DNA of 64,000 nt from Lepidodermella squamata. Its lineage: Eukaryota > Animalia > Gastrotricha. Numbering within the stretch: position 1 is the first letter of the stretch; each line of letters opens with the position of its first letter. The translations under genes and the position numbers were made by a program. Location: the NCBI GenBank assembly GCA_047495785.1, contig JBLDXI010000042.1, forward strand, positions 4,960,001-5,024,000, read 5' to 3'. The notes beneath the pieces are model-generated. The model was given only the letters and a program-made list of their open reading frames with translations. It was not told the origin of the DNA and made no database searches. Positions 1 through 64,000 of this stretch are shown here, one piece after another.

Positions 1-757
1 GCGTTGGGTACGACGGACCGAGCGCTTGGTGTGCTTGCGGCGATGGACCCTCTTGCTGCGATGATGGCGCTTAACCTTCTTCACAGAGCGACGATGACGC
101 TTGGTCGAGCGGGTCTTGCGGCTCACCTTCCTGGAAGTGCGGTGACGGCGAGTCGAGCGAGTCTTGCGTTGGGTACGACGGACCGAGCGCTGGGTGTGCT
201 TGCGGCGATGGACCCTCTTGCTGCGATGATGGCGCTTAACCTTCTTCACAGAGCGACGATGACGCTTGGTCGAGCGGGTCTTGCGGCTCACCTTCCTGGA
301 AGTGCGGTGACGGCGAGTCGAGCGAGTCTTGCGTTGGGTACGACGGACCGAGCGCTTGGTGTGCTTGCGGCGATGGACCCTCTTGCTGCGATGATGGCGC
401 TTAACCTTCTTCACAGAGCGACGATGACGCTTGGTCGAGCGGGTCTTGCGGCTCACCTTCCTGGAAGTGCGGTGACGGCGAGTCGAGCGAGTCTTGCGTT
501 GGGTACGACGGACCGAGCGCTGGGTGTGCTTGCGGCGATGGACCCTCTTGCTGCGATGATGGCGCTTAACCTTCTTCACAGAGCGACGATGACGCTTGGT
601 CGAGCGGGTCTTGCGGCTCACCTTCCTGGAAGTGCGGTGACGGCGAGTCGAGCGAGTCTTGCGTTGGGTACGACGGACCGAGCGCTTGGTGTGCTTGCGG
701 CGATGGACCCTCTTGCTGCGATGATGGCGCTTAACCTTCTTCACAGAGCGACGATGA
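1..757 (-). repeat. 165-bp coding tandem repeat (55 aa, KTRSTRRHRTSRKVSRKTRSTKRHRRSVKKVKRHHRSKRVHRRKHTKRSVRRTQR)
   Basis: GCGTTGGGTACG recurs at 1, 166, 331, 496 and 661; copies are near-identical. Confidence 0.95.
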
Positions 758-3700
758 CGACGAGTTGTGCTCTTACGCTGGCGACGGGTTACATTCTTCG
801 AACGAGAGCGGCGGGTCGAGCGCTTGCTGGTGTGCTTGCGTTGAACCTTTCTGCTCTTGCGAGACCTGTGGGTCTTGCGTTGACGGCGGACCGACTTCTT
901 GGAGCGGGTATGACGAGTGCGCTTGCGTTGGACCTTCCTGCTCTTGCGAGACCTGTGGGTCTTGCGTTGACGGCGGACCGACTTCTTGGAGCGGGTACGA
1001 CGAGTTGTGCTCTTACGCTGGCGACGGGTAACCTTCTTCGAACGAGAGCGGCGGGTCGAGCGCTTGCTGGTGTGCTTGCGTTGAACCTTCCTGCTCTTGC
1101 GAGACCTGTGGGTCTTGCGTTGACGGCGGACCGACTTCTTGGAGCGGGTACGACGAGTGTGCTTGCGTTGGACCTTCCTGCTCTTGCGAGACCTGTGGGT
1201 CTTGCGTTGACGGCGGACCGACTTCTTGGAGCGGGTACGACGAGTTGTGCTCTTACGCTGGCGACGGGTAACCTTCTTCGAACGAGAGCGGCGGGTCGAG
1301 CGCTTGCTGGTGTGCTTGCGTTGAACCTTCCTGCTCTTGCGAGACCTGTGGGTCTTGCGTTGACGGCGGACCGACTTCTTGGAGCGGGTACGACGAGTGT
1401 GCTTGCGTTGGACCTTCCTGCTCTTGCGAGACCTGTGGGTCTTGCGTTGACGGCGGACCGACTTCTTGGAGCGGGTACGACGAGTTGTGCTCTTACGCTG
1501 GCGACGGGTTACCTTCTTCGAACGAGAGCGGCGGGTCGAGCGCTTGCTGGTGTGCTTGCGTTGGACCTTCCTGCTCTTGCGAGACCTGTGGGTCTTGCGT
1601 TGACGGCGGACCGACTTCTTGGAGCGGGTACGACGAGTGCGCTTGCGTTGGACCTTCCTGCTCTTGCGAGACCTGTGGGTCTTGCGTTGACGGCGGACCG
1701 ACTTCTTGGAGCGGGTACGACGAGTTGTGCTCTTACGCTGGCGACGGGTTACCTTCTTCGAACGAGAGCGGCGGGTCGAGCGCTTGCTGGTGTGCTTGCG
1801 TTGAACCTTTCTGCTCTTGCGAGACCTGTGGGTCTTGCGTTGACGGCGGACCGACTTCTTGGAGCGGGTACGACGAGTGCGCTTGCGTTGGACCTTCCTG
1901 CTCTTGCGAGACCTGTGGGTCTTGCGTTGACGGCGGACCGACTTCTTGGAGCGGGTACGACGAGTTGTGCTCTTACGCTGGCGACGGGTTACCTTCTTCG
2001 AACGAGAGCGGCGGGTCGAGCGCTTGCTGGTGTGCTTGCGTTGAACCTTTCTGCTCTTGCGAGACCTGTGGGTCTTGCGTTGACGGCGGACCGACTTCTT
2101 GGAGCGGGTATGACGAGTGCGCTTGCGTTGGACCTTCCTGCTCTTGCGAGACCTGTGGGTCTTGCGTTGACGGCGGACCGACTTCTTGGAGCGGGTATGA
2201 CGAGTGCGCTTGCGTTGGACCTTTCTGCTCTTGCGAGACCTGTGGGTCTTGCGTTGACGGCGGACCGACTTCTTGGAGCGGGTACGACGAGTTGTGCTCT
2301 TACGCTGGCGACGGGTTACCTTCTTCGAACGAGAGCGGCGGGTCGAGCGCTTGCTGGTGTGCTTGCGTTGAACCTTTCTGCTCTTGCGAGACCTGTGGGT
2401 CTTGCGTTGACGGCGGACCGACTTCTTGGAGCGGGTACGACGAGTGCGCTTGCGTTGGACCTTCCTGCTCTTGCGAGACCTGTGGGTCTTGCGTTGACGG
2501 CGGACCGACTTCTTGGAGCGGGTACGACGAGTTGTGCTCTTACGCTGGCGACGGGTTACCTTCTTCGAACGAGAGCGGCGGGTCGAGCGCTTGCTGGTGT
2601 GCTTGCGTTGAACCTTTCTGCTCTTGCGAGACCTGTGGGTCTTGCGTTGACGGCGGACCGACTTCTTGGAGCGGGTATGACGAGTGCGCTTGCGTTGGAC
2701 CTTCCTGCTCTTGCGAGACCTGTGGGTCTTGCGTTGACGGCGGACCGACTTCTTGGAGCGGGTACGACGAGTTGTGCTCTTACGCTGGCGACGGGTTACC
2801 TTCTTCGAACGAGAGCGGCGGGTCGAGCGCTTGCTGGTGTGCTTGCGTTGAACCTTTCTGCTCTTGCGAGACCTGTGGGTCTTGCGTTGACGGCGGACCG
2901 ACTTCTTGGAGCGGGTACGACGAGTGTGCTTGCGTTGGACCTTCCTGCTCTTGCGAGACCTGTGGGTCTTGCGTTGACGGCGGACCGACTTCTTGGAGCG
3001 GGTACGACGAGTGTGCTTGCGTTGGACCTTCCTGCTCTTGCGAGACCTGTGGGTCTTGCGTTGACGGCGGACCGACTTCTTGGAGCGGGTACGACGAGTG
3101 CGCTTGCGTTGGACCTTCCTGCTCTTGCGAGACCTGTGGGTCTTGCGTTGACGGCGGACCGACTTCTTGGAGCGGGTACGACGAGTTGTGCTCTTACGCT
3201 GGCGACGGGTTACCTTCTTCGAACGAGAGCGGCGGGTCGAGCGCTTGCTGGTGTGCTTGCGTTGAACCTTTCTGCTCTTGCGAGACCTGTGGGTCTTGCG
3301 TTGACGGCGGACCGACTTCTTGGAGCGGGTATGACGAGTGCGCTTGCGTTGGACCTTCCTGCTCTTGCGAGACCTGTGGGTCTTGCGTTGACGGCGGACC
3401 GACTTCTTGGAGCGGGTACGACGAGTTGTGCTCTTACGCTGGCGACGGGTTACCTTCTTCGAACGAGAGCGGCGGGTCGAGCGCTTGCTGGTGTGCTTGC
3501 GTTGAACCTTTCTGCTCTTGCGAGACCTGTGGGTCTTGCGTTGACGGCGGACCGACTTCTTGGAGCGGGTATGACGAGTGCGCTTGCGTTGGACCTTCCT
3601 GCTCTTGCGAGACCTGTGGGTCTTGCGTTGACGGCGGACCGACTTCTTGGAGCGGGTACGACGAGTTGTGCTCTTACGCTGGCGACGGGTTACCTTCTTC

Positions 3701-6700
3701 GAACGAGAGCGGCGGGTCGAGCGCTTGCTGGTGTGCTTGCGTTGAACCTTTCTGCTCTTGCGAGACCTGTGGGTCTTGCGTTGACGGCGGACCGACTTCT
3801 TGGAGCGGGTACGACGAGTGTGCTTGCGTTGGACCTTCCTGCTCTTGCGAGACCTGTGGGTCTTGCGTTGACGGCGGACCGACTTCTTGGAGCGGGTACG
3901 ACGAGTGTGCTTGCGTTGGACCTTCCTGCTCTTGCGAGACCTGTGGGTCTTGCGTTGACGGCGGACCGACTTCTTGGAGCGGGTACGACGAGTGCGCTTG
4001 CGTTGGACCTTCCTGCTCTTGCGAGACCTGTGGGTCTTGCGTTGACGGCGGACCGACTTCTTGGAGCGGGTACGACGAGTTGTGCTCTTACGCTGGCGAC
4101 GGGTTACCTTCTTCGAACGAGAGCGGCGGGTCGAGCGCTTGCTGGTGTGCTTGCGTTGAACCTTTCTGCTCTTGCGAGACCTGTGGGTCTTGCGTTGACG
4201 GCGGACCGACTTCTTGGAGCGGGTATGACGAGTGCGCTTGCGTTGGACCTTCCTGCTCTTGCGAGACCTGTGGGTCTTGCGTTGACGGCGGACCGACTTC
4301 TTGGAGCGGGTACGACGAGTTGTGCTCTTACGCTGGCGACGGGTTACCTTCTTCGAACGAGAGCGGCGGGTCGAGCGCTTGCTGGTGTGCTTGCGTTGAA
4401 CCTTTCTGCTCTTGCGAGACCTGTGGGTCTTGCGTTGACGGCGGACCGACTTCTTGGAGCGGGTACGACGAGTGCGCTTGCGTTGGACCTTCCTGCTCTT
4501 GCGAGACCTGTGGGTCTTGCGTTGACGGCGGACCGACTTCTTGGAGCGGGTACGACGAGTTGTGCTCTTACGCTGGCGACGGGTTACCTTCTTCGAACGA
4601 GAGCGGCGGGTCGAGCGCTTGCTGGTGTGCTTGCGTTGAACCTTTCTGCTCTCGCGAGACCTGTGGGTCTTGCGTTGACGGCGGACCGACTTCTTGGAGC
4701 GGGTACGACGAGTTGTGCTCTTACGCTGGCGACGGGTTACCTTCTTCGAACGAGAGCGGCGGGTCGAGCGCTTGCTGGTGTGCTTGCGTTGAACCTTTCT
4801 GCTCTTGCGAGACCTGTGGGTCTTGCGTTGACGGCGGACCGACTTCTTGGAGCGGGTACGACGAGTGTGCTTGCGTTGGACCTTCCTGCTCTTGCGAGAC
4901 CTGTGGGTCTTGCGTTGACGGCGGACCGACTTCTTGGAGCGGGTACGACGAGTGCGCTTGCGTTGGACCTTCCTGCTCTTGCGAGACCTGTGGGTCTTGC
5001 GTTGACGGCGGACCGACTTCTTGGAGCGGGTACGACGAGTTGTGCTCTTACGCTGGCGACGGGTTACCTTCTTCGAACGAGAGCGGCGGGTCGAGCGCTT
5101 GCTGGTGTGCTTGCGTTGAACCTTTCTGCTCTTGCGAGACCTGTGGGTCTTGCGTTGACGGCGGACCGACTTCTTGGAGCGGGTATGACGAGTGCGCTTG
5201 CGTTGGACCTTCCTGCTCTTGCGAGACCTGTGGGTCTTGCGTTGACGGCGGACCGACTTCTTGGAGCGGGTACGACGAGTTGTGCTCTTACGCTGGCGAC
5301 GGGTTACCTTCTTCGAACGAGAGCGGCGGGTCGAGCGCTTGCTGGTGTGCTTGCGTTGAACCTTTCTGCTCTTGCGAGACCTGTGGGTCTTGCGTTGACG
5401 GCGGACCGACTTCTTGGAGCGGGTATGACGAGTGCGCTTGCGTTGGACCTTCCTGCTCTTGCGAGACCTGTGGGTCTTGCGTTGACGGCGGACCGACTTC
5501 TTGGAGCGGGTACGACGAGTTGTGCTCTTACGCTGGCGACGGGTTACCTTCTTCGAACGAGAGCGGCGGGTCGAGCGCTTGCTGGTGTGCTTGCGTTGAA
5601 CCTTTCTGCTCTTGCGAGACCAGTGGGTCTTGCGTTGACGGCGGACCGACTTCTTGGAGCGGGTACGACGAGTGCGCTTGCGTTGGACCTTCCTGCTCTT
5701 GCGAGACCTGTGGGTCTTGCGTTGACGGCGGACCGACTTCTTGGAGCGGGTACGACGAGTTGTGCTCTTACGCTGGCGACGGGTTACCTTCTTCGAACGA
5801 GAGCGGCGGGTCGAGCGCTTGCTGGTGTGCTTGCGTTGTACCTTTCTGCTCTTGCGAGACCTGTGGGTCTTGCGTTGACGGCGGACCGACTTCTTGGAGC
5901 GGGTATGACGAGTGCGCTTGCGTTGGACCTTCCTGCTCTTGCGAGACCTGTGGGTCTTGCGTTGACGGCGGACCGACTTCTTGGAGCGGGTATGACGAGT
6001 TGTGCTCTTACGCTGGCGACGGGTTACCTTCTTCGAACGAGAGCGGCGGGTCGAGCGCTTGCTGGTGTGCTTGCGTTGAACCTTCCTGCTCTTGCGAGAC
6101 CTGTGGGTCTTGCGTTGACGGCGGACCGACTTCTTGGAGCGGGTACGACGAGTGTGCTTGCGTTGGACCTTCCTGCTCTTGCGAGACCTGTGGGTCTTGC
6201 GTTGACGGCGGACCGACTTCTTGGAGCGGGTACGACGAGTTGTGCTCTTACGCTGGCGACGGGTTACCTTCTTCGAACGAGAGCGGCGGGTCGAGCGCTT
6301 GCTGGTGTGCTTGCGTTGAACCTTTCTGCTCTTGCGAGACCAGTGGGTCTTGCGTTGACGGCGGACCGACTTCTTGGAGCGGGTACGACGAGTGCGCTTG
6401 CGTTGGACCTTCCTGCTCTTGCGAGACCTGTGGGTCTTGCGTTGACGGCGGACCGACTTCTTGGAGCGGGTACGACGAGTTGTGCTCTTACGCTGGCGAC
6501 GGGTTACCTTCTTCGAACGAGAGCGGCGGGTCGAGCGCTTGCTGGTGTGCTTGCGTTGTACCTTTCTGCTCTTGCGAGACCTGTGGGTCTTGCGTTGACG
6601 GCGGACCGACTTCTTGGAGCGGGTATGACGAGTGCGCTTGCGTTGGACCTTCCTGCTCTTGCGAGACCTGTGGGTCTTGCGTTGACGGCGGACCGACTTC

Positions 6701-8636
6701 TTGGAGCGGGTATGACGAGTTGTGCTCTTACGCTGGCGACGGGTTACCTTCTTCGAACGAGAGCGGCGGGTCGAGCGCTTGCTGGTGTGCTTGCGTTGAA
6801 CCTCCTGCTCTTGCGAGACCTGTGGTCTTGCGTTGACGGCGGACCGACTTCTTGGAGCGGGTACGACGGGTTGTGCTCTTACGCTGGCGACGGGTTACCT
6901 TCTTCGAACGAGAGCGGCGGGTCGAGCGCTTGCTGGTGTGCTTGCGTTGAACCTTCCTGCTCTTGCGAGACCTGTGGGTCTTGCGTTGACGGCGGACCGA
7001 CTTCTTGGAGCGGGTATGACGAGTGCGCTTGCGTTGGACCTTCCTGCTCTTGCGAGACCTGTGGGTCTTGCTTTGACGGCGGACCGACTTCTTGGAGCGG
7101 GTACGACGGGTTGTGCTCTTACGCTGGCGACGGGTTACCTTCTTCGAACGAGAGCGGTGGGTCGAGCGCTTGCTGGTGTGCTTGCGTTGAACCTTCCTGC
7201 TCTTGCGAGACCTGTGGGTCCCGCTCTTGCGAGTCGAACGGCGAGTCTTGGTGCTCTTGCGGTTCACACGCTTGGTAGACGTACGGCGTGATATTCTTAC
7301 GCTAGCTGATCGCTTAGTGTTTTTCCTTGCGGTTATAACATTTTCCACTCCTAATATGGGGATAAATCAATAATTCCGAGCTCTCGGAGTCATATTATGC
7401 TAATACCGCATGGTTTGCAGCTACAGCTCTGATACTCGTGTACAAAAATGACTGTTTGCCTCTTGTTGCTGCATGTTAACGGGACTCGCTTTGTCTTTGT
7501 GCTGACTCCTTTGCAGCAGTTGCAATTCCTGGTGTTACCGTTATTGGATGTTCCTGACTGGCATTTCCCGCCGCAAACCTGCAGGTTTAAACACATCATA
7601 TCGGATTCCGTTTAGCGTTAATAATTCACTTACAGTAAATTCGACCGGACCACTGCTTTCACATAGTCCATCGGGACTTTTTAATACCTGACGCTCTGTC
7701 TTCAGGCTGCAAGCTGAAATGTGGAATAAACGGATGAATGATGTTACAAGGTGATTCAGAGCAGTAAAGACCTTGTCCGGAAGAGAGGCTTCTAAGCGAA
7801 CGAACTGTGTCGGAGGTTTCAACATCATAGCAGGCGTAGATTTCTGGTGATTTTACAGTGACTTGCTTTCCGGCGGCAGCATCCTTCAAAAGGGAGAGAA
7901 CAGGCTCTGAGCGAGTTGATTCAATGTAAGATAGATGGACTTACAAATGACAGCACGAGCCCAGCAGCGATTTCAGCAGGATTCCACTTGAATCTCAGAG
8001 TGTCCGAGGGTTTCAGATTGCTCTGTTCAACCTCGGCACAAACAGCCTCACCATTGGAGTCGACCAGTTTCAGCCTGGCAGCAGATGCTCCTTCAACAGG
8101 AACGCGAACAAACTTTACGCGAGCGCTGCCACGTGATTTGATCCAAATCGTCAGATTCGCATTGGTGTCGCTTTTGTCGGCACTCCAAAACGTCTGACCA
8201 GGCTTAGCGTCGGAATTCGCTGCGCCAGTAGTACCGTAGGCGAAAAAGTCCTGGAAAAGATTCAATGATGGCTATTTTATGGGTTCCAAATAGGCCTACC
8301 TTTTTCGAAATCAGATCTGTCCATGCGCAGTTCTTCTGAAGCATTCGCTCTCGAACTGTGAATTTATGATGAACGCTATTGAAGGAACCAGTTCATTTCA
8401 GTGCAACACAAGAACTATATATGGTTACCGATGAGTGATGCGGTCCAAAAGACCACGACTGCGCGTACAGTCTTTGGTGCATCCCGGAGGACACTCCTTT
8501 GCAGTGCTATGAAAAATGTAGCGTTGATATTGGTGTTTAATCAGGTGATAAAAACAGCTTACCTTGATGGCAGAGCAGCTAAGCCTGCCACCAGCAAAAC
8601 GGCTGCCCATATAGGGGCCCAGCCGTTTATCCGCAT
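1..8636 (-). CDS. Gene A: secreted protein with signal peptide, discoidin/F5-8C-like domain, cystine-knot (CTCK) domain and a >2400-aa K/R/S/T/H tandem-repeat region; 3' end lies beyond the window
   Basis: Hand-spliced exons 8636-8563, 8506-8429, 8375-8300, 8250-7945, 7883-7772 (alternative donor would extend it to 7748), 7713-7634, 7578-7407 and 7350-<1, all GT-AG and in frame. N-terminus MRINGWAPIWAAVLLVAGLAALPSSTA is signal-peptide-like. CTCK pattern: CESSGPVEFTVCGGKCQSG...NCNCCKGVSTKTKRVPLTC...QSCSCKPC. Two 1-bp deletions near 6803-6825 interrupt the repeat frame. Confidence 0.85.
758..7220 (-). repeat. Coding tandem array of 87-bp and 153-bp subunits, mostly arranged as a 240-bp higher-order repeat
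   Basis: Lines repeat with a 240-bp period (e.g. 961/1201/1441), with occasional extra 87-bp units. Minus-strand translation is RRTRSKKSVRRQRKTHRSRKSRKVQRK(R/H)T... Confidence 0.95.
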
Positions 8637-10296
8637 CTAGCCGGTGATATAGTTTTGAGTTTTCAAACGATAAATTCGCTTGTTTTATTCCGCTTCAACG
8701 AAATAAAAGTGACGCTCTTATCTTCGTCGAAGATCGCGCTGAAAAAAACGAATGAACTACGCAGACCATTAATGTTACGCGGCATGCAATTCGCCGAGGC
8801 GCCATGTTGCATTAAGTGCACATTAGCCGCATTTTTCTCAAGAGCGAAAGCTTCGAACCAAATGCGTCTGATTTTTTTGCTCGTTCGTGTCCCGAAACAA
8901 TTAAAACTTCGGAGTAACTTGCAATGAACAAATGGCACTTCCAGTTTTAAGTGTAACGCACCTGGTGTGGCTAAATACCATCGATTAAACTACACTTTTG
9001 TCAACACTTCGTGACGTGGATCATGTCTTGCCAAACTAGGGAAAAATGTGCATCGCCGCAGTTACGAGAATCCAAATTAAACTTAAACTGGCGGTGACTT
9101 ATACGGTTCAAAGCATCAAAGATCTGGTTCAGCTAATTACTACAATCGTACCAAAACTTCACCAGATTTGATGAAACTTCAATGCACATCGTCATTTTGG
9201 GGTCCTTATACCTACATACTCACCAATGATTGGGATGATATTTATGCATTTAATAAATTCCTCGACACTTGGAAAATTAAACATTGAACTGTAAATTTCC
9301 AAACATGAATAATATTGATCTCGAAATAAAAATTGGTTGTGGATTTCTGAGTCATTCGATCTACAAGTAGGAACAATGTCCCATGCTGTATGCTGTGCAT
9401 CAATCTGCTGCGTCATTCATCCCAAAGCGCGAATCCCGAAAACTTGCATGATATAACCGTTTCAAGTTTTAAGCGAATTCTCACCGGTATGGGACACTCG
9501 CCGTTAACTAGCGAATTAGCCAGCAATGCAGCGGTGTAAAAGGGATTTCCCAGATATGCAGAAACGTTCACAATGTTCCAATACCTTCGCGTTATTTCTT
9601 GCAAGATTTCTCGAATAGCCATAAGTTACTAGCTCACGCGCTCCAAACCGCGATCAACTGCTTTTCAATCCGGTCTGGAAGTTGCCCCATGTCAGAGTTT
9701 TATCCTATTTTGTTCGACATTTTGAACCACTACATACCCAAAGTGGCTTAATACCAAATGCTTCAGAGATAGCCAGATATTTTTTACAGTCAACTCTAAA
9801 GCGAAAAAACCTCAGGGAAACGTCAAGACTTAGCTAAGCGACGTCTTGACCACTCTATACTACTTTGTCGAACATTGAATCGAACATTGAGGATCTGCCA
9901 CTCGTGGCCTTAAATATCATGGAGAAATAACCGAATATTCTATATGTTCCGTGTTAGCTGAGGTAATTTTGTTGATTTTTTACCGGAATTCAAGTACAAT
10001 GGCTGCGATGATGTAAATTAGAGTGATAGCATAATTCTCAACAACAACTGCAAAGGTTCTTTCTGCACCATGTTGTAGCTTTATGATATCCAATAGAGAT
10101 CAGGTTAATTTGATGTATGATGAAATCCTGTGAAAAATACTGCCTACTTCTGTATTGCTTCTGTGTATGTGCAGACCATATCGAAATACCAGCAGTTCCC
10201 AGCTGGTAACGCTTTTTTGACCACTGAAACTTCCTGACAACTTCACTTATTTCAAAAATGAGAAGAAATTCGGCTAGAATACAATATATGAAGACT

Positions 10297-11203
10297 GCAC
10301 ATTTCCCCATTCCACGCGCGCATTCCTATTGGTTGGTTAAATTTACGCGTAACCGCACGTCGCGCGCGTCTCTTGCGCAACAAATAATTGCAGCTTTCTA
10401 CGCGCTCGCTGCAAAATCACAAGAAAACCACAAGTCAGCTAGCCCGAACTGAACAATTCCAGTAAATCATGTGAAGCGCGCGCATCGAGAGTACATTTTT
10501 CAATCAGTACCAAGTTTCAAAAAATTGCAAATCAAGAAGATATGCGAGAAATAATGATGCCTCACTTAATCGACAGGGCGCTCAAATATGTTTCCAAGTG
10601 AAATAAAATCGCGCCACCATGGTTCATCATGATATTGTGTCGCTTTTATGAAATCCCAATTTTTCTACATTTTTAGAAGCGCTTGAGTTTTGATCATTCT
10701 AAGGAGTTTTTACATTCACTTCTACACTAGCGGCTCTGGTAATGAACTTTTCAAACGCATAAACTTTCAAGGGCAAGACATTTTCAATCAATTCGATGTA
10801 GCGCGAAAATAATCAAATGGTTAGAGTCTCAAGCTATATTTTGAAGAAATTACCCCAAATTCACCGAAAATAGCTCGTGCCGTCGGTGCGCGCTTCCGCA
10901 ATTTGTCAGGTAAAATTTGAATTTTGCCCGCGCATTATTTTCTATTTTCTATTCAGATCTATAGGTAAATAGGAACAAAATACAAAATCCAAATTTTGTC
11001 AAGTTTTTCGACAACAAAATCTGCCTTAATATAAGCTTTTTTATTTTCTTGAAAGCATTTCGCTGACTCAGCGCAGAGCGCAGTCGTATTTGCTCTGCGC
11101 GCGCGGGCGCACGAAGGCTGTAATTATCTTATTTGTTGCGCAACAAGGCCCAGCCAATAGGAGCGCGCGCGCGGAGGAAACACCGGCGGATGGGGAAATT
11201 TGC
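10297..11203. mobile_element. Non-autonomous TIR element, Mutator-like by target-site duplication length
   Basis: Imperfect terminal inverted repeats of about 100-130 bp (GCACATTTCCCCAT... / ...ATGGGGAAATTTGC), flanked by the 9-bp direct repeat ATGAAGACT at 10288-10296 and 11204-11212. Confidence 0.7.
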
Positions 11204-11456
11204 ATGAAGACTACTGATGAACTAGAAAATCATTAGGTCACCGTCAAAAAAACCGATTAATGCGTGCTTCCGACTGAAACAACCAAAACACAAGGAGAAA
11301 ACAGCAAAGTAATGCCAGAGTTTATTGCATAGCCTGCATTGAGTACCGGATAAGTTGAGATTCAAAAACCGGGTTGAGATGTGGACACCGTTACCTTAGG
11401 AGTTACAATGTTATGAACTTTGAAGAAATATAGAATCTTCTGAATAGTTCAACCAC

Positions 11457-14400
11457 TTAATTTGAAGTAATGACCTCCTCCTTGCTGACTTCGACACTAG
11501 ATTCGATTACGGGGCCAACCCAGGTGACGGTCGGAGACGTGACTTCTTCAACGGCACCTTGAATAGTTTCGACCTTAGACTCGACGAGGACGCCGCCAGT
11601 GTTAACAGATGAAGCGTCGGCCTCGACTCCGTTCACGTAAACTTTCGTCTGAGCTTCACCGACAGACACCTTAGTCTCTTCAACAAGATCCGGCTGTTTG
11701 CTTTCCGTAACCTCGACTTTGGGCGCACTAATCCTCTTGGATGAGATGACCTTGCCATCCTCGTCGACTTCCACAGTTTCTTCTTCTACAATTTCCTCCG
11801 GGGGGAGATCAACGACAACAACCTTTGTCTCCTCCACAGTAACTGGGATAACCTGGAAAAAGGAATTTGTTAAGGGAATGGCTGTGGTCAAAAAGGCTCA
11901 CCTCATCTACGACAATAGTGTCGTAAGCATCAGATTCAGTCTCACCCGATGTTGACTGGGAGCTTGAGTGGCGTTTGATAATCTTTGCACCTCCCTTGTG
12001 CTTTCTATGCCTTCTGCGGGAAGACTCAACTTCGACCTCCTCGGTAACTTCCACGTCAGTTTGCTCGCCAGAACGGGTGCGCATGCTTCACATGGGACTT
12101 CGTCTCGGCGGAACGATGCTCGCGACGTTCAACGCGTTTCACGCTCTTGTGGGCGACGCGATTCGACCTTGGAAGCCTCGTGGTGATGAACCAAGCGGGA
12201 GGTTTCCTTACGGGCTGCGCGGTGCTCAACACGTTTCACGCTCTTATTACGCTGATGGGAAACTTGTTTAGCCTCACGACGTTGGGCGACTGCTTTTACG
12301 TTTTCACGCCTCGACTCGATCTTATGTGAAGAACGCCTGATGTCAGACCTTCTTCGACTGCTGTCCACGACGAGATGCTACGTGCCGAGCAACAAATTTG
12401 TGTTCAAGAGATTTCTTGGATTCAGAGCGCCTCGCAGTTGAGCGGCTAGATTGAGATTTCTTTGATTCAGCGCGCTTCGATGAAGAGCGACGTGCGTGGT
12501 GCTTCTTGGATTCGGAGCGCCTTGAAGTAGAACGGCTAGAGTGAGATTTCTTTGATTCAGCGCGCTTCGATGAAGAGCGACGTGCGTGGTGCTTCTTGGA
12601 TTCGGAGCGCCTTGAAGTAGAACGGCTAGATTGAGATTTCTTTGATTCAGCGCGCTTCGATGAAGAGCGACGTGCGTGGTGCTTCTTGGATTCGGAGCGC
12701 CTTGAAGTAGAACGGCTAGAGTGAGATTTCTTTGATTCAGCGCGCTTCGATGAAGAGCGACGTGCGTGGTGCTTCTTGGATTCGGAGCGCCTTGAAGTAG
12801 AACGGCTAGAGTGAGATTTCTTTGATTCAGCGCGCTTCGATGAAGAGCGACGTGCGTGGTGCTTCTTGGATTCGGAGCGCCTTGAAGTAGAACGGCTAGA
12901 GTGAGATTTCTTTGATTCAGCGCGCTTCGATGAAGAGCGACGTGCGTGGTGCTTCTTGGATTCGGAGCGCCTTGAAGTAGAACGGCTAGAGTGAGATTTC
13001 TCAGCGCGCTTCGATGAAGAGCGACGGGCGTGGTGCTTCTCGGAGCGCTTTGAAGTAGAGCGGGTGGAATGGGATTTCTTTGATTCAGAACGGGTGCTAC
13101 GGTGCTTACGGCCATGGCTGGAGCGCTTTGTCGACTTCTTGGAGACGGAAGAACGACGGCTGCGGTGCTTGCGGTGCTTCTTGCTCACAGAGCTGCTGCG
13201 ATGCTTGCGGCTATGACGAGAGCGCCGGGTCGACTTCTTGGAGACGGAGGAGCGACGGCTGCGGTGCTTGCGGTGCTTCTTGCTCACAGAGCTGCTGCGA
13301 TGCTTGCGGCTATGACGAGAGCGCCTGGTCGACTTCTTGGAGACGGAAGAACGACGGCTGCGGTGCTTGCGGTGCTTCTTGCTCACAGAGCTGCTGCCAT
13401 GCTTGCGGCTATGACGAGAGCGCCTGGTCGACTTCTTGGAGACGGAAGAACGACGGCTGCGGTGCTTGCGGTGCTTCTTGCTCACAGAGCTGCTGCGATG
13501 CTTGCGGCTATGACGAGAGCGCCTGGTCGACTTCTTGGAGACGGAAGAACGACGGCTGCGGTGCTTGCGGTGCTTCTTGCTCACAGAGCTGCTGCGATGC
13601 TTGCGGCCATGGCTGGAGCGCTTTGTCGACTTCTTGGAGACGGAAGAACGACGGCTGCGGTGCTTGCGGTGCTTGCGGTGCTTCTTGCTCACAGAGCTGC
13701 TGCGATGCTTGCGGCTATGACGAGAGCGCCTGGTCGACTTCTTGGAGACGGAAGAACGACTGCTGCGGTGCTTGCGGTGCTTCTTGCTCACAGAGCTGCT
13801 GCGATGCTTGCGGCTATGACGAGAGCGCCTGGTCGACTTCTTGGAGACGGAAGAACGACGGCTGCGGTGCTTGCGGTGCTTCTTGCTCACAGAGCTGCTG
13901 CGATGCTTGCGGCTATGACGAGAGCGCCTGGTCGACTTCTTGGAGACGGAAGAACGACGTCTGCGGTGCTTGCGGTGCTTCTTGCTCACAGAGCTGCTGC
14001 GATGCTTGCGGCTATGACGAGAGCGCCTGGTCGACTTCTTGGAGACGGAAGAACGACGGCTGCGGTGCTTGCGGTGCTTCTTGCTCACAGAGCTGCTGCG
14101 ATGCTTGCGGCTATGACGAGAGCGCCTGGTCGACTTCTTGGAGACGGAAGAACGACGGCTGCGGTGCTTGCGGTGCTTCTTGCTCACAGAGGTGCTGCGA
14201 TGCTTGCGGCCATGGCTGGAGCGCTTTGTCGACTTCTTGGAGACGGAGGAGCGACGGCTGCGGTGCTTGCGGTGCTTCTTGCTCACAGAGGTGCTGCTGT
14301 GCTTGCGGCTATGACGAGAGCGCCTGGTCGACTTCTTGGAGACGGAAGAACGACGGCTGCGGTGCTTGCGGTGCTTCTTGCTCACAGAGGTGCTGCTGTG

Positions 14401-15080
14401 CTTGCGGCTATGACGAGAGCGCCTGGTCGACTTCTTGGAGACGGAAGAACGACGGCTGCGGTGCTTGCGGTGCTTCTTGCTCACAGAGCTGCTGCGATGC
14501 TTGCGGCTATGACGAGAGCGCCTGGTCGACTTCTTGGAGACGGAAGAACGACGGCTGCGGTGCTTGCGGTGCTTCTTGCTCACAGAGCTGCTGCGATGCT
14601 TGCGGCTATGACGAGAGCGCCTGGTCGACTTCTTGGAGACGGAAGAACGACGGCTGCGGTGCTTGCGGTGCTTCTTGCTCACAGAGCTGCTGCGATGCTT
14701 GCGGCCATGGCTGGAGCGCTTTGTCGACTTCTTGGAGACGGAGGAGCGACGGCTGCGGTGCTTGCGGTGCTTCTTGCTCACAGAGCTGCTGCGATGCTTG
14801 CGGCTATGACGAGAGCGCCTGGTCGACTTCTTGGAGACGGACGATTCTGATCTGATAGATGCACGTCTCGCTCTTCTCGCAATGAGCTTCCGGATTTCCT
14901 TTACTGCGCATTTGCAAAAATCACATCCTCGTCGCTCAGTAACATTCGAGTCATCTGAACGTTTAGTTACTGATCTGTTATGTCGATAAGTTCAAAATAT
15001 ACGCTTTGCTTGAAAGTTGCTTACCTTGACTCGACGATTCCGATGAGAACGACAATTGCTATAATTCCAAGCCAATTCAT
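11457..15080 (-). CDS. Gene B: secreted K/R/H/S-repeat protein with an acidic Val/Glu-rich C-terminal domain (about 1170 aa)
   Basis: Exons 15080-15025 (MNWLGIIAIVVLIGIVES, signal peptide), 14974-11902 (GCDFCKCAVKEIRKLI, then repeats) and 11852-11457 (VIPVTVEETKVVVVDLPPEEIVEEETVEV...). AATAAA on the minus strand at 11321-11326. The model needs three single-base removals near 12366, 12150 and 12076. Confidence 0.8.
12425..13030 (-). repeat. 90-bp coding repeat (30 aa, RSESKKHHARRSSSKRAESKKSHSSRSTSR)
   Basis: TGAAGAGCGACG recurs at 12481, 12571, 12661, 12751, 12841 and 12931. Confidence 0.95.
13095..14840 (-). repeat. 99-bp coding repeat (33 aa, SVSKKHRKHRSRRSSVSKKSTRRSRHSRKHRSS), about 17 copies
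   Basis: Directly visible tandem array with a few variant units (STKRSSHGRKH). Confidence 0.95.
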
Positions 15081-15136
15081 CTTGGTATAATTCAGCTTAA
15101 TATCCAACTGTCTTATCGAGTTTGGGTTTTATTTGC

Positions 15137-15144
15137 CTATATAC
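15137..15144 (-). promoter_or_regulatory. Putative TATA box of gene B
   Basis: GTATATAG about 60 nt upstream of the ATG, followed about 30 nt later by Inr-like ACAGTT. Confidence 0.45.
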
Positions 15145-16646
15145 CGGTCGCGTGACATCAGATGTGATGGCATCGATTTTTCTTCAAGGAGCTAGCCTTA
15201 TTTCCTTTCATCAGGCAAGTTTACTTTTTTGCGTTCAACTTTAGTGTTATTGAAGTCTGACGGTTGTTTGACATGATATGAACAGCTGTCTTAATTTTTC
15301 AAAGCATTAACTTTCCGTGACGGTCTAGAACGATACCTATAACATTGAGGAATGTCTCTTGTTTTTTCATTACTTCTCGGACTTATCCTTGATGAAACAA
15401 GTTCCTTTCTGTCTCCTTTACTTCGCACTATTTCTTTGCAAAGCTGTTAGCATGTGATGCGTTACCAGTGCAGTTTTCTGCGATGAGCATGTGCAATGAT
15501 CTTTCTGCATGCAATTGTTTTTCTTTGGTCTAACAGAATGAATATACCATATAGTTAACATCGCGCTTAGATGACTCATTCGATCGTACTTATAGTCGTC
15601 TAACGTATTGATGAAGTACGTTATGCTTTTTGAGCAACGATTTTTTCGTGATCTATCGAACGTACCACCTTCCCAATTTGGGGATATGCAATATTTTCAG
15701 TTGCCATTGTGGCCGGCCCCCGAGGGGCACCATGGATCATCATATATTAATTGCTGTAATCAAGGGCTACAGCGAGATCGAAAGATCGAAGTCCACGCGA
15801 CACACTCAGAGTTACGTTTTGGCCAAAAAACGCGACTATTCAACTTCACAGGCAAATATATTACCAAAAATTCCGCGCGACACTGTACTGCTGATTCATC
15901 TTTCTCCATCAAGAAAGAGGAGAGATCCTAGTTTAGCGGTATCAAGTTTTTCGATTTCATCCCCAAGGGTAAATCAAAAATCAATCAAATCAAAATGCTT
16001 CTCCCATAAATCAATCATTTCAATTCTAAATAAGTGAAAAGAGTGTCTATAAATCAAATCAAATTCAAATCACTGTAATAAATAATGTGTGGTCACGGAC
16101 GGAAGAGTTGTTGGAGCCTGCTCCGTCGAAGAAGGCACCAGGAATCTAAAAAAGGAGTGCGAAACGCTGAGGGAGATGATCCTATTGATCTGAAGCGACA
16201 TAACAACAGTTTCAATATGATTTATGGCAACATGCAAAATTTGGTCAGGGCTTGCCCAAATACGTTGTTAGCAAGATCAAGGAGTTTAAAGCGACTCCAA
16301 AAAATACAGAAACTGCGTGTAATGTTGATGTACCTGAAATTATTTCAAATAAATGTAAAAAGAGCCAAGTGTCATGAGTACTTAGAACTGGATCGCTGGT
16401 CTATTCTGCAACATTATCTCGATTCGGCAAAAAATCACGCCAGATAAATCATTGGTGAGTCGGCTAATCAAAACACGAATATTCATTGCTACAGTTACAC
16501 CTACCTTTTCTCGAAGAAGCAATAGAACGCCTATTTCTGCAGTTCAGCAGTAAATGAATTCGAAACAAAGAGTCTACTACTTCTATCCCAATAACCGATA
16601 CCGCCATCGCTTATGAGAACGAGCGCATACAATCCGTGAGGTTTTG

Positions 16647-16725
16647 TCATCGTAAAGTTAAGGACTCTTCGACTTCAACCCATTCAGCGATGGTAACCTC
16701 ATTCGGCTCTTGAATGACCTGAATT
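16647..16725 (-). other. Diverged duplicate of the gene C C-terminal motif (VIQEPNEVTIAEWVEVEES): alternative last exon or relic
   Basis: Nucleotide and peptide similarity to 16982-17040; preceded by candidate AG acceptors (CAAAAG, ATTCAG). Confidence 0.55.
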
Positions 16726-16981
16726 GCTTTTGAATTAAAATTTTTTGCGAATTGAAAAGCTGGTTGATAAAATGAACTCCAATTGCATGCACTCAAATTT
16801 GTTCGATAATATTTAGTCAGTGAAAACACAGGTCTGTTCAAATTGCCAAGTTTAATGTTGATATGTGCAGTCAAAGAAACCTTAGATATCCACTTGTCAT
16901 CAAGTATCAGCTAAGGAGCGCAAAAAGCCACCACCGGGAATCACCTTGAGATGAATGATTGAGTTTTTATCATAGTCAAGT

Positions 16982-19900
16982 TTAGGACTCCTCGACTTCA
17001 ACCCATTCAGTGATGGTAACTTCATCGGGTTCTTGAATGATTTGCGTCTCAGTGTAGGTTTCGGATCCAGAAGATCCCGAGGACGAGCCGCCGGTCTTCT
17101 TACCCGTCTTGCTAGAGCTGGAAGATTTTGAGCTCGAGCTAGACGAACCTGACGACTTGCTGCTTGAACTACCAGAGCTTCGAGCACGCTTCACCTTGCG
17201 AGTTACTTGTTTCCTAACCTTCCTCCTAGATAATTGAATGATGAGAAATTCAAGCCAGCTCAATAAATATCAAACAAACTTAGAACTGCTTGCAGAAGCG
17301 CTGGATGCCGCTACGCGAGACTCGGCACGGCCAGAGCTGGATGATGAAGACGAGCGTAGGACGGACTTGCCTGCAGACTTCTGACGGGTCTCGGATGAAG
17401 ACGAGCGTTGGACGGATTTGCCTGCAGACTTCTGACGGGTCTCAGAGCGGGACGATGAAGACGAGCGTTGGACGGACTTGCCTGCAGACTTCTGACGGGT
17501 CTCGGATGAAGACGAGCGTTGGACGGATTTGCCTGCAGACTTCTGACGGGTCTCGGATGAAGACGAGCGTTGGACGGATTTGCCTGCAGACTTCTGACGG
17601 GTCTCAGAGCGGGACGATGAAGACGAGCGTTGGACGGATTTGCCTGCAGATTTCTGACGAGTCTCAGAGCGGCCAGAGCTGGAATGAGACGCCGAGTGTT
17701 TTACGGATTTGCCTGCAGACTTCTGACGGGTCTCAGAGCGGGACGATGAAGACGAGCGTTGGACGGATTTGCCTGCAGATTTCTGACGAGTCTCAGAGCG
17801 GCCAGAGCTGGAATGAGACGCCGAGTGTTTTACGGATTTGCCTGTAGATTTCTGACGAGTCTCAGAGCGGCTAGAGCGGGAATGGGAAGACGAGTGCTTT
17901 ACGGATTTGCCTGCAGACTTCTGACGGGTCTCAGAGCGGCCAGAGCTGGAATGAGACGCCGAGTGTTTTACGGATTTGCCTGCAGACTTCTGACGGGTCT
18001 CAGAGCGGGACGATGAAGACGAGCGTTGGACGGATTTGCCTGCAGATTTCTGACGAGTCTCAGAGCGGCTAGAGCGGGAATGGGAAGACGAGTGTTTTAC
18101 GGATTTGCCTGCAGACTTCTGACGGGTCTCAGAGCGGGACGATGAAGACGAGCGTTGGACGGATTTGCCTGCAGATTTCTGACGAGTCTCAGAGCGGCTA
18201 GAGCGGGAATGGGAAGACGAGTGTTTTACGGACTTGCCTGCGGACTTTTGGCGGCTCGAGCCAGAAGACGAGGTCGAGCGATGGACTGATCTTCCCGAGT
18301 TCTGCTTATGTACCTCAACACTTCCAGAACTGGAAGAAGAGTGCACGCGATGGGTTGCCTTGCCAGCTGATTTCTTGCGGTTCTCTGAGCGGCCCGAGCT
18401 TGATGATGAGGTCGAGCGGTGGATGATCTTACCAGCGGACTTCTCACGAGAATCAGAGCGGCGTGATGACGACGCGGAGCGCCTGACATGACCGCTGCCG
18501 GCTTCAGCCTTGCGCTGATGGTGAGCGTGGACGGTGCGGCTCACAGTTTCGCTACGAGAGCCTCCGCGAGATCCGGAGCCACGGGAGTTCGATGAGGATG
18601 ATACGCGTATCTCGGAAGAGCGGGCTCTAACTTTTCGGCTCGATTTTTGTGATGTCGATCGGGACCCCGACCTGCTCGACGAAGAAGACGCCGAGGAGCG
18701 CCTGACATGACCGCTGCCGGCTTCAGCCTTGCGCTGATGGTGAGCGTGGACGGTGCGGATCACAGTTTCGCTACGAGAGCCTCCGCGAGATCCGGAGCCA
18801 CGGGAGTTCGTTGACCGTTTTTCAACGTGACGAACGCTGTGCCCATTCGAGGAAGACCCATGTGACTTGGATGACGAGCGTCCACTGCGTCTCGAATGCC
18901 TGGATACAGTCGATGAACGCGAAGCAGATCTATGGTGCTTGCCGGCTGAAGAGTGGACAGATCTCGACGATTTGGACTCCGCTCTGTGTCCTGATGATGA
19001 CCTGTTAAATAAACGATAATCGATATCGAATTAGCCTTCACAAGCTCAAAAAGTGTCTGCCCTGCATACGGGTTACACATGTCTTTGAGGAAAAAGGTAT
19101 ATAAGCCATTTACAGTACACCCCCGTTATAACGCAATATTAGCGGAGACGAGAAACTTGCGTCATAATGATAATAATGATAATAGCGGGAACTGACTGCT
19201 GTTTCTTTTCACATACTTTTTCGACGAATGACGGCCAACACGGCGTGTGATGCGACGTCGTTGCGTGCGGGTGGAACGCCGAACAACGCGCTTCTTAGCT
19301 TGACGATGAACTCTTATTATAAATGTGCGTTGACATCGGAAAACTAGCAAACTATCGAAACTTACTTCCTCTTGTGACGGCGTGTGATTTTACGGGTCTT
19401 GCTAGACTTTTTGGAGCCACTGTGTTTAGACACCGAGCGACGTGAATGAGCCTCAGTGCTGCGCTTGGACTTGTGGCCACTAGTCGACGACTCGCGCCGG
19501 CCTCTGTGACTACCCTTCGATGACCTGTTGTGGCTACGACGATGGCTGCCGATCTTTGTGGAGGACTTATTCACGGAGTGACGATGGCTGCGCTTGTGGT
19601 GGCTCTTCTTGGTCGAGCTGGAGCGGCGCTTGTGGCTGCGGGTCTTCCTCACGGAGTGACGACGGCTGCGCTTGTGGTGGCTCTTCTTGGTCGAGCTGGA
19701 GCGGCGCTTGTGGCTGCGTGTCTTCCTCACGGAGTGACGATGGCTGCGCTTGTGGTGGCTCTTCTTGGTCGAGCTGGAGCGGCGCTTGTGGCTGCGGGTC
19801 TTCCTCACGGAGTGACGACGGCTGCGCTTGTGGCTGCGGGTCTTCCTCACGGAGTGACGACGGCTGCGCTTGTGGTGGCTCTTCTTGGTCGAGCTGGAGC

Positions 19901-22900
19901 TGCGCTTGTGGCTGCGGGTCTTCCTCACGGAGTGACCACGGCTGCGCTTGTGGTGGCTCTTCTTGGTCGAGCTGGAGCGGCGCTTGTGGCTGCGTGTCTT
20001 CCTCACGGAGTGACGACGGCTGCGCTTGTGGTGGCTCTTCTTGGTCGAGCTGGAGCGGCGCTTGTGGCTGCGTGTCTTCCTCACGGAGTGACGATGGCTG
20101 CGCTTGTGGCTGCGGGTCTTCCTCACGGAGTGACGACGGCTGCGCTTGTGGTGGCTCTTCTTGGTCGAGCTGGAGCTGCGCTTGTGGCTGCGGGTCTTCC
20201 TCACGGAGTGACGACGGCTGCGCTTGTGGTGGCTCTTCTTGGTCGAGCTGGAGCTGCGCTTGTGGCTGCGGGTCTTCCTCACGGAGTGACGATGGCTGCG
20301 CTTGTGGCTGCGGGTCATAATGATAATAATGATAATAGCGGGAACTGACTGCTGTTTCTTTTCACATACTTTTTCGACGAATGACGGCCAACACGGCGTG
20401 TGATGCGACGTCGTTGCGTGCGGGTGGAACGCCGAACAACGCGCTTCTTAGCTTGACGATGAACTCTTATTATAAATGTGCGTTGACATCGGAAAACTAG
20501 CAAACTATCGAAACTTACTTCCTCTTGTGACGGCGTGTGATTTTACGGGTCTTGCTAGACTTTTTGGAGCCACTGTGTTTAGACACCGAGCGACGTGAAT
20601 GAGCCTCAGTGCTGCGCTTGGACTTGTGGCCACTAGTCGACGACTCGCGCCGGCCTCTGTGACTACCCTTCGATGACCTGTTGTGGCTACGACGATGGCT
20701 GCCGATCTTTGTGGAGGACTTATTCACGGAGTGACGATGGCTGCGCTTGTGGTGGCTCTTCTTGGTCGAGCTGGAGCGGCGCTTGTGGCTGCGGGTCTTC
20801 CTCACGGAGTGACGACGGCTGCGCTTGTGGTGGCTCTTCTTGGTCGAGCTGGAGCGGCGCTTGTGGCTGCGTGTCTTCCTCACGGAGTGACGATGGCTGC
20901 GCTTGTGGTGGCTCTTCTTGGTCGAGCTGGAGCGGCGCTTGTGGCTGCGGGTCTTCCTCACGGAGTGACGACGGCTGCGCTTGTGGCTGCGGGTCTTCCT
21001 CACGGAGTGACGACGGCTGCGCTTGTGGTGGCTCTTCTTGGTCGAGCTGGAGCTGCGCTTGTGGCTGCGGGTCTTCCTCACGGAGTGACCACGGCTGCGC
21101 TTGTGGTGGCTCTTCTTGGTCGAGCTGGAGCGGCGCTTGTGGCTGCGTGTCTTCCTCACGGAGTGACGACGGCTGCGCTTGTGGTGGCTCTTCTTGGTCG
21201 AGCTGGAGCGGCGCTTGTGGCTGCGTGTCTTCCTCACGGAGTGACGATGGCTGCGCTTGTGGCTGCGGGTCTTCCTCACGGAGTGACGACGGCTGCGCTT
21301 GTGGTGGCTCTTCTTGGTCGAGCTGGAGCTGCGCTTGTGGCTGCGGGTCTTCCTCACGGAGTGACGATGGCTGCGCTTGTGGCTGCGGGTCTTCCTCACG
21401 GAGTGACGACGGCTGCGCTTGTGGCTGCGGGTCTTCCTCACGGAGTGACGATGGCTGCGCTTGTGGCTGCGGGTCTTCCTCACGGAGTGACGACGGCTGC
21501 GCTTGTGGCTGCGGGTCTTCCTCACGGAGTGACCACGGCTGCGCTTGTGGTGGCTCTTCTTGGTCGAGCTGGAGCGGCGCTTGTGGCTGCGTGTCTTCCT
21601 CACGGAGTGACGACGGCTGCGCTTGTGGTGGCTCTTCTTGGTCGAGCTGGAGCGGCGCTTGTGGCTGCGGGTCTTCCCGACGGAGTGACGACGGCTGCGC
21701 TTGTGGCTGCGGGTCTTCCTCACGGAGTGACGACGGCTGCGCTTGTGGTGGCTCTTCTTGGTCGAGCTGGAGCTGCGCTTGTGGCTGCGGGTCTTCCTCA
21801 CGGAGTGACGACGTCTGCGCTTGTGGCTGCGGGTCTTCCTCACGGAGTGACGACGGCTGCGCTTGTGGTGGCTCTTCTTGGTCGAGCTGGAGCGGCGCTT
21901 GTGGCTGCGGGTCTTCCTCACGGAGTGACGACGGCTGCGCTTGTGGTGGCTCTTCTTGGTCGAGCTGGAGCGGCGCTTGTGGCTGCGGGTCTTCCTCACG
22001 GAGTGACGACGGCTGCGCTTGTGGCTGCGGGTCTTCCTCACGGAGTGACGACGGCTGCGCTTGTGGTGGCTCTTCTTGGTCGAGCTGGAGCTGCGCTTGT
22101 GGCTGCGGGTCTTCCTCACGGAGTGACCACGGCTGCGCTTGTGGCTGCGGGTCTTCCTCACGGAGTGACGACGGCTGCGCTTGTGGTGGCTCTTCTTGGT
22201 CGAGCTGGAGCGGCGCTTGTGGCTGCGTGTCTTCCTCACGGAGTGACGACGGCTGCGCTTGTGGTGGCTCTTCTTGGTCGAGCTGGAGCGGCGCTTGTGG
22301 CTGCGTGTCTTCCTCACGGAGTGACGACGGCTGCGCTTGTGGTGGCTCTTCTTGGTCGAGCTGGAGCTGCGCTTGTGGCTGCGGGTCTTCCTCACGGAGT
22401 GACGATGGCTGCGCTTGTGGCTGCGGGTCTTCCTCACGGAGTGACGACGGCTGCGCTTGTGGTGGCTCTTCTTGGTCGAGCTGGAGCGGCGCTTGTGGCT
22501 GCGTGTCTTCCCGACGGAGTGACGACGGCTGCGCTTGTGGTGGCTCTTCTTGGTCGAGCTGGAGCGGCGCTTGTGGCTGCGGGTCTTCCCGACGGAGTGA
22601 CGACGGCTGCGCTTGTGGCTGCGGGTCTTCCTCACGGAGTGACGACGGCTGCGCTTGTGGTGGCTCTTCTTGGTCGAGCTGGAGCTGCGCTTGTGGCTGC
22701 GGGTCTTCCTCACGGAGTGACGACGTCTGCGCTTGTGGCTGCGGGTCTTCCTCACGGAGTGACGACGGCTGCGCTTGTGGTGGCTCTTCTTGGTCGAGCT
22801 GGAGCGGCGCTTGTGGCTGCGGGTCTTCCTCACGGAGTGACGACGGCTGCGCTTGTGGTGGCTCTTCTTGGTCGAGCTGGAGCGGCGCTTGTGGCTGCGG

Positions 22901-25900
22901 GTCTTCCTCACGGAGTGACGACGGCTGCGCTTGTGGCTGCGGGTCTTCCTCACGGAGTGACGACGGCTGCGCTTGTGGTGGCTCTTCTTGGTCGAGCTGG
23001 AGCTGCGCTTGTGGCTGCGGGTCTTCCTCACGGAGTGACCACGGCTGCGCTTGTGGCTGCGGGTCTTCCTCACGGAGTGACGACGGCTGCGCTTGTGGTG
23101 GCTCTTCTTGGTCGAGCTGGAGCGGCGCTTGTGGCTGCGTGTCTTCCTCACGGAGTGACGACGGCTGCGCTTGTGGTGGCTCTTCTTGGTCGAGCTGGAG
23201 CGGCGCTTGTGGCTGCGTGTCTTCCTCACGGAGTGACGACGGCTGCGCTTGTGGTGGCTCTTCTTGGTCGAGCTGGAGCTGCGCTTGTGGCTGCGGGTCT
23301 TCCTCACGGAGTGACGATGGCTGCGCTTGTGGCTGCGGGTCTTCCTCACGGAGTGACGACGGCTGCGCTTGTGGCTGCGGGTCTTCCTCACGGAGTGACC
23401 ACGGCTGCGCTTGTGGCTGCGGGTCTTCCTCACGGAGTGACCACGGCTGCGCTTGTGGTGGCTCTTCTTGGTCGAGCTGGAGCGGCGCTTGTGGCTGCGT
23501 GTCTTCCTCACGGAGTGACGACGGCTGCGCTTGTGGTGGCTCTTCTTGGTCGAGCTGGAGCGGCGCTTGTGGCTGCGTGTCTTCCTCACGGAGTGACGAC
23601 GGCTGCGCTTGTGGTGGCTCTTCTTGGTCGAGCTGGAGCGGCGCTTGTGGCTGCGTGTCTTCCTCACGGAGTGACGATGGCTGCGCTTGTGGCTGCGGGT
23701 CTTCCTCACGGAGTGACGACGGCTGCGCTTGTGGTGGCTCTTCTTGGTCGAGCTGGAGCTGCGCTTGTGGCTGCGGGTCTTCCTCACGGAGTGACGATGG
23801 CTGCGCTTGTGGCTGCGGGTCTTCCTCACGGAGTGACGACGGCTGCGCTTGTGGCTGCGGGTCTTCCTCACGGAGTGACGATGGCTGCGCTTGTGGCTGC
23901 GGGTCTTCCTCACGGAGTGACCACGGCTGCGCTTGTGGTGGCTCTTCTTGGTCGAGCTGGAGCGGCGCTTGTGGCTGCGTGTCTTCCTCACGGAGTGACG
24001 ACGGCTGCGCTTGTGGTGGCTCTTCTTGGTCGAGCTGGAGCGGCGCTTGTGGCTGCGTGTCTTCCCGACGGAGTGACGACGGCTGCGCTTGTGGTGGCTC
24101 TTCTTGGTCGAGCTGGAGCGGCGCTTGTGGCTGCGGGTCTTCCCGACGGAGTGACGACGGCTGCGCTTGTGGCTGCGGGTCTTCCTCACGGAGTGACGAC
24201 GGCTGCGCTTGTGGTGGCTCTTCTTGGTCGAGCTGGAGCTGCGCTTGTGGCTGCGGGTCTTCCTCACGGAGTGACGACGTCTGCGCTTGTGGCTGCGGGT
24301 CTTCCTCACGGAGTGACGACGGCTGCGCTTGTGGTGGCTCTTCTTGGTCGAGCTGGAGCGGCGCTTGTGGCTGCGGGTCTTCCTCACGGAGTGACGACGG
24401 CTGCGCTTGTGGTGGCTCTTCTTGGTCGAGCTGGAGCGGCGCTTGTGGCTGCGGGTCTTCCTCACGGAGTGACGACGGCTGCGCTTGTGGCTGCGGGTCT
24501 TCCTCACGGAGTGACGACGGCTGCGCTTGTGGTGGCTCTTCTTGGTCGAGCTGGAGCTGCGCTTGTGGCTGCGGGTCTTCCTCACGGAGTGACCACGGCT
24601 GCGCTTGTGGCTGCGGGTCTTCCTCACGGAGTGACGACGGCTGCGCTTGTGGTGGCTCTTCTTGGTCGAGCTGGAGCGGCGCTTGTGGCTGCGTGTCTTC
24701 CTCACGGAGTGACGACGGCTGCGCTTGTGGTGGCTCTTCTTGGTCGAGCTGGAGCGGCGCTTGTGGCTGCGTGTCTTCCTCACGGAGTGACGACGGCTGC
24801 GCTTGTGGTGGCTCTTCTTGGTCGAGCTGGAGCTGCGCTTGTGGCTGCGGGTCTTCCTCACGGAGTGACGATGGCTGCGCTTGTGGCTGCGGGTCTTCCT
24901 CACGGAGTGACGACGGCTGCGCTTGTGGCTGCGGGTCTTCCTCACGGAGTGACCACGGCTGCGCTTGTGGCTGCGGGTCTTCCTCACGGAGTGACCACGG
25001 CTGCGCTTGTGGTGGCTCTTCTTGGTCGAGCTGGAGCGGCGCTTGTGGCTGCGTGTCTTCCTCACGGAGTGACGACGGCTGCGCTTGTGGTGGCTCTTCT
25101 TGGTCGAGCTGGAGCGGCGCTTGTGGCTGCGTGTCTTCCTCACGGAGTGACGACGGCTGCGCTTGTGGTGGCTCTTCTTGGTCGAGCTGGAGCGGCGCTT
25201 GTGGCTGCGGGTCTTCCTCACGGAGTGACGACGGCTGCGCTTGTGGTGGCTCTTCTTGGTCGAGCTGGAGCGGCGCTTGTGGCTGCGGGTCTTCCTCACG
25301 GAGTGACGACGGCTGCGCTTGTGGTGGCTCTTCTTGGTCGAGCTGGAGCTGCGCTTGTGGCTGCGGGTCTTCCTCACGGAGTGACGACGGCTGCGCTTGT
25401 GGCTGCGGGTCTTCCTCACGGAGTGACGACGGCTGCGCTTGTGGTGGCTCTTCTTGGTCGAGCTGGAGCTGCGCTTGTGGCTGCGGGTCTTCCTCACGGA
25501 GTGACGATGGCTGCGCTTGTGGCTGCGGGTCTTCCTCACGGAGTGACGACGGCTGCGCTTGTGGCTGCGGGTCTTCCTCACGGAGTGACCACGGCTGCGC
25601 TTGTGGCTGCGGGTCTTCCTCACGGAGTGACCACGGCTGCGCTTGTGGTGGCTCTTCTTGGTCGAGCTGGAGCGGCGCTTGTGGCTGCGTGTCTTCCTCA
25701 CGGAGTGACGACGGCTGCGCTTGTGGTGGCTCTTCTTGGTCGAGCTGGAGCGGCGCTTGTGGCTGCGTGTCTTCCTCACGGAGTGACGACGGCTGCGCTT
25801 GTGGTGGCTCTTCTTGGTCGAGCTGGAGCGGCGCTTGTGGCTGCGGGTCTTCCTCACGGAGTGACGACGGCTGCGCTTGTGGTGGCTCTTCTTGGTCGAG

Positions 25901-26745
25901 CTGGAGCGGCGCTTGTGGCTGCGGGTCTTCCTCACGGAGTGACGACGGCTGCGCTTGTGGTGGCTCTTCTTGGTCGAGCTGGAGCTGCGCTTGTGGCTGC
26001 GGGTCTTCCTCACGGAGTGACGACGGCTGCGCTTGTGGCTGCGGGTCTTCCTCACGGAGTGACGACGGCTGCGCTTGTGGTGGCTCTTCTTGGTCGAGCT
26101 GGAGCGGCGCTTGTGGCTGCGGGTCTTCCTCACGGAGTGACGACGGCTGCGCTTGTGGCCGCTCGATCTTGCATGTCTCCTCGCAGAGCGACTGTAATAG
26201 AGGGATGTCAGTACTTTCTCTTAACGATGAAATCATGAGAGGCAAGCTTTTTCCTATGTAAGGAAATTTTTCTCATAACATTGTATTACACATTATAAGG
26301 GGGACCCTTATTATTATCCCCTTTCGGCAATGTCCATATTCTACACTGCAAGTTAATTAAGGTAAAGGACTCGGCTCTATTAGAGATATTTATGACCACG
26401 CTGACTTGCGGAGGGGTTAATATAAGTGGCCTTGTATTACGCGCTTTCTCTGTACATAATAGCATACTCACGTGTTAACCGGTCCTCGACGAGGTGTTAT
26501 TTCGAATTCACGTAGAATGTCCATGAGACATTTTATTTCTTCGCTGCAGTTTTCGCAGCCGTTTTCCTGATTTTCAACACTCCTGGTGAGTTTCCCCAGC
26601 AAAGAGCTGTTTTCATTCCGCCGATGGGACCTGATAAAGAGAGTAACAGTAAAAAAGCTTTTCCTTGGCGAACTTTTTACCTGGAGGCTGCTAAGGCTGC
26701 AACTGAGATTACAACGGCTGCAAAAAGCAGCCACTTAGAAGCCAT
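16982..26745 (-). CDS. Gene C: secreted giant R/K/H/S-repeat protein with Ser-rich region and acidic QEPDEVTITEW tail (about 2650 aa; longer if the duplicated segment is spliced in)
   Basis: Exons 26745-26681 (MASKWLLFAAVVISVAALAAS), 26630-26472 (GCENCSEEIKCLMDILREFEITPRRGPVN), 26191-20519, 20465-20370, 19001-17280 and 17225-16982. All introns are phase-2 GT-AG and the total of 7959 nt is a multiple of 3. Confidence 0.85.
17350..18250 (-). repeat. 51/60/69-bp coding repeats (SETRQKSAGKSV(Q/K)...)
   Basis: Recurrent CCTGCAGA(C/T)TTCTGACG motif in the penultimate exon of gene C. Confidence 0.9.
19162..20314 (-). repeat. Tandem duplication (1153-bp offset) of the 3' end of gene C's giant exon, the following intron, the 96-bp exon and part of the next intron
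   Basis: The non-repetitive part, 19162-19570, matches 20315-20723. The junction is at CGGGT|CATAAT. Confidence 0.9.
20725..26160 (-). repeat. Coding array of 42-bp (TRSHKRSRRHSVRK) and 78-bp (TRSHKRRSSSTKKSHHKRSRRHSVRK) units with higher-order blocks
   Basis: Directly visible. Rare variants (HSVGK, RRRRH, SRGH) recur in the same order in several blocks. Confidence 0.95.
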
Positions 26746-26825
26746 CACTTTAATTGAAGCTACTTAGTTACTCTCAAGAAATAAATACCTAACGATTATG
26801 AACTTATTTCTGTTCAGAATTCGTG

Positions 26826-26833
26826 CTTTATAC
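26826..26833 (-). promoter_or_regulatory. Putative TATA box of gene C
   Basis: GTATAAAG about 85 nt upstream of the ATG at 26745. Confidence 0.45.
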
Positions 26834-28407
26834 GGGCAGCAATCAATGGAACGACTGGCACACTCAGGTCATTTAGTTTTTTCTCGTGTCATTTTTCTTT
26901 GCACCTTAACTGCCGATTCTCAGGTAAATTCTTAAACCTTCAAGGCCTGCAAGTTGTCTGTTGTCACGCGCTTTTCTTAATGTCGCATCCAATTTGGAAC
27001 AGCTGGAATGCATCTGTCATGTGATGTATTGCGCGATAATTTTTCATTTATTACCGGCCACACTGCGCCCACACTGTTTGGCCATCTTCGTTTCAAGAAT
27101 TATAAGCTACGCTAATACGCAGCTGGAAAAGTGATACGGTTTTCCACAAGGGGTGGCCTAAGTTGTGTAGTCTGAAAATGAGTTTGTGTAACCTCTCAAA
27201 ATGGCAAAGTGTCATCTAGAATTTGTGTGCGCGCCACCTTAATCTTCGAAGTGTAAACAAAACCAAGAAATCGCCACCTAATCTTGAATTATGTCAACAA
27301 AACCTTGAAAACGCAGCGCTGAACTTGAAAGCGCCTCCGAAGACTGTAAATCGTAACCCCCCGCGCCCATGAAATTGTCAACTTTTTCAGAGAAATTGTA
27401 AACTAAACCCTAGCCAACAGAAACTAATGGAAAAAAGGCAAAAAGAGAAGGCGGTTCGGATGAGTCATAGGTAGATAGGTAGATGGGTAGATAGCGCCTA
27501 GTTTGGCCAGGCGTGACCACGGGCCGAATCAGAAAATCAGATAATCAGAAAACAAGTACCTGAGGTAACCGAGGAGCGGTTTACCGTGATCCTCATTCGT
27601 GATGTTAAAAGACCATTGCGATAAGTAATGACTGCGATACTCCCCTCCGCTTTTGAAAGTTGGAAGGCAACGGTAGCTCACCAAATGAGGCTATACGGCT
27701 AGGCCCTAATAGAGCTTAAGCTATATCCAACGTCACAATAGATAACATCAGATTTTTAAGGATTGAGGACATAAGGAAAGTTTGCGATTAGAATGTCTTA
27801 GAATGAAAGGTGACTACCTACTAGTCAAGCGAACATGCATAGACACCCCTCTAAGGCCTGGCAGAGGTAGTATGGCAGGCCCAGCCTAGGATGTGATTAT
27901 TGATTATTGCAACCAAGGACAAAGCATGCTCAAAGTAAGCAAGAAATCTTGAATATTATAAGAATTTCATAAGCGTCTACAATGAAATTGAGGAGGGCCT
28001 TTGGCATTTATTCGCGAACTTCTGGTCTCCATGTCACAGGGAACGGAATCTACTTGACTTGTTACTCTCGCTGTTGTTAAAACTGTATTGTATGCCTTAC
28101 CAAAGCAAAACGACGATAAATAAAACCAAATGCTGACGATTTTGATGACTCGAATTCCGTGTGAGTTTTGATATTTGATTTCGAAATCAGGAAATGTTTT
28201 CAGTGAGAGCGCGCTGCGATTTTGATTTGATTTCAAATTAAACCCACAAAACTGGTCAGAATTGCTATTTTTACAAACAGAACGAAAACTTATAGTTGCC
28301 TTTATTATTGGATCATTTCCATCTAATGTGCATTGATTCAACCCGAAACCCCTTCTTTCACCGGAAAAGTTAGTCAGCTATTACATATCGGTCACTTTGC
28401 GGAAATT

Positions 28408-31400
28408 TCAAGCCTGGACTTCTTCTGTCCACTCGGTAACAATGACCTGGTCGGGTTCCTGGTGAACAGTATCGAAATACTCGACAGAATACTCGACTCC
28501 GTCATCGCTTGATCCACCATCAGAGCTGTTGGCGCTCGCGGAGCTCGATGAAGCAGAAGAGTGGCGAGAAGTACCCTTGCTGCGCCTAACTCCGGTCTTT
28601 GAAGACTTTCTCACGACCCTTCAATTAGAAACAGCAATAAATTACTTTAATTGTGACATCAAAAAGTCACCTTCGGCTGGAAGTCTTCTTTCCGCTGCGG
28701 ACAGAGCTTCTGCTTCTAGAATGGCTGGACCTGATGCCAACGGGATGGTGAGTTAATGTTAATATCTGAAATTTGAAAGCATGCAGCCTTACCGCCTCGA
28801 TGAGCTGCCATGGCTCGATGACGCAGAAGAGTGACGAGCAGTACCCTTGGAATGGCCGTGCCTAACTCCGGTCTCTGAAGACTTGCTCACGACCCTTAAT
28901 TTAGAAACAGCAATCACTTATGTGCATGCAACGTGACATCAAAAAGTCACCTGTGGCCGGAAGACTTCTTTTCGCTGCGGACAGAGCTGCTTCCGGAATG
29001 GCTAGACCTGATGTCATGACGATAATAGGTTGAAAATCTTTGAAAGTGTGCGAATTTTGAAAACATGCAGTCTTACCGCCTAGATGATGATGAATGACCG
29101 CGAGACGCAGACCTCCTGACTTTGTGAACTGTGCGGCGGCGATGAGAGCGCGTGGACCGGCTAGTGACGCGCTTCCTAGCGGTTCTGCGACGCCTAAAAA
29201 TAATTACAGAGATAATTACTCTCAGCGTTGACTTTGAAACCAACTTGTGACGGGAGCGGCGCGTAATCTTCCGGCGAGAGCTATTTTTGCCTGAGGAGCT
29301 GCGAGAGTGGGAGATTGCTGAACGATTGGAAACAGAGTGGCCACGGATCTGAGAGCTGGCGTGCTTCGAATGAGAACGACGAGAAAGCGCAGCTCCCGTG
29401 TGACGGGACTGACGAGAGTGGGAGCGTTTAACAATCTCAGTAGAGGAACGGCGATGATGACGACGGCTTGTGGTGACGCGCTTGGTCGAATGGCTAAGAG
29501 CGTATGAAGAATAACAATCATTTGACAGCTTTCGCAGAAGCAACTTACAGTTTCCTCGAACGGCTAGATGACGTGCGAGAATGGTGACGGCTCTTCACAG
29601 AGCGATGGCTGCGGCGGTGGCTCTTCTTGCCCTTGCGAACTGAGCGACGAGAACGGCGGTGGGAGCGCTTTCCATGACGGCTCTTCACAGAGCGATGGCT
29701 GCGGCGGTGGCTCTTCTTGCCCTTGCGAACTGAGCGACGAGAATGGCGGTGGGTGCGCTTTCCATGACGGCTCTTCACAGAGCGATGGCTGCGGCGGTGG
29801 CTCTTCTTGCCCTTGCGAACTGAGCGACGAGAACGGCGGTGGGAGCGCTTTCCATGACGGCTCTTCACAGAGCGATGGCTGCGGCGGTGGCTCTTCTTGC
29901 CCTTGCGAACTGAGCGACGAGAACGGCGGTGGGTGCGCTTTCCATGACGGCTCTTCAAAGAGCGATGGCTGCGGCGGTGCGTGCGCTTTCCATGACGGCT
30001 CTTCACAGAGCGATGGCTGCGGCGGTGGCTCTTCTTGCCCTTGCGAACTGAGCGACGAGAACGGCGGTGGGTGCGCTTTCCATGACGGCTCTTCACAGAG
30101 CGATGGCTGCGGCGGTGGGTGCGCTTTCCATGACGGCTCTTCACAGAGCGATGGCTGCGGCGGTGGCTCTTCTTGCCCTTGCGAACTGAGCGACGAGAAC
30201 GGCGGTGGGTGCGCTTTCCATGACGGCTCTTCAAAGAGCGATGGCTGCGGCGGTGCGTGCGCTTTCCATGACGGCTCTTCACAGAGCGATGGCTGCGGCG
30301 GTGGCTCTTCTTGCCCTTGCGAACTGAGCGACGAGAATGGCGGTGGGTGCGCTTTCCATGACGGCTCTTCACAGAGCGATGGCTGCGGCGGTGGCTCTTC
30401 TTGCCCTTGCGAACTGAGCGACGAGAACGGCGGTGGGAGCGCTTTCCATGACGGCTCTTCACAGAGCGATGGCTGCGGCGGTGGCTCTTCTTGCCCTTGC
30501 GAACTGAGCGACGAGAACGGCGGTGGGTGCGCTTTCCATGATGGCTCTTCACAGAGCGATGGCTGCGGCGGTGGCTTTTCTTGCCCTTGCGAACTGAGCG
30601 ACGAGAACGGCGGTGGGAGCGCTTTCCATGACGGCTCTTCACAGAGCGATGGCTGCGGCGGTGGCTCTTCTTGCCCTTGCGAACTGAGCGACGAGAACGA
30701 CGGTGGGTGCGCTTTCCATGACGGCTCTTCACAGAGCGATGGCTGCGGCGGTGGGTGCGCTTTCCATGACGGCTCTTCACAGAGCGATGGCTGCGGCGGT
30801 GGCTCTTCTTGCCCTTGCGAACTGAGCGACGAGAACGACGGTGGATGCGCTTTCCATGACGGCTCTTCACAGAGCGATGGCTGCGGCGGTGGCTCTTCTT
30901 ACCCTTGCGAACTGAGCGACGAGAACGGCGGTGGGAGCGCTTTCCATGACGGCTCTTCACAGAGCGATGGCTGCGGCGGTGGCTCTTCTTGCCCTTGCGA
31001 ACTGAGCGACGAGAACGGCGGTGGGAGCGCTTTCCATGACGGCTCTTCACAGAGCGATGGCTGCGGCGGTGGGTGCGCTTTCCATGACGGCTCTTCACAG
31101 AGCGATGGCTGCGGCGGTGGCTCTTCTTGCCCTTGCGAACTGAGCGACGAGAACGGCGGTGGGTGCGCTTTCCATGACGGCTCTTCACAGAGCGATGGCT
31201 GCGGCGGTGGCTCTTCTTGCCCTTGCGAACTGAGCGACGAGAACGGCGGTGGGAGCGCTTTCCATGACGGCTCTTCACAGAGCGATGGCTGCGGCGGTGG
31301 CTCTTCTTGCCCTTGCGAACTGAGCGACGAGAACGGCGGTGGGAGCGCTTTCCATGACGGCTCTTCACAGAGCGATGGCTGCGGCGGTGGCTCTTCTTGC

Positions 31401-33328
31401 CCTTGCGAACTGAGCGACGAGAACGGCGGTGGGTGCGCTTTCCATGACGGCTCTTCACAGAGCGATGGCTGCGGCGGTGGGTGCGCTTTCCATGACGGCT
31501 CTTCACAGAGCGATGGCTGCGGCGGTGGCTCTTCTTGCCCTTGCGAACTGAGCGACGAGAACGGCGGTGGGTGCGCTTTCCATGATGGCTCTTCACAGAG
31601 CGATGGCTGCGGCGGTGGCTCTTCTTGCCCTTGCGAACTGAGCGACGAGAACGGCGGTGGGTGCGCTTTCCATGACGGCTCTTCACAGAGCGATGGCTGC
31701 GGCGGTGGCTCTTCTTGCCCTTGCGAACTGAGCGACGAGAACGGCGGTGGGAGCGCTTTCCATGACGGCTCTTCACAGAGCGATGGCTGCGGCGGTGGCT
31801 CTTCTTGCCCTTGCGAACTGAGCGACGAGTACGGAGGTGGGAGCGCTTTCCATGACGGCTCTTCACAGAGCGATGGCTGCGGCGGTGGGTGCGCTTTCCA
31901 TGACGGCTCTTCACAGAGCGATGGCTGTGGCGGTGGGTGCGCTTTCCATGACGGCTCTTCACAGAGCGATGGCTGCGGCGGTGGCTCTTCTTGCCCTTGC
32001 GAACTGAGCGACGAGAACGGCGGTGGGTGCGCTTTCCATGACGGCTCTTCACAGAGCGATGGCTGCGGCGGTGGGTGCGCTTTCCATGACGGCTCTTCAC
32101 AGAGCGATGGCTGCGGCGGTGGCTCTTCTTGCCCTTGCGAACTGAGCGACGAGAACGGCGGTGGGTGCGCTTTCCATGATGGCTCTCCACAGAGCGATGG
32201 CTGCGGCGGTGGGTGCGCTTTCCATGACGGCTCTTCACAGAGCGATGGCTGCGGCGGTGGCTCTTCTTGCCCTTGCGGACTGAGCGACGAGAACGGCGGT
32301 GGGAGGTCACGCGGCTGCTCACTGAGCCACGTGTTGCTGCACGCCTATTCTTCCGTACTGTTCGGCTGTGATTAAAAACAGCGCATTACGGTTAAACCAC
32401 ATAGAACATCATCTTAAAAACAGCCCTCTTATATATTTGTATGTTATGACATGGGTAAAAAGTTTAGATGTGAACGATTTACGAAAACGGCACGTCTTTG
32501 TCGGCAGTTTTATGTCCTTTGCAGTGCCGCCTTGTATTTGAATTTCAACGGTTACCTTTTTCTACCCTAGTATTTTGAATAGAGACGACGAACTCCATCA
32601 CCAGAAAAAAAATCACCCTAATTTGGGTGATAAAAAATCGGACTTTTAGCTTGTGAAATCCCCTCAATTAGGGCCCTGTGAGTATCCTAATTCACGGATT
32701 TTCAACATTTATCTGAATTCATGCCCAAAATCACCCTAATTCATGTACAAAAATGCAGTTATTTATCTACTGAAAGCATGAATTCAGATACCGAAACTAA
32801 ATTCATGCTTTCGGTAGATAAATTCGTGTGATATTTTTTCTGGTGATAGAATATGAAGAAATAGAGACGATATATTAAGAATTCTCCTCAGCCTTCTATG
32901 AATTATACTTTCGAAGTTGTAGATGTTGATTTTAATCGGGGTTGTACACTTTAAGGAAGGATTATAAGGTTCTACATTTTCAATGATCTACGTCTTCCAC
33001 TAGCTCTAATCTCCAAGACTGTAATTTCACCAACCTGTTAACTGGTTGTCTTGGCCTGATCTCGAAATTGTTCAAAAGCTTTATAAAGCATTGTATTTCT
33101 TTGCTGCATCCTGCGCAGCTGCTATCTGAGTCTTCCGAGTTTCGCACAGCAATGGAACGCGTCAAATGACGGCTTAGGGGTCCAAGATTAGATTCAACCC
33201 TGGAAAAAATGCAAATAGTAGTAGTAGCCCAATATGTTCGAAAATATGAATGTAGCGAACCTTGCTTCCGTTGCAACCGCCGCGGCAACGGCGATTACGA
33301 CAGCTAATACGAGCTGTCGCGATACCAT
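28408..33328 (-). CDS. Gene D: secreted R/K/H/S-repeat protein, paralog of gene C, with acidic QEPDQVIVTEW tail (about 1280 aa)
   Basis: Exons 33328-33261 (MVSRQLVLAVVIAVAAAVATEA), 33199-33035 (SCAGCSKEIQCFIKLLNNFEIRPRQPVN), 32365-29549, 29493-29245, 29193-29077, 29007-28951, 28894-28793, 28730-28671 and 28618-28408. All introns are phase 2, the total of 3846 nt is a multiple of 3, and there is AATAAA at 28301-28306. Confidence 0.85.
29585..32303 (-). repeat. 90-bp coding repeat (30 aa, RRSRRSVRKGKKSHRRSHRSVKSRHGKRTH) with extra 48-bp subunits
   Basis: Directly visible tandem array; 15 of 30 residues are K/R and 4 of 30 are H. Confidence 0.95.
32597..32847. mobile_element. Small MITE in intron 2 of gene D
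   Basis: Terminal inverted repeats ATCACCAGAAAAAA / TTTTTTCTGGTGAT and an internal hairpin at 32761-32824. Confidence 0.6.
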
Positions 33329-33419
33329 TGCCTATCGAATTGATGAGCTACCAGTAACTGTTCTATCGCAAAGATCAAGTTTGTCTTCGATAAGCATATC
33401 GAGCTGCCTGTCAGCCAGC

Positions 33420-33428
33420 CTTTTATAC
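33420..33428 (-). promoter_or_regulatory. Putative TATA box of gene D
   Basis: GTATAAAAG about 95 nt upstream of the ATG at 33328. Confidence 0.5.
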
Positions 33429-34859
33429 CTTTTCATAGTAACCATCTTTGAGACAACTGGTGCGACATTTTTTGCCTCCCAGAGTCCTCAATATGGCGCA
33501 GCGTCACGGATACTTTACGAGGTAATTTTTTTTTAACTATGCAGTCCAATCTAGTGCATCGGTCTTTTGAAGACATCTGCAAAACGAGTCTACAATTCAG
33601 AAAGAGTCGGCTTCAGTTTAATTTCTCGCAGCACGAAACCACTTCCTGCAGGGCTCTTCCCTCAAGTTTGCTACTCTAACTTTCTTCTTGCACGGAATTT
33701 GGTCCCTATCCCAACATGCAAGGGACAGAGATAATGAGCCGAAAGACATCTCAGACATTTCACTAAGACATTTCTCAGACGATACAGCCTTCCTATTATT
33801 CGACTTATTGCAATTGAAATGTGCAAGCTGCCTTCAATTTACGTTATGTCAAGTATATTATATCCAATTATATCCAAGTCGCTTCCGGGAATATGGTAAT
33901 TACAATTCATATTACCGTAGTTACCGAAATTTAAACCCCCACTCATTCAGAAGCCTGTCTCGTTGAGAAGCTTAAGTTAATTGATATTCATCGTCGACGT
34001 AGAGTCCTATCTCGAATAGTAGTCTAGGCTACTACGGCACGTGTGAAACGTGGGCTCTGCTTCGCTGAACGATATTTAAAAACGAAAAATGTCTGCGGAT
34101 GTTTAATAATCATCGATTTGCAATGATTTTTGTTGTAGCCTTCTTTATTATTCCTAATGTTCAGCCATTAGACGACCTAGCTGATAATTAATCATGAAAA
34201 CTTCAGTTTTGACATCGAAAGACGGAAAATAAAGCCAGGCCTCCGCTACATAAGCCTATCTCAAACAGAATATTATCTTTTAGCAGAGCCAAATTTGCCC
34301 GTTACGGAACCATAATTGGCTGTAGCGGAACAAAATTTCAATAGTTGGCACCAAACGAAAATGATCGAAAAGTGCTATTCATAAATCAAAAAGCCTAGTC
34401 TTGAGTCTTGAATAGTGGCCTACTTTCCCCCATTTTTCGAGATATCATTTTTGTATAAGCCCGGGTTCGGTACCCACGGTATAAGACTATTTGGTGCCAG
34501 ACAAATGACTGATTGGTTATTGATCTTCGCAACATTTGAAAATTTCAATTTTGAGGGAGTATTGTTGGCTGAAGCTCGCTGCGCTTGCGAGTGAGGTGCA
34601 AAGGTCCAAGGTGCACAAATTACGAATCTGGATTATGGATTACGCTTTTGAGTGTAAGATCACCGAGCAGTGTGCGTAGCACGGGCTACTAAAATTTGAA
34701 AATATTGTTTGGTAAATCTTGCATTTTATATGTTTTCGAACCGATTTTACCCCTCAATCTTGGACTACTATTAGAGATGGACGATTATTAGTGAATGGGC
34801 TACTATTGGATCAAAAACGGTATTTATATTAAGATTCGTTGAATAAGAATCAATTAAGG

Positions 34860-34985
34860 AGGAGCACGTGGCTTAGTGGTTAAGCGTCCGCTGTGCTTTC
34901 TCTGAAGGTCAGTGGTTCGCCTCCAAGTCACGGCGCGTGTGTAACTGAGCAGAGCACTTAACCCCTACTGCTCCGGCTGGGTGGC
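34860..34985 (+). mobile_element. tRNA-derived SINE (5' part)
   Basis: A box TGGCTTAGTGG, B-box-like GGTTCGCCTCC, then GAGCAGAGCACTTAACCCC. A second, similar copy lies at about 38089-38195. Confidence 0.7.
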
Positions 34986-35280
34986 AGAAACAAATAATGT
35001 CTTTGAAATTCTAAAAGAAATAAGTATGATGAAGTTCAAGTTGGGCTGCTCCGCCAACATAAAACAAGTGAACCTGGGAAAGGTTCCTTGCGTCAGGTAT
35101 ATGTTGGTGCACAATGTTGGTGTAATTCTAGATTTTCAAATTTTATTCAAATTAAATTCAATTTAATTTCGTCGACATTGCGATAGCAGGATCAAGTCGA
35201 CACCAATATAACACTACCGATGTTTTATTAATTAAATATTCTCAATAGCTCATAGCGTTTGAGTTAAGATTCCCCGCTAA

Positions 35281-37062
35281 TTACCGCCACCTGGTTAAAT
35301 AGGATAATTAAATCACTGAGAACCGGATCGCTCAGGTCATTTTTACTTCTTAGCAGCAACTTTGAATAAAGTTGGAAGCTTTGTACTAGCGCCCTGCTGG
35401 CTCTTGGACTGCGGCGCAGGTTTGCCAGCGTTTGAATTAACTGTTTTCTGGCCAGATGCGTTTGTCTCAGCTCGACGATTTCTCCACGTCCACGGGGCAT
35501 ACCAGCGGACTCCTGAATCAGCCGAACGCGTCTGGGTAGCTGGCTTCTTCGAGTCATCTTCAGCCCTTGACCAAAACCACCAGCTCCTACGACGAGGCGC
35601 GGCCTTGGCGGGTGTGACACCAGCGCTTCTACGTTGGTAGCGACGATGCTTCCTGTGCCTCTTTGATTTGCCGTTGCTCTGAGTCACAGTATTACCCGAT
35701 TTCTTAGCAGCAGCACTCTTTCTGCGGAACCACGAACGCTTCTTTCGTTGCTGCTTTGTCGGAGTACCAGTTACATTTTTGCGGTTCTTACGAAACCAAC
35801 GCCTCCTATGCCTTCTCTTCTGCGCACCAGCAGTTACGCCGGCATTAGCACTCCGCTGGCTACGGCGCCTGCCCCACCGCCTGTAAGCAGGTTTTGCTTG
35901 GGCCGTATTGGTCTTAGCTGCACTCCTGGCGACAACGGAAGACTTCTTTGCAGGGCCAGAGCTCTTAGCAGCAACGGCCTTGGGTGCAGTCGCAGCTTGC
36001 TTTTTCACAGCAACAGGCTTGCTAGCAGTATTCTTTACAGCAACTGGCTTCTTTGCCACAGCTGCGGGTTTGCCGGCAGCGGAATTCTTCGAAGCAGCAG
36101 GCTTCCTTTTCTGGACCTTCGCAGCGGTCCTTGCAGGCTTCTTCGCAGCAACTGGCTTCTTCGTCTCTACGCTCTTAGCTGCAACAGCTTTCGGAGCTGT
36201 TTGAACTGGTTTCTTAGCAGCAGCTTGGTTGCTTAAAGCTACAACTGTCTTAGTTTGAACCGACTTGCCAGAATCGGCTTTTTTCGTCGCCACGGCGGTC
36301 TTCTTCGCGGCAGCAGGCTTTTTCTTAGCTGCAGTCTTGGCCGGTTTCTTAGCTGAGACTGGTTTGCCAGATCCTGAGCTCTTGGCAGCCACTGTGTTTG
36401 AAGACTTCACGGCCACTGTCTTCTTGCTCTGGGCCTGTTTGGCGAGAGCAGCCTGCGAAGTCTCCGAACCCTTAGCTGCTACTTTACCAGAAGAAGTCTT
36501 GCTATAAAAATGCCAAAAATACACGATTTCCTCAAGTTTTACCTATCATAAATACCTATTTTTCACAGCACGGGGTTTACGCTGGTTACGGGTGCGCCTC
36601 CTACGCTGCTTGCGAACTGCACCCTTGGAATTCGCAGATCGATTCTGGACCGTCTTGGTGTTACTATTAAAAAATACTGCCTAAACCATGAATTAAAACC
36701 GAGCGGACTTACGTCTGGGAGGCAGATCTCTTGCTAATTAGTTATCAAAACAAAAAGCAGTTGCATACTAAAAGCTATAAGAAATTCAAGCTCGAGTCTT
36801 ACCTAGCAGCTGCATTTTTGCGATGACGCCGACGCCTCTGCTTTCGCTGGGCCTTCTTCGGTGGAGCTTTCTTGGTTTCAGCGGCTTTCACTGTTTTGCC
36901 GTTGCCAGCTTTCTTGACATCAGCAGCCTTCGGCTTAGTTTCGACGGGTGACTTCTTTGCAGGAGCTTTCGCCTCATTTTTCTTCTCAACCGGTGCAGCT
37001 GAGGCCGCAACAATTGCAAACAGCACAACGGCTGCGCAACCTAGGTAAAACCACCTGGTCAT
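35281..37062 (-). CDS. Gene E: secreted Lys/Ala/Pro-rich (histone H1-like) protein with Trp/Arg-rich motifs (about 517 aa)
   Basis: Exons 37062-36803 (MTRWFYLGCAAVVLFAIVAASA), 36733-36713 (21-bp microexon), 36663-36556, 36501-35347 and a probable last exon 35290-35281 (otherwise the stop is at 35343). Introns are phase 2; AATAAA at about 35224-35229. Confidence 0.85.
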
Positions 37063-37849
37063 GAGATATTTCGCCCTTTATGCGCTAGACTTTTATCAGA
37101 TTGACAAATATTAAGAAATGGTTATTTTTTGCAGACTTCCTTGTACCTGGCGCTGTTTCCGTGCCGCAATTTCGAGATCACTCATCGGGTCACATCTTGT
37201 TCTAATGCTTCATTTTTTCATCCAAGGTTCGACGTGGAATATTGGCATCACCACTGACAGCAATTAAATTTTTTCACAGCTAGCCGTCACGAAAAAGCGT
37301 TCAGACGCATGGCATTAGTATTTTGACCTCGGACAGTTTATTCATTTCATTTAGCGAGCCTCAATCCAATAAGAACGCTCCAGTAAAGTTGAAGGAGACA
37401 AAATGGGCATTTCACAATTGTCCGTTCAGAATCTCATCATAGTATTTCAAGTTTTATGTCCGTTGTTTTATCTGTTACCTGTCGCAAAATACGAAGAGCG
37501 AGCTCAGTAGAAACTTGAATGTAGCTTTCCGGCGTGCATGAGCAGTTTGCGCGTTCTGAGTCTCTTGTGGCAGAAGAACTGGCAGAAGTGGCAATTTAAA
37601 ACTGGCAATTTCTATCGTGGCCCTTGGCCAACGTTCAGGCAGACTGTAGACTGTAGAGGTCTGAAAAATATGAAATTGCAATGACGATAGAAGGTAAAAC
37701 AAAGCGGATACGTACAGCAAAACATAGACAAATGCAACAGAAATCGAGATTTCAGAAAGGCGGATCAACTCGCGCAAAGAATCCACAATATTCACGCGGA
37801 AAACTTGGCTTAATGGTTACGCTCGAGCCGAGGATTTAATCCTCGAGTG

Positions 37850-38088
37850 TGTAAGCTGCTGGTAATTCCCGCAAAGCAATTCCTCCGAGACGGCGGCTCC
37901 CTTCCTCCCGGTGTATGACGCCATTCACCGGCAATCAAGAGATGCGAAAGCCTGGGGACCATGGATCGATCAGCAATAATCGGCTCATGTAACTTGACTC
38001 TTAGGCCTCATACATGTGATGACATGAGATCCAAGTGCTAAATGTCGAAAGGCGAATTGCGCAATAAAGTATGAGTATGAGTATGAGT
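37850..38088 (+). mobile_element. 3' end of a LINE/SINE-like retroelement
   Basis: AATAAA followed by a (GTATGA)3 microsatellite tail abutting a 5'-truncated SINE copy. The left boundary is uncertain. Confidence 0.4.
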
Positions 38089-38385
38089 AGCGTCCGCTGT
38101 TTCCGCTGTGCTCTCTCTGAAGGTCAGTGGTTCGCCTTCAAGTCACTCGCGTGTGTAACTGAGCAGAGCACTTAGCCCCTACTGATCCGATTGGGTAGCG
38201 CCATACCCTCGGCCGTAGACCCTTCTCTTTATCATCAAAATCGGCAGCTATTCAACTTAGCCAGCAATAGCCGCACATCCACCGATGGAGTGTCTCATGA
38301 TGTAAAAGTTCGGGAAACGGGGAACGTGCGGCCCACCTAACGCATCCAGATAGGACAGCCGATGAGTGAGACATTCACATTCACC
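38089..38385 (+). mobile_element. Second copy of the tRNA-derived SINE, lacking its A box
   Basis: AGCGTCCGCTGT...CTGAAGGTCAGTGGTTCGCC...GAGCAGAGCACTTAGCCCCTACTG matches 34883-34975; possible ACATTCACATTCAC tail. Confidence 0.6.
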
Positions 38386-38586
38386 TACGGCAACTTTTGA
38401 CAACTTTTGAATTGAATTCGCGGGCACTCAGAAACGCGCCAAATACATAAAAATATTATGTTTTCTCCGATTTTCAATTAGATTTAACGATTGTACGATA
38501 TATAACAGGATATTATATAAATGTCAAACATACAATTGAATCATTTTGGCGGGTTTTATGATTGATGGAAGTCTCTCGCATATCGA

Positions 38587-39230
38587 GCCGTAAGGTATTC
38601 CGGGATAGCCCCAATGTATAGTATACATCGTGTATAGCGCGCACTTGTATACTATACAACCGTATACTATACAGCGTGTATACAATACATGTATACTATA
38701 CAACCATGGAGTGCGCACTAGGTGCTTGTATACCATACATGTATACTATACAAATTGCAACTTCTTGAGCGCGCTTCTATGCAATCTACGCGCACTCTAC
38801 ACTAGAAACAGCTTTTTAAAGCTCCTGAAGTTAACTATTTTCGAGCCAATCAAATAATTACTCTTCTAGACATGTCCCTCATTCCACAGTCTGGCCACGA
38901 TTCAATTTGGCTGTAAAATTCATACCTAATTTTCCGGAAGCTGAAAGCTGAACGCTTGTTCATAGAGCCTAGAGCAACTACCGATTTATCTAAATTCGAA
39001 TGTTAAGCAGGGGGTCATACTTCTACCAACTTGATCTGCATTTTAGGTTTGAAAACGGCCGTATTTTTGACGTACTTGTATGGTATACAAGTGCGCGCGC
39101 GCGCATCCGCAGCTTGTATAGTATACATGTATTGTATACACGCTGTATAGTATACGGTTGTATAGTATACAAGTGCGCGCTATACACGATGTATACTATA
39201 CATTGGGGCTATCCCGGAATACCTTACGGC
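38587..39230. mobile_element. MITE with about 117-bp TIRs and 8-bp target-site duplication (hAT/P-like)
   Basis: GCCGTAAGGTATTCCGGGATAGCCCCAATG... is the reverse complement of 39114-39230. TSD CATATCGA lies at 38579-38586 and 39231-39238. Confidence 0.85.
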
Positions 39231-42200
39231 CATATCGACGTGCTGGGGTTCTGGAACCTGGAGCCTGGAACCTCTGGCTACCCACGCTTTTTGGTGCTTG
39301 ACTTCCTGCGGGAACAGCCTAAACACGACGCCATCAACAAGGCGAAGTACGAAAAGCTAGTGAAAGAATAATTACCTGCTGCAGCCTCTTACGTTGAAGT
39401 TGAAGTTGATGGACCTCCATTATGGATTGCCAAGTGGTTTAAAGCTTGCTCCAAAGAAAGTAAAATCCTGTTATTTTCAAACTGCTCTTAAGAGCATTTT
39501 CAAGACGGATCGTGGAAGATTCCTCCTTGAATAACAACGCCATAGTCTATTTGAAGGGTGTCGCAAGGTTCATTTTTGATTTTTGATACCGTACAATTTC
39601 CAGCCGTTCGGTTTTTGTACTCTATTTATTAGAACTGCACGCCAGCATTCCTACATTCTTGAAAAATCGTACGTCCAAGGGTTGGGTTATGTGTGTTTGC
39701 TAGATTGCTAGAGTGCTAGATTCGACACTAGGGCTTTTCTCTGCCCAATGATTGAATTTGCTTCCTTGGGGACCCGAGGTCCCCAAGGTATGAGGGCAGG
39801 GTTTGCTAGATTGTAAGAATGAGATGACAATATTTTCTGCACCAAATGTAATATACTTTATACTTTATTTTCTTTTATAGCTCCGTCATTAAATCAACTT
39901 CTATTTTGACTCCGTGGAATTACCTCTTGTAAATAATTCTCCAAACTAGTCTTTTGGTAGCTTTCTTGCTACGACGGCATTTGTAGGCTTCGCTGAGTGA
40001 GTGGAAAAGCCACCTGGGCACTAATGCCTGGGCCCTGGAGAAACAGTCAGCAATAACTGGAGTACCAGGGGTAGGGATTTCATTAAGTAGATAGTAAACC
40101 TGTTCAAACTTTCCTAGAGCGTAAGCTCGCGATTTTCTCACAAGCTCCGCCTTATGGCGAAAGCTTGAGTCCGTCAGGGCGAGGAGAAATCGTAATTCCT
40201 GATCCTGATCCTGATGGCATGACGTACGTTGAAATGTGCTGACATATTATCGCCAACAAGAAAAACCCGTACCGCGCTTCCTACCAATCTTAAGTGAATC
40301 AGCCATGCTAGCAATGTGCCATACGGTTGTATGAGGAACGTAAAACTTGTACTTGTGTTCAACCAGTTCACAAACAGTCTCCTTTCTCCTTGATAACAGC
40401 TTTGATGGTTGGCGATGGATGGATTCGAAGCCCAGTCACCATTTCTGGTGGTATTCATGGGCTGAGGGTTGATAGAATGATGAGCAGATGCTACAATGAT
40501 TGAATGATAGAGCAGCCCGATCATCTCAGATGATGGTTATCACGGGTGCTTTCGATATAGAAGGGAATCATTAGTATAAAAATGACTTCGTAGAAAAATA
40601 AATGTATAATCATAATCTTTAAGGCTCTAATTGGATCCATCGGTCCAATGGCTCCTTGGAATCCTGAGCTTACCATGATTTGAGGCCATCAAGTTGCTCG
40701 TCAGTTAAAAATACACGCCAACGCCAGGGCAGCTCCTTGAAACACCGAGCAGTCCGTGTACATCTGAGCCGTGTAACTGAGACCGTTAGAGACATGGGCG
40801 AGTGGTACGTATTATGTTTCGTGCGCACGTTACGATTTTCCAATGGAGCTGGAAGCATATTTGTGTTCTACTCGTTGATGACGGTGGCGCATAGTCGTTC
40901 CGATATAACCAGCGTCACACCGGTCATTAAAACTTTTAAACTACGCACTATCTGTTGACGAGCTCGGGGTTATCCTCTTTGGTTTCAAAATTACCAAACT
41001 ATAACCATAAATGAGATTTTCGAGAAGGTTTTTACGTTTTGATGCGAAATTTGCCCCCTTCAAACTTGCCTGATTCACAGAAAAATTCAGAAAATGTCTG
41101 CCTGCTCTCATTGCGTAATTGAAATTCACGCAACTCGACGCTTTTCAGATGCTGAGGTTGACAAATTTTCCCGATTTTTCGCTGAAAAGCCTGTTAATTA
41201 CTTGTTCTGTGTACTATTTTAGAGTTTTACAATGAACCGTATTTGCACGGTTAATTTGCATATTTGTGAACACGACTCGCAGCAGCCAATGTGAACTACC
41301 TATTGTTATAGTGATACGTTTTAAACAACTGGCGATGGTTAGGTGGAAAGTACTATTCAACCCCGTTCCAGACGAATCGCACTCAATTTAGCGCGGCACA
41401 TTCTTAACACTGCCTATCGGGCGAAAATCATGACTTCAAGTCGGCCTATTGCGAAGAAGGTAATCTAATTTGCCGTATTTATACTGTGTCTATCAATAAG
41501 AAACGACAATCTAGTGCCCAATTTGATTACTTAAATGCGGGTTTTCCCTCGTGAATGAGTCTTATTTTTGATTTTGTAGCGAGACAAATGTCGTCCTTCT
41601 GTATAATTTTTCCGAATTTTCCTTTTCAAATAATTTCTTATTTTAATTTTATAAAAGTTTTATGTGATAAAAATCTATTTTTACGTGTGGGATTTATCAA
41701 AAACGAATAATTTTAGAGATGATTATCAGTCTTGATTATTTTTAGAAATAAAACCTGTAAATCACCTCATTTTAGGTGCTCATCACTTGAAACTGCCGAA
41801 TTTACGATGATAGGCACGAATCACAGGGGAATCCGTATGATAATCGCTCAAATTAGCTAGTTTTCAGCGTGGAAAATCCTCTGTCCATAACTTGAGTTTT
41901 TTTCCCCTCCTGAATTTATTGATTTTTTACTCTTTTTTAAGATCAGACCGTGAAATGAACATCATTGAGGCTTCCATCACGTGTTTTCAAATATGAAAAA
42001 TAGTCGTGACTTTCAGCTCTATTTTTCAATATTTATTTGCGTGTTTTCGATAGTAGTTATTAGACATGTGTAATTTTGTATCACTCAATATATGACAACC
42101 AGATATATTAATTTAACCTCAGGCAAGATCAAGAGCAGAAATAAACCCGGAATAAAAAACTACTAGGATAAATGTGTGTTTTTTCTGCTATTAATCGCTT

Positions 42201-43098
42201 AATACTCGACATTGTGTAGTTTACACATTGTCACGTATTTTCTTGCTTGCTAATTTGATACCTACTATGTGCTGCTTGTACATGCCGGTCTATTGCATAT
42301 TTTTTTATTCCAATAGTAAACCTGAGAATCTTCTTGCTGTATTAACGAGCGGTTCATTTACCATTCAAGCAATCTATAGCACTTGATAAACTGGAATTAA
42401 TTTATCTGTGGCCAGATTTATCTCGCTTCATCGAATATTTATCGTAGAATTTTTCAGAGAAAATATTCAAGGATTTCTATCGCTCTTATAGCCTAGCCAT
42501 AAGTTTTTTACCGATTTTTGCGGGGCTTGGAACCTCACTGAGAATATTAAATTATGATTTCTCGAATAATTCCATCAATTTATGGTTAACCCTGGTCCTC
42601 AAGTAGATAATGGGACCCGAAGCCGCTTGTGGCCAGGAATTCTGACGCATTTTATTTTAATTTTTCTGATTCTAAATTCTTATTAGGAATCCCCAAATTT
42701 TGTCCCTGCTAGAATTATGACTCATTTTTGCCGAGCGAGAAAGGTTTTTAGGGTGCTATCCTCGATTTTGCATATTTTTGAATTTCATTCAGAAATTGTT
42801 CAATTTTCAAAGTAGTCCGAAACCGGGTAAAATTTTTAATTTCGTTTTTAAGCTGTAAATAGATTTGTCTTGAAGTCTTGGATTTAAGTCGATATTATTG
42901 ATTCATTTTACCTCGTATCTTACAAAAATAAAGAATTGGGATTATCAAGTGCTAAAAAGTGCGTCATATCAGCAGGAAAAACAAAAAGTGAATCCACAAA
43001 ACCGCGGATCGATCATCCTGACTCGCCATTTTTCCTATTCGCATATTTGTTGAAGAATTTGACAACCCGCATAAATTAGTCGAATTTTGTTTTTGTAG

Positions 43099-46000
43099 AA
43101 AAATGTGGCCAATATCAAAGGGTGGCATATTCCGCCGCGGAAAAATAGTGAAACCGGCGAGAAATTAACAGCGCCGCTGTGGTGCCGAATTCTGTTCGTT
43201 ATGTCGACTATTTCGATCCTGGCGGCTTTAATCTGCCTTCCTTACATCGTTCCGAATCACTCGATCCGTCTGGCTTTCGCAGCTTCGAATGTCCGTCTCG
43301 ATCAGTTTTTCTCGTGCAGTGAGCGCTGGGAGCGCATGGCGTCGAGCCGCAAATGTCCGCCTAATGACGAAGAGCGAGTTTTGTTCACCCCAATTCGCGC
43401 ACCGCCGACACAGGCTGTCTACGGCTGGTACAATTTGTGTATGACTAACAACAGCGAAATATTCGATCAAAGTGAGTAAATTATTGTCATACCTATTTAT
43501 TTTTTGAACGCTTCGAGTTTTGCGATCAATTACAAAAAAATGTCGCCCTACAAATTCTGAGTATCAAAATAATATTCATATGCCAAGAAAAGCCCAAAAC
43601 TTGCTCGCTTAAAACACCCTATAAAACGTCGCCGTCCACCTTTCTATTTGGTTTTCTCTTCTTTTCTTTCATCGGTTTTGGCAATTATCTCACGATTGCG
43701 GACGGGAGGAATTTCAGGGCTGTGAATTAAACAGTAAAGCAAGTCGTTAGTGTGAGCTTGGGTCAGGCGAGAGCGGTCATCTGTTAAAATTCGGTTTCGA
43801 GGAGAAAAATTTCGTCCAGCCGAAGCGTTTGACCGGGGTAAAAGCAAAATCCTGACCGTTGGAGTTCCAAGTTTTGGAAATCATATTCTAAACATTTTGA
43901 ACCTTCTGTATTCTTCTTCGAACTCATCCTTGAGATAGACAGGCAAGCTGGCCGCTTAGCATCCCTAAGAATTAGGAAAAGGTACTAGAGCGAAGGAAAT
44001 GAACTTGGAAAAATTTCTAATTCGAAATCCGGCTCGCTTTTAGTCGATAAGGTTTCAGGTACTAGTCCAGCGTAGCAGACAAAGCGCTCGTCGAGGTTGT
44101 CGAGGATTGCTCTAGCTAGGTCCAGGATGTCTTTCGCGATTGATGTCACGGCTCGACAGCAACTCAACTCTGATATAGGTAATCAGCGCGTTCGAACTTC
44201 GCTTCCGGGGTGATTTCTCACAGGTCACGCATCACCTCCCCCAACAGAAGGTACAATAGTGCCATCAACACCATTGGATTGCGCCTAGTTTGTAACCGAT
44301 GCAAGGATCAGTCGTATCAGGATGCAAATGATGACCACATTGAATAGAGAGGCGATTCAAAAGCGCTCTCGGAAGAATCAAACTCTGAGTGGAATGATGA
44401 GTATTTTTATTTAGTTGATTGGTTTTAACGTTCCGGCTCGTAGCAAACCAGCAAATCCAAAGATTGAAGGCACCAAGTAAAGCTATTCAAGTTCTCACAA
44501 GGTACTTCGAGGCTATCTATCCGATTCTCATAACTATGGGAATGTTTTGAGCGCAATGTTTCAAGCCTGGTATAAGATTTTCGAGATTAAGGTTCCGATT
44601 TGAGGCTTGCTATCATTAAATTAATTTGATATAATTCATGATAAAATTATGTATAATTATTTAGGCATCTGCCTTGACAGCACTGATCGCGGGCTGCTGA
44701 TTGCGTTCCTGCAACGCATCGACGATTTCTTGGCTGAGATGCAGTCAGAGGAAAAACAAGTTTTCTCTAACTTATTCACCGATTTATGCGCGCAACATCG
44801 AAATGCAACAATGCGCGAGCTGGTCGATCGGTTCGCGTCTCGCGCGTTTCTCGACAACATTTTCGTCGCGTCATCGTTCGAGCGCGTTCGGGAGGTTCAG
44901 AGCATGACGCGGTATTACTTGTGCGAAGCTTGGCTCAATGTTGCGGTTTTACCTGGTGTAACAAGTGGAGCAACTAGGCTTTCTAATAGTACTGGAACAT
45001 TCAACAACGCGTCTTTCAATCGAATTTTCGTCGAGGCTGAAACTGGATCGGTGATGAACTTGGCAAGGTAATAATTCTTCAAAATAATGTGAATAATTTA
45101 GTGGCGGGGGCGGTCCCGGACTTGAAAACGGGATTCCGGTATCAGATAGTGTCCGTCACTAGTTGAGGTCAACACTTTAAGGAAGTGGCGACGTTGCATC
45201 CGCAGGCTGGTTTGATTGAGGTATAACTATAGCCATTGCTGAACTGAAGCCGACGTGTTCAGGAGGGTTTTTATCGAAAGAGTGTACGAGGGCGTGTAAT
45301 TCTGTCTCCACTCCACTTTTCAAAATATGAGATGGCGACAAGGCAACAGTCAGGCAAAGTCGAAGAAGTAGATGCACAAATTCACAGCGCCTACAGAATT
45401 TGTCTTAGTAAGGTTCTCCGCTGCTGCTTCGATGATCAGCTAATATCTTTAATGATCAAGCAAGATCTGCCAAGTTCCTGCACGATCTTGCAAAACCTTT
45501 GAGGATCTAAACTTACCGTAAATGTTGAAATGCTAGCCCGGGCTTCCATATTTTCAATGCACAAAAGGGTGAAAAACTGGGCTTCTATTCGAGATGGGCC
45601 GATAGAACCAAGTAGGCTAATAGAAGGGCAACCGTTCTAGGAAAATTTCCGCCTCATCATTATAGGGCGACTTTGCAGTCACATGACTAAGGTCAAAGTC
45701 CGTCGATTTTTTTCTGGTCTTGGTCGCGCGGTCGCGCAGTCGTTGTGGTCGGGCGGTCGTGAAAAAAATGTTCGCTCAAAAATCAGACTGAAAAAAACGA
45801 TGCACCACCAGGAGTCGAACTAAGGATGTTGGAATATAAAGCCATATTTTTGATCCACTACGCCACCAATTCATGGCAATTAAGAGTTTCTATCAGTGGA
45901 TCCGATTGAGAACAATATGGGTGTAAATATTTTCCCGGCAGATTTCTTCACGCTGGTGGCGTAGTGGATCAAAAATATGGCTTTATATTCCAACATCCTT

Positions 46001-47951
46001 AGTTCGACTCCTGGTGGTGCATCGTTTTTTTCAGTCTGATTTTTGAGCGAACATTTTTTTCACGACCGCCCGACCACAACGACTGCGCGACCGCGCGACC
46101 AAGACCAGAAAAAAATCGACGGACTTTGACCTTAGTCATGTGACTGCAAAGTCGCCCTATAATGATCGTCACCTCAACTAGCAGGAGTCATTTTCATGTC
46201 TTATTGAATTTTTTAGCTGATTTATATTCTTAGCTATCTGAAGTGTGCTGATTCGCTGCATCAAGCTGCGATAAATCAAGTCTCGCTGATCAACTGTGCC
46301 GATGACCTTTACCTGGCAACTGAGATTGTCACAACAACACTTGCCGCTTTTTCAATCGTTCTCAACGTTGTCAGCATCATCGGAGTTTGGTATGCGCTCG
46401 GCCTGAGTCGATTTCGCCGCTGGCTCATGCTCAACTTGGTTATCACGGACCTGGCGAATGCGATCACTATTGCGTGGGACGACAATTTTAACTTGCCGCG
46501 GGTTCTTGATGTCAACTATTACAGTAAGTTTTCTGCCGAGCTAATTCATTGTCATGATCTAACAGTTAAATGCATAAGTTGGGGAGGAAAGAAGGAAACT
46601 TATAGAACTTCAATTCATTGCGTTAGGTCACCATAGGTATCATTTAGGATTGTCGATTCCAGTGGCTATAGCTGGGCGAGAATTTCAGATTATTGTACAG
46701 GCGTATAGGGTGTGGTTTCGCCGGTCTGATTTCAGCCTTTCGACCTTAGCCAGGGCTATCAGTAAGCTGAGGTTGAAAAAACAAGTCCAGTTTAAACAAT
46801 TCTGTGGTTAAATGCTAGATGCAAGTACTTTCAAGGTTCTTCAACTGAGGTTCTTCAAGGTTCTTTCGCTGCCAAATTTGTTCCTTCAAATTCCCATCTC
46901 CTGGCCGTCAGCGAATGTAAACAAGAGACAACAAAAATAGGAAAAAAGACTCTCAGGGTGATGGGTTGGAACATCGTTGTTTTGAAATCCTTCATCTAGT
47001 ATTTTGCTTATGATTCCCTTTCATTTAGTTTGGAATATGCTGACCTTTGAAATGATTCTCACTCTCTGCCTGCTGACGCTAGACTTCAATTTGGCAATTT
47101 TCAAGCCGCATACCTATCAAATCCTGCTTTCACGGCCAACAACCGTATCAATAATCGCCGCATCTTGGACTGCGAGCATCGGCCTGTCGATTTTCCTCGT
47201 AACCGGTGTCAAATTCCGCCTGCCATTGATGGAAATCGCTGTGCTATTCGTCAATCTAACAGCCATTCTCATCGTATTCGCTGCGCATGTTGTGTTGATC
47301 TTGAAGATTTTCAGCATTCAGGCGACTGCCGATGCTGTTTGCCTCAAGGAAGTTCCGACCGATCACCAACAGTACAAGTCGATTGTCGAACAGACTTATC
47401 GCGTCTCGGCGACGGTTGCAATGTGCGCGATTACGACGATGATTCTCGTCACGCCGTACCTCGTCTACGAATTTAGCATTTTACTAGGTGAGTCATGCAA
47501 TTGATTGCGCTTCAAAGTTTAATTGAAATTAATTCCCGTAATTATAGAGGAGGTGGACCCCGTGGACCCGAACCGGTGCATAATCCACGAGAGCCATCGC
47601 CTCGTCCTCGAACTCGTCGCTGATATTTGCCTGTCCGTAAATTGCGTCATCGATCCACTTCTCTACGTCATGCGGCTTTCTGATGTGCGGCGCGGCCTGC
47701 GACGCGCCTACCGCAAGGCATTACGGCGATCCGGCCTGGCCGAGCGGTATCCAAGGGCCGTAGCGGGTAGTAGTTCAGTCATGCGTGACGCGGCTTCACT
47801 GCTGAAACACCACCCGCAGTCTATGGTCGAAAATCGGCGGCTCAGCCATCAAATCGAAGGGAGTCGTGCGGCTGGCTTGTCTAAAAATAGTTTCAGCTCA
47901 TTTGCTGTTCACAAGAGAAAGCGAACGCGTTCGATGTCTCTCGGCTTTTGA
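43099..47951 (+). CDS. Orphan class A-like GPCR 1 with a large Cys-containing N-terminal ectodomain
   Basis: Exons about 43099-43471, 44665-45067, 46234-46523, 47029-47487 and 47548-47951. Motifs LNLVITD (TM2), TLDFNLAIFKP (DRY position), VTPY (TM6) and NCVIDPLLY (TM7). Start codon uncertain: in-frame ATG at 43201, or an upstream exon. Confidence 0.85.
45656..46166. mobile_element. Foldback/MITE element with perfect 213-bp inverted arms, each containing a tRNA-like Pol III unit
   Basis: 45656-45868 is the reverse complement of 45954-46166, with an 85-bp spacer. Each arm contains TGGCGTAGTGG...GTTCGACTCC...TTTTTTT. Confidence 0.85.
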
Positions 47952-49363
47952 TAGTTTTTACTATTGATAATTTATTTGTTCAGTATCTCATGATTTTAAG
48001 TTTGAAAATAAACCAAACCATTCCAACACGGCTGAAAATGGCGGAAATGTGAATGAACCTTTGCGAACCCAGCGGTATTAGCATAGCGGTTGAAATCGAG
48101 TTTTTTTGTTCTATTCACGGCGCATATCCTGTTTAATTGCCTAAAAATAGCCGTGAAATTTCCATTTTAGGATATCCCGTTTTCGTTGAACCAGAAAGAA
48201 AAAGCAAGCCGTGAACGTGTGAACTTTTAATGATTTCGCAGCGATTCGACGTTGTGGCTGCCTGAATTAGACAATCTGTCACCTGCGTAAATGTCTTCTC
48301 TGGGTAAAACTGATCGTAAAGTATAGGTGTTATAAACCACAACTTCCATGTTTCACAAGTGAAAAAATTCACACTTTAACATATATCAGGAAAGTGGCTC
48401 GACCAGGTGCGACAGGCCAGGGGCTTTCCGACTCTCACATCGTCTACATACATACGCGGCACTCATTTTTTCGAGCCCTCTTATATAATCGGCAAAAAAC
48501 TTCATTTGGCCGCTTGTACTTTATATACGTCAACCTAATACAGGTAATGCTGCTGCGCGCCAAGTCTTGGTAATAATCGTTATGACACGTAGATAAATGG
48601 TGGCGTGATTGTCAAGTAAAAACCGGCTATTAGACCCACAGTCCGGCATAGTATAATCTCGTTATCATTAAACGCAACCATAAAATCTCATAGATTACTC
48701 AACAACTCTTCAAATTATCACATAGCCCACATGAAATTCATACGTTAGACCTAATTTTTCGTACACTCTTTACGATCCTCAAAGTGATTAATGCAGAAAG
48801 TGTGTTTATTTTTGCATTCCTGTTTACACAGGACAAATTATCTTTCATCTATAAAAGCCCGTAATAGAACTGCTGCTACATTACGAAAAGTTAAATACTT
48901 CTACCTTAATTTTCTCTAGATTCTACTCATATTCATCGTCCTTTACCGGGTGCCAGCGCTCATGCAAAAGCATAAAATCCGTATTTTGACTTGACTCGGT
49001 TCTTTCCCATTCAAGCCCTGTGAAGAACTAGCGCCACCTTAATTGCAAGTCACGACCTTGCTATTTTTTTACAACCGAGTTCACCGTAGCTATTCAAAAT
49101 AATCACACCAATGATTCATTTAATAGTACTGCTGATAGAGAAATACATTTTACCCGTATTTGGCTACCAACTGTTACCACTAGTGGAAAAAATTAGCATT
49201 CCCCTCTTATCAACTCGCGCATTCTTCCATGACCTGCTGCATCCACCGGTTTTAATGGCTTATCTCTTTCATTCCGTCGTTATTTTTTAGTATCCTATCC
49301 CACGTTTGATTTCAGCCTTTGCGCCTTGTAGATTGAAAGCTGAGATCTGGACGCTTCAAATCC

Positions 49364-52020
49364 ATGCTGCCTGACCATGCCGCAGGCGGTTCGCGGTCTC
49401 ACGTGAAGCTTTTACTCGTCATTTTTCACATCGGTCTTGTCAGCGCTCAATATGTCAGTATTGGAGATATCTACCAATGCAGCAGTCGATGGGACCGCAT
49501 TTACGAGAAGCGCCACTGCCCTAACACGGGAAACCGCGAAGAAACCGATTATACTCTGGATCCTTGCTCTGGAAAGCTGCGAAACTCAGCAATGTGGGAT
49601 AAAAGTAAGTCCATGAAATGAGTGCAAATTCTATTGTCATCTTTTACCTTCTAGATAACATTTGTGATGCCCCGGAGGAAGAGCAGCAAGAAATCAAAGC
49701 GTTCATTTACCAGTTGGACTCGATTTTGAAAACCGTGAAACCTCACACCATCAGCTATTCTGGCTCAGCAGGTGACGATGTGCGGCGTTATGTTCAAGAA
49801 ATGTGCAGCTCGCCGCGATCTGCGTCATCGAAACTTACGCTGAAGCAAATCGTCGACCACATTGCCGAGTTGCTCTTTGTCGATGATCTTTTCGTGCGGG
49901 AAATGCCGAAGAGAAAAGAAGGCATTTCTAGACTGACTCGCGAACTGATTTGTGAAACTTGGACCGATGTAACTTTGCGGCGGAATTTCATGACACAGCG
50001 CGTTCTTTCGTTGAAATATGGCTCGCATGATACCTTCACCTTGAGCGAGTATGTTTCCAAATACGTTTTAGTCCACATTTTCACGTTTTTTTTCATCAAA
50101 TAATGGAACCCGCCAATTTATTTTAAAGGCCAGGATTGCCGAATTTTCAAAATTGCGTACTTTGTGAGCTTGGACTTTGCACCCTATGTGTATGTGGGCA
50201 AAAAATCTAAATCTAAAATTAGACGTTGCTCCTTTTCTGTCCTTTTCCTCTTCTTGGTTTTGAACACAGCGCGGCACCATAGCTCTGTAAGCTGTGTCGT
50301 CAAAGCTGTCATTATTTGTGAAACGAAATACTTAGCATTGCTGGAAAATTGTGGCGGCAACCATTTTAGAGGTCCGTATGGATTATTTCGAATTTGCCCG
50401 GGAAACTCAGATGAAAGATGAATTTTCACTTAAAAAATAGGTTCACACTTTGAATCAATCTCGCTTTATATGATGGTTTTAATATTATGCACTCACCAGA
50501 AGCTTACTAGAAACTTCCCCATTTTTTAGTTTTTAGTTTTTAGTTTTCACGGTATGTTCAGGGGATTTGTAGCCTTCTTGGTATTTGTTTAAATTGAGGA
50601 AAAATACTCTAATTTCAGAATTAGGAATTAGGGCAATAAATATTCCATTCTAAATTTTAATTTATCTTTCAATTATTTTTTGTAAAATAGTTACCTCAAA
50701 TGCGCCGGAGAGCTTCACAAGGCGGCTATGGACAACCCCGGTTTTATTAACCCGACTATTACGCTTTACCAAGCTGCGGAGATAATTACAACAACACTGG
50801 CTTGCTTAGCCACTCTCCTGGCATTCATCAGCGCCCTGGGTGTTATCTATGCAAACGGCCTGAGCCGATTTCGCCGCTCGCTCTTGCTCAATTTATGCGT
50901 CGCTGATTTTTTCAACGCTTGGATCATCTGCCTAGGCGAGTACTTCTCCTGGAACCGCCGAACTGAGCCGTACTACCTGGCCTGGAACATTCTGACCTTT
51001 GAAATGGTCGTGACTCTTGGACTATTGACGCTCGATTTCAATTTAGCAATTTTCAAGCCTATTCGATACCGGTATTTGTTATCGACAGTGCATACAATTT
51101 TCATAGTGGGCGGATCGTGGGTTTTCTGCATCGCGTTGTCACTCGCGATATTCCTGGGCGCGAGGCAACACGTCGTATGGGTGGACATGGCAAGTTTAGC
51201 ACTGTATCTCCTCGGCATTATTCTAGTCTTCGTAGCGCACGTTGTGCTGCTGCTTAAAATCTTCCACATTCAAAACGAAAGCCATGCAATTGTCGTCAAT
51301 GTTGTAGGCAATAAGCGAATTATCGAACAAACAAACCGAGTCGCTGGTACTGTTGTTCTGGTCGCGGTTACCACGCTGGTTCTGGTGACGCCCTATTGCG
51401 TCTACGAGTTCTATCAACTGGTTGAGACGGAAGACGCCCCGCCGGCTGAATGCTACGTTCATGAAAGCAAATTGTTGATCGCCGAGTTGACTGCCGACAT
51501 CTGCATAGCCCTGAACTGTGTCGTAGACCCGCTGCTCTACGTTCTACGGCTGTCGGATGTTAGGAAAGGTTGTCGGAAGGCGCTTAGATCGTTTTGTGTG
51601 GCCATTGGTAAGCCGCATCTTGCGAGAAGTATTAGCGCTTCTAGCGCGACCACAGCCGCGCCTCAAAATCGGCGGCCTTTAGCCGCGACCCATCAAGGCG
51701 CTGGCAGCAAAAGCATGCCATTACTTTGCCAGCCGGTTTCTCACACGCTGAGTACCAGCAACAGTTATCAGGCAAAACCTCGGACAAGCGGTTTCATGAG
51801 TGATCCGTTAAGTGCGAATGGCACTCCCCCGAATGGCGAGGCTTTCATTACGACCGGTGAATCCGTTGCTCCGTTGCGGCTGAACAGCGTGAGTAGGCGG
51901 GCTTTCGAGCAAATGCAACCGCTGCTTCACAACCATCATCATCATCATCAGCAAGCACTGCCAAACCACAACCCGCCTGCGCTAGATGACAGTAACGTAA
52001 CTTATTCTACACGGCTATGA
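49364..52020 (+). CDS. Orphan class A-like GPCR 2 (paralog of GPCR 1) with signal peptide and Cys-containing ectodomain
   Basis: Exons 49364-49604, 49655-50048 and 50691-52020. Signal-like HVKLLLVIFHIGLVSA; motifs LNLCVAD, TLDFNLAIFKP and NCVVDPLLY; AATAAA at about 52061. Confidence 0.9.
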
Positions 52021-52591
52021 TTATTTAATAGATTTTTAGTGCTGTTCCAATTTTTTAAAGAAATAAAAATTTATTTATGTTTTTAAATTATCCGCGTTGT
52101 CAAACCCGTCACGGTAATGCTAATTTTCCGAGCCCATTTCCAGCTCACGTGGTGTGGGAATAGGTGCAGTAGTGCTCACCCTCATGGCGCATAGGTTTAC
52201 AACCCCGTGTAGCAGACGGCAACGGGTGACGAAATACAATAGGAACCACCAAACATCAGATGTTATAATACGAAATACGAAGCCGTAGAGGACAAAAACA
52301 GTTGCTCCATTGTTACGTATGTGATGACTATTCCTACGCGCTAGGGTTACCAATGTGTCTTTTACTTCGTACATGCAGGCAAGGTTGTAAACTTTTTAAG
52401 CACATATCACCGTGTATAGCCATCTGAGTTTTAAGCACGTCCAACAACTCATCCATACTCCTTATTATACGTAGACTCACGATCGAAGTTGAAGTCACGT
52501 TGCTGCGACAGGAAATTCGATATTCTGGCATTTTAATCACAACAGCATGATTTTAGAAGTGATATATCTTCACTTCGAGACAAATTAAATC

Positions 52592-54736
52592 ATGCTCAAT
52601 AAAGAAATTTCCCTACTTGTATTGGCTGTGCTAGCCAGCCAAACTCAATGTCTTAACACAATCTTTTCCATTGCCATCGAATCTTCGACACCTAGTCCAA
52701 CTCAAAGAGGTGAGGTTCAGCAATTTTCTCATTTGTCTCATATTATTTAATCTTCCTACTAGTTTGTGGAGCAAATTCAGCTCTGCGGGCAACAGTATGT
52801 CGGAGAGGGAAGGCGTCTCAAAGCAATTTAATTTATTGCCCGAATGGCGCAACAACCACCATGACGTCTTCTACAACCTCGACCCCCCTTGATACCGCCA
52901 AAACCGACGCAGATTTTTTGAAAACAAATCGCTCCACGACTCAGAGACCTTCGATTTCTCGCAACGTAATTTTGATTTGCTCCGCAACGTATGGCCGATG
53001 GGATGAAAGGCCGTGCATACTTGACAACCCTGAACCTTCTTTCAACGATTCAGCCTCGGAAGGACCGGCAAATGCTACTGATAGGGGCCTCACCGAGGAG
53101 ATGGAGCGTTTTATTCTTGACCGGGAATCCCGAGCGAGAATTACAGTGACGAATGAGGTCAAAATAGCATGTGATCGAAGCTCAAGTTGCTTGGTACCTT
53201 TCGATATTTTGAAATGCCCCGAGTGCTCGCAAATCAAGTCAACCTATGTCGAAGTCGCATATGCTTGTGTCCCTTGTAAGTTTCTTGTCTATTGCAAATC
53301 TCAATAGTTTTCTTTTTCGGTCAAATTTAGCCACTGCTTACACGGAAGCGAGGCGGTCTCTTGATTTGGCCATAGGTCAGTCGGAGAGAGCTACTGTACG
53401 AGTGGCTCAACAACGGACGACGGATTCTTTGTCATCCCAGCGCAGAACTCTTTTGTCCACCACATCAACTCCTGGCCCAAATAGCTCAGAAACACCGAGT
53501 GATTCATCTTCTGAAGATACTTCCATGGAGATTTTCTACGACTTAAATTCGACTTTAATACCCACCACAACATCGACACCATCGACTAGCATTATATCCT
53601 CCTCCACTACCACGACAACAAGCACAGACACAACCACAACATCCGCAGTTACCCAAACGAAAAATTTATCTGTTACGGTTCTGGCCAAGGAAGCTATAGC
53701 TCCGACCAAGGAAGCTACAACTACCACCATCCAAAGAGTTGTGATGGTTGCCTCTGACCCGCCAATTACTTCATCAAGTCTCAACGTGATCCTTCCCGCG
53801 GCGATAGGAGGATCTGCCGCTGTGTTGTGTCTAGCAATAGGCATCCTTCTAATCGTCCTCTTCATTCAAAGAAGAAATTTTCGTCGAAAAACAAAGATTT
53901 TGACGAGCATCTCCACGAAAGATTCTTTCACACTGAACGGCAGAGCTCTTTCATTAACTGATTTGAGGAGGGAGAACGGTGGCGCAGGAAAATCTGGCTC
54001 GTTGCCGAGTGCAATCGACAACAGATTCTACGCTATAAGCGAAAAGAAATTTGACAAGTTTATTCCCCTAGCAATACGGCCAACGCCAGACAAGAAGAAT
54101 GTTTTGACCCCACCGAATGCAAAACCCGCTGGCGATGGCGAATCAGATTCTGGGGTTGATAGCCCAGGTTCTGCTCCAGTGAATAGGAAACGCGGCGAGA
54201 GCACTTCATCTGGAGTTTACTGTGATATTGGCGATTTGGAAAATCCTATTCCAGAGGAAGTTTTGTACCAAAATACCCCAAGGCAACCCGCCACTGACAC
54301 CACGGCAGAGCATTCTCTGGTATATGGCGACTTCGATACGGTTATGACTGCCGTATCAACGTCTGGCACTTATATAACTCAGGACGACATCAATGCAGTC
54401 CTCAACGAGCTCATAGCTCAGCAAAAAGAAGAAGAGTTGCTGAAAAAGCGAGAAAGCGACAGCAATAATGTTTGCTATTACGGCGGATTAGTCCCCGCCC
54501 CTAGATTGCCAAGGCCCGTTCTGCTGGCCCAGGATCCACCTGTGCCTCCGCCGACTCTTTCACAATATGCCAACGATATCATACAATTCAATATACCAAG
54601 ACCTGTTGTTTTAATAACCAGCCCTGATGAGCAACGACGGTTCAGTACTCCCTCGGTGGATATAAACAGCCCTTCAGCAAGCATAATATTCCATCAAAGA
54701 AACAGATGGCAATTTTTAGGTGACGAGTTGACTTGA
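52592..54736 (+). CDS. Type I membrane protein with SUEL (galactose/rhamnose-binding lectin)-like domain, Thr/Ser stalk, TM helix and Tyr-motif cytoplasmic tail
   Basis: Exons 52592-52709 (MLNKEISLLVLAVLASQTQC), 52763-53275 and 53331-54736. SUEL motifs YCPNG..ILICSATYGR..C..VKIACDRSSSCLV..CPEC..STYVEVAYACVP; TM ILPAAIGGSAAVLCLAIGILLIVLFI followed by QRR. Confidence 0.8.
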
Positions 54737-54813
54737 TTTTACTCAACAACAATTTACGCTTGTAATATTTGTACAACCATTAAACTTTTTGAATAAATTT
54801 GTTCGTGTGTTTT

Positions 54814-57213
54814 TCAACCAACAACGCTATCGTTGTCTTGTAATCGGCTCGATTGTTCTCGAATAGAGGGGGTTGAAACGTGCGACATTCGCTCGATATC
54901 AGCCATGCCGTCTTCATCGGCCCATGAAGCCCAATAGACGGAGATTTCTCGACTTCCTTGAACCGTTAACGTTCCCCGTCGGTTGAATTCGATGTCGGGG
55001 CTATTTTCAAGTCGTTCGAAAACAGCCGAGCTAGCTTGGATACGAAGAGCTGAAAACGAGAATTATACTTGGATGTTAGTTAAGGCAAGCTTCACAACTT
55101 ACGTAGGCTTGTGGCATGGATAAGAGCTGCAACTTCAATGGCGTCGCCGAAAACGCACATCCTAGGAACTTGAAGATTCAAAATATGACTTATACCCGAG
55201 CCAACATGAATCCCGACTCGCAGTCGTAGGGCATCTTCCGAATTTTCCTTCACCTGAATCTCAAGTACGCTTTTTTGCAGCTCAAGAGAGAGGAACAGCA
55301 TTTCAGTCACATGATCAATCCCATGTGGCTCTCCAGCCCCTGACCCAAGGCAAATCGCATCGCCAACAACGTCGATTTTGAAGCAGTTGAACTTCTTGAC
55401 GATCTCTTCAAACGTGCCGTAGTATTGCGAAATGACACCTAGAAACTCCGCTGGCTCGAGGTCCTCAGTTAGCTGCGTAGTGTTTACGTCAAACATCAGA
55501 ACGCATATATCATGAGCTCGGCGTGGTTGAATCCGCTCGCCGCTTTTTACAGCTTGAACCATTGTTCGAGGTACGAAATCATACAGAACATTCATAGCTT
55601 GCTCTAACATCTCAGCTCGGCTGTTGCTTTCAATGACCTGGGCTTGGAGGTAGTAAATTCCGCGGTAGTGAACGAAAAGCGCTCCGAAACAGATCAACGA
55701 AGAAATTATCAGCAAAACAATAGCTGAAACGAAAATCAACGAATATCCGGAAGGAAGATTTGAGTTTTAGCTTACAAACTACGTCAGCAGATGGCCAGGC
55801 GCTGGTTGTTCTCGCTACGAAATCGGTAACATGACTTGTCAAAATGTTTTGAACCCAATCGAATGCAGCCTGCGTCTTCATGTAGGACTCGTCAAACATC
55901 GCTGGTGTTAAGGTTTGCTTGTCGTATTCATAGGCAATAACGCGTAGATACGCGGAAACAAAGGCTCTGTAGCTGTCTGTATGTCAAAACCTTGGTCGTT
56001 GAAAGAAGTAATTCTTAGAATATGTTAACCTTGCTGCGTGATGTTTGAAACAATTTGAGTCTGCGAAAACTTGCTATCTCGACTTGCTAATGTGAGCAGC
56101 TCTTCAAAGTAAATTCTGCAGTTGAATAGCTTTTGAAAAATTATATCATCTTCGCGTGGCTTTCTCTCTGAAATCGAGAAATTTAGTTTACACCCATAAA
56201 TATTTTTGGTGATAACCTTGAAGAATATATTTTTTCCCAATTGTGTAGACCCATTGGAAGTTAGTTTCCATTTCAAAAAGATGCTGCAATGCCAGCAACT
56301 CCGACCAACCCGTAAAGCGTGTAACTCGCATAACAATCGCCTCGGTCACTTTGATCAGTGAATCCAGCATATTAGAGTAGAAGATAACCATGTCAGCCTC
56401 TGTTGTAGCATTTTCGGATTTTCTCAGATTTCTCTGATTTCGCAAGGCAGTGCTCAGGGCGGTTGATGATGATATATTTGCACGAACATTAGCCGGAACA
56501 GTCATCAGGTCGATCTCATCGGGCCAGTCTTCGATCCAGAGCAATGTCTGAGGCATAAAATTGTGTCAGCCTCAGCTAAAACCAGCAATATCTACTTACA
56601 GTATCCGTATTTCTAATTGCAGTTTGAATTTTACCGAGGAAGGTATCGTAATTGTCCTCAGAATTCAGGAAAAAGATGTGAGCCTCGTCTCGGAGGGAAT
56701 CCAGCAGTCCGTACATGTCTAACAGCAACTTGTACGGGCTCTGAACGTGTTGAATGATGAAATTGCCATTTTAAATTTCGTAAAACAAACCTCAATGTTA
56801 TCCACCCGTGCAGCGCGAACCTGCGACGTATCGGAATCAGTGTAAACTTGCACCAAGATACCAGCGAATGCGAGTATTGCAAAAGCCATGACTTGAACAG
56901 TCTGGATCCGACGGCCGGCAAGTGTCCGAGCATCGGGAATGAAAAACTGGGCGATGCAGCTGAAATGGTCCCAGAAGGACGGAGAAACGTCGAATTTCAC
57001 ATTTTTGTTGTTTATTTTCGTCCCTCCTGAATGATAATATGGCCCTGACGCAACTGTTGATGCTGTATCGGCGTGAAGAATGCTACTGCTGTATACCGCG
57101 GAACCTTGATGAAGCTTGAGGCCGCTAACCTTGGCTAAAATTTCGCGGTTGGCAGCCTCGGAGTCGTTCAGCTGGTCTAGGTTGATCTTACTGCTAGGCC
57201 TCACTCGACTCAT
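54814..57213 (-). CDS. Membrane guanylyl cyclase-like protein, TM-(NIT-like helical domain)-TM-cyclase, with no kinase-homology domain
   Basis: Exons 57213-56791, 56740-56600, 56547-56217, 56167-56030, 55976-55776, 55723-55103 and 55049-54814. Cyclase motifs VLMFDV, FKIDVVGDA, LRVGIHVG, PRMCVFGDA and RRGTLTVQG. The NIT assignment rests on architecture and weak motifs (LLDSLRDE, FYSNMLDSLI). Confidence 0.8.
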
Positions 57214-58087
57214 GTTCTTCAGGGTAAAAAGCGTTCCTATCGTCCAGGAACGTGTGAAAGGATAATGAAGGTACCCTCAGCTCACAGAACTGGGTGCATA
57301 GATATAATCTTTGTTAATTAAATATCTCATCGCCAATAATCGGTTGGCTAAGCGCAGCAATAATCTGCCTGTTTTTGGCTTAATTAATCGCTTGAATTGT
57401 TCGCCTAACTTGCACTCTGTCGAAATTTGCACCGGTAGATCGATATGTGAATTCGGAATTATGTGAAATTATTTCAAACCGCATACCAATGCTGGTTTCA
57501 GTGCTTATTCTCGTGTAATGAGAAATCAAGAGGAAATCGCTCTGTTTAGGCAGCGCGATGATCTTGTCTTTTGTTACTTCTTTGAACTTTAATGACATCA
57601 AATAAGATGCGATTGGAATCGTCAGAATAAAAACAAAATTTATCAATCCGAATGGCTTCCCGCCTGCAAAATTTAGGCAGCAAGCAAATTCTTTCAAAAA
57701 CTGTATTTCTCAAGATTTCAAACCATATTTCATATCAGATTAATCAGATGAATCAAGACAGATGACAGATGACTCTCCGACATTGAGCAGTATGTGAAAA
57801 AAAGTCGACCCCAGTTGACTAATTTTAATTTGTTGAACGCCCAAAGTAAACACGACGCTGAAATGTGTAAAATGACGCGGAATTTGTGCGCGCGCCGCGA
57901 ATTTGTGAAGGCGCGGTCAAAATGTTAATCCGCCGCGCTTATTTAATCGCTTCCCGCTGAAATCGGTGAGTGCGCGCGGTCAAAAGACGCTAATAGTAAA
58001 CAAAAGACGCGATTTATAAAATTTCTGAGTTTTGTGACATATTTCGGTTGAAAACCGGTCAATCGGCAGCGGCTGACCGGCCGCGAA

Positions 58088-58243
58088 CATGAGACGTGCC
58101 AGGACGCCGAGGCTTCGAATCTCCTATAATAAAATCTGTGTAAAGCGAAACGGATTATTCATGAGCTCGTCGCATTGATTTGAGGCACGAGCTGATGTTT
58201 TTTGCCCCTTATATCAAGCCTCGGCGTCCTGGTACGTCTCATG
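58088..58243. repeat. Short inverted-repeat element (28-bp arms)
   Basis: CATGAGACGTGCCAGGACGCCGAGGCTT / AAGCCTCGGCGTCCTGGTACGTCTCATG, one mismatch. Confidence 0.6.
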
Positions 58244-59851
58244 GTCTCACGACTAGTACCAGACCGGTGACCTGACCCAACAGGTGACTGGTGACCGGCG
58301 GGTCGACTTGACCCGTTGCCGCTGAGTCAGGTAATACGCAGGTAAAGAAGGCGGTAAAACATCTTCACCACCAAAGCGCCGCTAGCGATATCCGTTGCTC
58401 TTGGTACCGTAAAAATGAGCGAATTCAGCCAGTGGGATGATATTGACAAGTTTTTGCAAGTTGCGCCAAGTTGCGCGCCGTGTGAAAACTTTCGAAAAAC
58501 TTTCGAAAAACTTCAACGAAATCGACAACAATCGGCAAAATTGACCAAAGCTGTTTACACAGCCCGGTGTCCTGAGGTAGCGAGTCACGTCAACAGCGCA
58601 ATACAGAGGGCTAGGGCGGCGAAGAGGGGCGGAACTCTTGAGACGCGGATTAGGGATTAGCGGATTAACACCGCTTTTGAGAGCGAGCGCCTTGCAGACC
58701 TGCAATAAGGGCAATAAAAATGTGACAACTGCGCACGGAGAGGGTTCATTCGAACGCGGTTTTTCAAGAAATTGACTGCTACATGTTGTAATGGGTCGGC
58801 GGGGGAATAGCGTCCAGCGTTTGGAAAGAGCTGAGTAACACGGGTCGTAAAATGGCTCGGCTCAGTCTCAGTGGTTATCGAACCACCCCGATTAGGTGCT
58901 AGGAGCTAGCAATGGGCGGTTGTTTCGGTGTTACTATAGCCACCCTCGTGCGCAGTCCGGTATAAACTCATTTCGAGTCCCATAGGTACGCAGCCGCCGA
59001 ACACCCAGTTTATGCGCACCGATAGCGAACATCCCTTTTACGGCATATCTGGCCGACATTGCGCGAAAAAGTTAGCCCATTATAGAGCTTTAATACCAGT
59101 CGCTAGGTGCTAGCGGTTTGCTATCAGCCGCGTTTAGCTAACGTGACGAAGTGGTTCTGTGGTCAGTGGATGATTTTTGCAAAAAAAACCAGCCGCCAAG
59201 TTATTCTGATTAATGGATTTAATTCCGCGGATTCATCGCTACTTTCCGCGTCTATTTTTAAATTTTTCCGCGGCGCGAATAGTGGTTTCCGCGTCAAAAG
59301 TCTTAACACCGCACCTTTGCACACTATTAAGCAGAAAGGTAAACAATCGCGCGCACTCGCGCATTATTCCGCAGCGCACCACCGCGGCGATTTTAAGAAT
59401 TCCGCGGGCGCAACACACAGAGCCTTTGTTGAATCCGAAGACTCATTCAAACAAATTGTCGTGTAAGCGTTCAAATTTCCCGCCAACATATTGAATTTGA
59501 AATAAAAAAAAATTTTATGACGTGGCTAAAATTTTTCAAACTGAGCTATATTTTGTCAGTGAAAACTTTACGCGGGGTATTCAAAGTTTTGATGAAGTCT
59601 CAAAAGTGTCTCAGCTGTTTGACCGCTGTGATTTGTGATCGGGAGACACGCGCCGCCATCGTCCTTCGGAGTCTTTACATTCCAGATCTAGGTTCTAGTT
59701 TTGATCGCCGCGCCAAGTTGCACTGACCACTTGTTGTTTTCAATGTGGTTTCCCCTACCTTGTCACTTGGGATTTCTTTGACGTGCATCTAAGCGAAAGC
59801 CGAAAGCTAATTCTTTCTGACCTTAAACTGTATTTTAGGCCGCATTTAATC

Positions 59852-61287
59852 ATGGAAGTTACTCACGTTAATCAAGCCTACGAAATGTCACCAGTTTCAT
59901 CTTCGGCCTACTCTAGATTCGACATTGGCGCAGAAACGCCCAAAACTGCGGGAGTGGTCAAACGAAGTGTATCTCATTCTAGCTCAGGATCACCAATTCA
60001 AAACTGCACAGTCTCTGAACTTCATCTTCAATCTCCGAATCGGAGAGCACCACAAGCCATGAGAAGTCTATCAAGCTCGAGAGGACAATTAGCGAAGAGA
60101 ATTGTCTTCTTGATACTATATTTGATCTATTTCTTCTACTCAATCCTCCGGTGTGTTTTCGGGGATTGTCCTCGCGATGAAGGATGGTGGACTCTCCTCA
60201 TACTGAGCTGCGTCTTCTTTGCTGGTATTGCGTTTCGAATGTTCTATATCTACGCTTGGCCTCTTTGTTGGCCGATAATCAGAGTCAGAGTTGAGAGATT
60301 GAAAAACGTCCCCCACCTTCAATGGTAAGCTAAAATATAGTTTTCCGCCATGATTGAATAAGTTTTCGCTTGTAGGATCGTTTACGGCGTGATTATTTCA
60401 TCCTATCTCCTATTCATTATCATTGATACTACTGTAAATAGACAGGTAAGTCTAACCACCATTGTTAATAATGGTATAAGTTTCTGGATTATTCGTAGGA
60501 TCCGCAGTCTTTGATTTCGTTGTGCGGTGTTTCAGTTACTCTTCTTCTCTGCGCCGCTGGGTCTTACTCGCATCGAAGGATCTGCCTGCGTCCCGTCATT
60601 GTCGGACTAGCCTTGCAATTCGTCTTCGCCCTGATCGTCCTTCGCTGGGAACTTGGCCAGTTCATCTTCAAATGGCTAGGTCTGCAAGTTGAGCTGTTCC
60701 TTCTCAGCGCGAATGCTGGCGCTAAATTCGTATGGCCAACCGCGTTTTCATCCTTTGATTTCGCCTTTTTCGTAATGCCAATCATCCCATTTTTCTCGGC
60801 TGTTACTTCGGTGTTGTACTATCTGGGATGGATTCAGGCGGTCATAAAAGTTTTGGCAAACGCCATGGAGAAATTGATGGGAACAACGGCTGGCGAAAGC
60901 ACCACATGTTCAGCTAACGTTTTCCTAGGAATGGTATGTGATATTTCAATTTATCAATTATCAGCTTGAAATCTCTTTATTTAGACTGAAGCACCCTTGT
61001 TGATTCGTCCGTTTTTGCGTCATATGACGAAATCGGAACTGCACGCCGTGATGACTGGTGGCTTCGCGACAATAGCCGGTTCTGTCATGGGCGCGTTCAT
61101 CTTTCTCGGCGTTGACTCGACCCATCTGTTAGCTGCTAGCCTCATGGCAGCTCCGGCAGCTCTTGCGCTAAGCAAACTGGTCTACCCTGAGACGGAAGAG
61201 TCGGCAATGACTGCTGCAAATGTCGAGCAATTCACGCATAGTGACGACTCGTCGCGGCCAAACAACATCATCGAAGCAGCTTGCGAG
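59852..61287 (+). CDS. Concentrative Na+/nucleoside cotransporter (SLC28/CNT family), 5' portion; continues beyond the window
   Basis: Exons 59852-60324, 60376-60445, 60499-60933 and 60985-61287. Motifs [76 protein letters not shown] and KLVYPETE. Confidence 0.92.
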
Positions 61288-61365
61288 GTTAGAAAGTTTA
61301 TTTATAAAGTTCAACATAACGTCATTTATTCGGAATGATTCGGAATCCCATTCATCCACTATCTT

Positions 61366-63732
61366 TCACTTTTGTGTGAATGAAGGATACAGCACGTGTA
61401 TCAAACTTAATATAGTCAAAGTTAGGCTTAAGAATGAGACAGCAGTTGACTGAGCTACATAAACGGGTTCAGTGCTACCTCCAATAATCACAACAATCAT
61501 TACGCCTGAAACGAACAGGGTAGAAATATTTGCCACAGACTGGCGAATGATCTGAAGTTCTGGGAATTGAGACATTTTCAAAGTTCTCGCCAAGGCCCCG
61601 CCACTTAAGAAGTAAGCGAAGTAGAGACCTCCGAGCAGTAGTAAGGTATCGATGCCTAAAAATACAAACAGCCAAGCTTGCATGTGTCCACTCGTGCACT
61701 GTATCCACGAATGCTCAATTAAAGCATCAGGTATCACTTGATAAGTTGGCTCGTTGTGCTCGAGATGACATGACAAACCATCTTCCGCCAACATCCAAAA
61801 AATAAACAGGGCTATGTCGAGGGCGATGAATAAGGAAGTGCAGCGAAACGCAATTTTGTCAACGGTAGGTAAAATTTGTTCAAAACTGACGTGGAAATGA
61901 GCATGATCCGATCCAAATCTGCGAATAGTCACAGGCTTTGCACTGAGCAACGTTACAGTAGATTGTAATGCATTCGGATTGTAGTATGACACCGCCATTT
62001 CCAGCTCGTTTGGCTTGACCAATTTAGCAATTGTTGCTATTCTTGAACTGAAGGCTGCTGTTAACCCAGAACCTGACACTATCAAGAAAAACATTGCTGC
62101 AATGAAACAAATTTCCACTGAATGAAGGCTGTCTGAGTATATCGACATCGTAATCAAAATTGAACCCAAGCACAATCCAAGTGACAGAATTAGCGATAAA
62201 GCCTTGATTTGAGGAAAATTGACCGATTCAACCCCGATCTTAGCTAGCCCAGCTGCAGATATTAGCATGAAAATTCCAGCTAAAATGAAGATAATAATAG
62301 TTAAATCTCGTGAAATTGTGACGAAAATGATGGCGTAATTTGGTCCATCTTTCGGAGAATCCAGTTCGCCCCACCAAGTGATATTTTGGTCTCGTAATTT
62401 GACCGAATAGCTGTCGTATTCAAAATCTACACTTCCAGGTAGCTGATCGATAAAAGCAATTTCTTGCATGCCATCTCCTGGAATGAATTTCGTAACAGCC
62501 TGGAAATCAGTTTCGACCAGACCTTGCTTATTGAACGATATCGGCCCTGTTCTTAGGCCTGTAACTTTGCTGTTTATCACAGTTTGATTGACGGCTTTCA
62601 TGATTAGACCAGGCTGCTCATCGAAATCTCGTAGGCTGAGGTTGAAATTTTGATTCAGGACTTTCTCGCTTTCATGCAATGTATATAGAACTTTCAGGGC
62701 CGAGTCGTGTAAATTGTACTCCAGCAGATAGTCCCGGCCCTCACTTTGCACAGTTCTGTTGTTCAATACGTCTAAGTATCGCTCAAAGTCGCGAACAGAT
62801 TTACCAGTCGATGCCACTAAAGATCGATTGAAAGGTTTCAACATGCTGCCAAACCAAAATGTTCGATCAAACTGTTCCATCATATGGCTTGAAGTGCATC
62901 CTTTCGGTACGCCATCAGCGAATCCTGTAACGTCAGCGATGAAAACAACCCTCGGACCTTGCAGACCAGCTTTGTAAGATTCGCATAGAAATTTTATGGT
63001 CTGAGTTGAAACGGCGAGCACGATGATTCTCATATCAGATGCTTTGAAGGCTGTCAATGCTGGGTCTAACTCGTCGTTTTTCGACCCATCGTCGTACATC
63101 CAACTAAGACTGACTCCGACGGTTGAGGAGAAGTTCAGGGAAACCGCTTTTTCATGCATAAACATGGCAGTTCCGTAGTCGCTTACACTTTCCATATGCG
63201 TGAGGATTCCAATTCTGTTCCATCGCCCGATGTGGCGTATGAAACGAAGCATGGCAACCGCTGTTGTCCTCAGAGTTGCCATCATCAAGTACAACTCCGG
63301 GTATTTCGCGTGATCCGATAACAAAGGGGCGGAGCATAGCGGGCTGATCGCAATTGTATTGTAGTGCTTCAACACCGGGGCGAGAGCTTTGCAGCCTGTT
63401 GAAAAATCGCCGGCTAGAATTAGAGGCGAGCTCATCTCGTAGGATTTGTTGAATTTCTCGCTTTTAAATGCGATGAATTGCGTAACTGAATCGTAACCAA
63501 AACTGTCCTCCTTGAATATGATGTTAACGTGGTAGTTCGGTAAAATATTTGGACTTTCGTTGGCGAAATCTGCAGCGGCTTGAATGCCATTTTTAAGTGC
63601 ATTAATCACCTGAGGGTCGATGATTGAAAGTGGTGTTAATGCGATGACATTTAAGCGGTAATTTTTGTTAGATTTTGCAGCATCGATGCAGCGATAAAGT
63701 ATTGCAAGCAAAATATATGCTTGAATATGCAT
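61366..63732 (-). CDS. Intronless class C GPCR, GABA-B-like (Venus-flytrap/ANF-receptor domain plus 7TM)
   Basis: Single ORF from MHIQAYILLAIL. Motifs AADFANESPNILPNYHV, SAPLLSDHAKYP and WNRIGIL; the linker ITWWGELDSPKDGP has no Cys-rich domain; seven hydrophobic segments and almost no C-tail. Confidence 0.88.
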   Translation of the reverse strand: MHIQAYILLAILYRCIDAAKSNKNYRLNVIALTPLSIIDPQVINALKNGIQAAADFANESPNILPNYHVNIIFKEDSFGYDSVTQFIAFKSEKFNKSYEMSSPLILAGDFSTGCKALAPVLKHYNTIAISPLCSAPLLSDHAKYPELYLMMATLRTTAVAMLRFIRHIGRWNRIGILTHMESVSDYGTAMFMHEKAVSLNFSSTVGVSLSWMYDDGSKNDELDPALTAFKASDMRIIVLAVSTQTIKFLCESYKAGLQGPRVVFIADVTGFADGVPKGCTSSHMMEQFDRTFWFGSMLKPFNRSLVASTGKSVRDFERYLDVLNNRTVQSEGRDYLLEYNLHDSALKVLYTLHESEKVLNQNFNLSLRDFDEQPGLIMKAVNQTVINSKVTGLRTGPISFNKQGLVETDFQAVTKFIPGDGMQEIAFIDQLPGSVDFEYDSYSVKLRDQNITWWGELDSPKDGPNYAIIFVTISRDLTIIIFILAGIFMLISAAGLAKIGVESVNFPQIKALSLILSLGLCLGSILITMSIYSDSLHSVEICFIAAMFFLIVSGSGLTAAFSSRIATIAKLVKPNELEMAVSYYNPNALQSTVTLLSAKPVTIRRFGSDHAHFHVSFEQILPTVDKIAFRCTSLFIALDIALFIFWMLAEDGLSCHLEHNEPTYQVIPDALIEHSWIQCTSGHMQAWLFVFLGIDTLLLLGGLYFAYFLSGGALARTLKMSQFPELQIIRQSVANISTLFVSGVMIVVIIGGSTEPVYVAQSTAVSFLSLTLTILSLIHVLYPSFTQK

Positions 63733-64000
63733 GGCGGATGAAACATTGTGCAATGTGGGTGAATAGCTTCGACTTTTTGTAAGCAATCGGAAACCTTTCG
63801 GAAGAAAGTGTTGCGTGACGGTTTTTGCGGAGTCTTTTTTGTTCAAATTTTTCCTGTTCTCGCGAGGTTTATGAACTACAAATGGACAATGAGTGACGCC
63901 TTGTCAAATTGATTATTTTGCGAATTCGGTTTTTTCCGCTATGACAGCCTTGAGATTTTGGGATTTGATGTACCTCTGCTAAAATGTTTCCATCTTCGGG

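Follow-up and report, generated by a model that had tools for sequence, protein, structure and literature searches.

Genes for predicted secreted giant polycations in the gastrotrich Lepidodermella squamata: candidate proteins of a temporary glue

What would a gastrotrich do with giant, lysine- and arginine-rich chains that carry an export signal? The question is raised by a 64,000-nucleotide stretch of the Lepidodermella squamata genome (contig JBLDXI010000042.1, positions 4,960,001 to 5,024,000; hereafter the window), in which an earlier note had proposed five co-oriented genes for secreted, protamine-like polycations. The models of the five genes, A to E, all lie on the minus strand; their introns have GT-AG ends and are mostly 49-73 nt long. 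Signal peptides were called from hydropathy and the splice models and are predicted at the N-terminus of 5/5 genes. In each of them the N-terminal stretch is the hydropathy maximum (11-residue Kyte-Doolittle mean 2.8-3.7 versus ≤1.9 elsewhere), and a phase-2 first intron directly follows the signal peptide in A-D (4/4). The GT-AG models and the hydropathy maxima thus agree with the proposed arrangement. Predicted sizes go from 508 to >2700 aa, and the net charge of A-D from +333 to >+1200. That the polycations are secreted is also supported by E, in which signal peptide and basic tract share a single exon, and by an orthologue of A in a second animal, where the cystine knot and a His/Lys tract likewise lie in one exon. 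The sequence therefore supports the prediction that A-E encode exported, extremely positively charged proteins. No Rfam match was found for this DNA, and the frequency of TGACG motifs upstream of the genes was not above background.

Gene B (11457..15080, minus strand; exons 15080-15025, 14974-11902, and 11852-11457) would encode 1173 aa with a net charge of +333, in the order signal peptide, Cys motif, 99-nt array (13095-14841), 90-nt array (12413-13088), and an acidic, Val/Glu-rich tail of 145 aa. The RNA data consisted of the contigs of one run, presumably of whole animals; B was strongly represented in them and was the only one of the five genes seen. The contigs span its 3′ end, with the intron 11853-11901 spliced out by GT-AG on the minus strand. 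Three extra bases in the assembly (12075, 12151, and 12348) are missing from both RNA and DNA contigs, so the three frameshifts of B are assembly errors; a 28-nt intron considered for this gene was rejected, since the frame break there is such an error. A resemblance of the Cys motif to the C-terminus of the A orthologue (p = 0.012, 21 comparisons) was lost after correction.

Gene C (16982..26745, minus strand; exons 26745-26681, 26630-26472, 26191-20519, 20465-20370, 19001-17280, and 17225-16982) would yield about 2650 aa with a net charge of about +965 when a duplicated block is skipped. Its order is signal peptide, CxxC-x6-C module, two arrays, Gly/Ser linker, and acidic tail. The duplication is a tandem one of 1153 nt (19161..20313), in which 19161-20214 equals 20314-21367 over 1054 identical bases at an offset of 1153, introns included; it is probably an amplification or assembly artefact. 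A partial second copy of the final coding stretch (16637..16717, minus strand, 86% identical and preceded by AG) may be a remnant or an alternative last exon. The layout of C is repeated in gene D (28408..33328, minus strand), which has nine exons in a clean reading frame, 1281 aa, a net charge of +498, and an array at 29585-32303 with 48% K+R and 15% His. The tails of C and D contain 31-35% Asp+Glu. Gene E (35343..37062, minus strand, three exons, 508 aa, net +128) combines its signal peptide with a Lys/Ala-rich, histone-H1-like composition and Arg/Trp clusters; it has no acidic tail, and no match was obtained in Pfam or to a winged-helix domain. By sequence, C and D are proven paralogues, the sole demonstrable pair among A-E; B is a likely further paralogue, and E is unrelated to the rest of the cluster. 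The view of all five as one co-expressed family is not borne out: only C and D are proven relatives, different arrays have almost no peptide words in common, and B is the single gene seen in RNA.

Gene A (1..8636, minus strand) runs beyond the left edge of the window. Its splice model has exons 8636-8563, 8506-8429, 8375-8300, 8250-7945, 7883-7772, 7713-7634, 7578-7407, and 7350-<1. In the product, the signal peptide is followed by a small Cys segment, then by the beta-sandwich and the cystine knot, and last by R/K/S/T repeats over >2400 aa. The folded domains with Cys that lie between signal peptide and repeats, about 275 residues in all, are unmentioned in the earlier note. The Cys-bounded all-beta domain (7820..8330, minus strand, about residues 67-196, boundaries approximate) is probably a discoidin/galactose-binding-like sandwich. 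Its structure model is all strands at low confidence (pLDDT 54); among the structural matches, modules of the CBM32, DOC, and fucose-binding kinds score Z 5-6 without being decisive, and the top match, at Z 7.8, is unrelated. Pfam gave no match for this domain; sequence search returned one homologue, P0005, all other matches being weak repeat or Ig-like noise. The cystine knot (7407..7713, minus strand) is of the von Willebrand factor/mucin CTCK type, with 11 Cys (217, 233, 244, 248, 261, 263, 264, 278, 294, 296, and 299) in the CTCK spacing CxGxC, CxCC, and CxC. Searched as one exon against the PDB, its best match was the vWF CTCK (E = 0.011), and the DAN and Cys_knot matches in Pfam were weak and below cut-off. 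In the repeat exon (1..7350, minus strand), positions 757-7108 consist of 87/240-nt units and positions 1-759 of 165-nt units, and two apparent single-base losses, near 6825 and 6803, shift the frame.

The orthologue of A has 31% identity, two introns in common, and the same layout, which is therefore kept in a second animal; its alignment also backs the frame of the exon 3-4 junction. The PI4KA of the orthologue's host is 42-49% identical to those of many animal phyla alike. Metagenome scans with the beta domain and with the knot of A gave no matches, and ESM Atlas searches no usable lead. For the combination of beta-sandwich, cystine knot, and polycation we found no described counterpart. 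Like A, vWF and the gel-forming mucins have an 11-Cys CTCK knot, and the C-terminal Cys pattern of the flatworm protein Mlig-ap2 reads as cystine-knot-like. Unlike in these proteins, in A the knot lies near the N-terminus, behind the probable discoidin-like sandwich, and is followed by the giant polycation; vWD, TIL, and TSP1 domains and a Pro/Thr/Ser mucin tract are absent.

The main arrays of A-D have 44-54% K+R, 5-16% His, and 16-38% Ser, with no Cys, Pro, or aromatic residue save one Trp in the 2265-residue body of A. The description of the arrays as polycationic and devoid of Cys and Pro stood, whereas the range of 40-50% K+R given for them is exceeded by the body of A (54%). Acidic residues, said to occur in one array of B only, were also found in the second array of C, with 4.6% Glu and only 24% K+R. 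Tandem arrays are confined to A-D; E has none, and it contains Pro and Trp.

The closest known protein to B-D is the flatworm adhesive ap3. Tmed-ap3 has 3700 aa, a signal peptide, and 87.7% K/R/G/H/S (PMC9229212), with 52% K+R, 12% His, and 15.7% Gly. Its K+R and His shares are close to those of our arrays, and both are stand-alone secreted giant polycations, similar in size, with a low-complexity body without folded domains (73-82% K/R/G/H/S in B, C, and D, 88% in Tmed-ap3). Fragments of Mile-ap3, which we translated from the supplement of PMC6745481, begin with a signal peptide and a Cys module; GRK repeats follow, then a Gly/Ser linker, and an acidic tail with Trp closes the chain. C and D match this layout, and B largely does. 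The Gly/Ser linker followed by a short acidic Trp tail, as in Mile-ap3b, is present in C and D; the acidic tail of B is longer, the end of A falls outside the window, and E has none. A P-x5-T-x-W spacing is common to the tails of Mile, C, and D, and occurs in 1-2% of shuffles, although it was chosen after looking. In contrast to ap3, the Gly-rich GRK motif is missing here and the filler is Ser/Thr/Val where ap3 has Gly; three Cys and a helix take the place of the Cys-rich module, the tail is rich in Val/Ile/Thr and not in Tyr/Trp, and several clustered genes stand against a single gene. Mlig-ap1 (PMC6410801) is likewise secreted and cohesive, with K/R repeats over >3600 aa, and two of the primers published for it encode acidic peptides with Trp, a hint of a comparable acidic stretch, but its core (C-type lectin, vWD, C8, TIL, and EGF) is absent from all A-E models. 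The term "undescribed system" went too far, since flatworm glue is already known to contain secreted giant K/R/G/H/S polycations of the stand-alone kind, Mile-ap3 and Tmed-ap3.

An adhesive or structural role of the cluster is plausible, and it is strengthened because the host is a gastrotrich and the layout matches that of ap3. This gastrotrich group has adhesive tubes supplied by glands (PMC5034412), and gastrotrichs are placed near flatworms (PMC6468455). The reading that we prefer, about evenly poised between right and wrong, is that B, C, D, and probably A encode secreted polycations that hold the temporary glue of the gastrotrich together, working like ap3 and the KR regions of ap1. The signal peptide would direct the chain into secretory granules, where disulfides formed through the Cys motif and amphipathic helix of B-D, or through the knot of A, may give dimers or oligomers. 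The disordered polycation of 800-2400+ residues would be densely packed in the granule, its charge partly offset by its own acidic tail and counter-ions, and His might confer pH or metal sensitivity. After release, charge binding to polyanions (glycocalyx, a glycosylated partner protein, biofilm, or mineral surfaces) would give the glue its cohesion, and a competing polyanion could bring about detachment, as proposed in flatworms. The beta-sandwich of A may bind glycans, and E would be a separate basic secreted protein. In flatworms, the adhesive vesicles lose their dense core when Mile-ap3 is knocked down, heparin stops attachment via Mlig-ap1, and ap1-type genes are retained in freshwater species.

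A literature search covering few subscription journals turned up no named adhesive protein from any gastrotrich. Since three of the genes are laid out like flatworm ap3, the A-E cluster may provide the first molecular candidates found for gastrotrich glue. Meiofaunal adhesive organs are treated as convergent in the literature (PMC4016567). The species can be cultured and the genes offer unique probes at both termini, so that it becomes testable whether the glue is inherited or convergent, and either outcome is informative: common ancestry of the glue, or the same layout (signal peptide, Cys linker, giant polycation, and acidic tail) reached independently. A freshwater, DOPA-free, charge-based adhesive would also be of interest for biomaterials.

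The same genes could instead build a structural matrix of cuticle or scales, egg shell, or mucus coat, condensed with acidic proteins or glycans and with His tracts hardening through metal or cross-links, an alternative we rate as possible though not the likelier one. In gastrotrichs a proteinaceous cuticle is secreted, as are egg shells, and export signal, oligomerising Cys motifs, and charge blocks fit such a product equally; the strong RNA signal of B suits a bulk product, the beta-sandwich and cystine knot of A belong to a mucin-type toolkit, and the tract of the A orthologue is short, 43% His, and not giant. No paper was found on gastrotrich cuticle or egg-shell proteins. The arrays, however, have no Tyr or Cys and little Gly (0-6.5%), the usual cross-linkers of tanned shells, and the five-part layout matches a proven glue protein.

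The glue reading can also be taken further, to B-D and flatworm ap3/ap1 descending from one ancestral gene whose ends are too diverged to align, which we think rather unlikely. If so, gastrotrich and flatworm glands would share an inherited charge-based glue chemistry of no independent origin, and A would be a polycation of a kind not yet described, dimerised by its knot and able to bind glycans. In pairwise and HMM comparisons limited to Mile-ap3, the tails were no better than shuffles (p = 0.38-0.85), nor were the N-termini (p = 0.2-1.0); an eye-catching tail match to Mile-ap3b failed the shuffle tests, and a sequence search with that tail found nothing. Homology with ap3 is unproven because the terminal similarity to Mile-ap3 is not above composition (p about 0.4).

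A defensive function, with convertases cutting surface polycations or antimicrobial precursors into cationic peptides that bind bacteria or bar biofilm, appears improbable. Protamine and histatin are antimicrobial, and the products have furin-type R-x-K/R-R sites at 0.8-2.4 per 100 residues and very dense dibasic sites, but a composition of 40-50% K+R would produce sites like these by chance. The hydrophobic residues of the arrays are only 6-11%, nearly all Val, so the repeats have no amphipathic face; the units are without spacer-and-core layout, and disulfide-linking N-termini suit long uncut chains. Sandcastle worm Pc1/Pc2 are likewise basic, secreted, and repetitive, and their coacervation with a polyanion has been proposed, but they are small and Gly/Tyr(DOPA)-rich; compared with them, the arrays of A-D lack Tyr.

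By composition alone the repeats could be nuclear: protamines and SNBPs have the Arg/Lys/Ser/His composition of A-D, and histone H1 tails the Lys/Ala/Pro composition of E. That these are protamine-like or sperm chromatin proteins starting downstream of the supposed signal exons is nevertheless very improbable, even though neither a signal-exon junction of any of the genes nor the 5′ exons of A were seen in the single RNA run. All five genes have a signal peptide, with the phase-2 intron right behind it in A-D; in the repeat exons of C and D, no start codon stands in frame ahead of the arrays; E has its basic tract in the signal-peptide exon; and A has a disulfide knot that, in the orthologue, shares an exon with the basic tract. 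With signal peptides and disulfide modules, our proteins are also 10- to 50-fold longer than the nuclear ones.

The minus-strand coding proposed earlier was confirmed by the RNA splicing of B, by clean multi-exon frames, and by the variants between repeat copies, which are synonymous in the K/R frame in 18/43 cases (about 24.5% expected, p = 0.009) and in 15/43 in the best alternative frame (p = 0.13). Array copy numbers may be off, given the single-base errors of B and the probable false duplication in C. Although the assembly was built from amplified single-animal DNA (PMC11660948), contains these errors, and has long open frames on the plus strand, the idea that satellite DNA or an amplification artefact accounts for the arrays, or that the true genes are the plus-strand frames, is largely refuted by that splicing, the clean frames, the confinement of the synonymous excess to the K/R frame, the conserved orthologue of A with its common introns, and a period divisible by 3, which preserves the frame, in 7/7 arrays.

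The left 37 kb of the window contains GC-rich blocks with strand skew. These are tandem arrays in which every period is divisible by three, except for one 151-nt row that coincides with a frameshift. In each array a long open frame on the minus strand has a high content of Arg, Lys, Ser, and His, and the plus-strand frames lying over the arrays are shadows of it, as the earlier note had proposed. Of 43 inter-copy variants, 18 were synonymous in the K/R frame, which codes for the polycation repeats, more than the roughly one quarter expected (p = 0.009); for the same variants no other frame gave a significant excess.

Five minus-strand gene models were assembled by hand: A (1-8636, running off the left edge), B (11457-15080), C (16982-26745), D (28408-33328), and E (35343-37062). 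Their introns are all GT-AG, most of them 49-73 nt long. A TATA-like box was located 64-100 nt upstream of B, C, and D, and a poly(A) signal 102-131 nt downstream of B, C, D, and E. The start of each of the five proteins is its most hydrophobic segment, in agreement with the N-terminal signal attributed to all of them, and A, B, C, and D have in common a phase-2 intron directly behind the signal peptide. The main arrays carry a charge of about +0.45 per residue, and the ends of B-D are negatively charged. The idea of basic repeat genes holds for A-D, while E is Lys/Ala-rich and lacks both arrays and acidic tail. They do not form one family: only C and D are clear paralogues, and the arrays were expanded separately, since those of different genes have almost no peptide words in common and only short DNA matches.

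Two sequencing runs cover 7300-12400, with contigs aligned to 7240-12410. The probable RNA run gave deep coverage of the final two exons of B and of its 3′ untranslated region, and the kind of RNA check suggested earlier bore out one splice junction of this gene: intron 11853-11901, which ends GT-AG on the minus strand, is absent from the RNA contigs. Three extra bases of the window (12075, 12151, and 12348) are missing from RNA and DNA contigs alike, and therefore B is an intact gene of 1173 aa. Two single-base losses in short runs of A, near 6825 and 6803, are probably the same kind of error. The 5′ exons of A had no coverage in the probable RNA run, which says little because they lie >8 kb from its 3′ end and contigs report presence only. 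In C, a 1153-nt tandem duplication (19161-21367; 1054 bases identical, introns included) has a short common sequence at its junction and is probably an artefact resembling an amplification chimera; the published L. squamata assembly (122 Mb, 157 contigs, 43% GC) was obtained from amplified DNA (PMC11660948). Given these errors, array copy numbers are approximate. Between A and B, at 9835-11200, many divergent DNA contigs stack with opposite-strand joints over high-copy repeated sequence, probably a non-autonomous transposon.

C and D are paralogues as judged by sequence: their N-terminal CxxC-x6-C helix modules align (z = 14.6), as do their acidic tails (z = 6.4), which both carry a QEPD-x-V-xx-TEW motif. 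The layout is signal peptide, Cys module, polycation, Gly/Ser linker, and acidic tail. B keeps this order with a longer, Val/Glu tail, and its Cys motif matches the C/D module only marginally (p about 0.06). A partial copy (86% identical) of the last coding stretch of C lies at 16637-16717, 280 nt past the stop and preceded by AG, and the last small exons of D (28408-29076) form two exon-intron pairs that are duplicates with similar introns. In E, Arg clusters stand beside Trp/Phe in the C-terminal third (35400-35900), like those of cell-penetrating or antimicrobial peptides.

Gene A has a layout for which we found no described counterpart. Between its signal peptide and the polycation lie, in this order, a small segment with Cys, an all-beta domain bounded by Cys residues, and a cystine knot of 11 Cys. 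The best structure match of the knot is von Willebrand factor; the beta-domain model is of low confidence, and carbohydrate-binding and DOC sandwiches are similar at Z 5-6 only. Among 1.84 billion proteins there was one true homologue, P0005, encoded on contigs of animal origin from ENA metagenome assemblies; it is 31% identical to A across 227 residues, with a score of 336 where shuffles reached at most 62. Its gene (L001:6572-8020) follows the order of A, with signal peptide, beta-domain, knot, and basic tract (86 residues; 43% His, 21% Lys, 9% Arg). A Cys motif and its predicted helix come after the tract, and both introns of the gene coincide with A introns in position and phase. One exon holds knot and basic tract, which supports a single secreted chain. 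The C-terminal motif and helix (L001:7800-8020) resemble the N-terminal Cys motif of B (p = 0.012, uncorrected), and the fetched flanks held no B-D-like gene. The host is a fast-evolving, unsampled, and intron-poor animal; an intronless PI4KA of 2098 aa with no close database relative lies at L001:9653-15949.

The system had been presented as a candidate undescribed one, which overstates the case, since flatworm glue uses giant secreted polycations: Mlig-ap1, a cohesive protein that heparin blocks, has K/R regions of >3600 aa (PMC6410801). One proseriate and one polyclad have such regions separately, as the protein ap3. Tmed-ap3 is 3700 aa long, carries a signal peptide, and is 87.7% K/R/G/H/S (PMC9229212). 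Knock-down of Mile-ap3 leads to loss of the vesicle core (PMC6745481). We translated Mile-ap3a and ap3b fragments from the supplement of that paper and found a signal peptide, a Cys-rich module, GRK repeats, a Gly/Ser linker, and an acidic tail that contains Trp. C and D have these five parts in the same order, and tail acidity is similar at 33% against 35% and 31%. By this analogy B-D probably function like ap3. They are not classed as ap3 members, because neither terminus aligns with Mile-ap3 beyond composition-matched shuffles and their repeats use Ser in place of Gly.

The most likely function, to which we give about half of our confidence, is a charge-based cohesive component of an adhesive secretion. 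The polycation would be exported; as we infer for every later step, disulfides may join its chains through their N-termini, the material may condense in granules, and once released it may bind polyanions. The main competing explanation, possible though clearly less probable, is a matrix of the cuticle, egg shell, or mucus; antimicrobial precursors are improbable, and nuclear proteins or an artefact very unlikely. Our literature search turned up no publication on adhesive proteins of gastrotrichs; these genes make a common or separate origin of gastrotrich and flatworm glue testable.

To the right of the cluster there are two short AT-rich palindromic blocks of 13-15-nt repeats about 400 nt apart (38615-39202), and divergent rhodopsin-type GPCR genes in tandem (43105-52020; 47004-47951 and 50728-52020) interspersed with orphan frames related to them (44649 and 49618). 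A SUEL-lectin-like Cys segment precedes a long frame for a single-pass membrane protein rich in Ser/Thr (52861-54736), followed by a minus-strand guanylate/adenylate cyclase gene of several exons (55092-57697). At 59783-63903 a plus-strand concentrative nucleoside transporter converges with a minus-strand class C (GABA-B-like) GPCR, apparently intronless.
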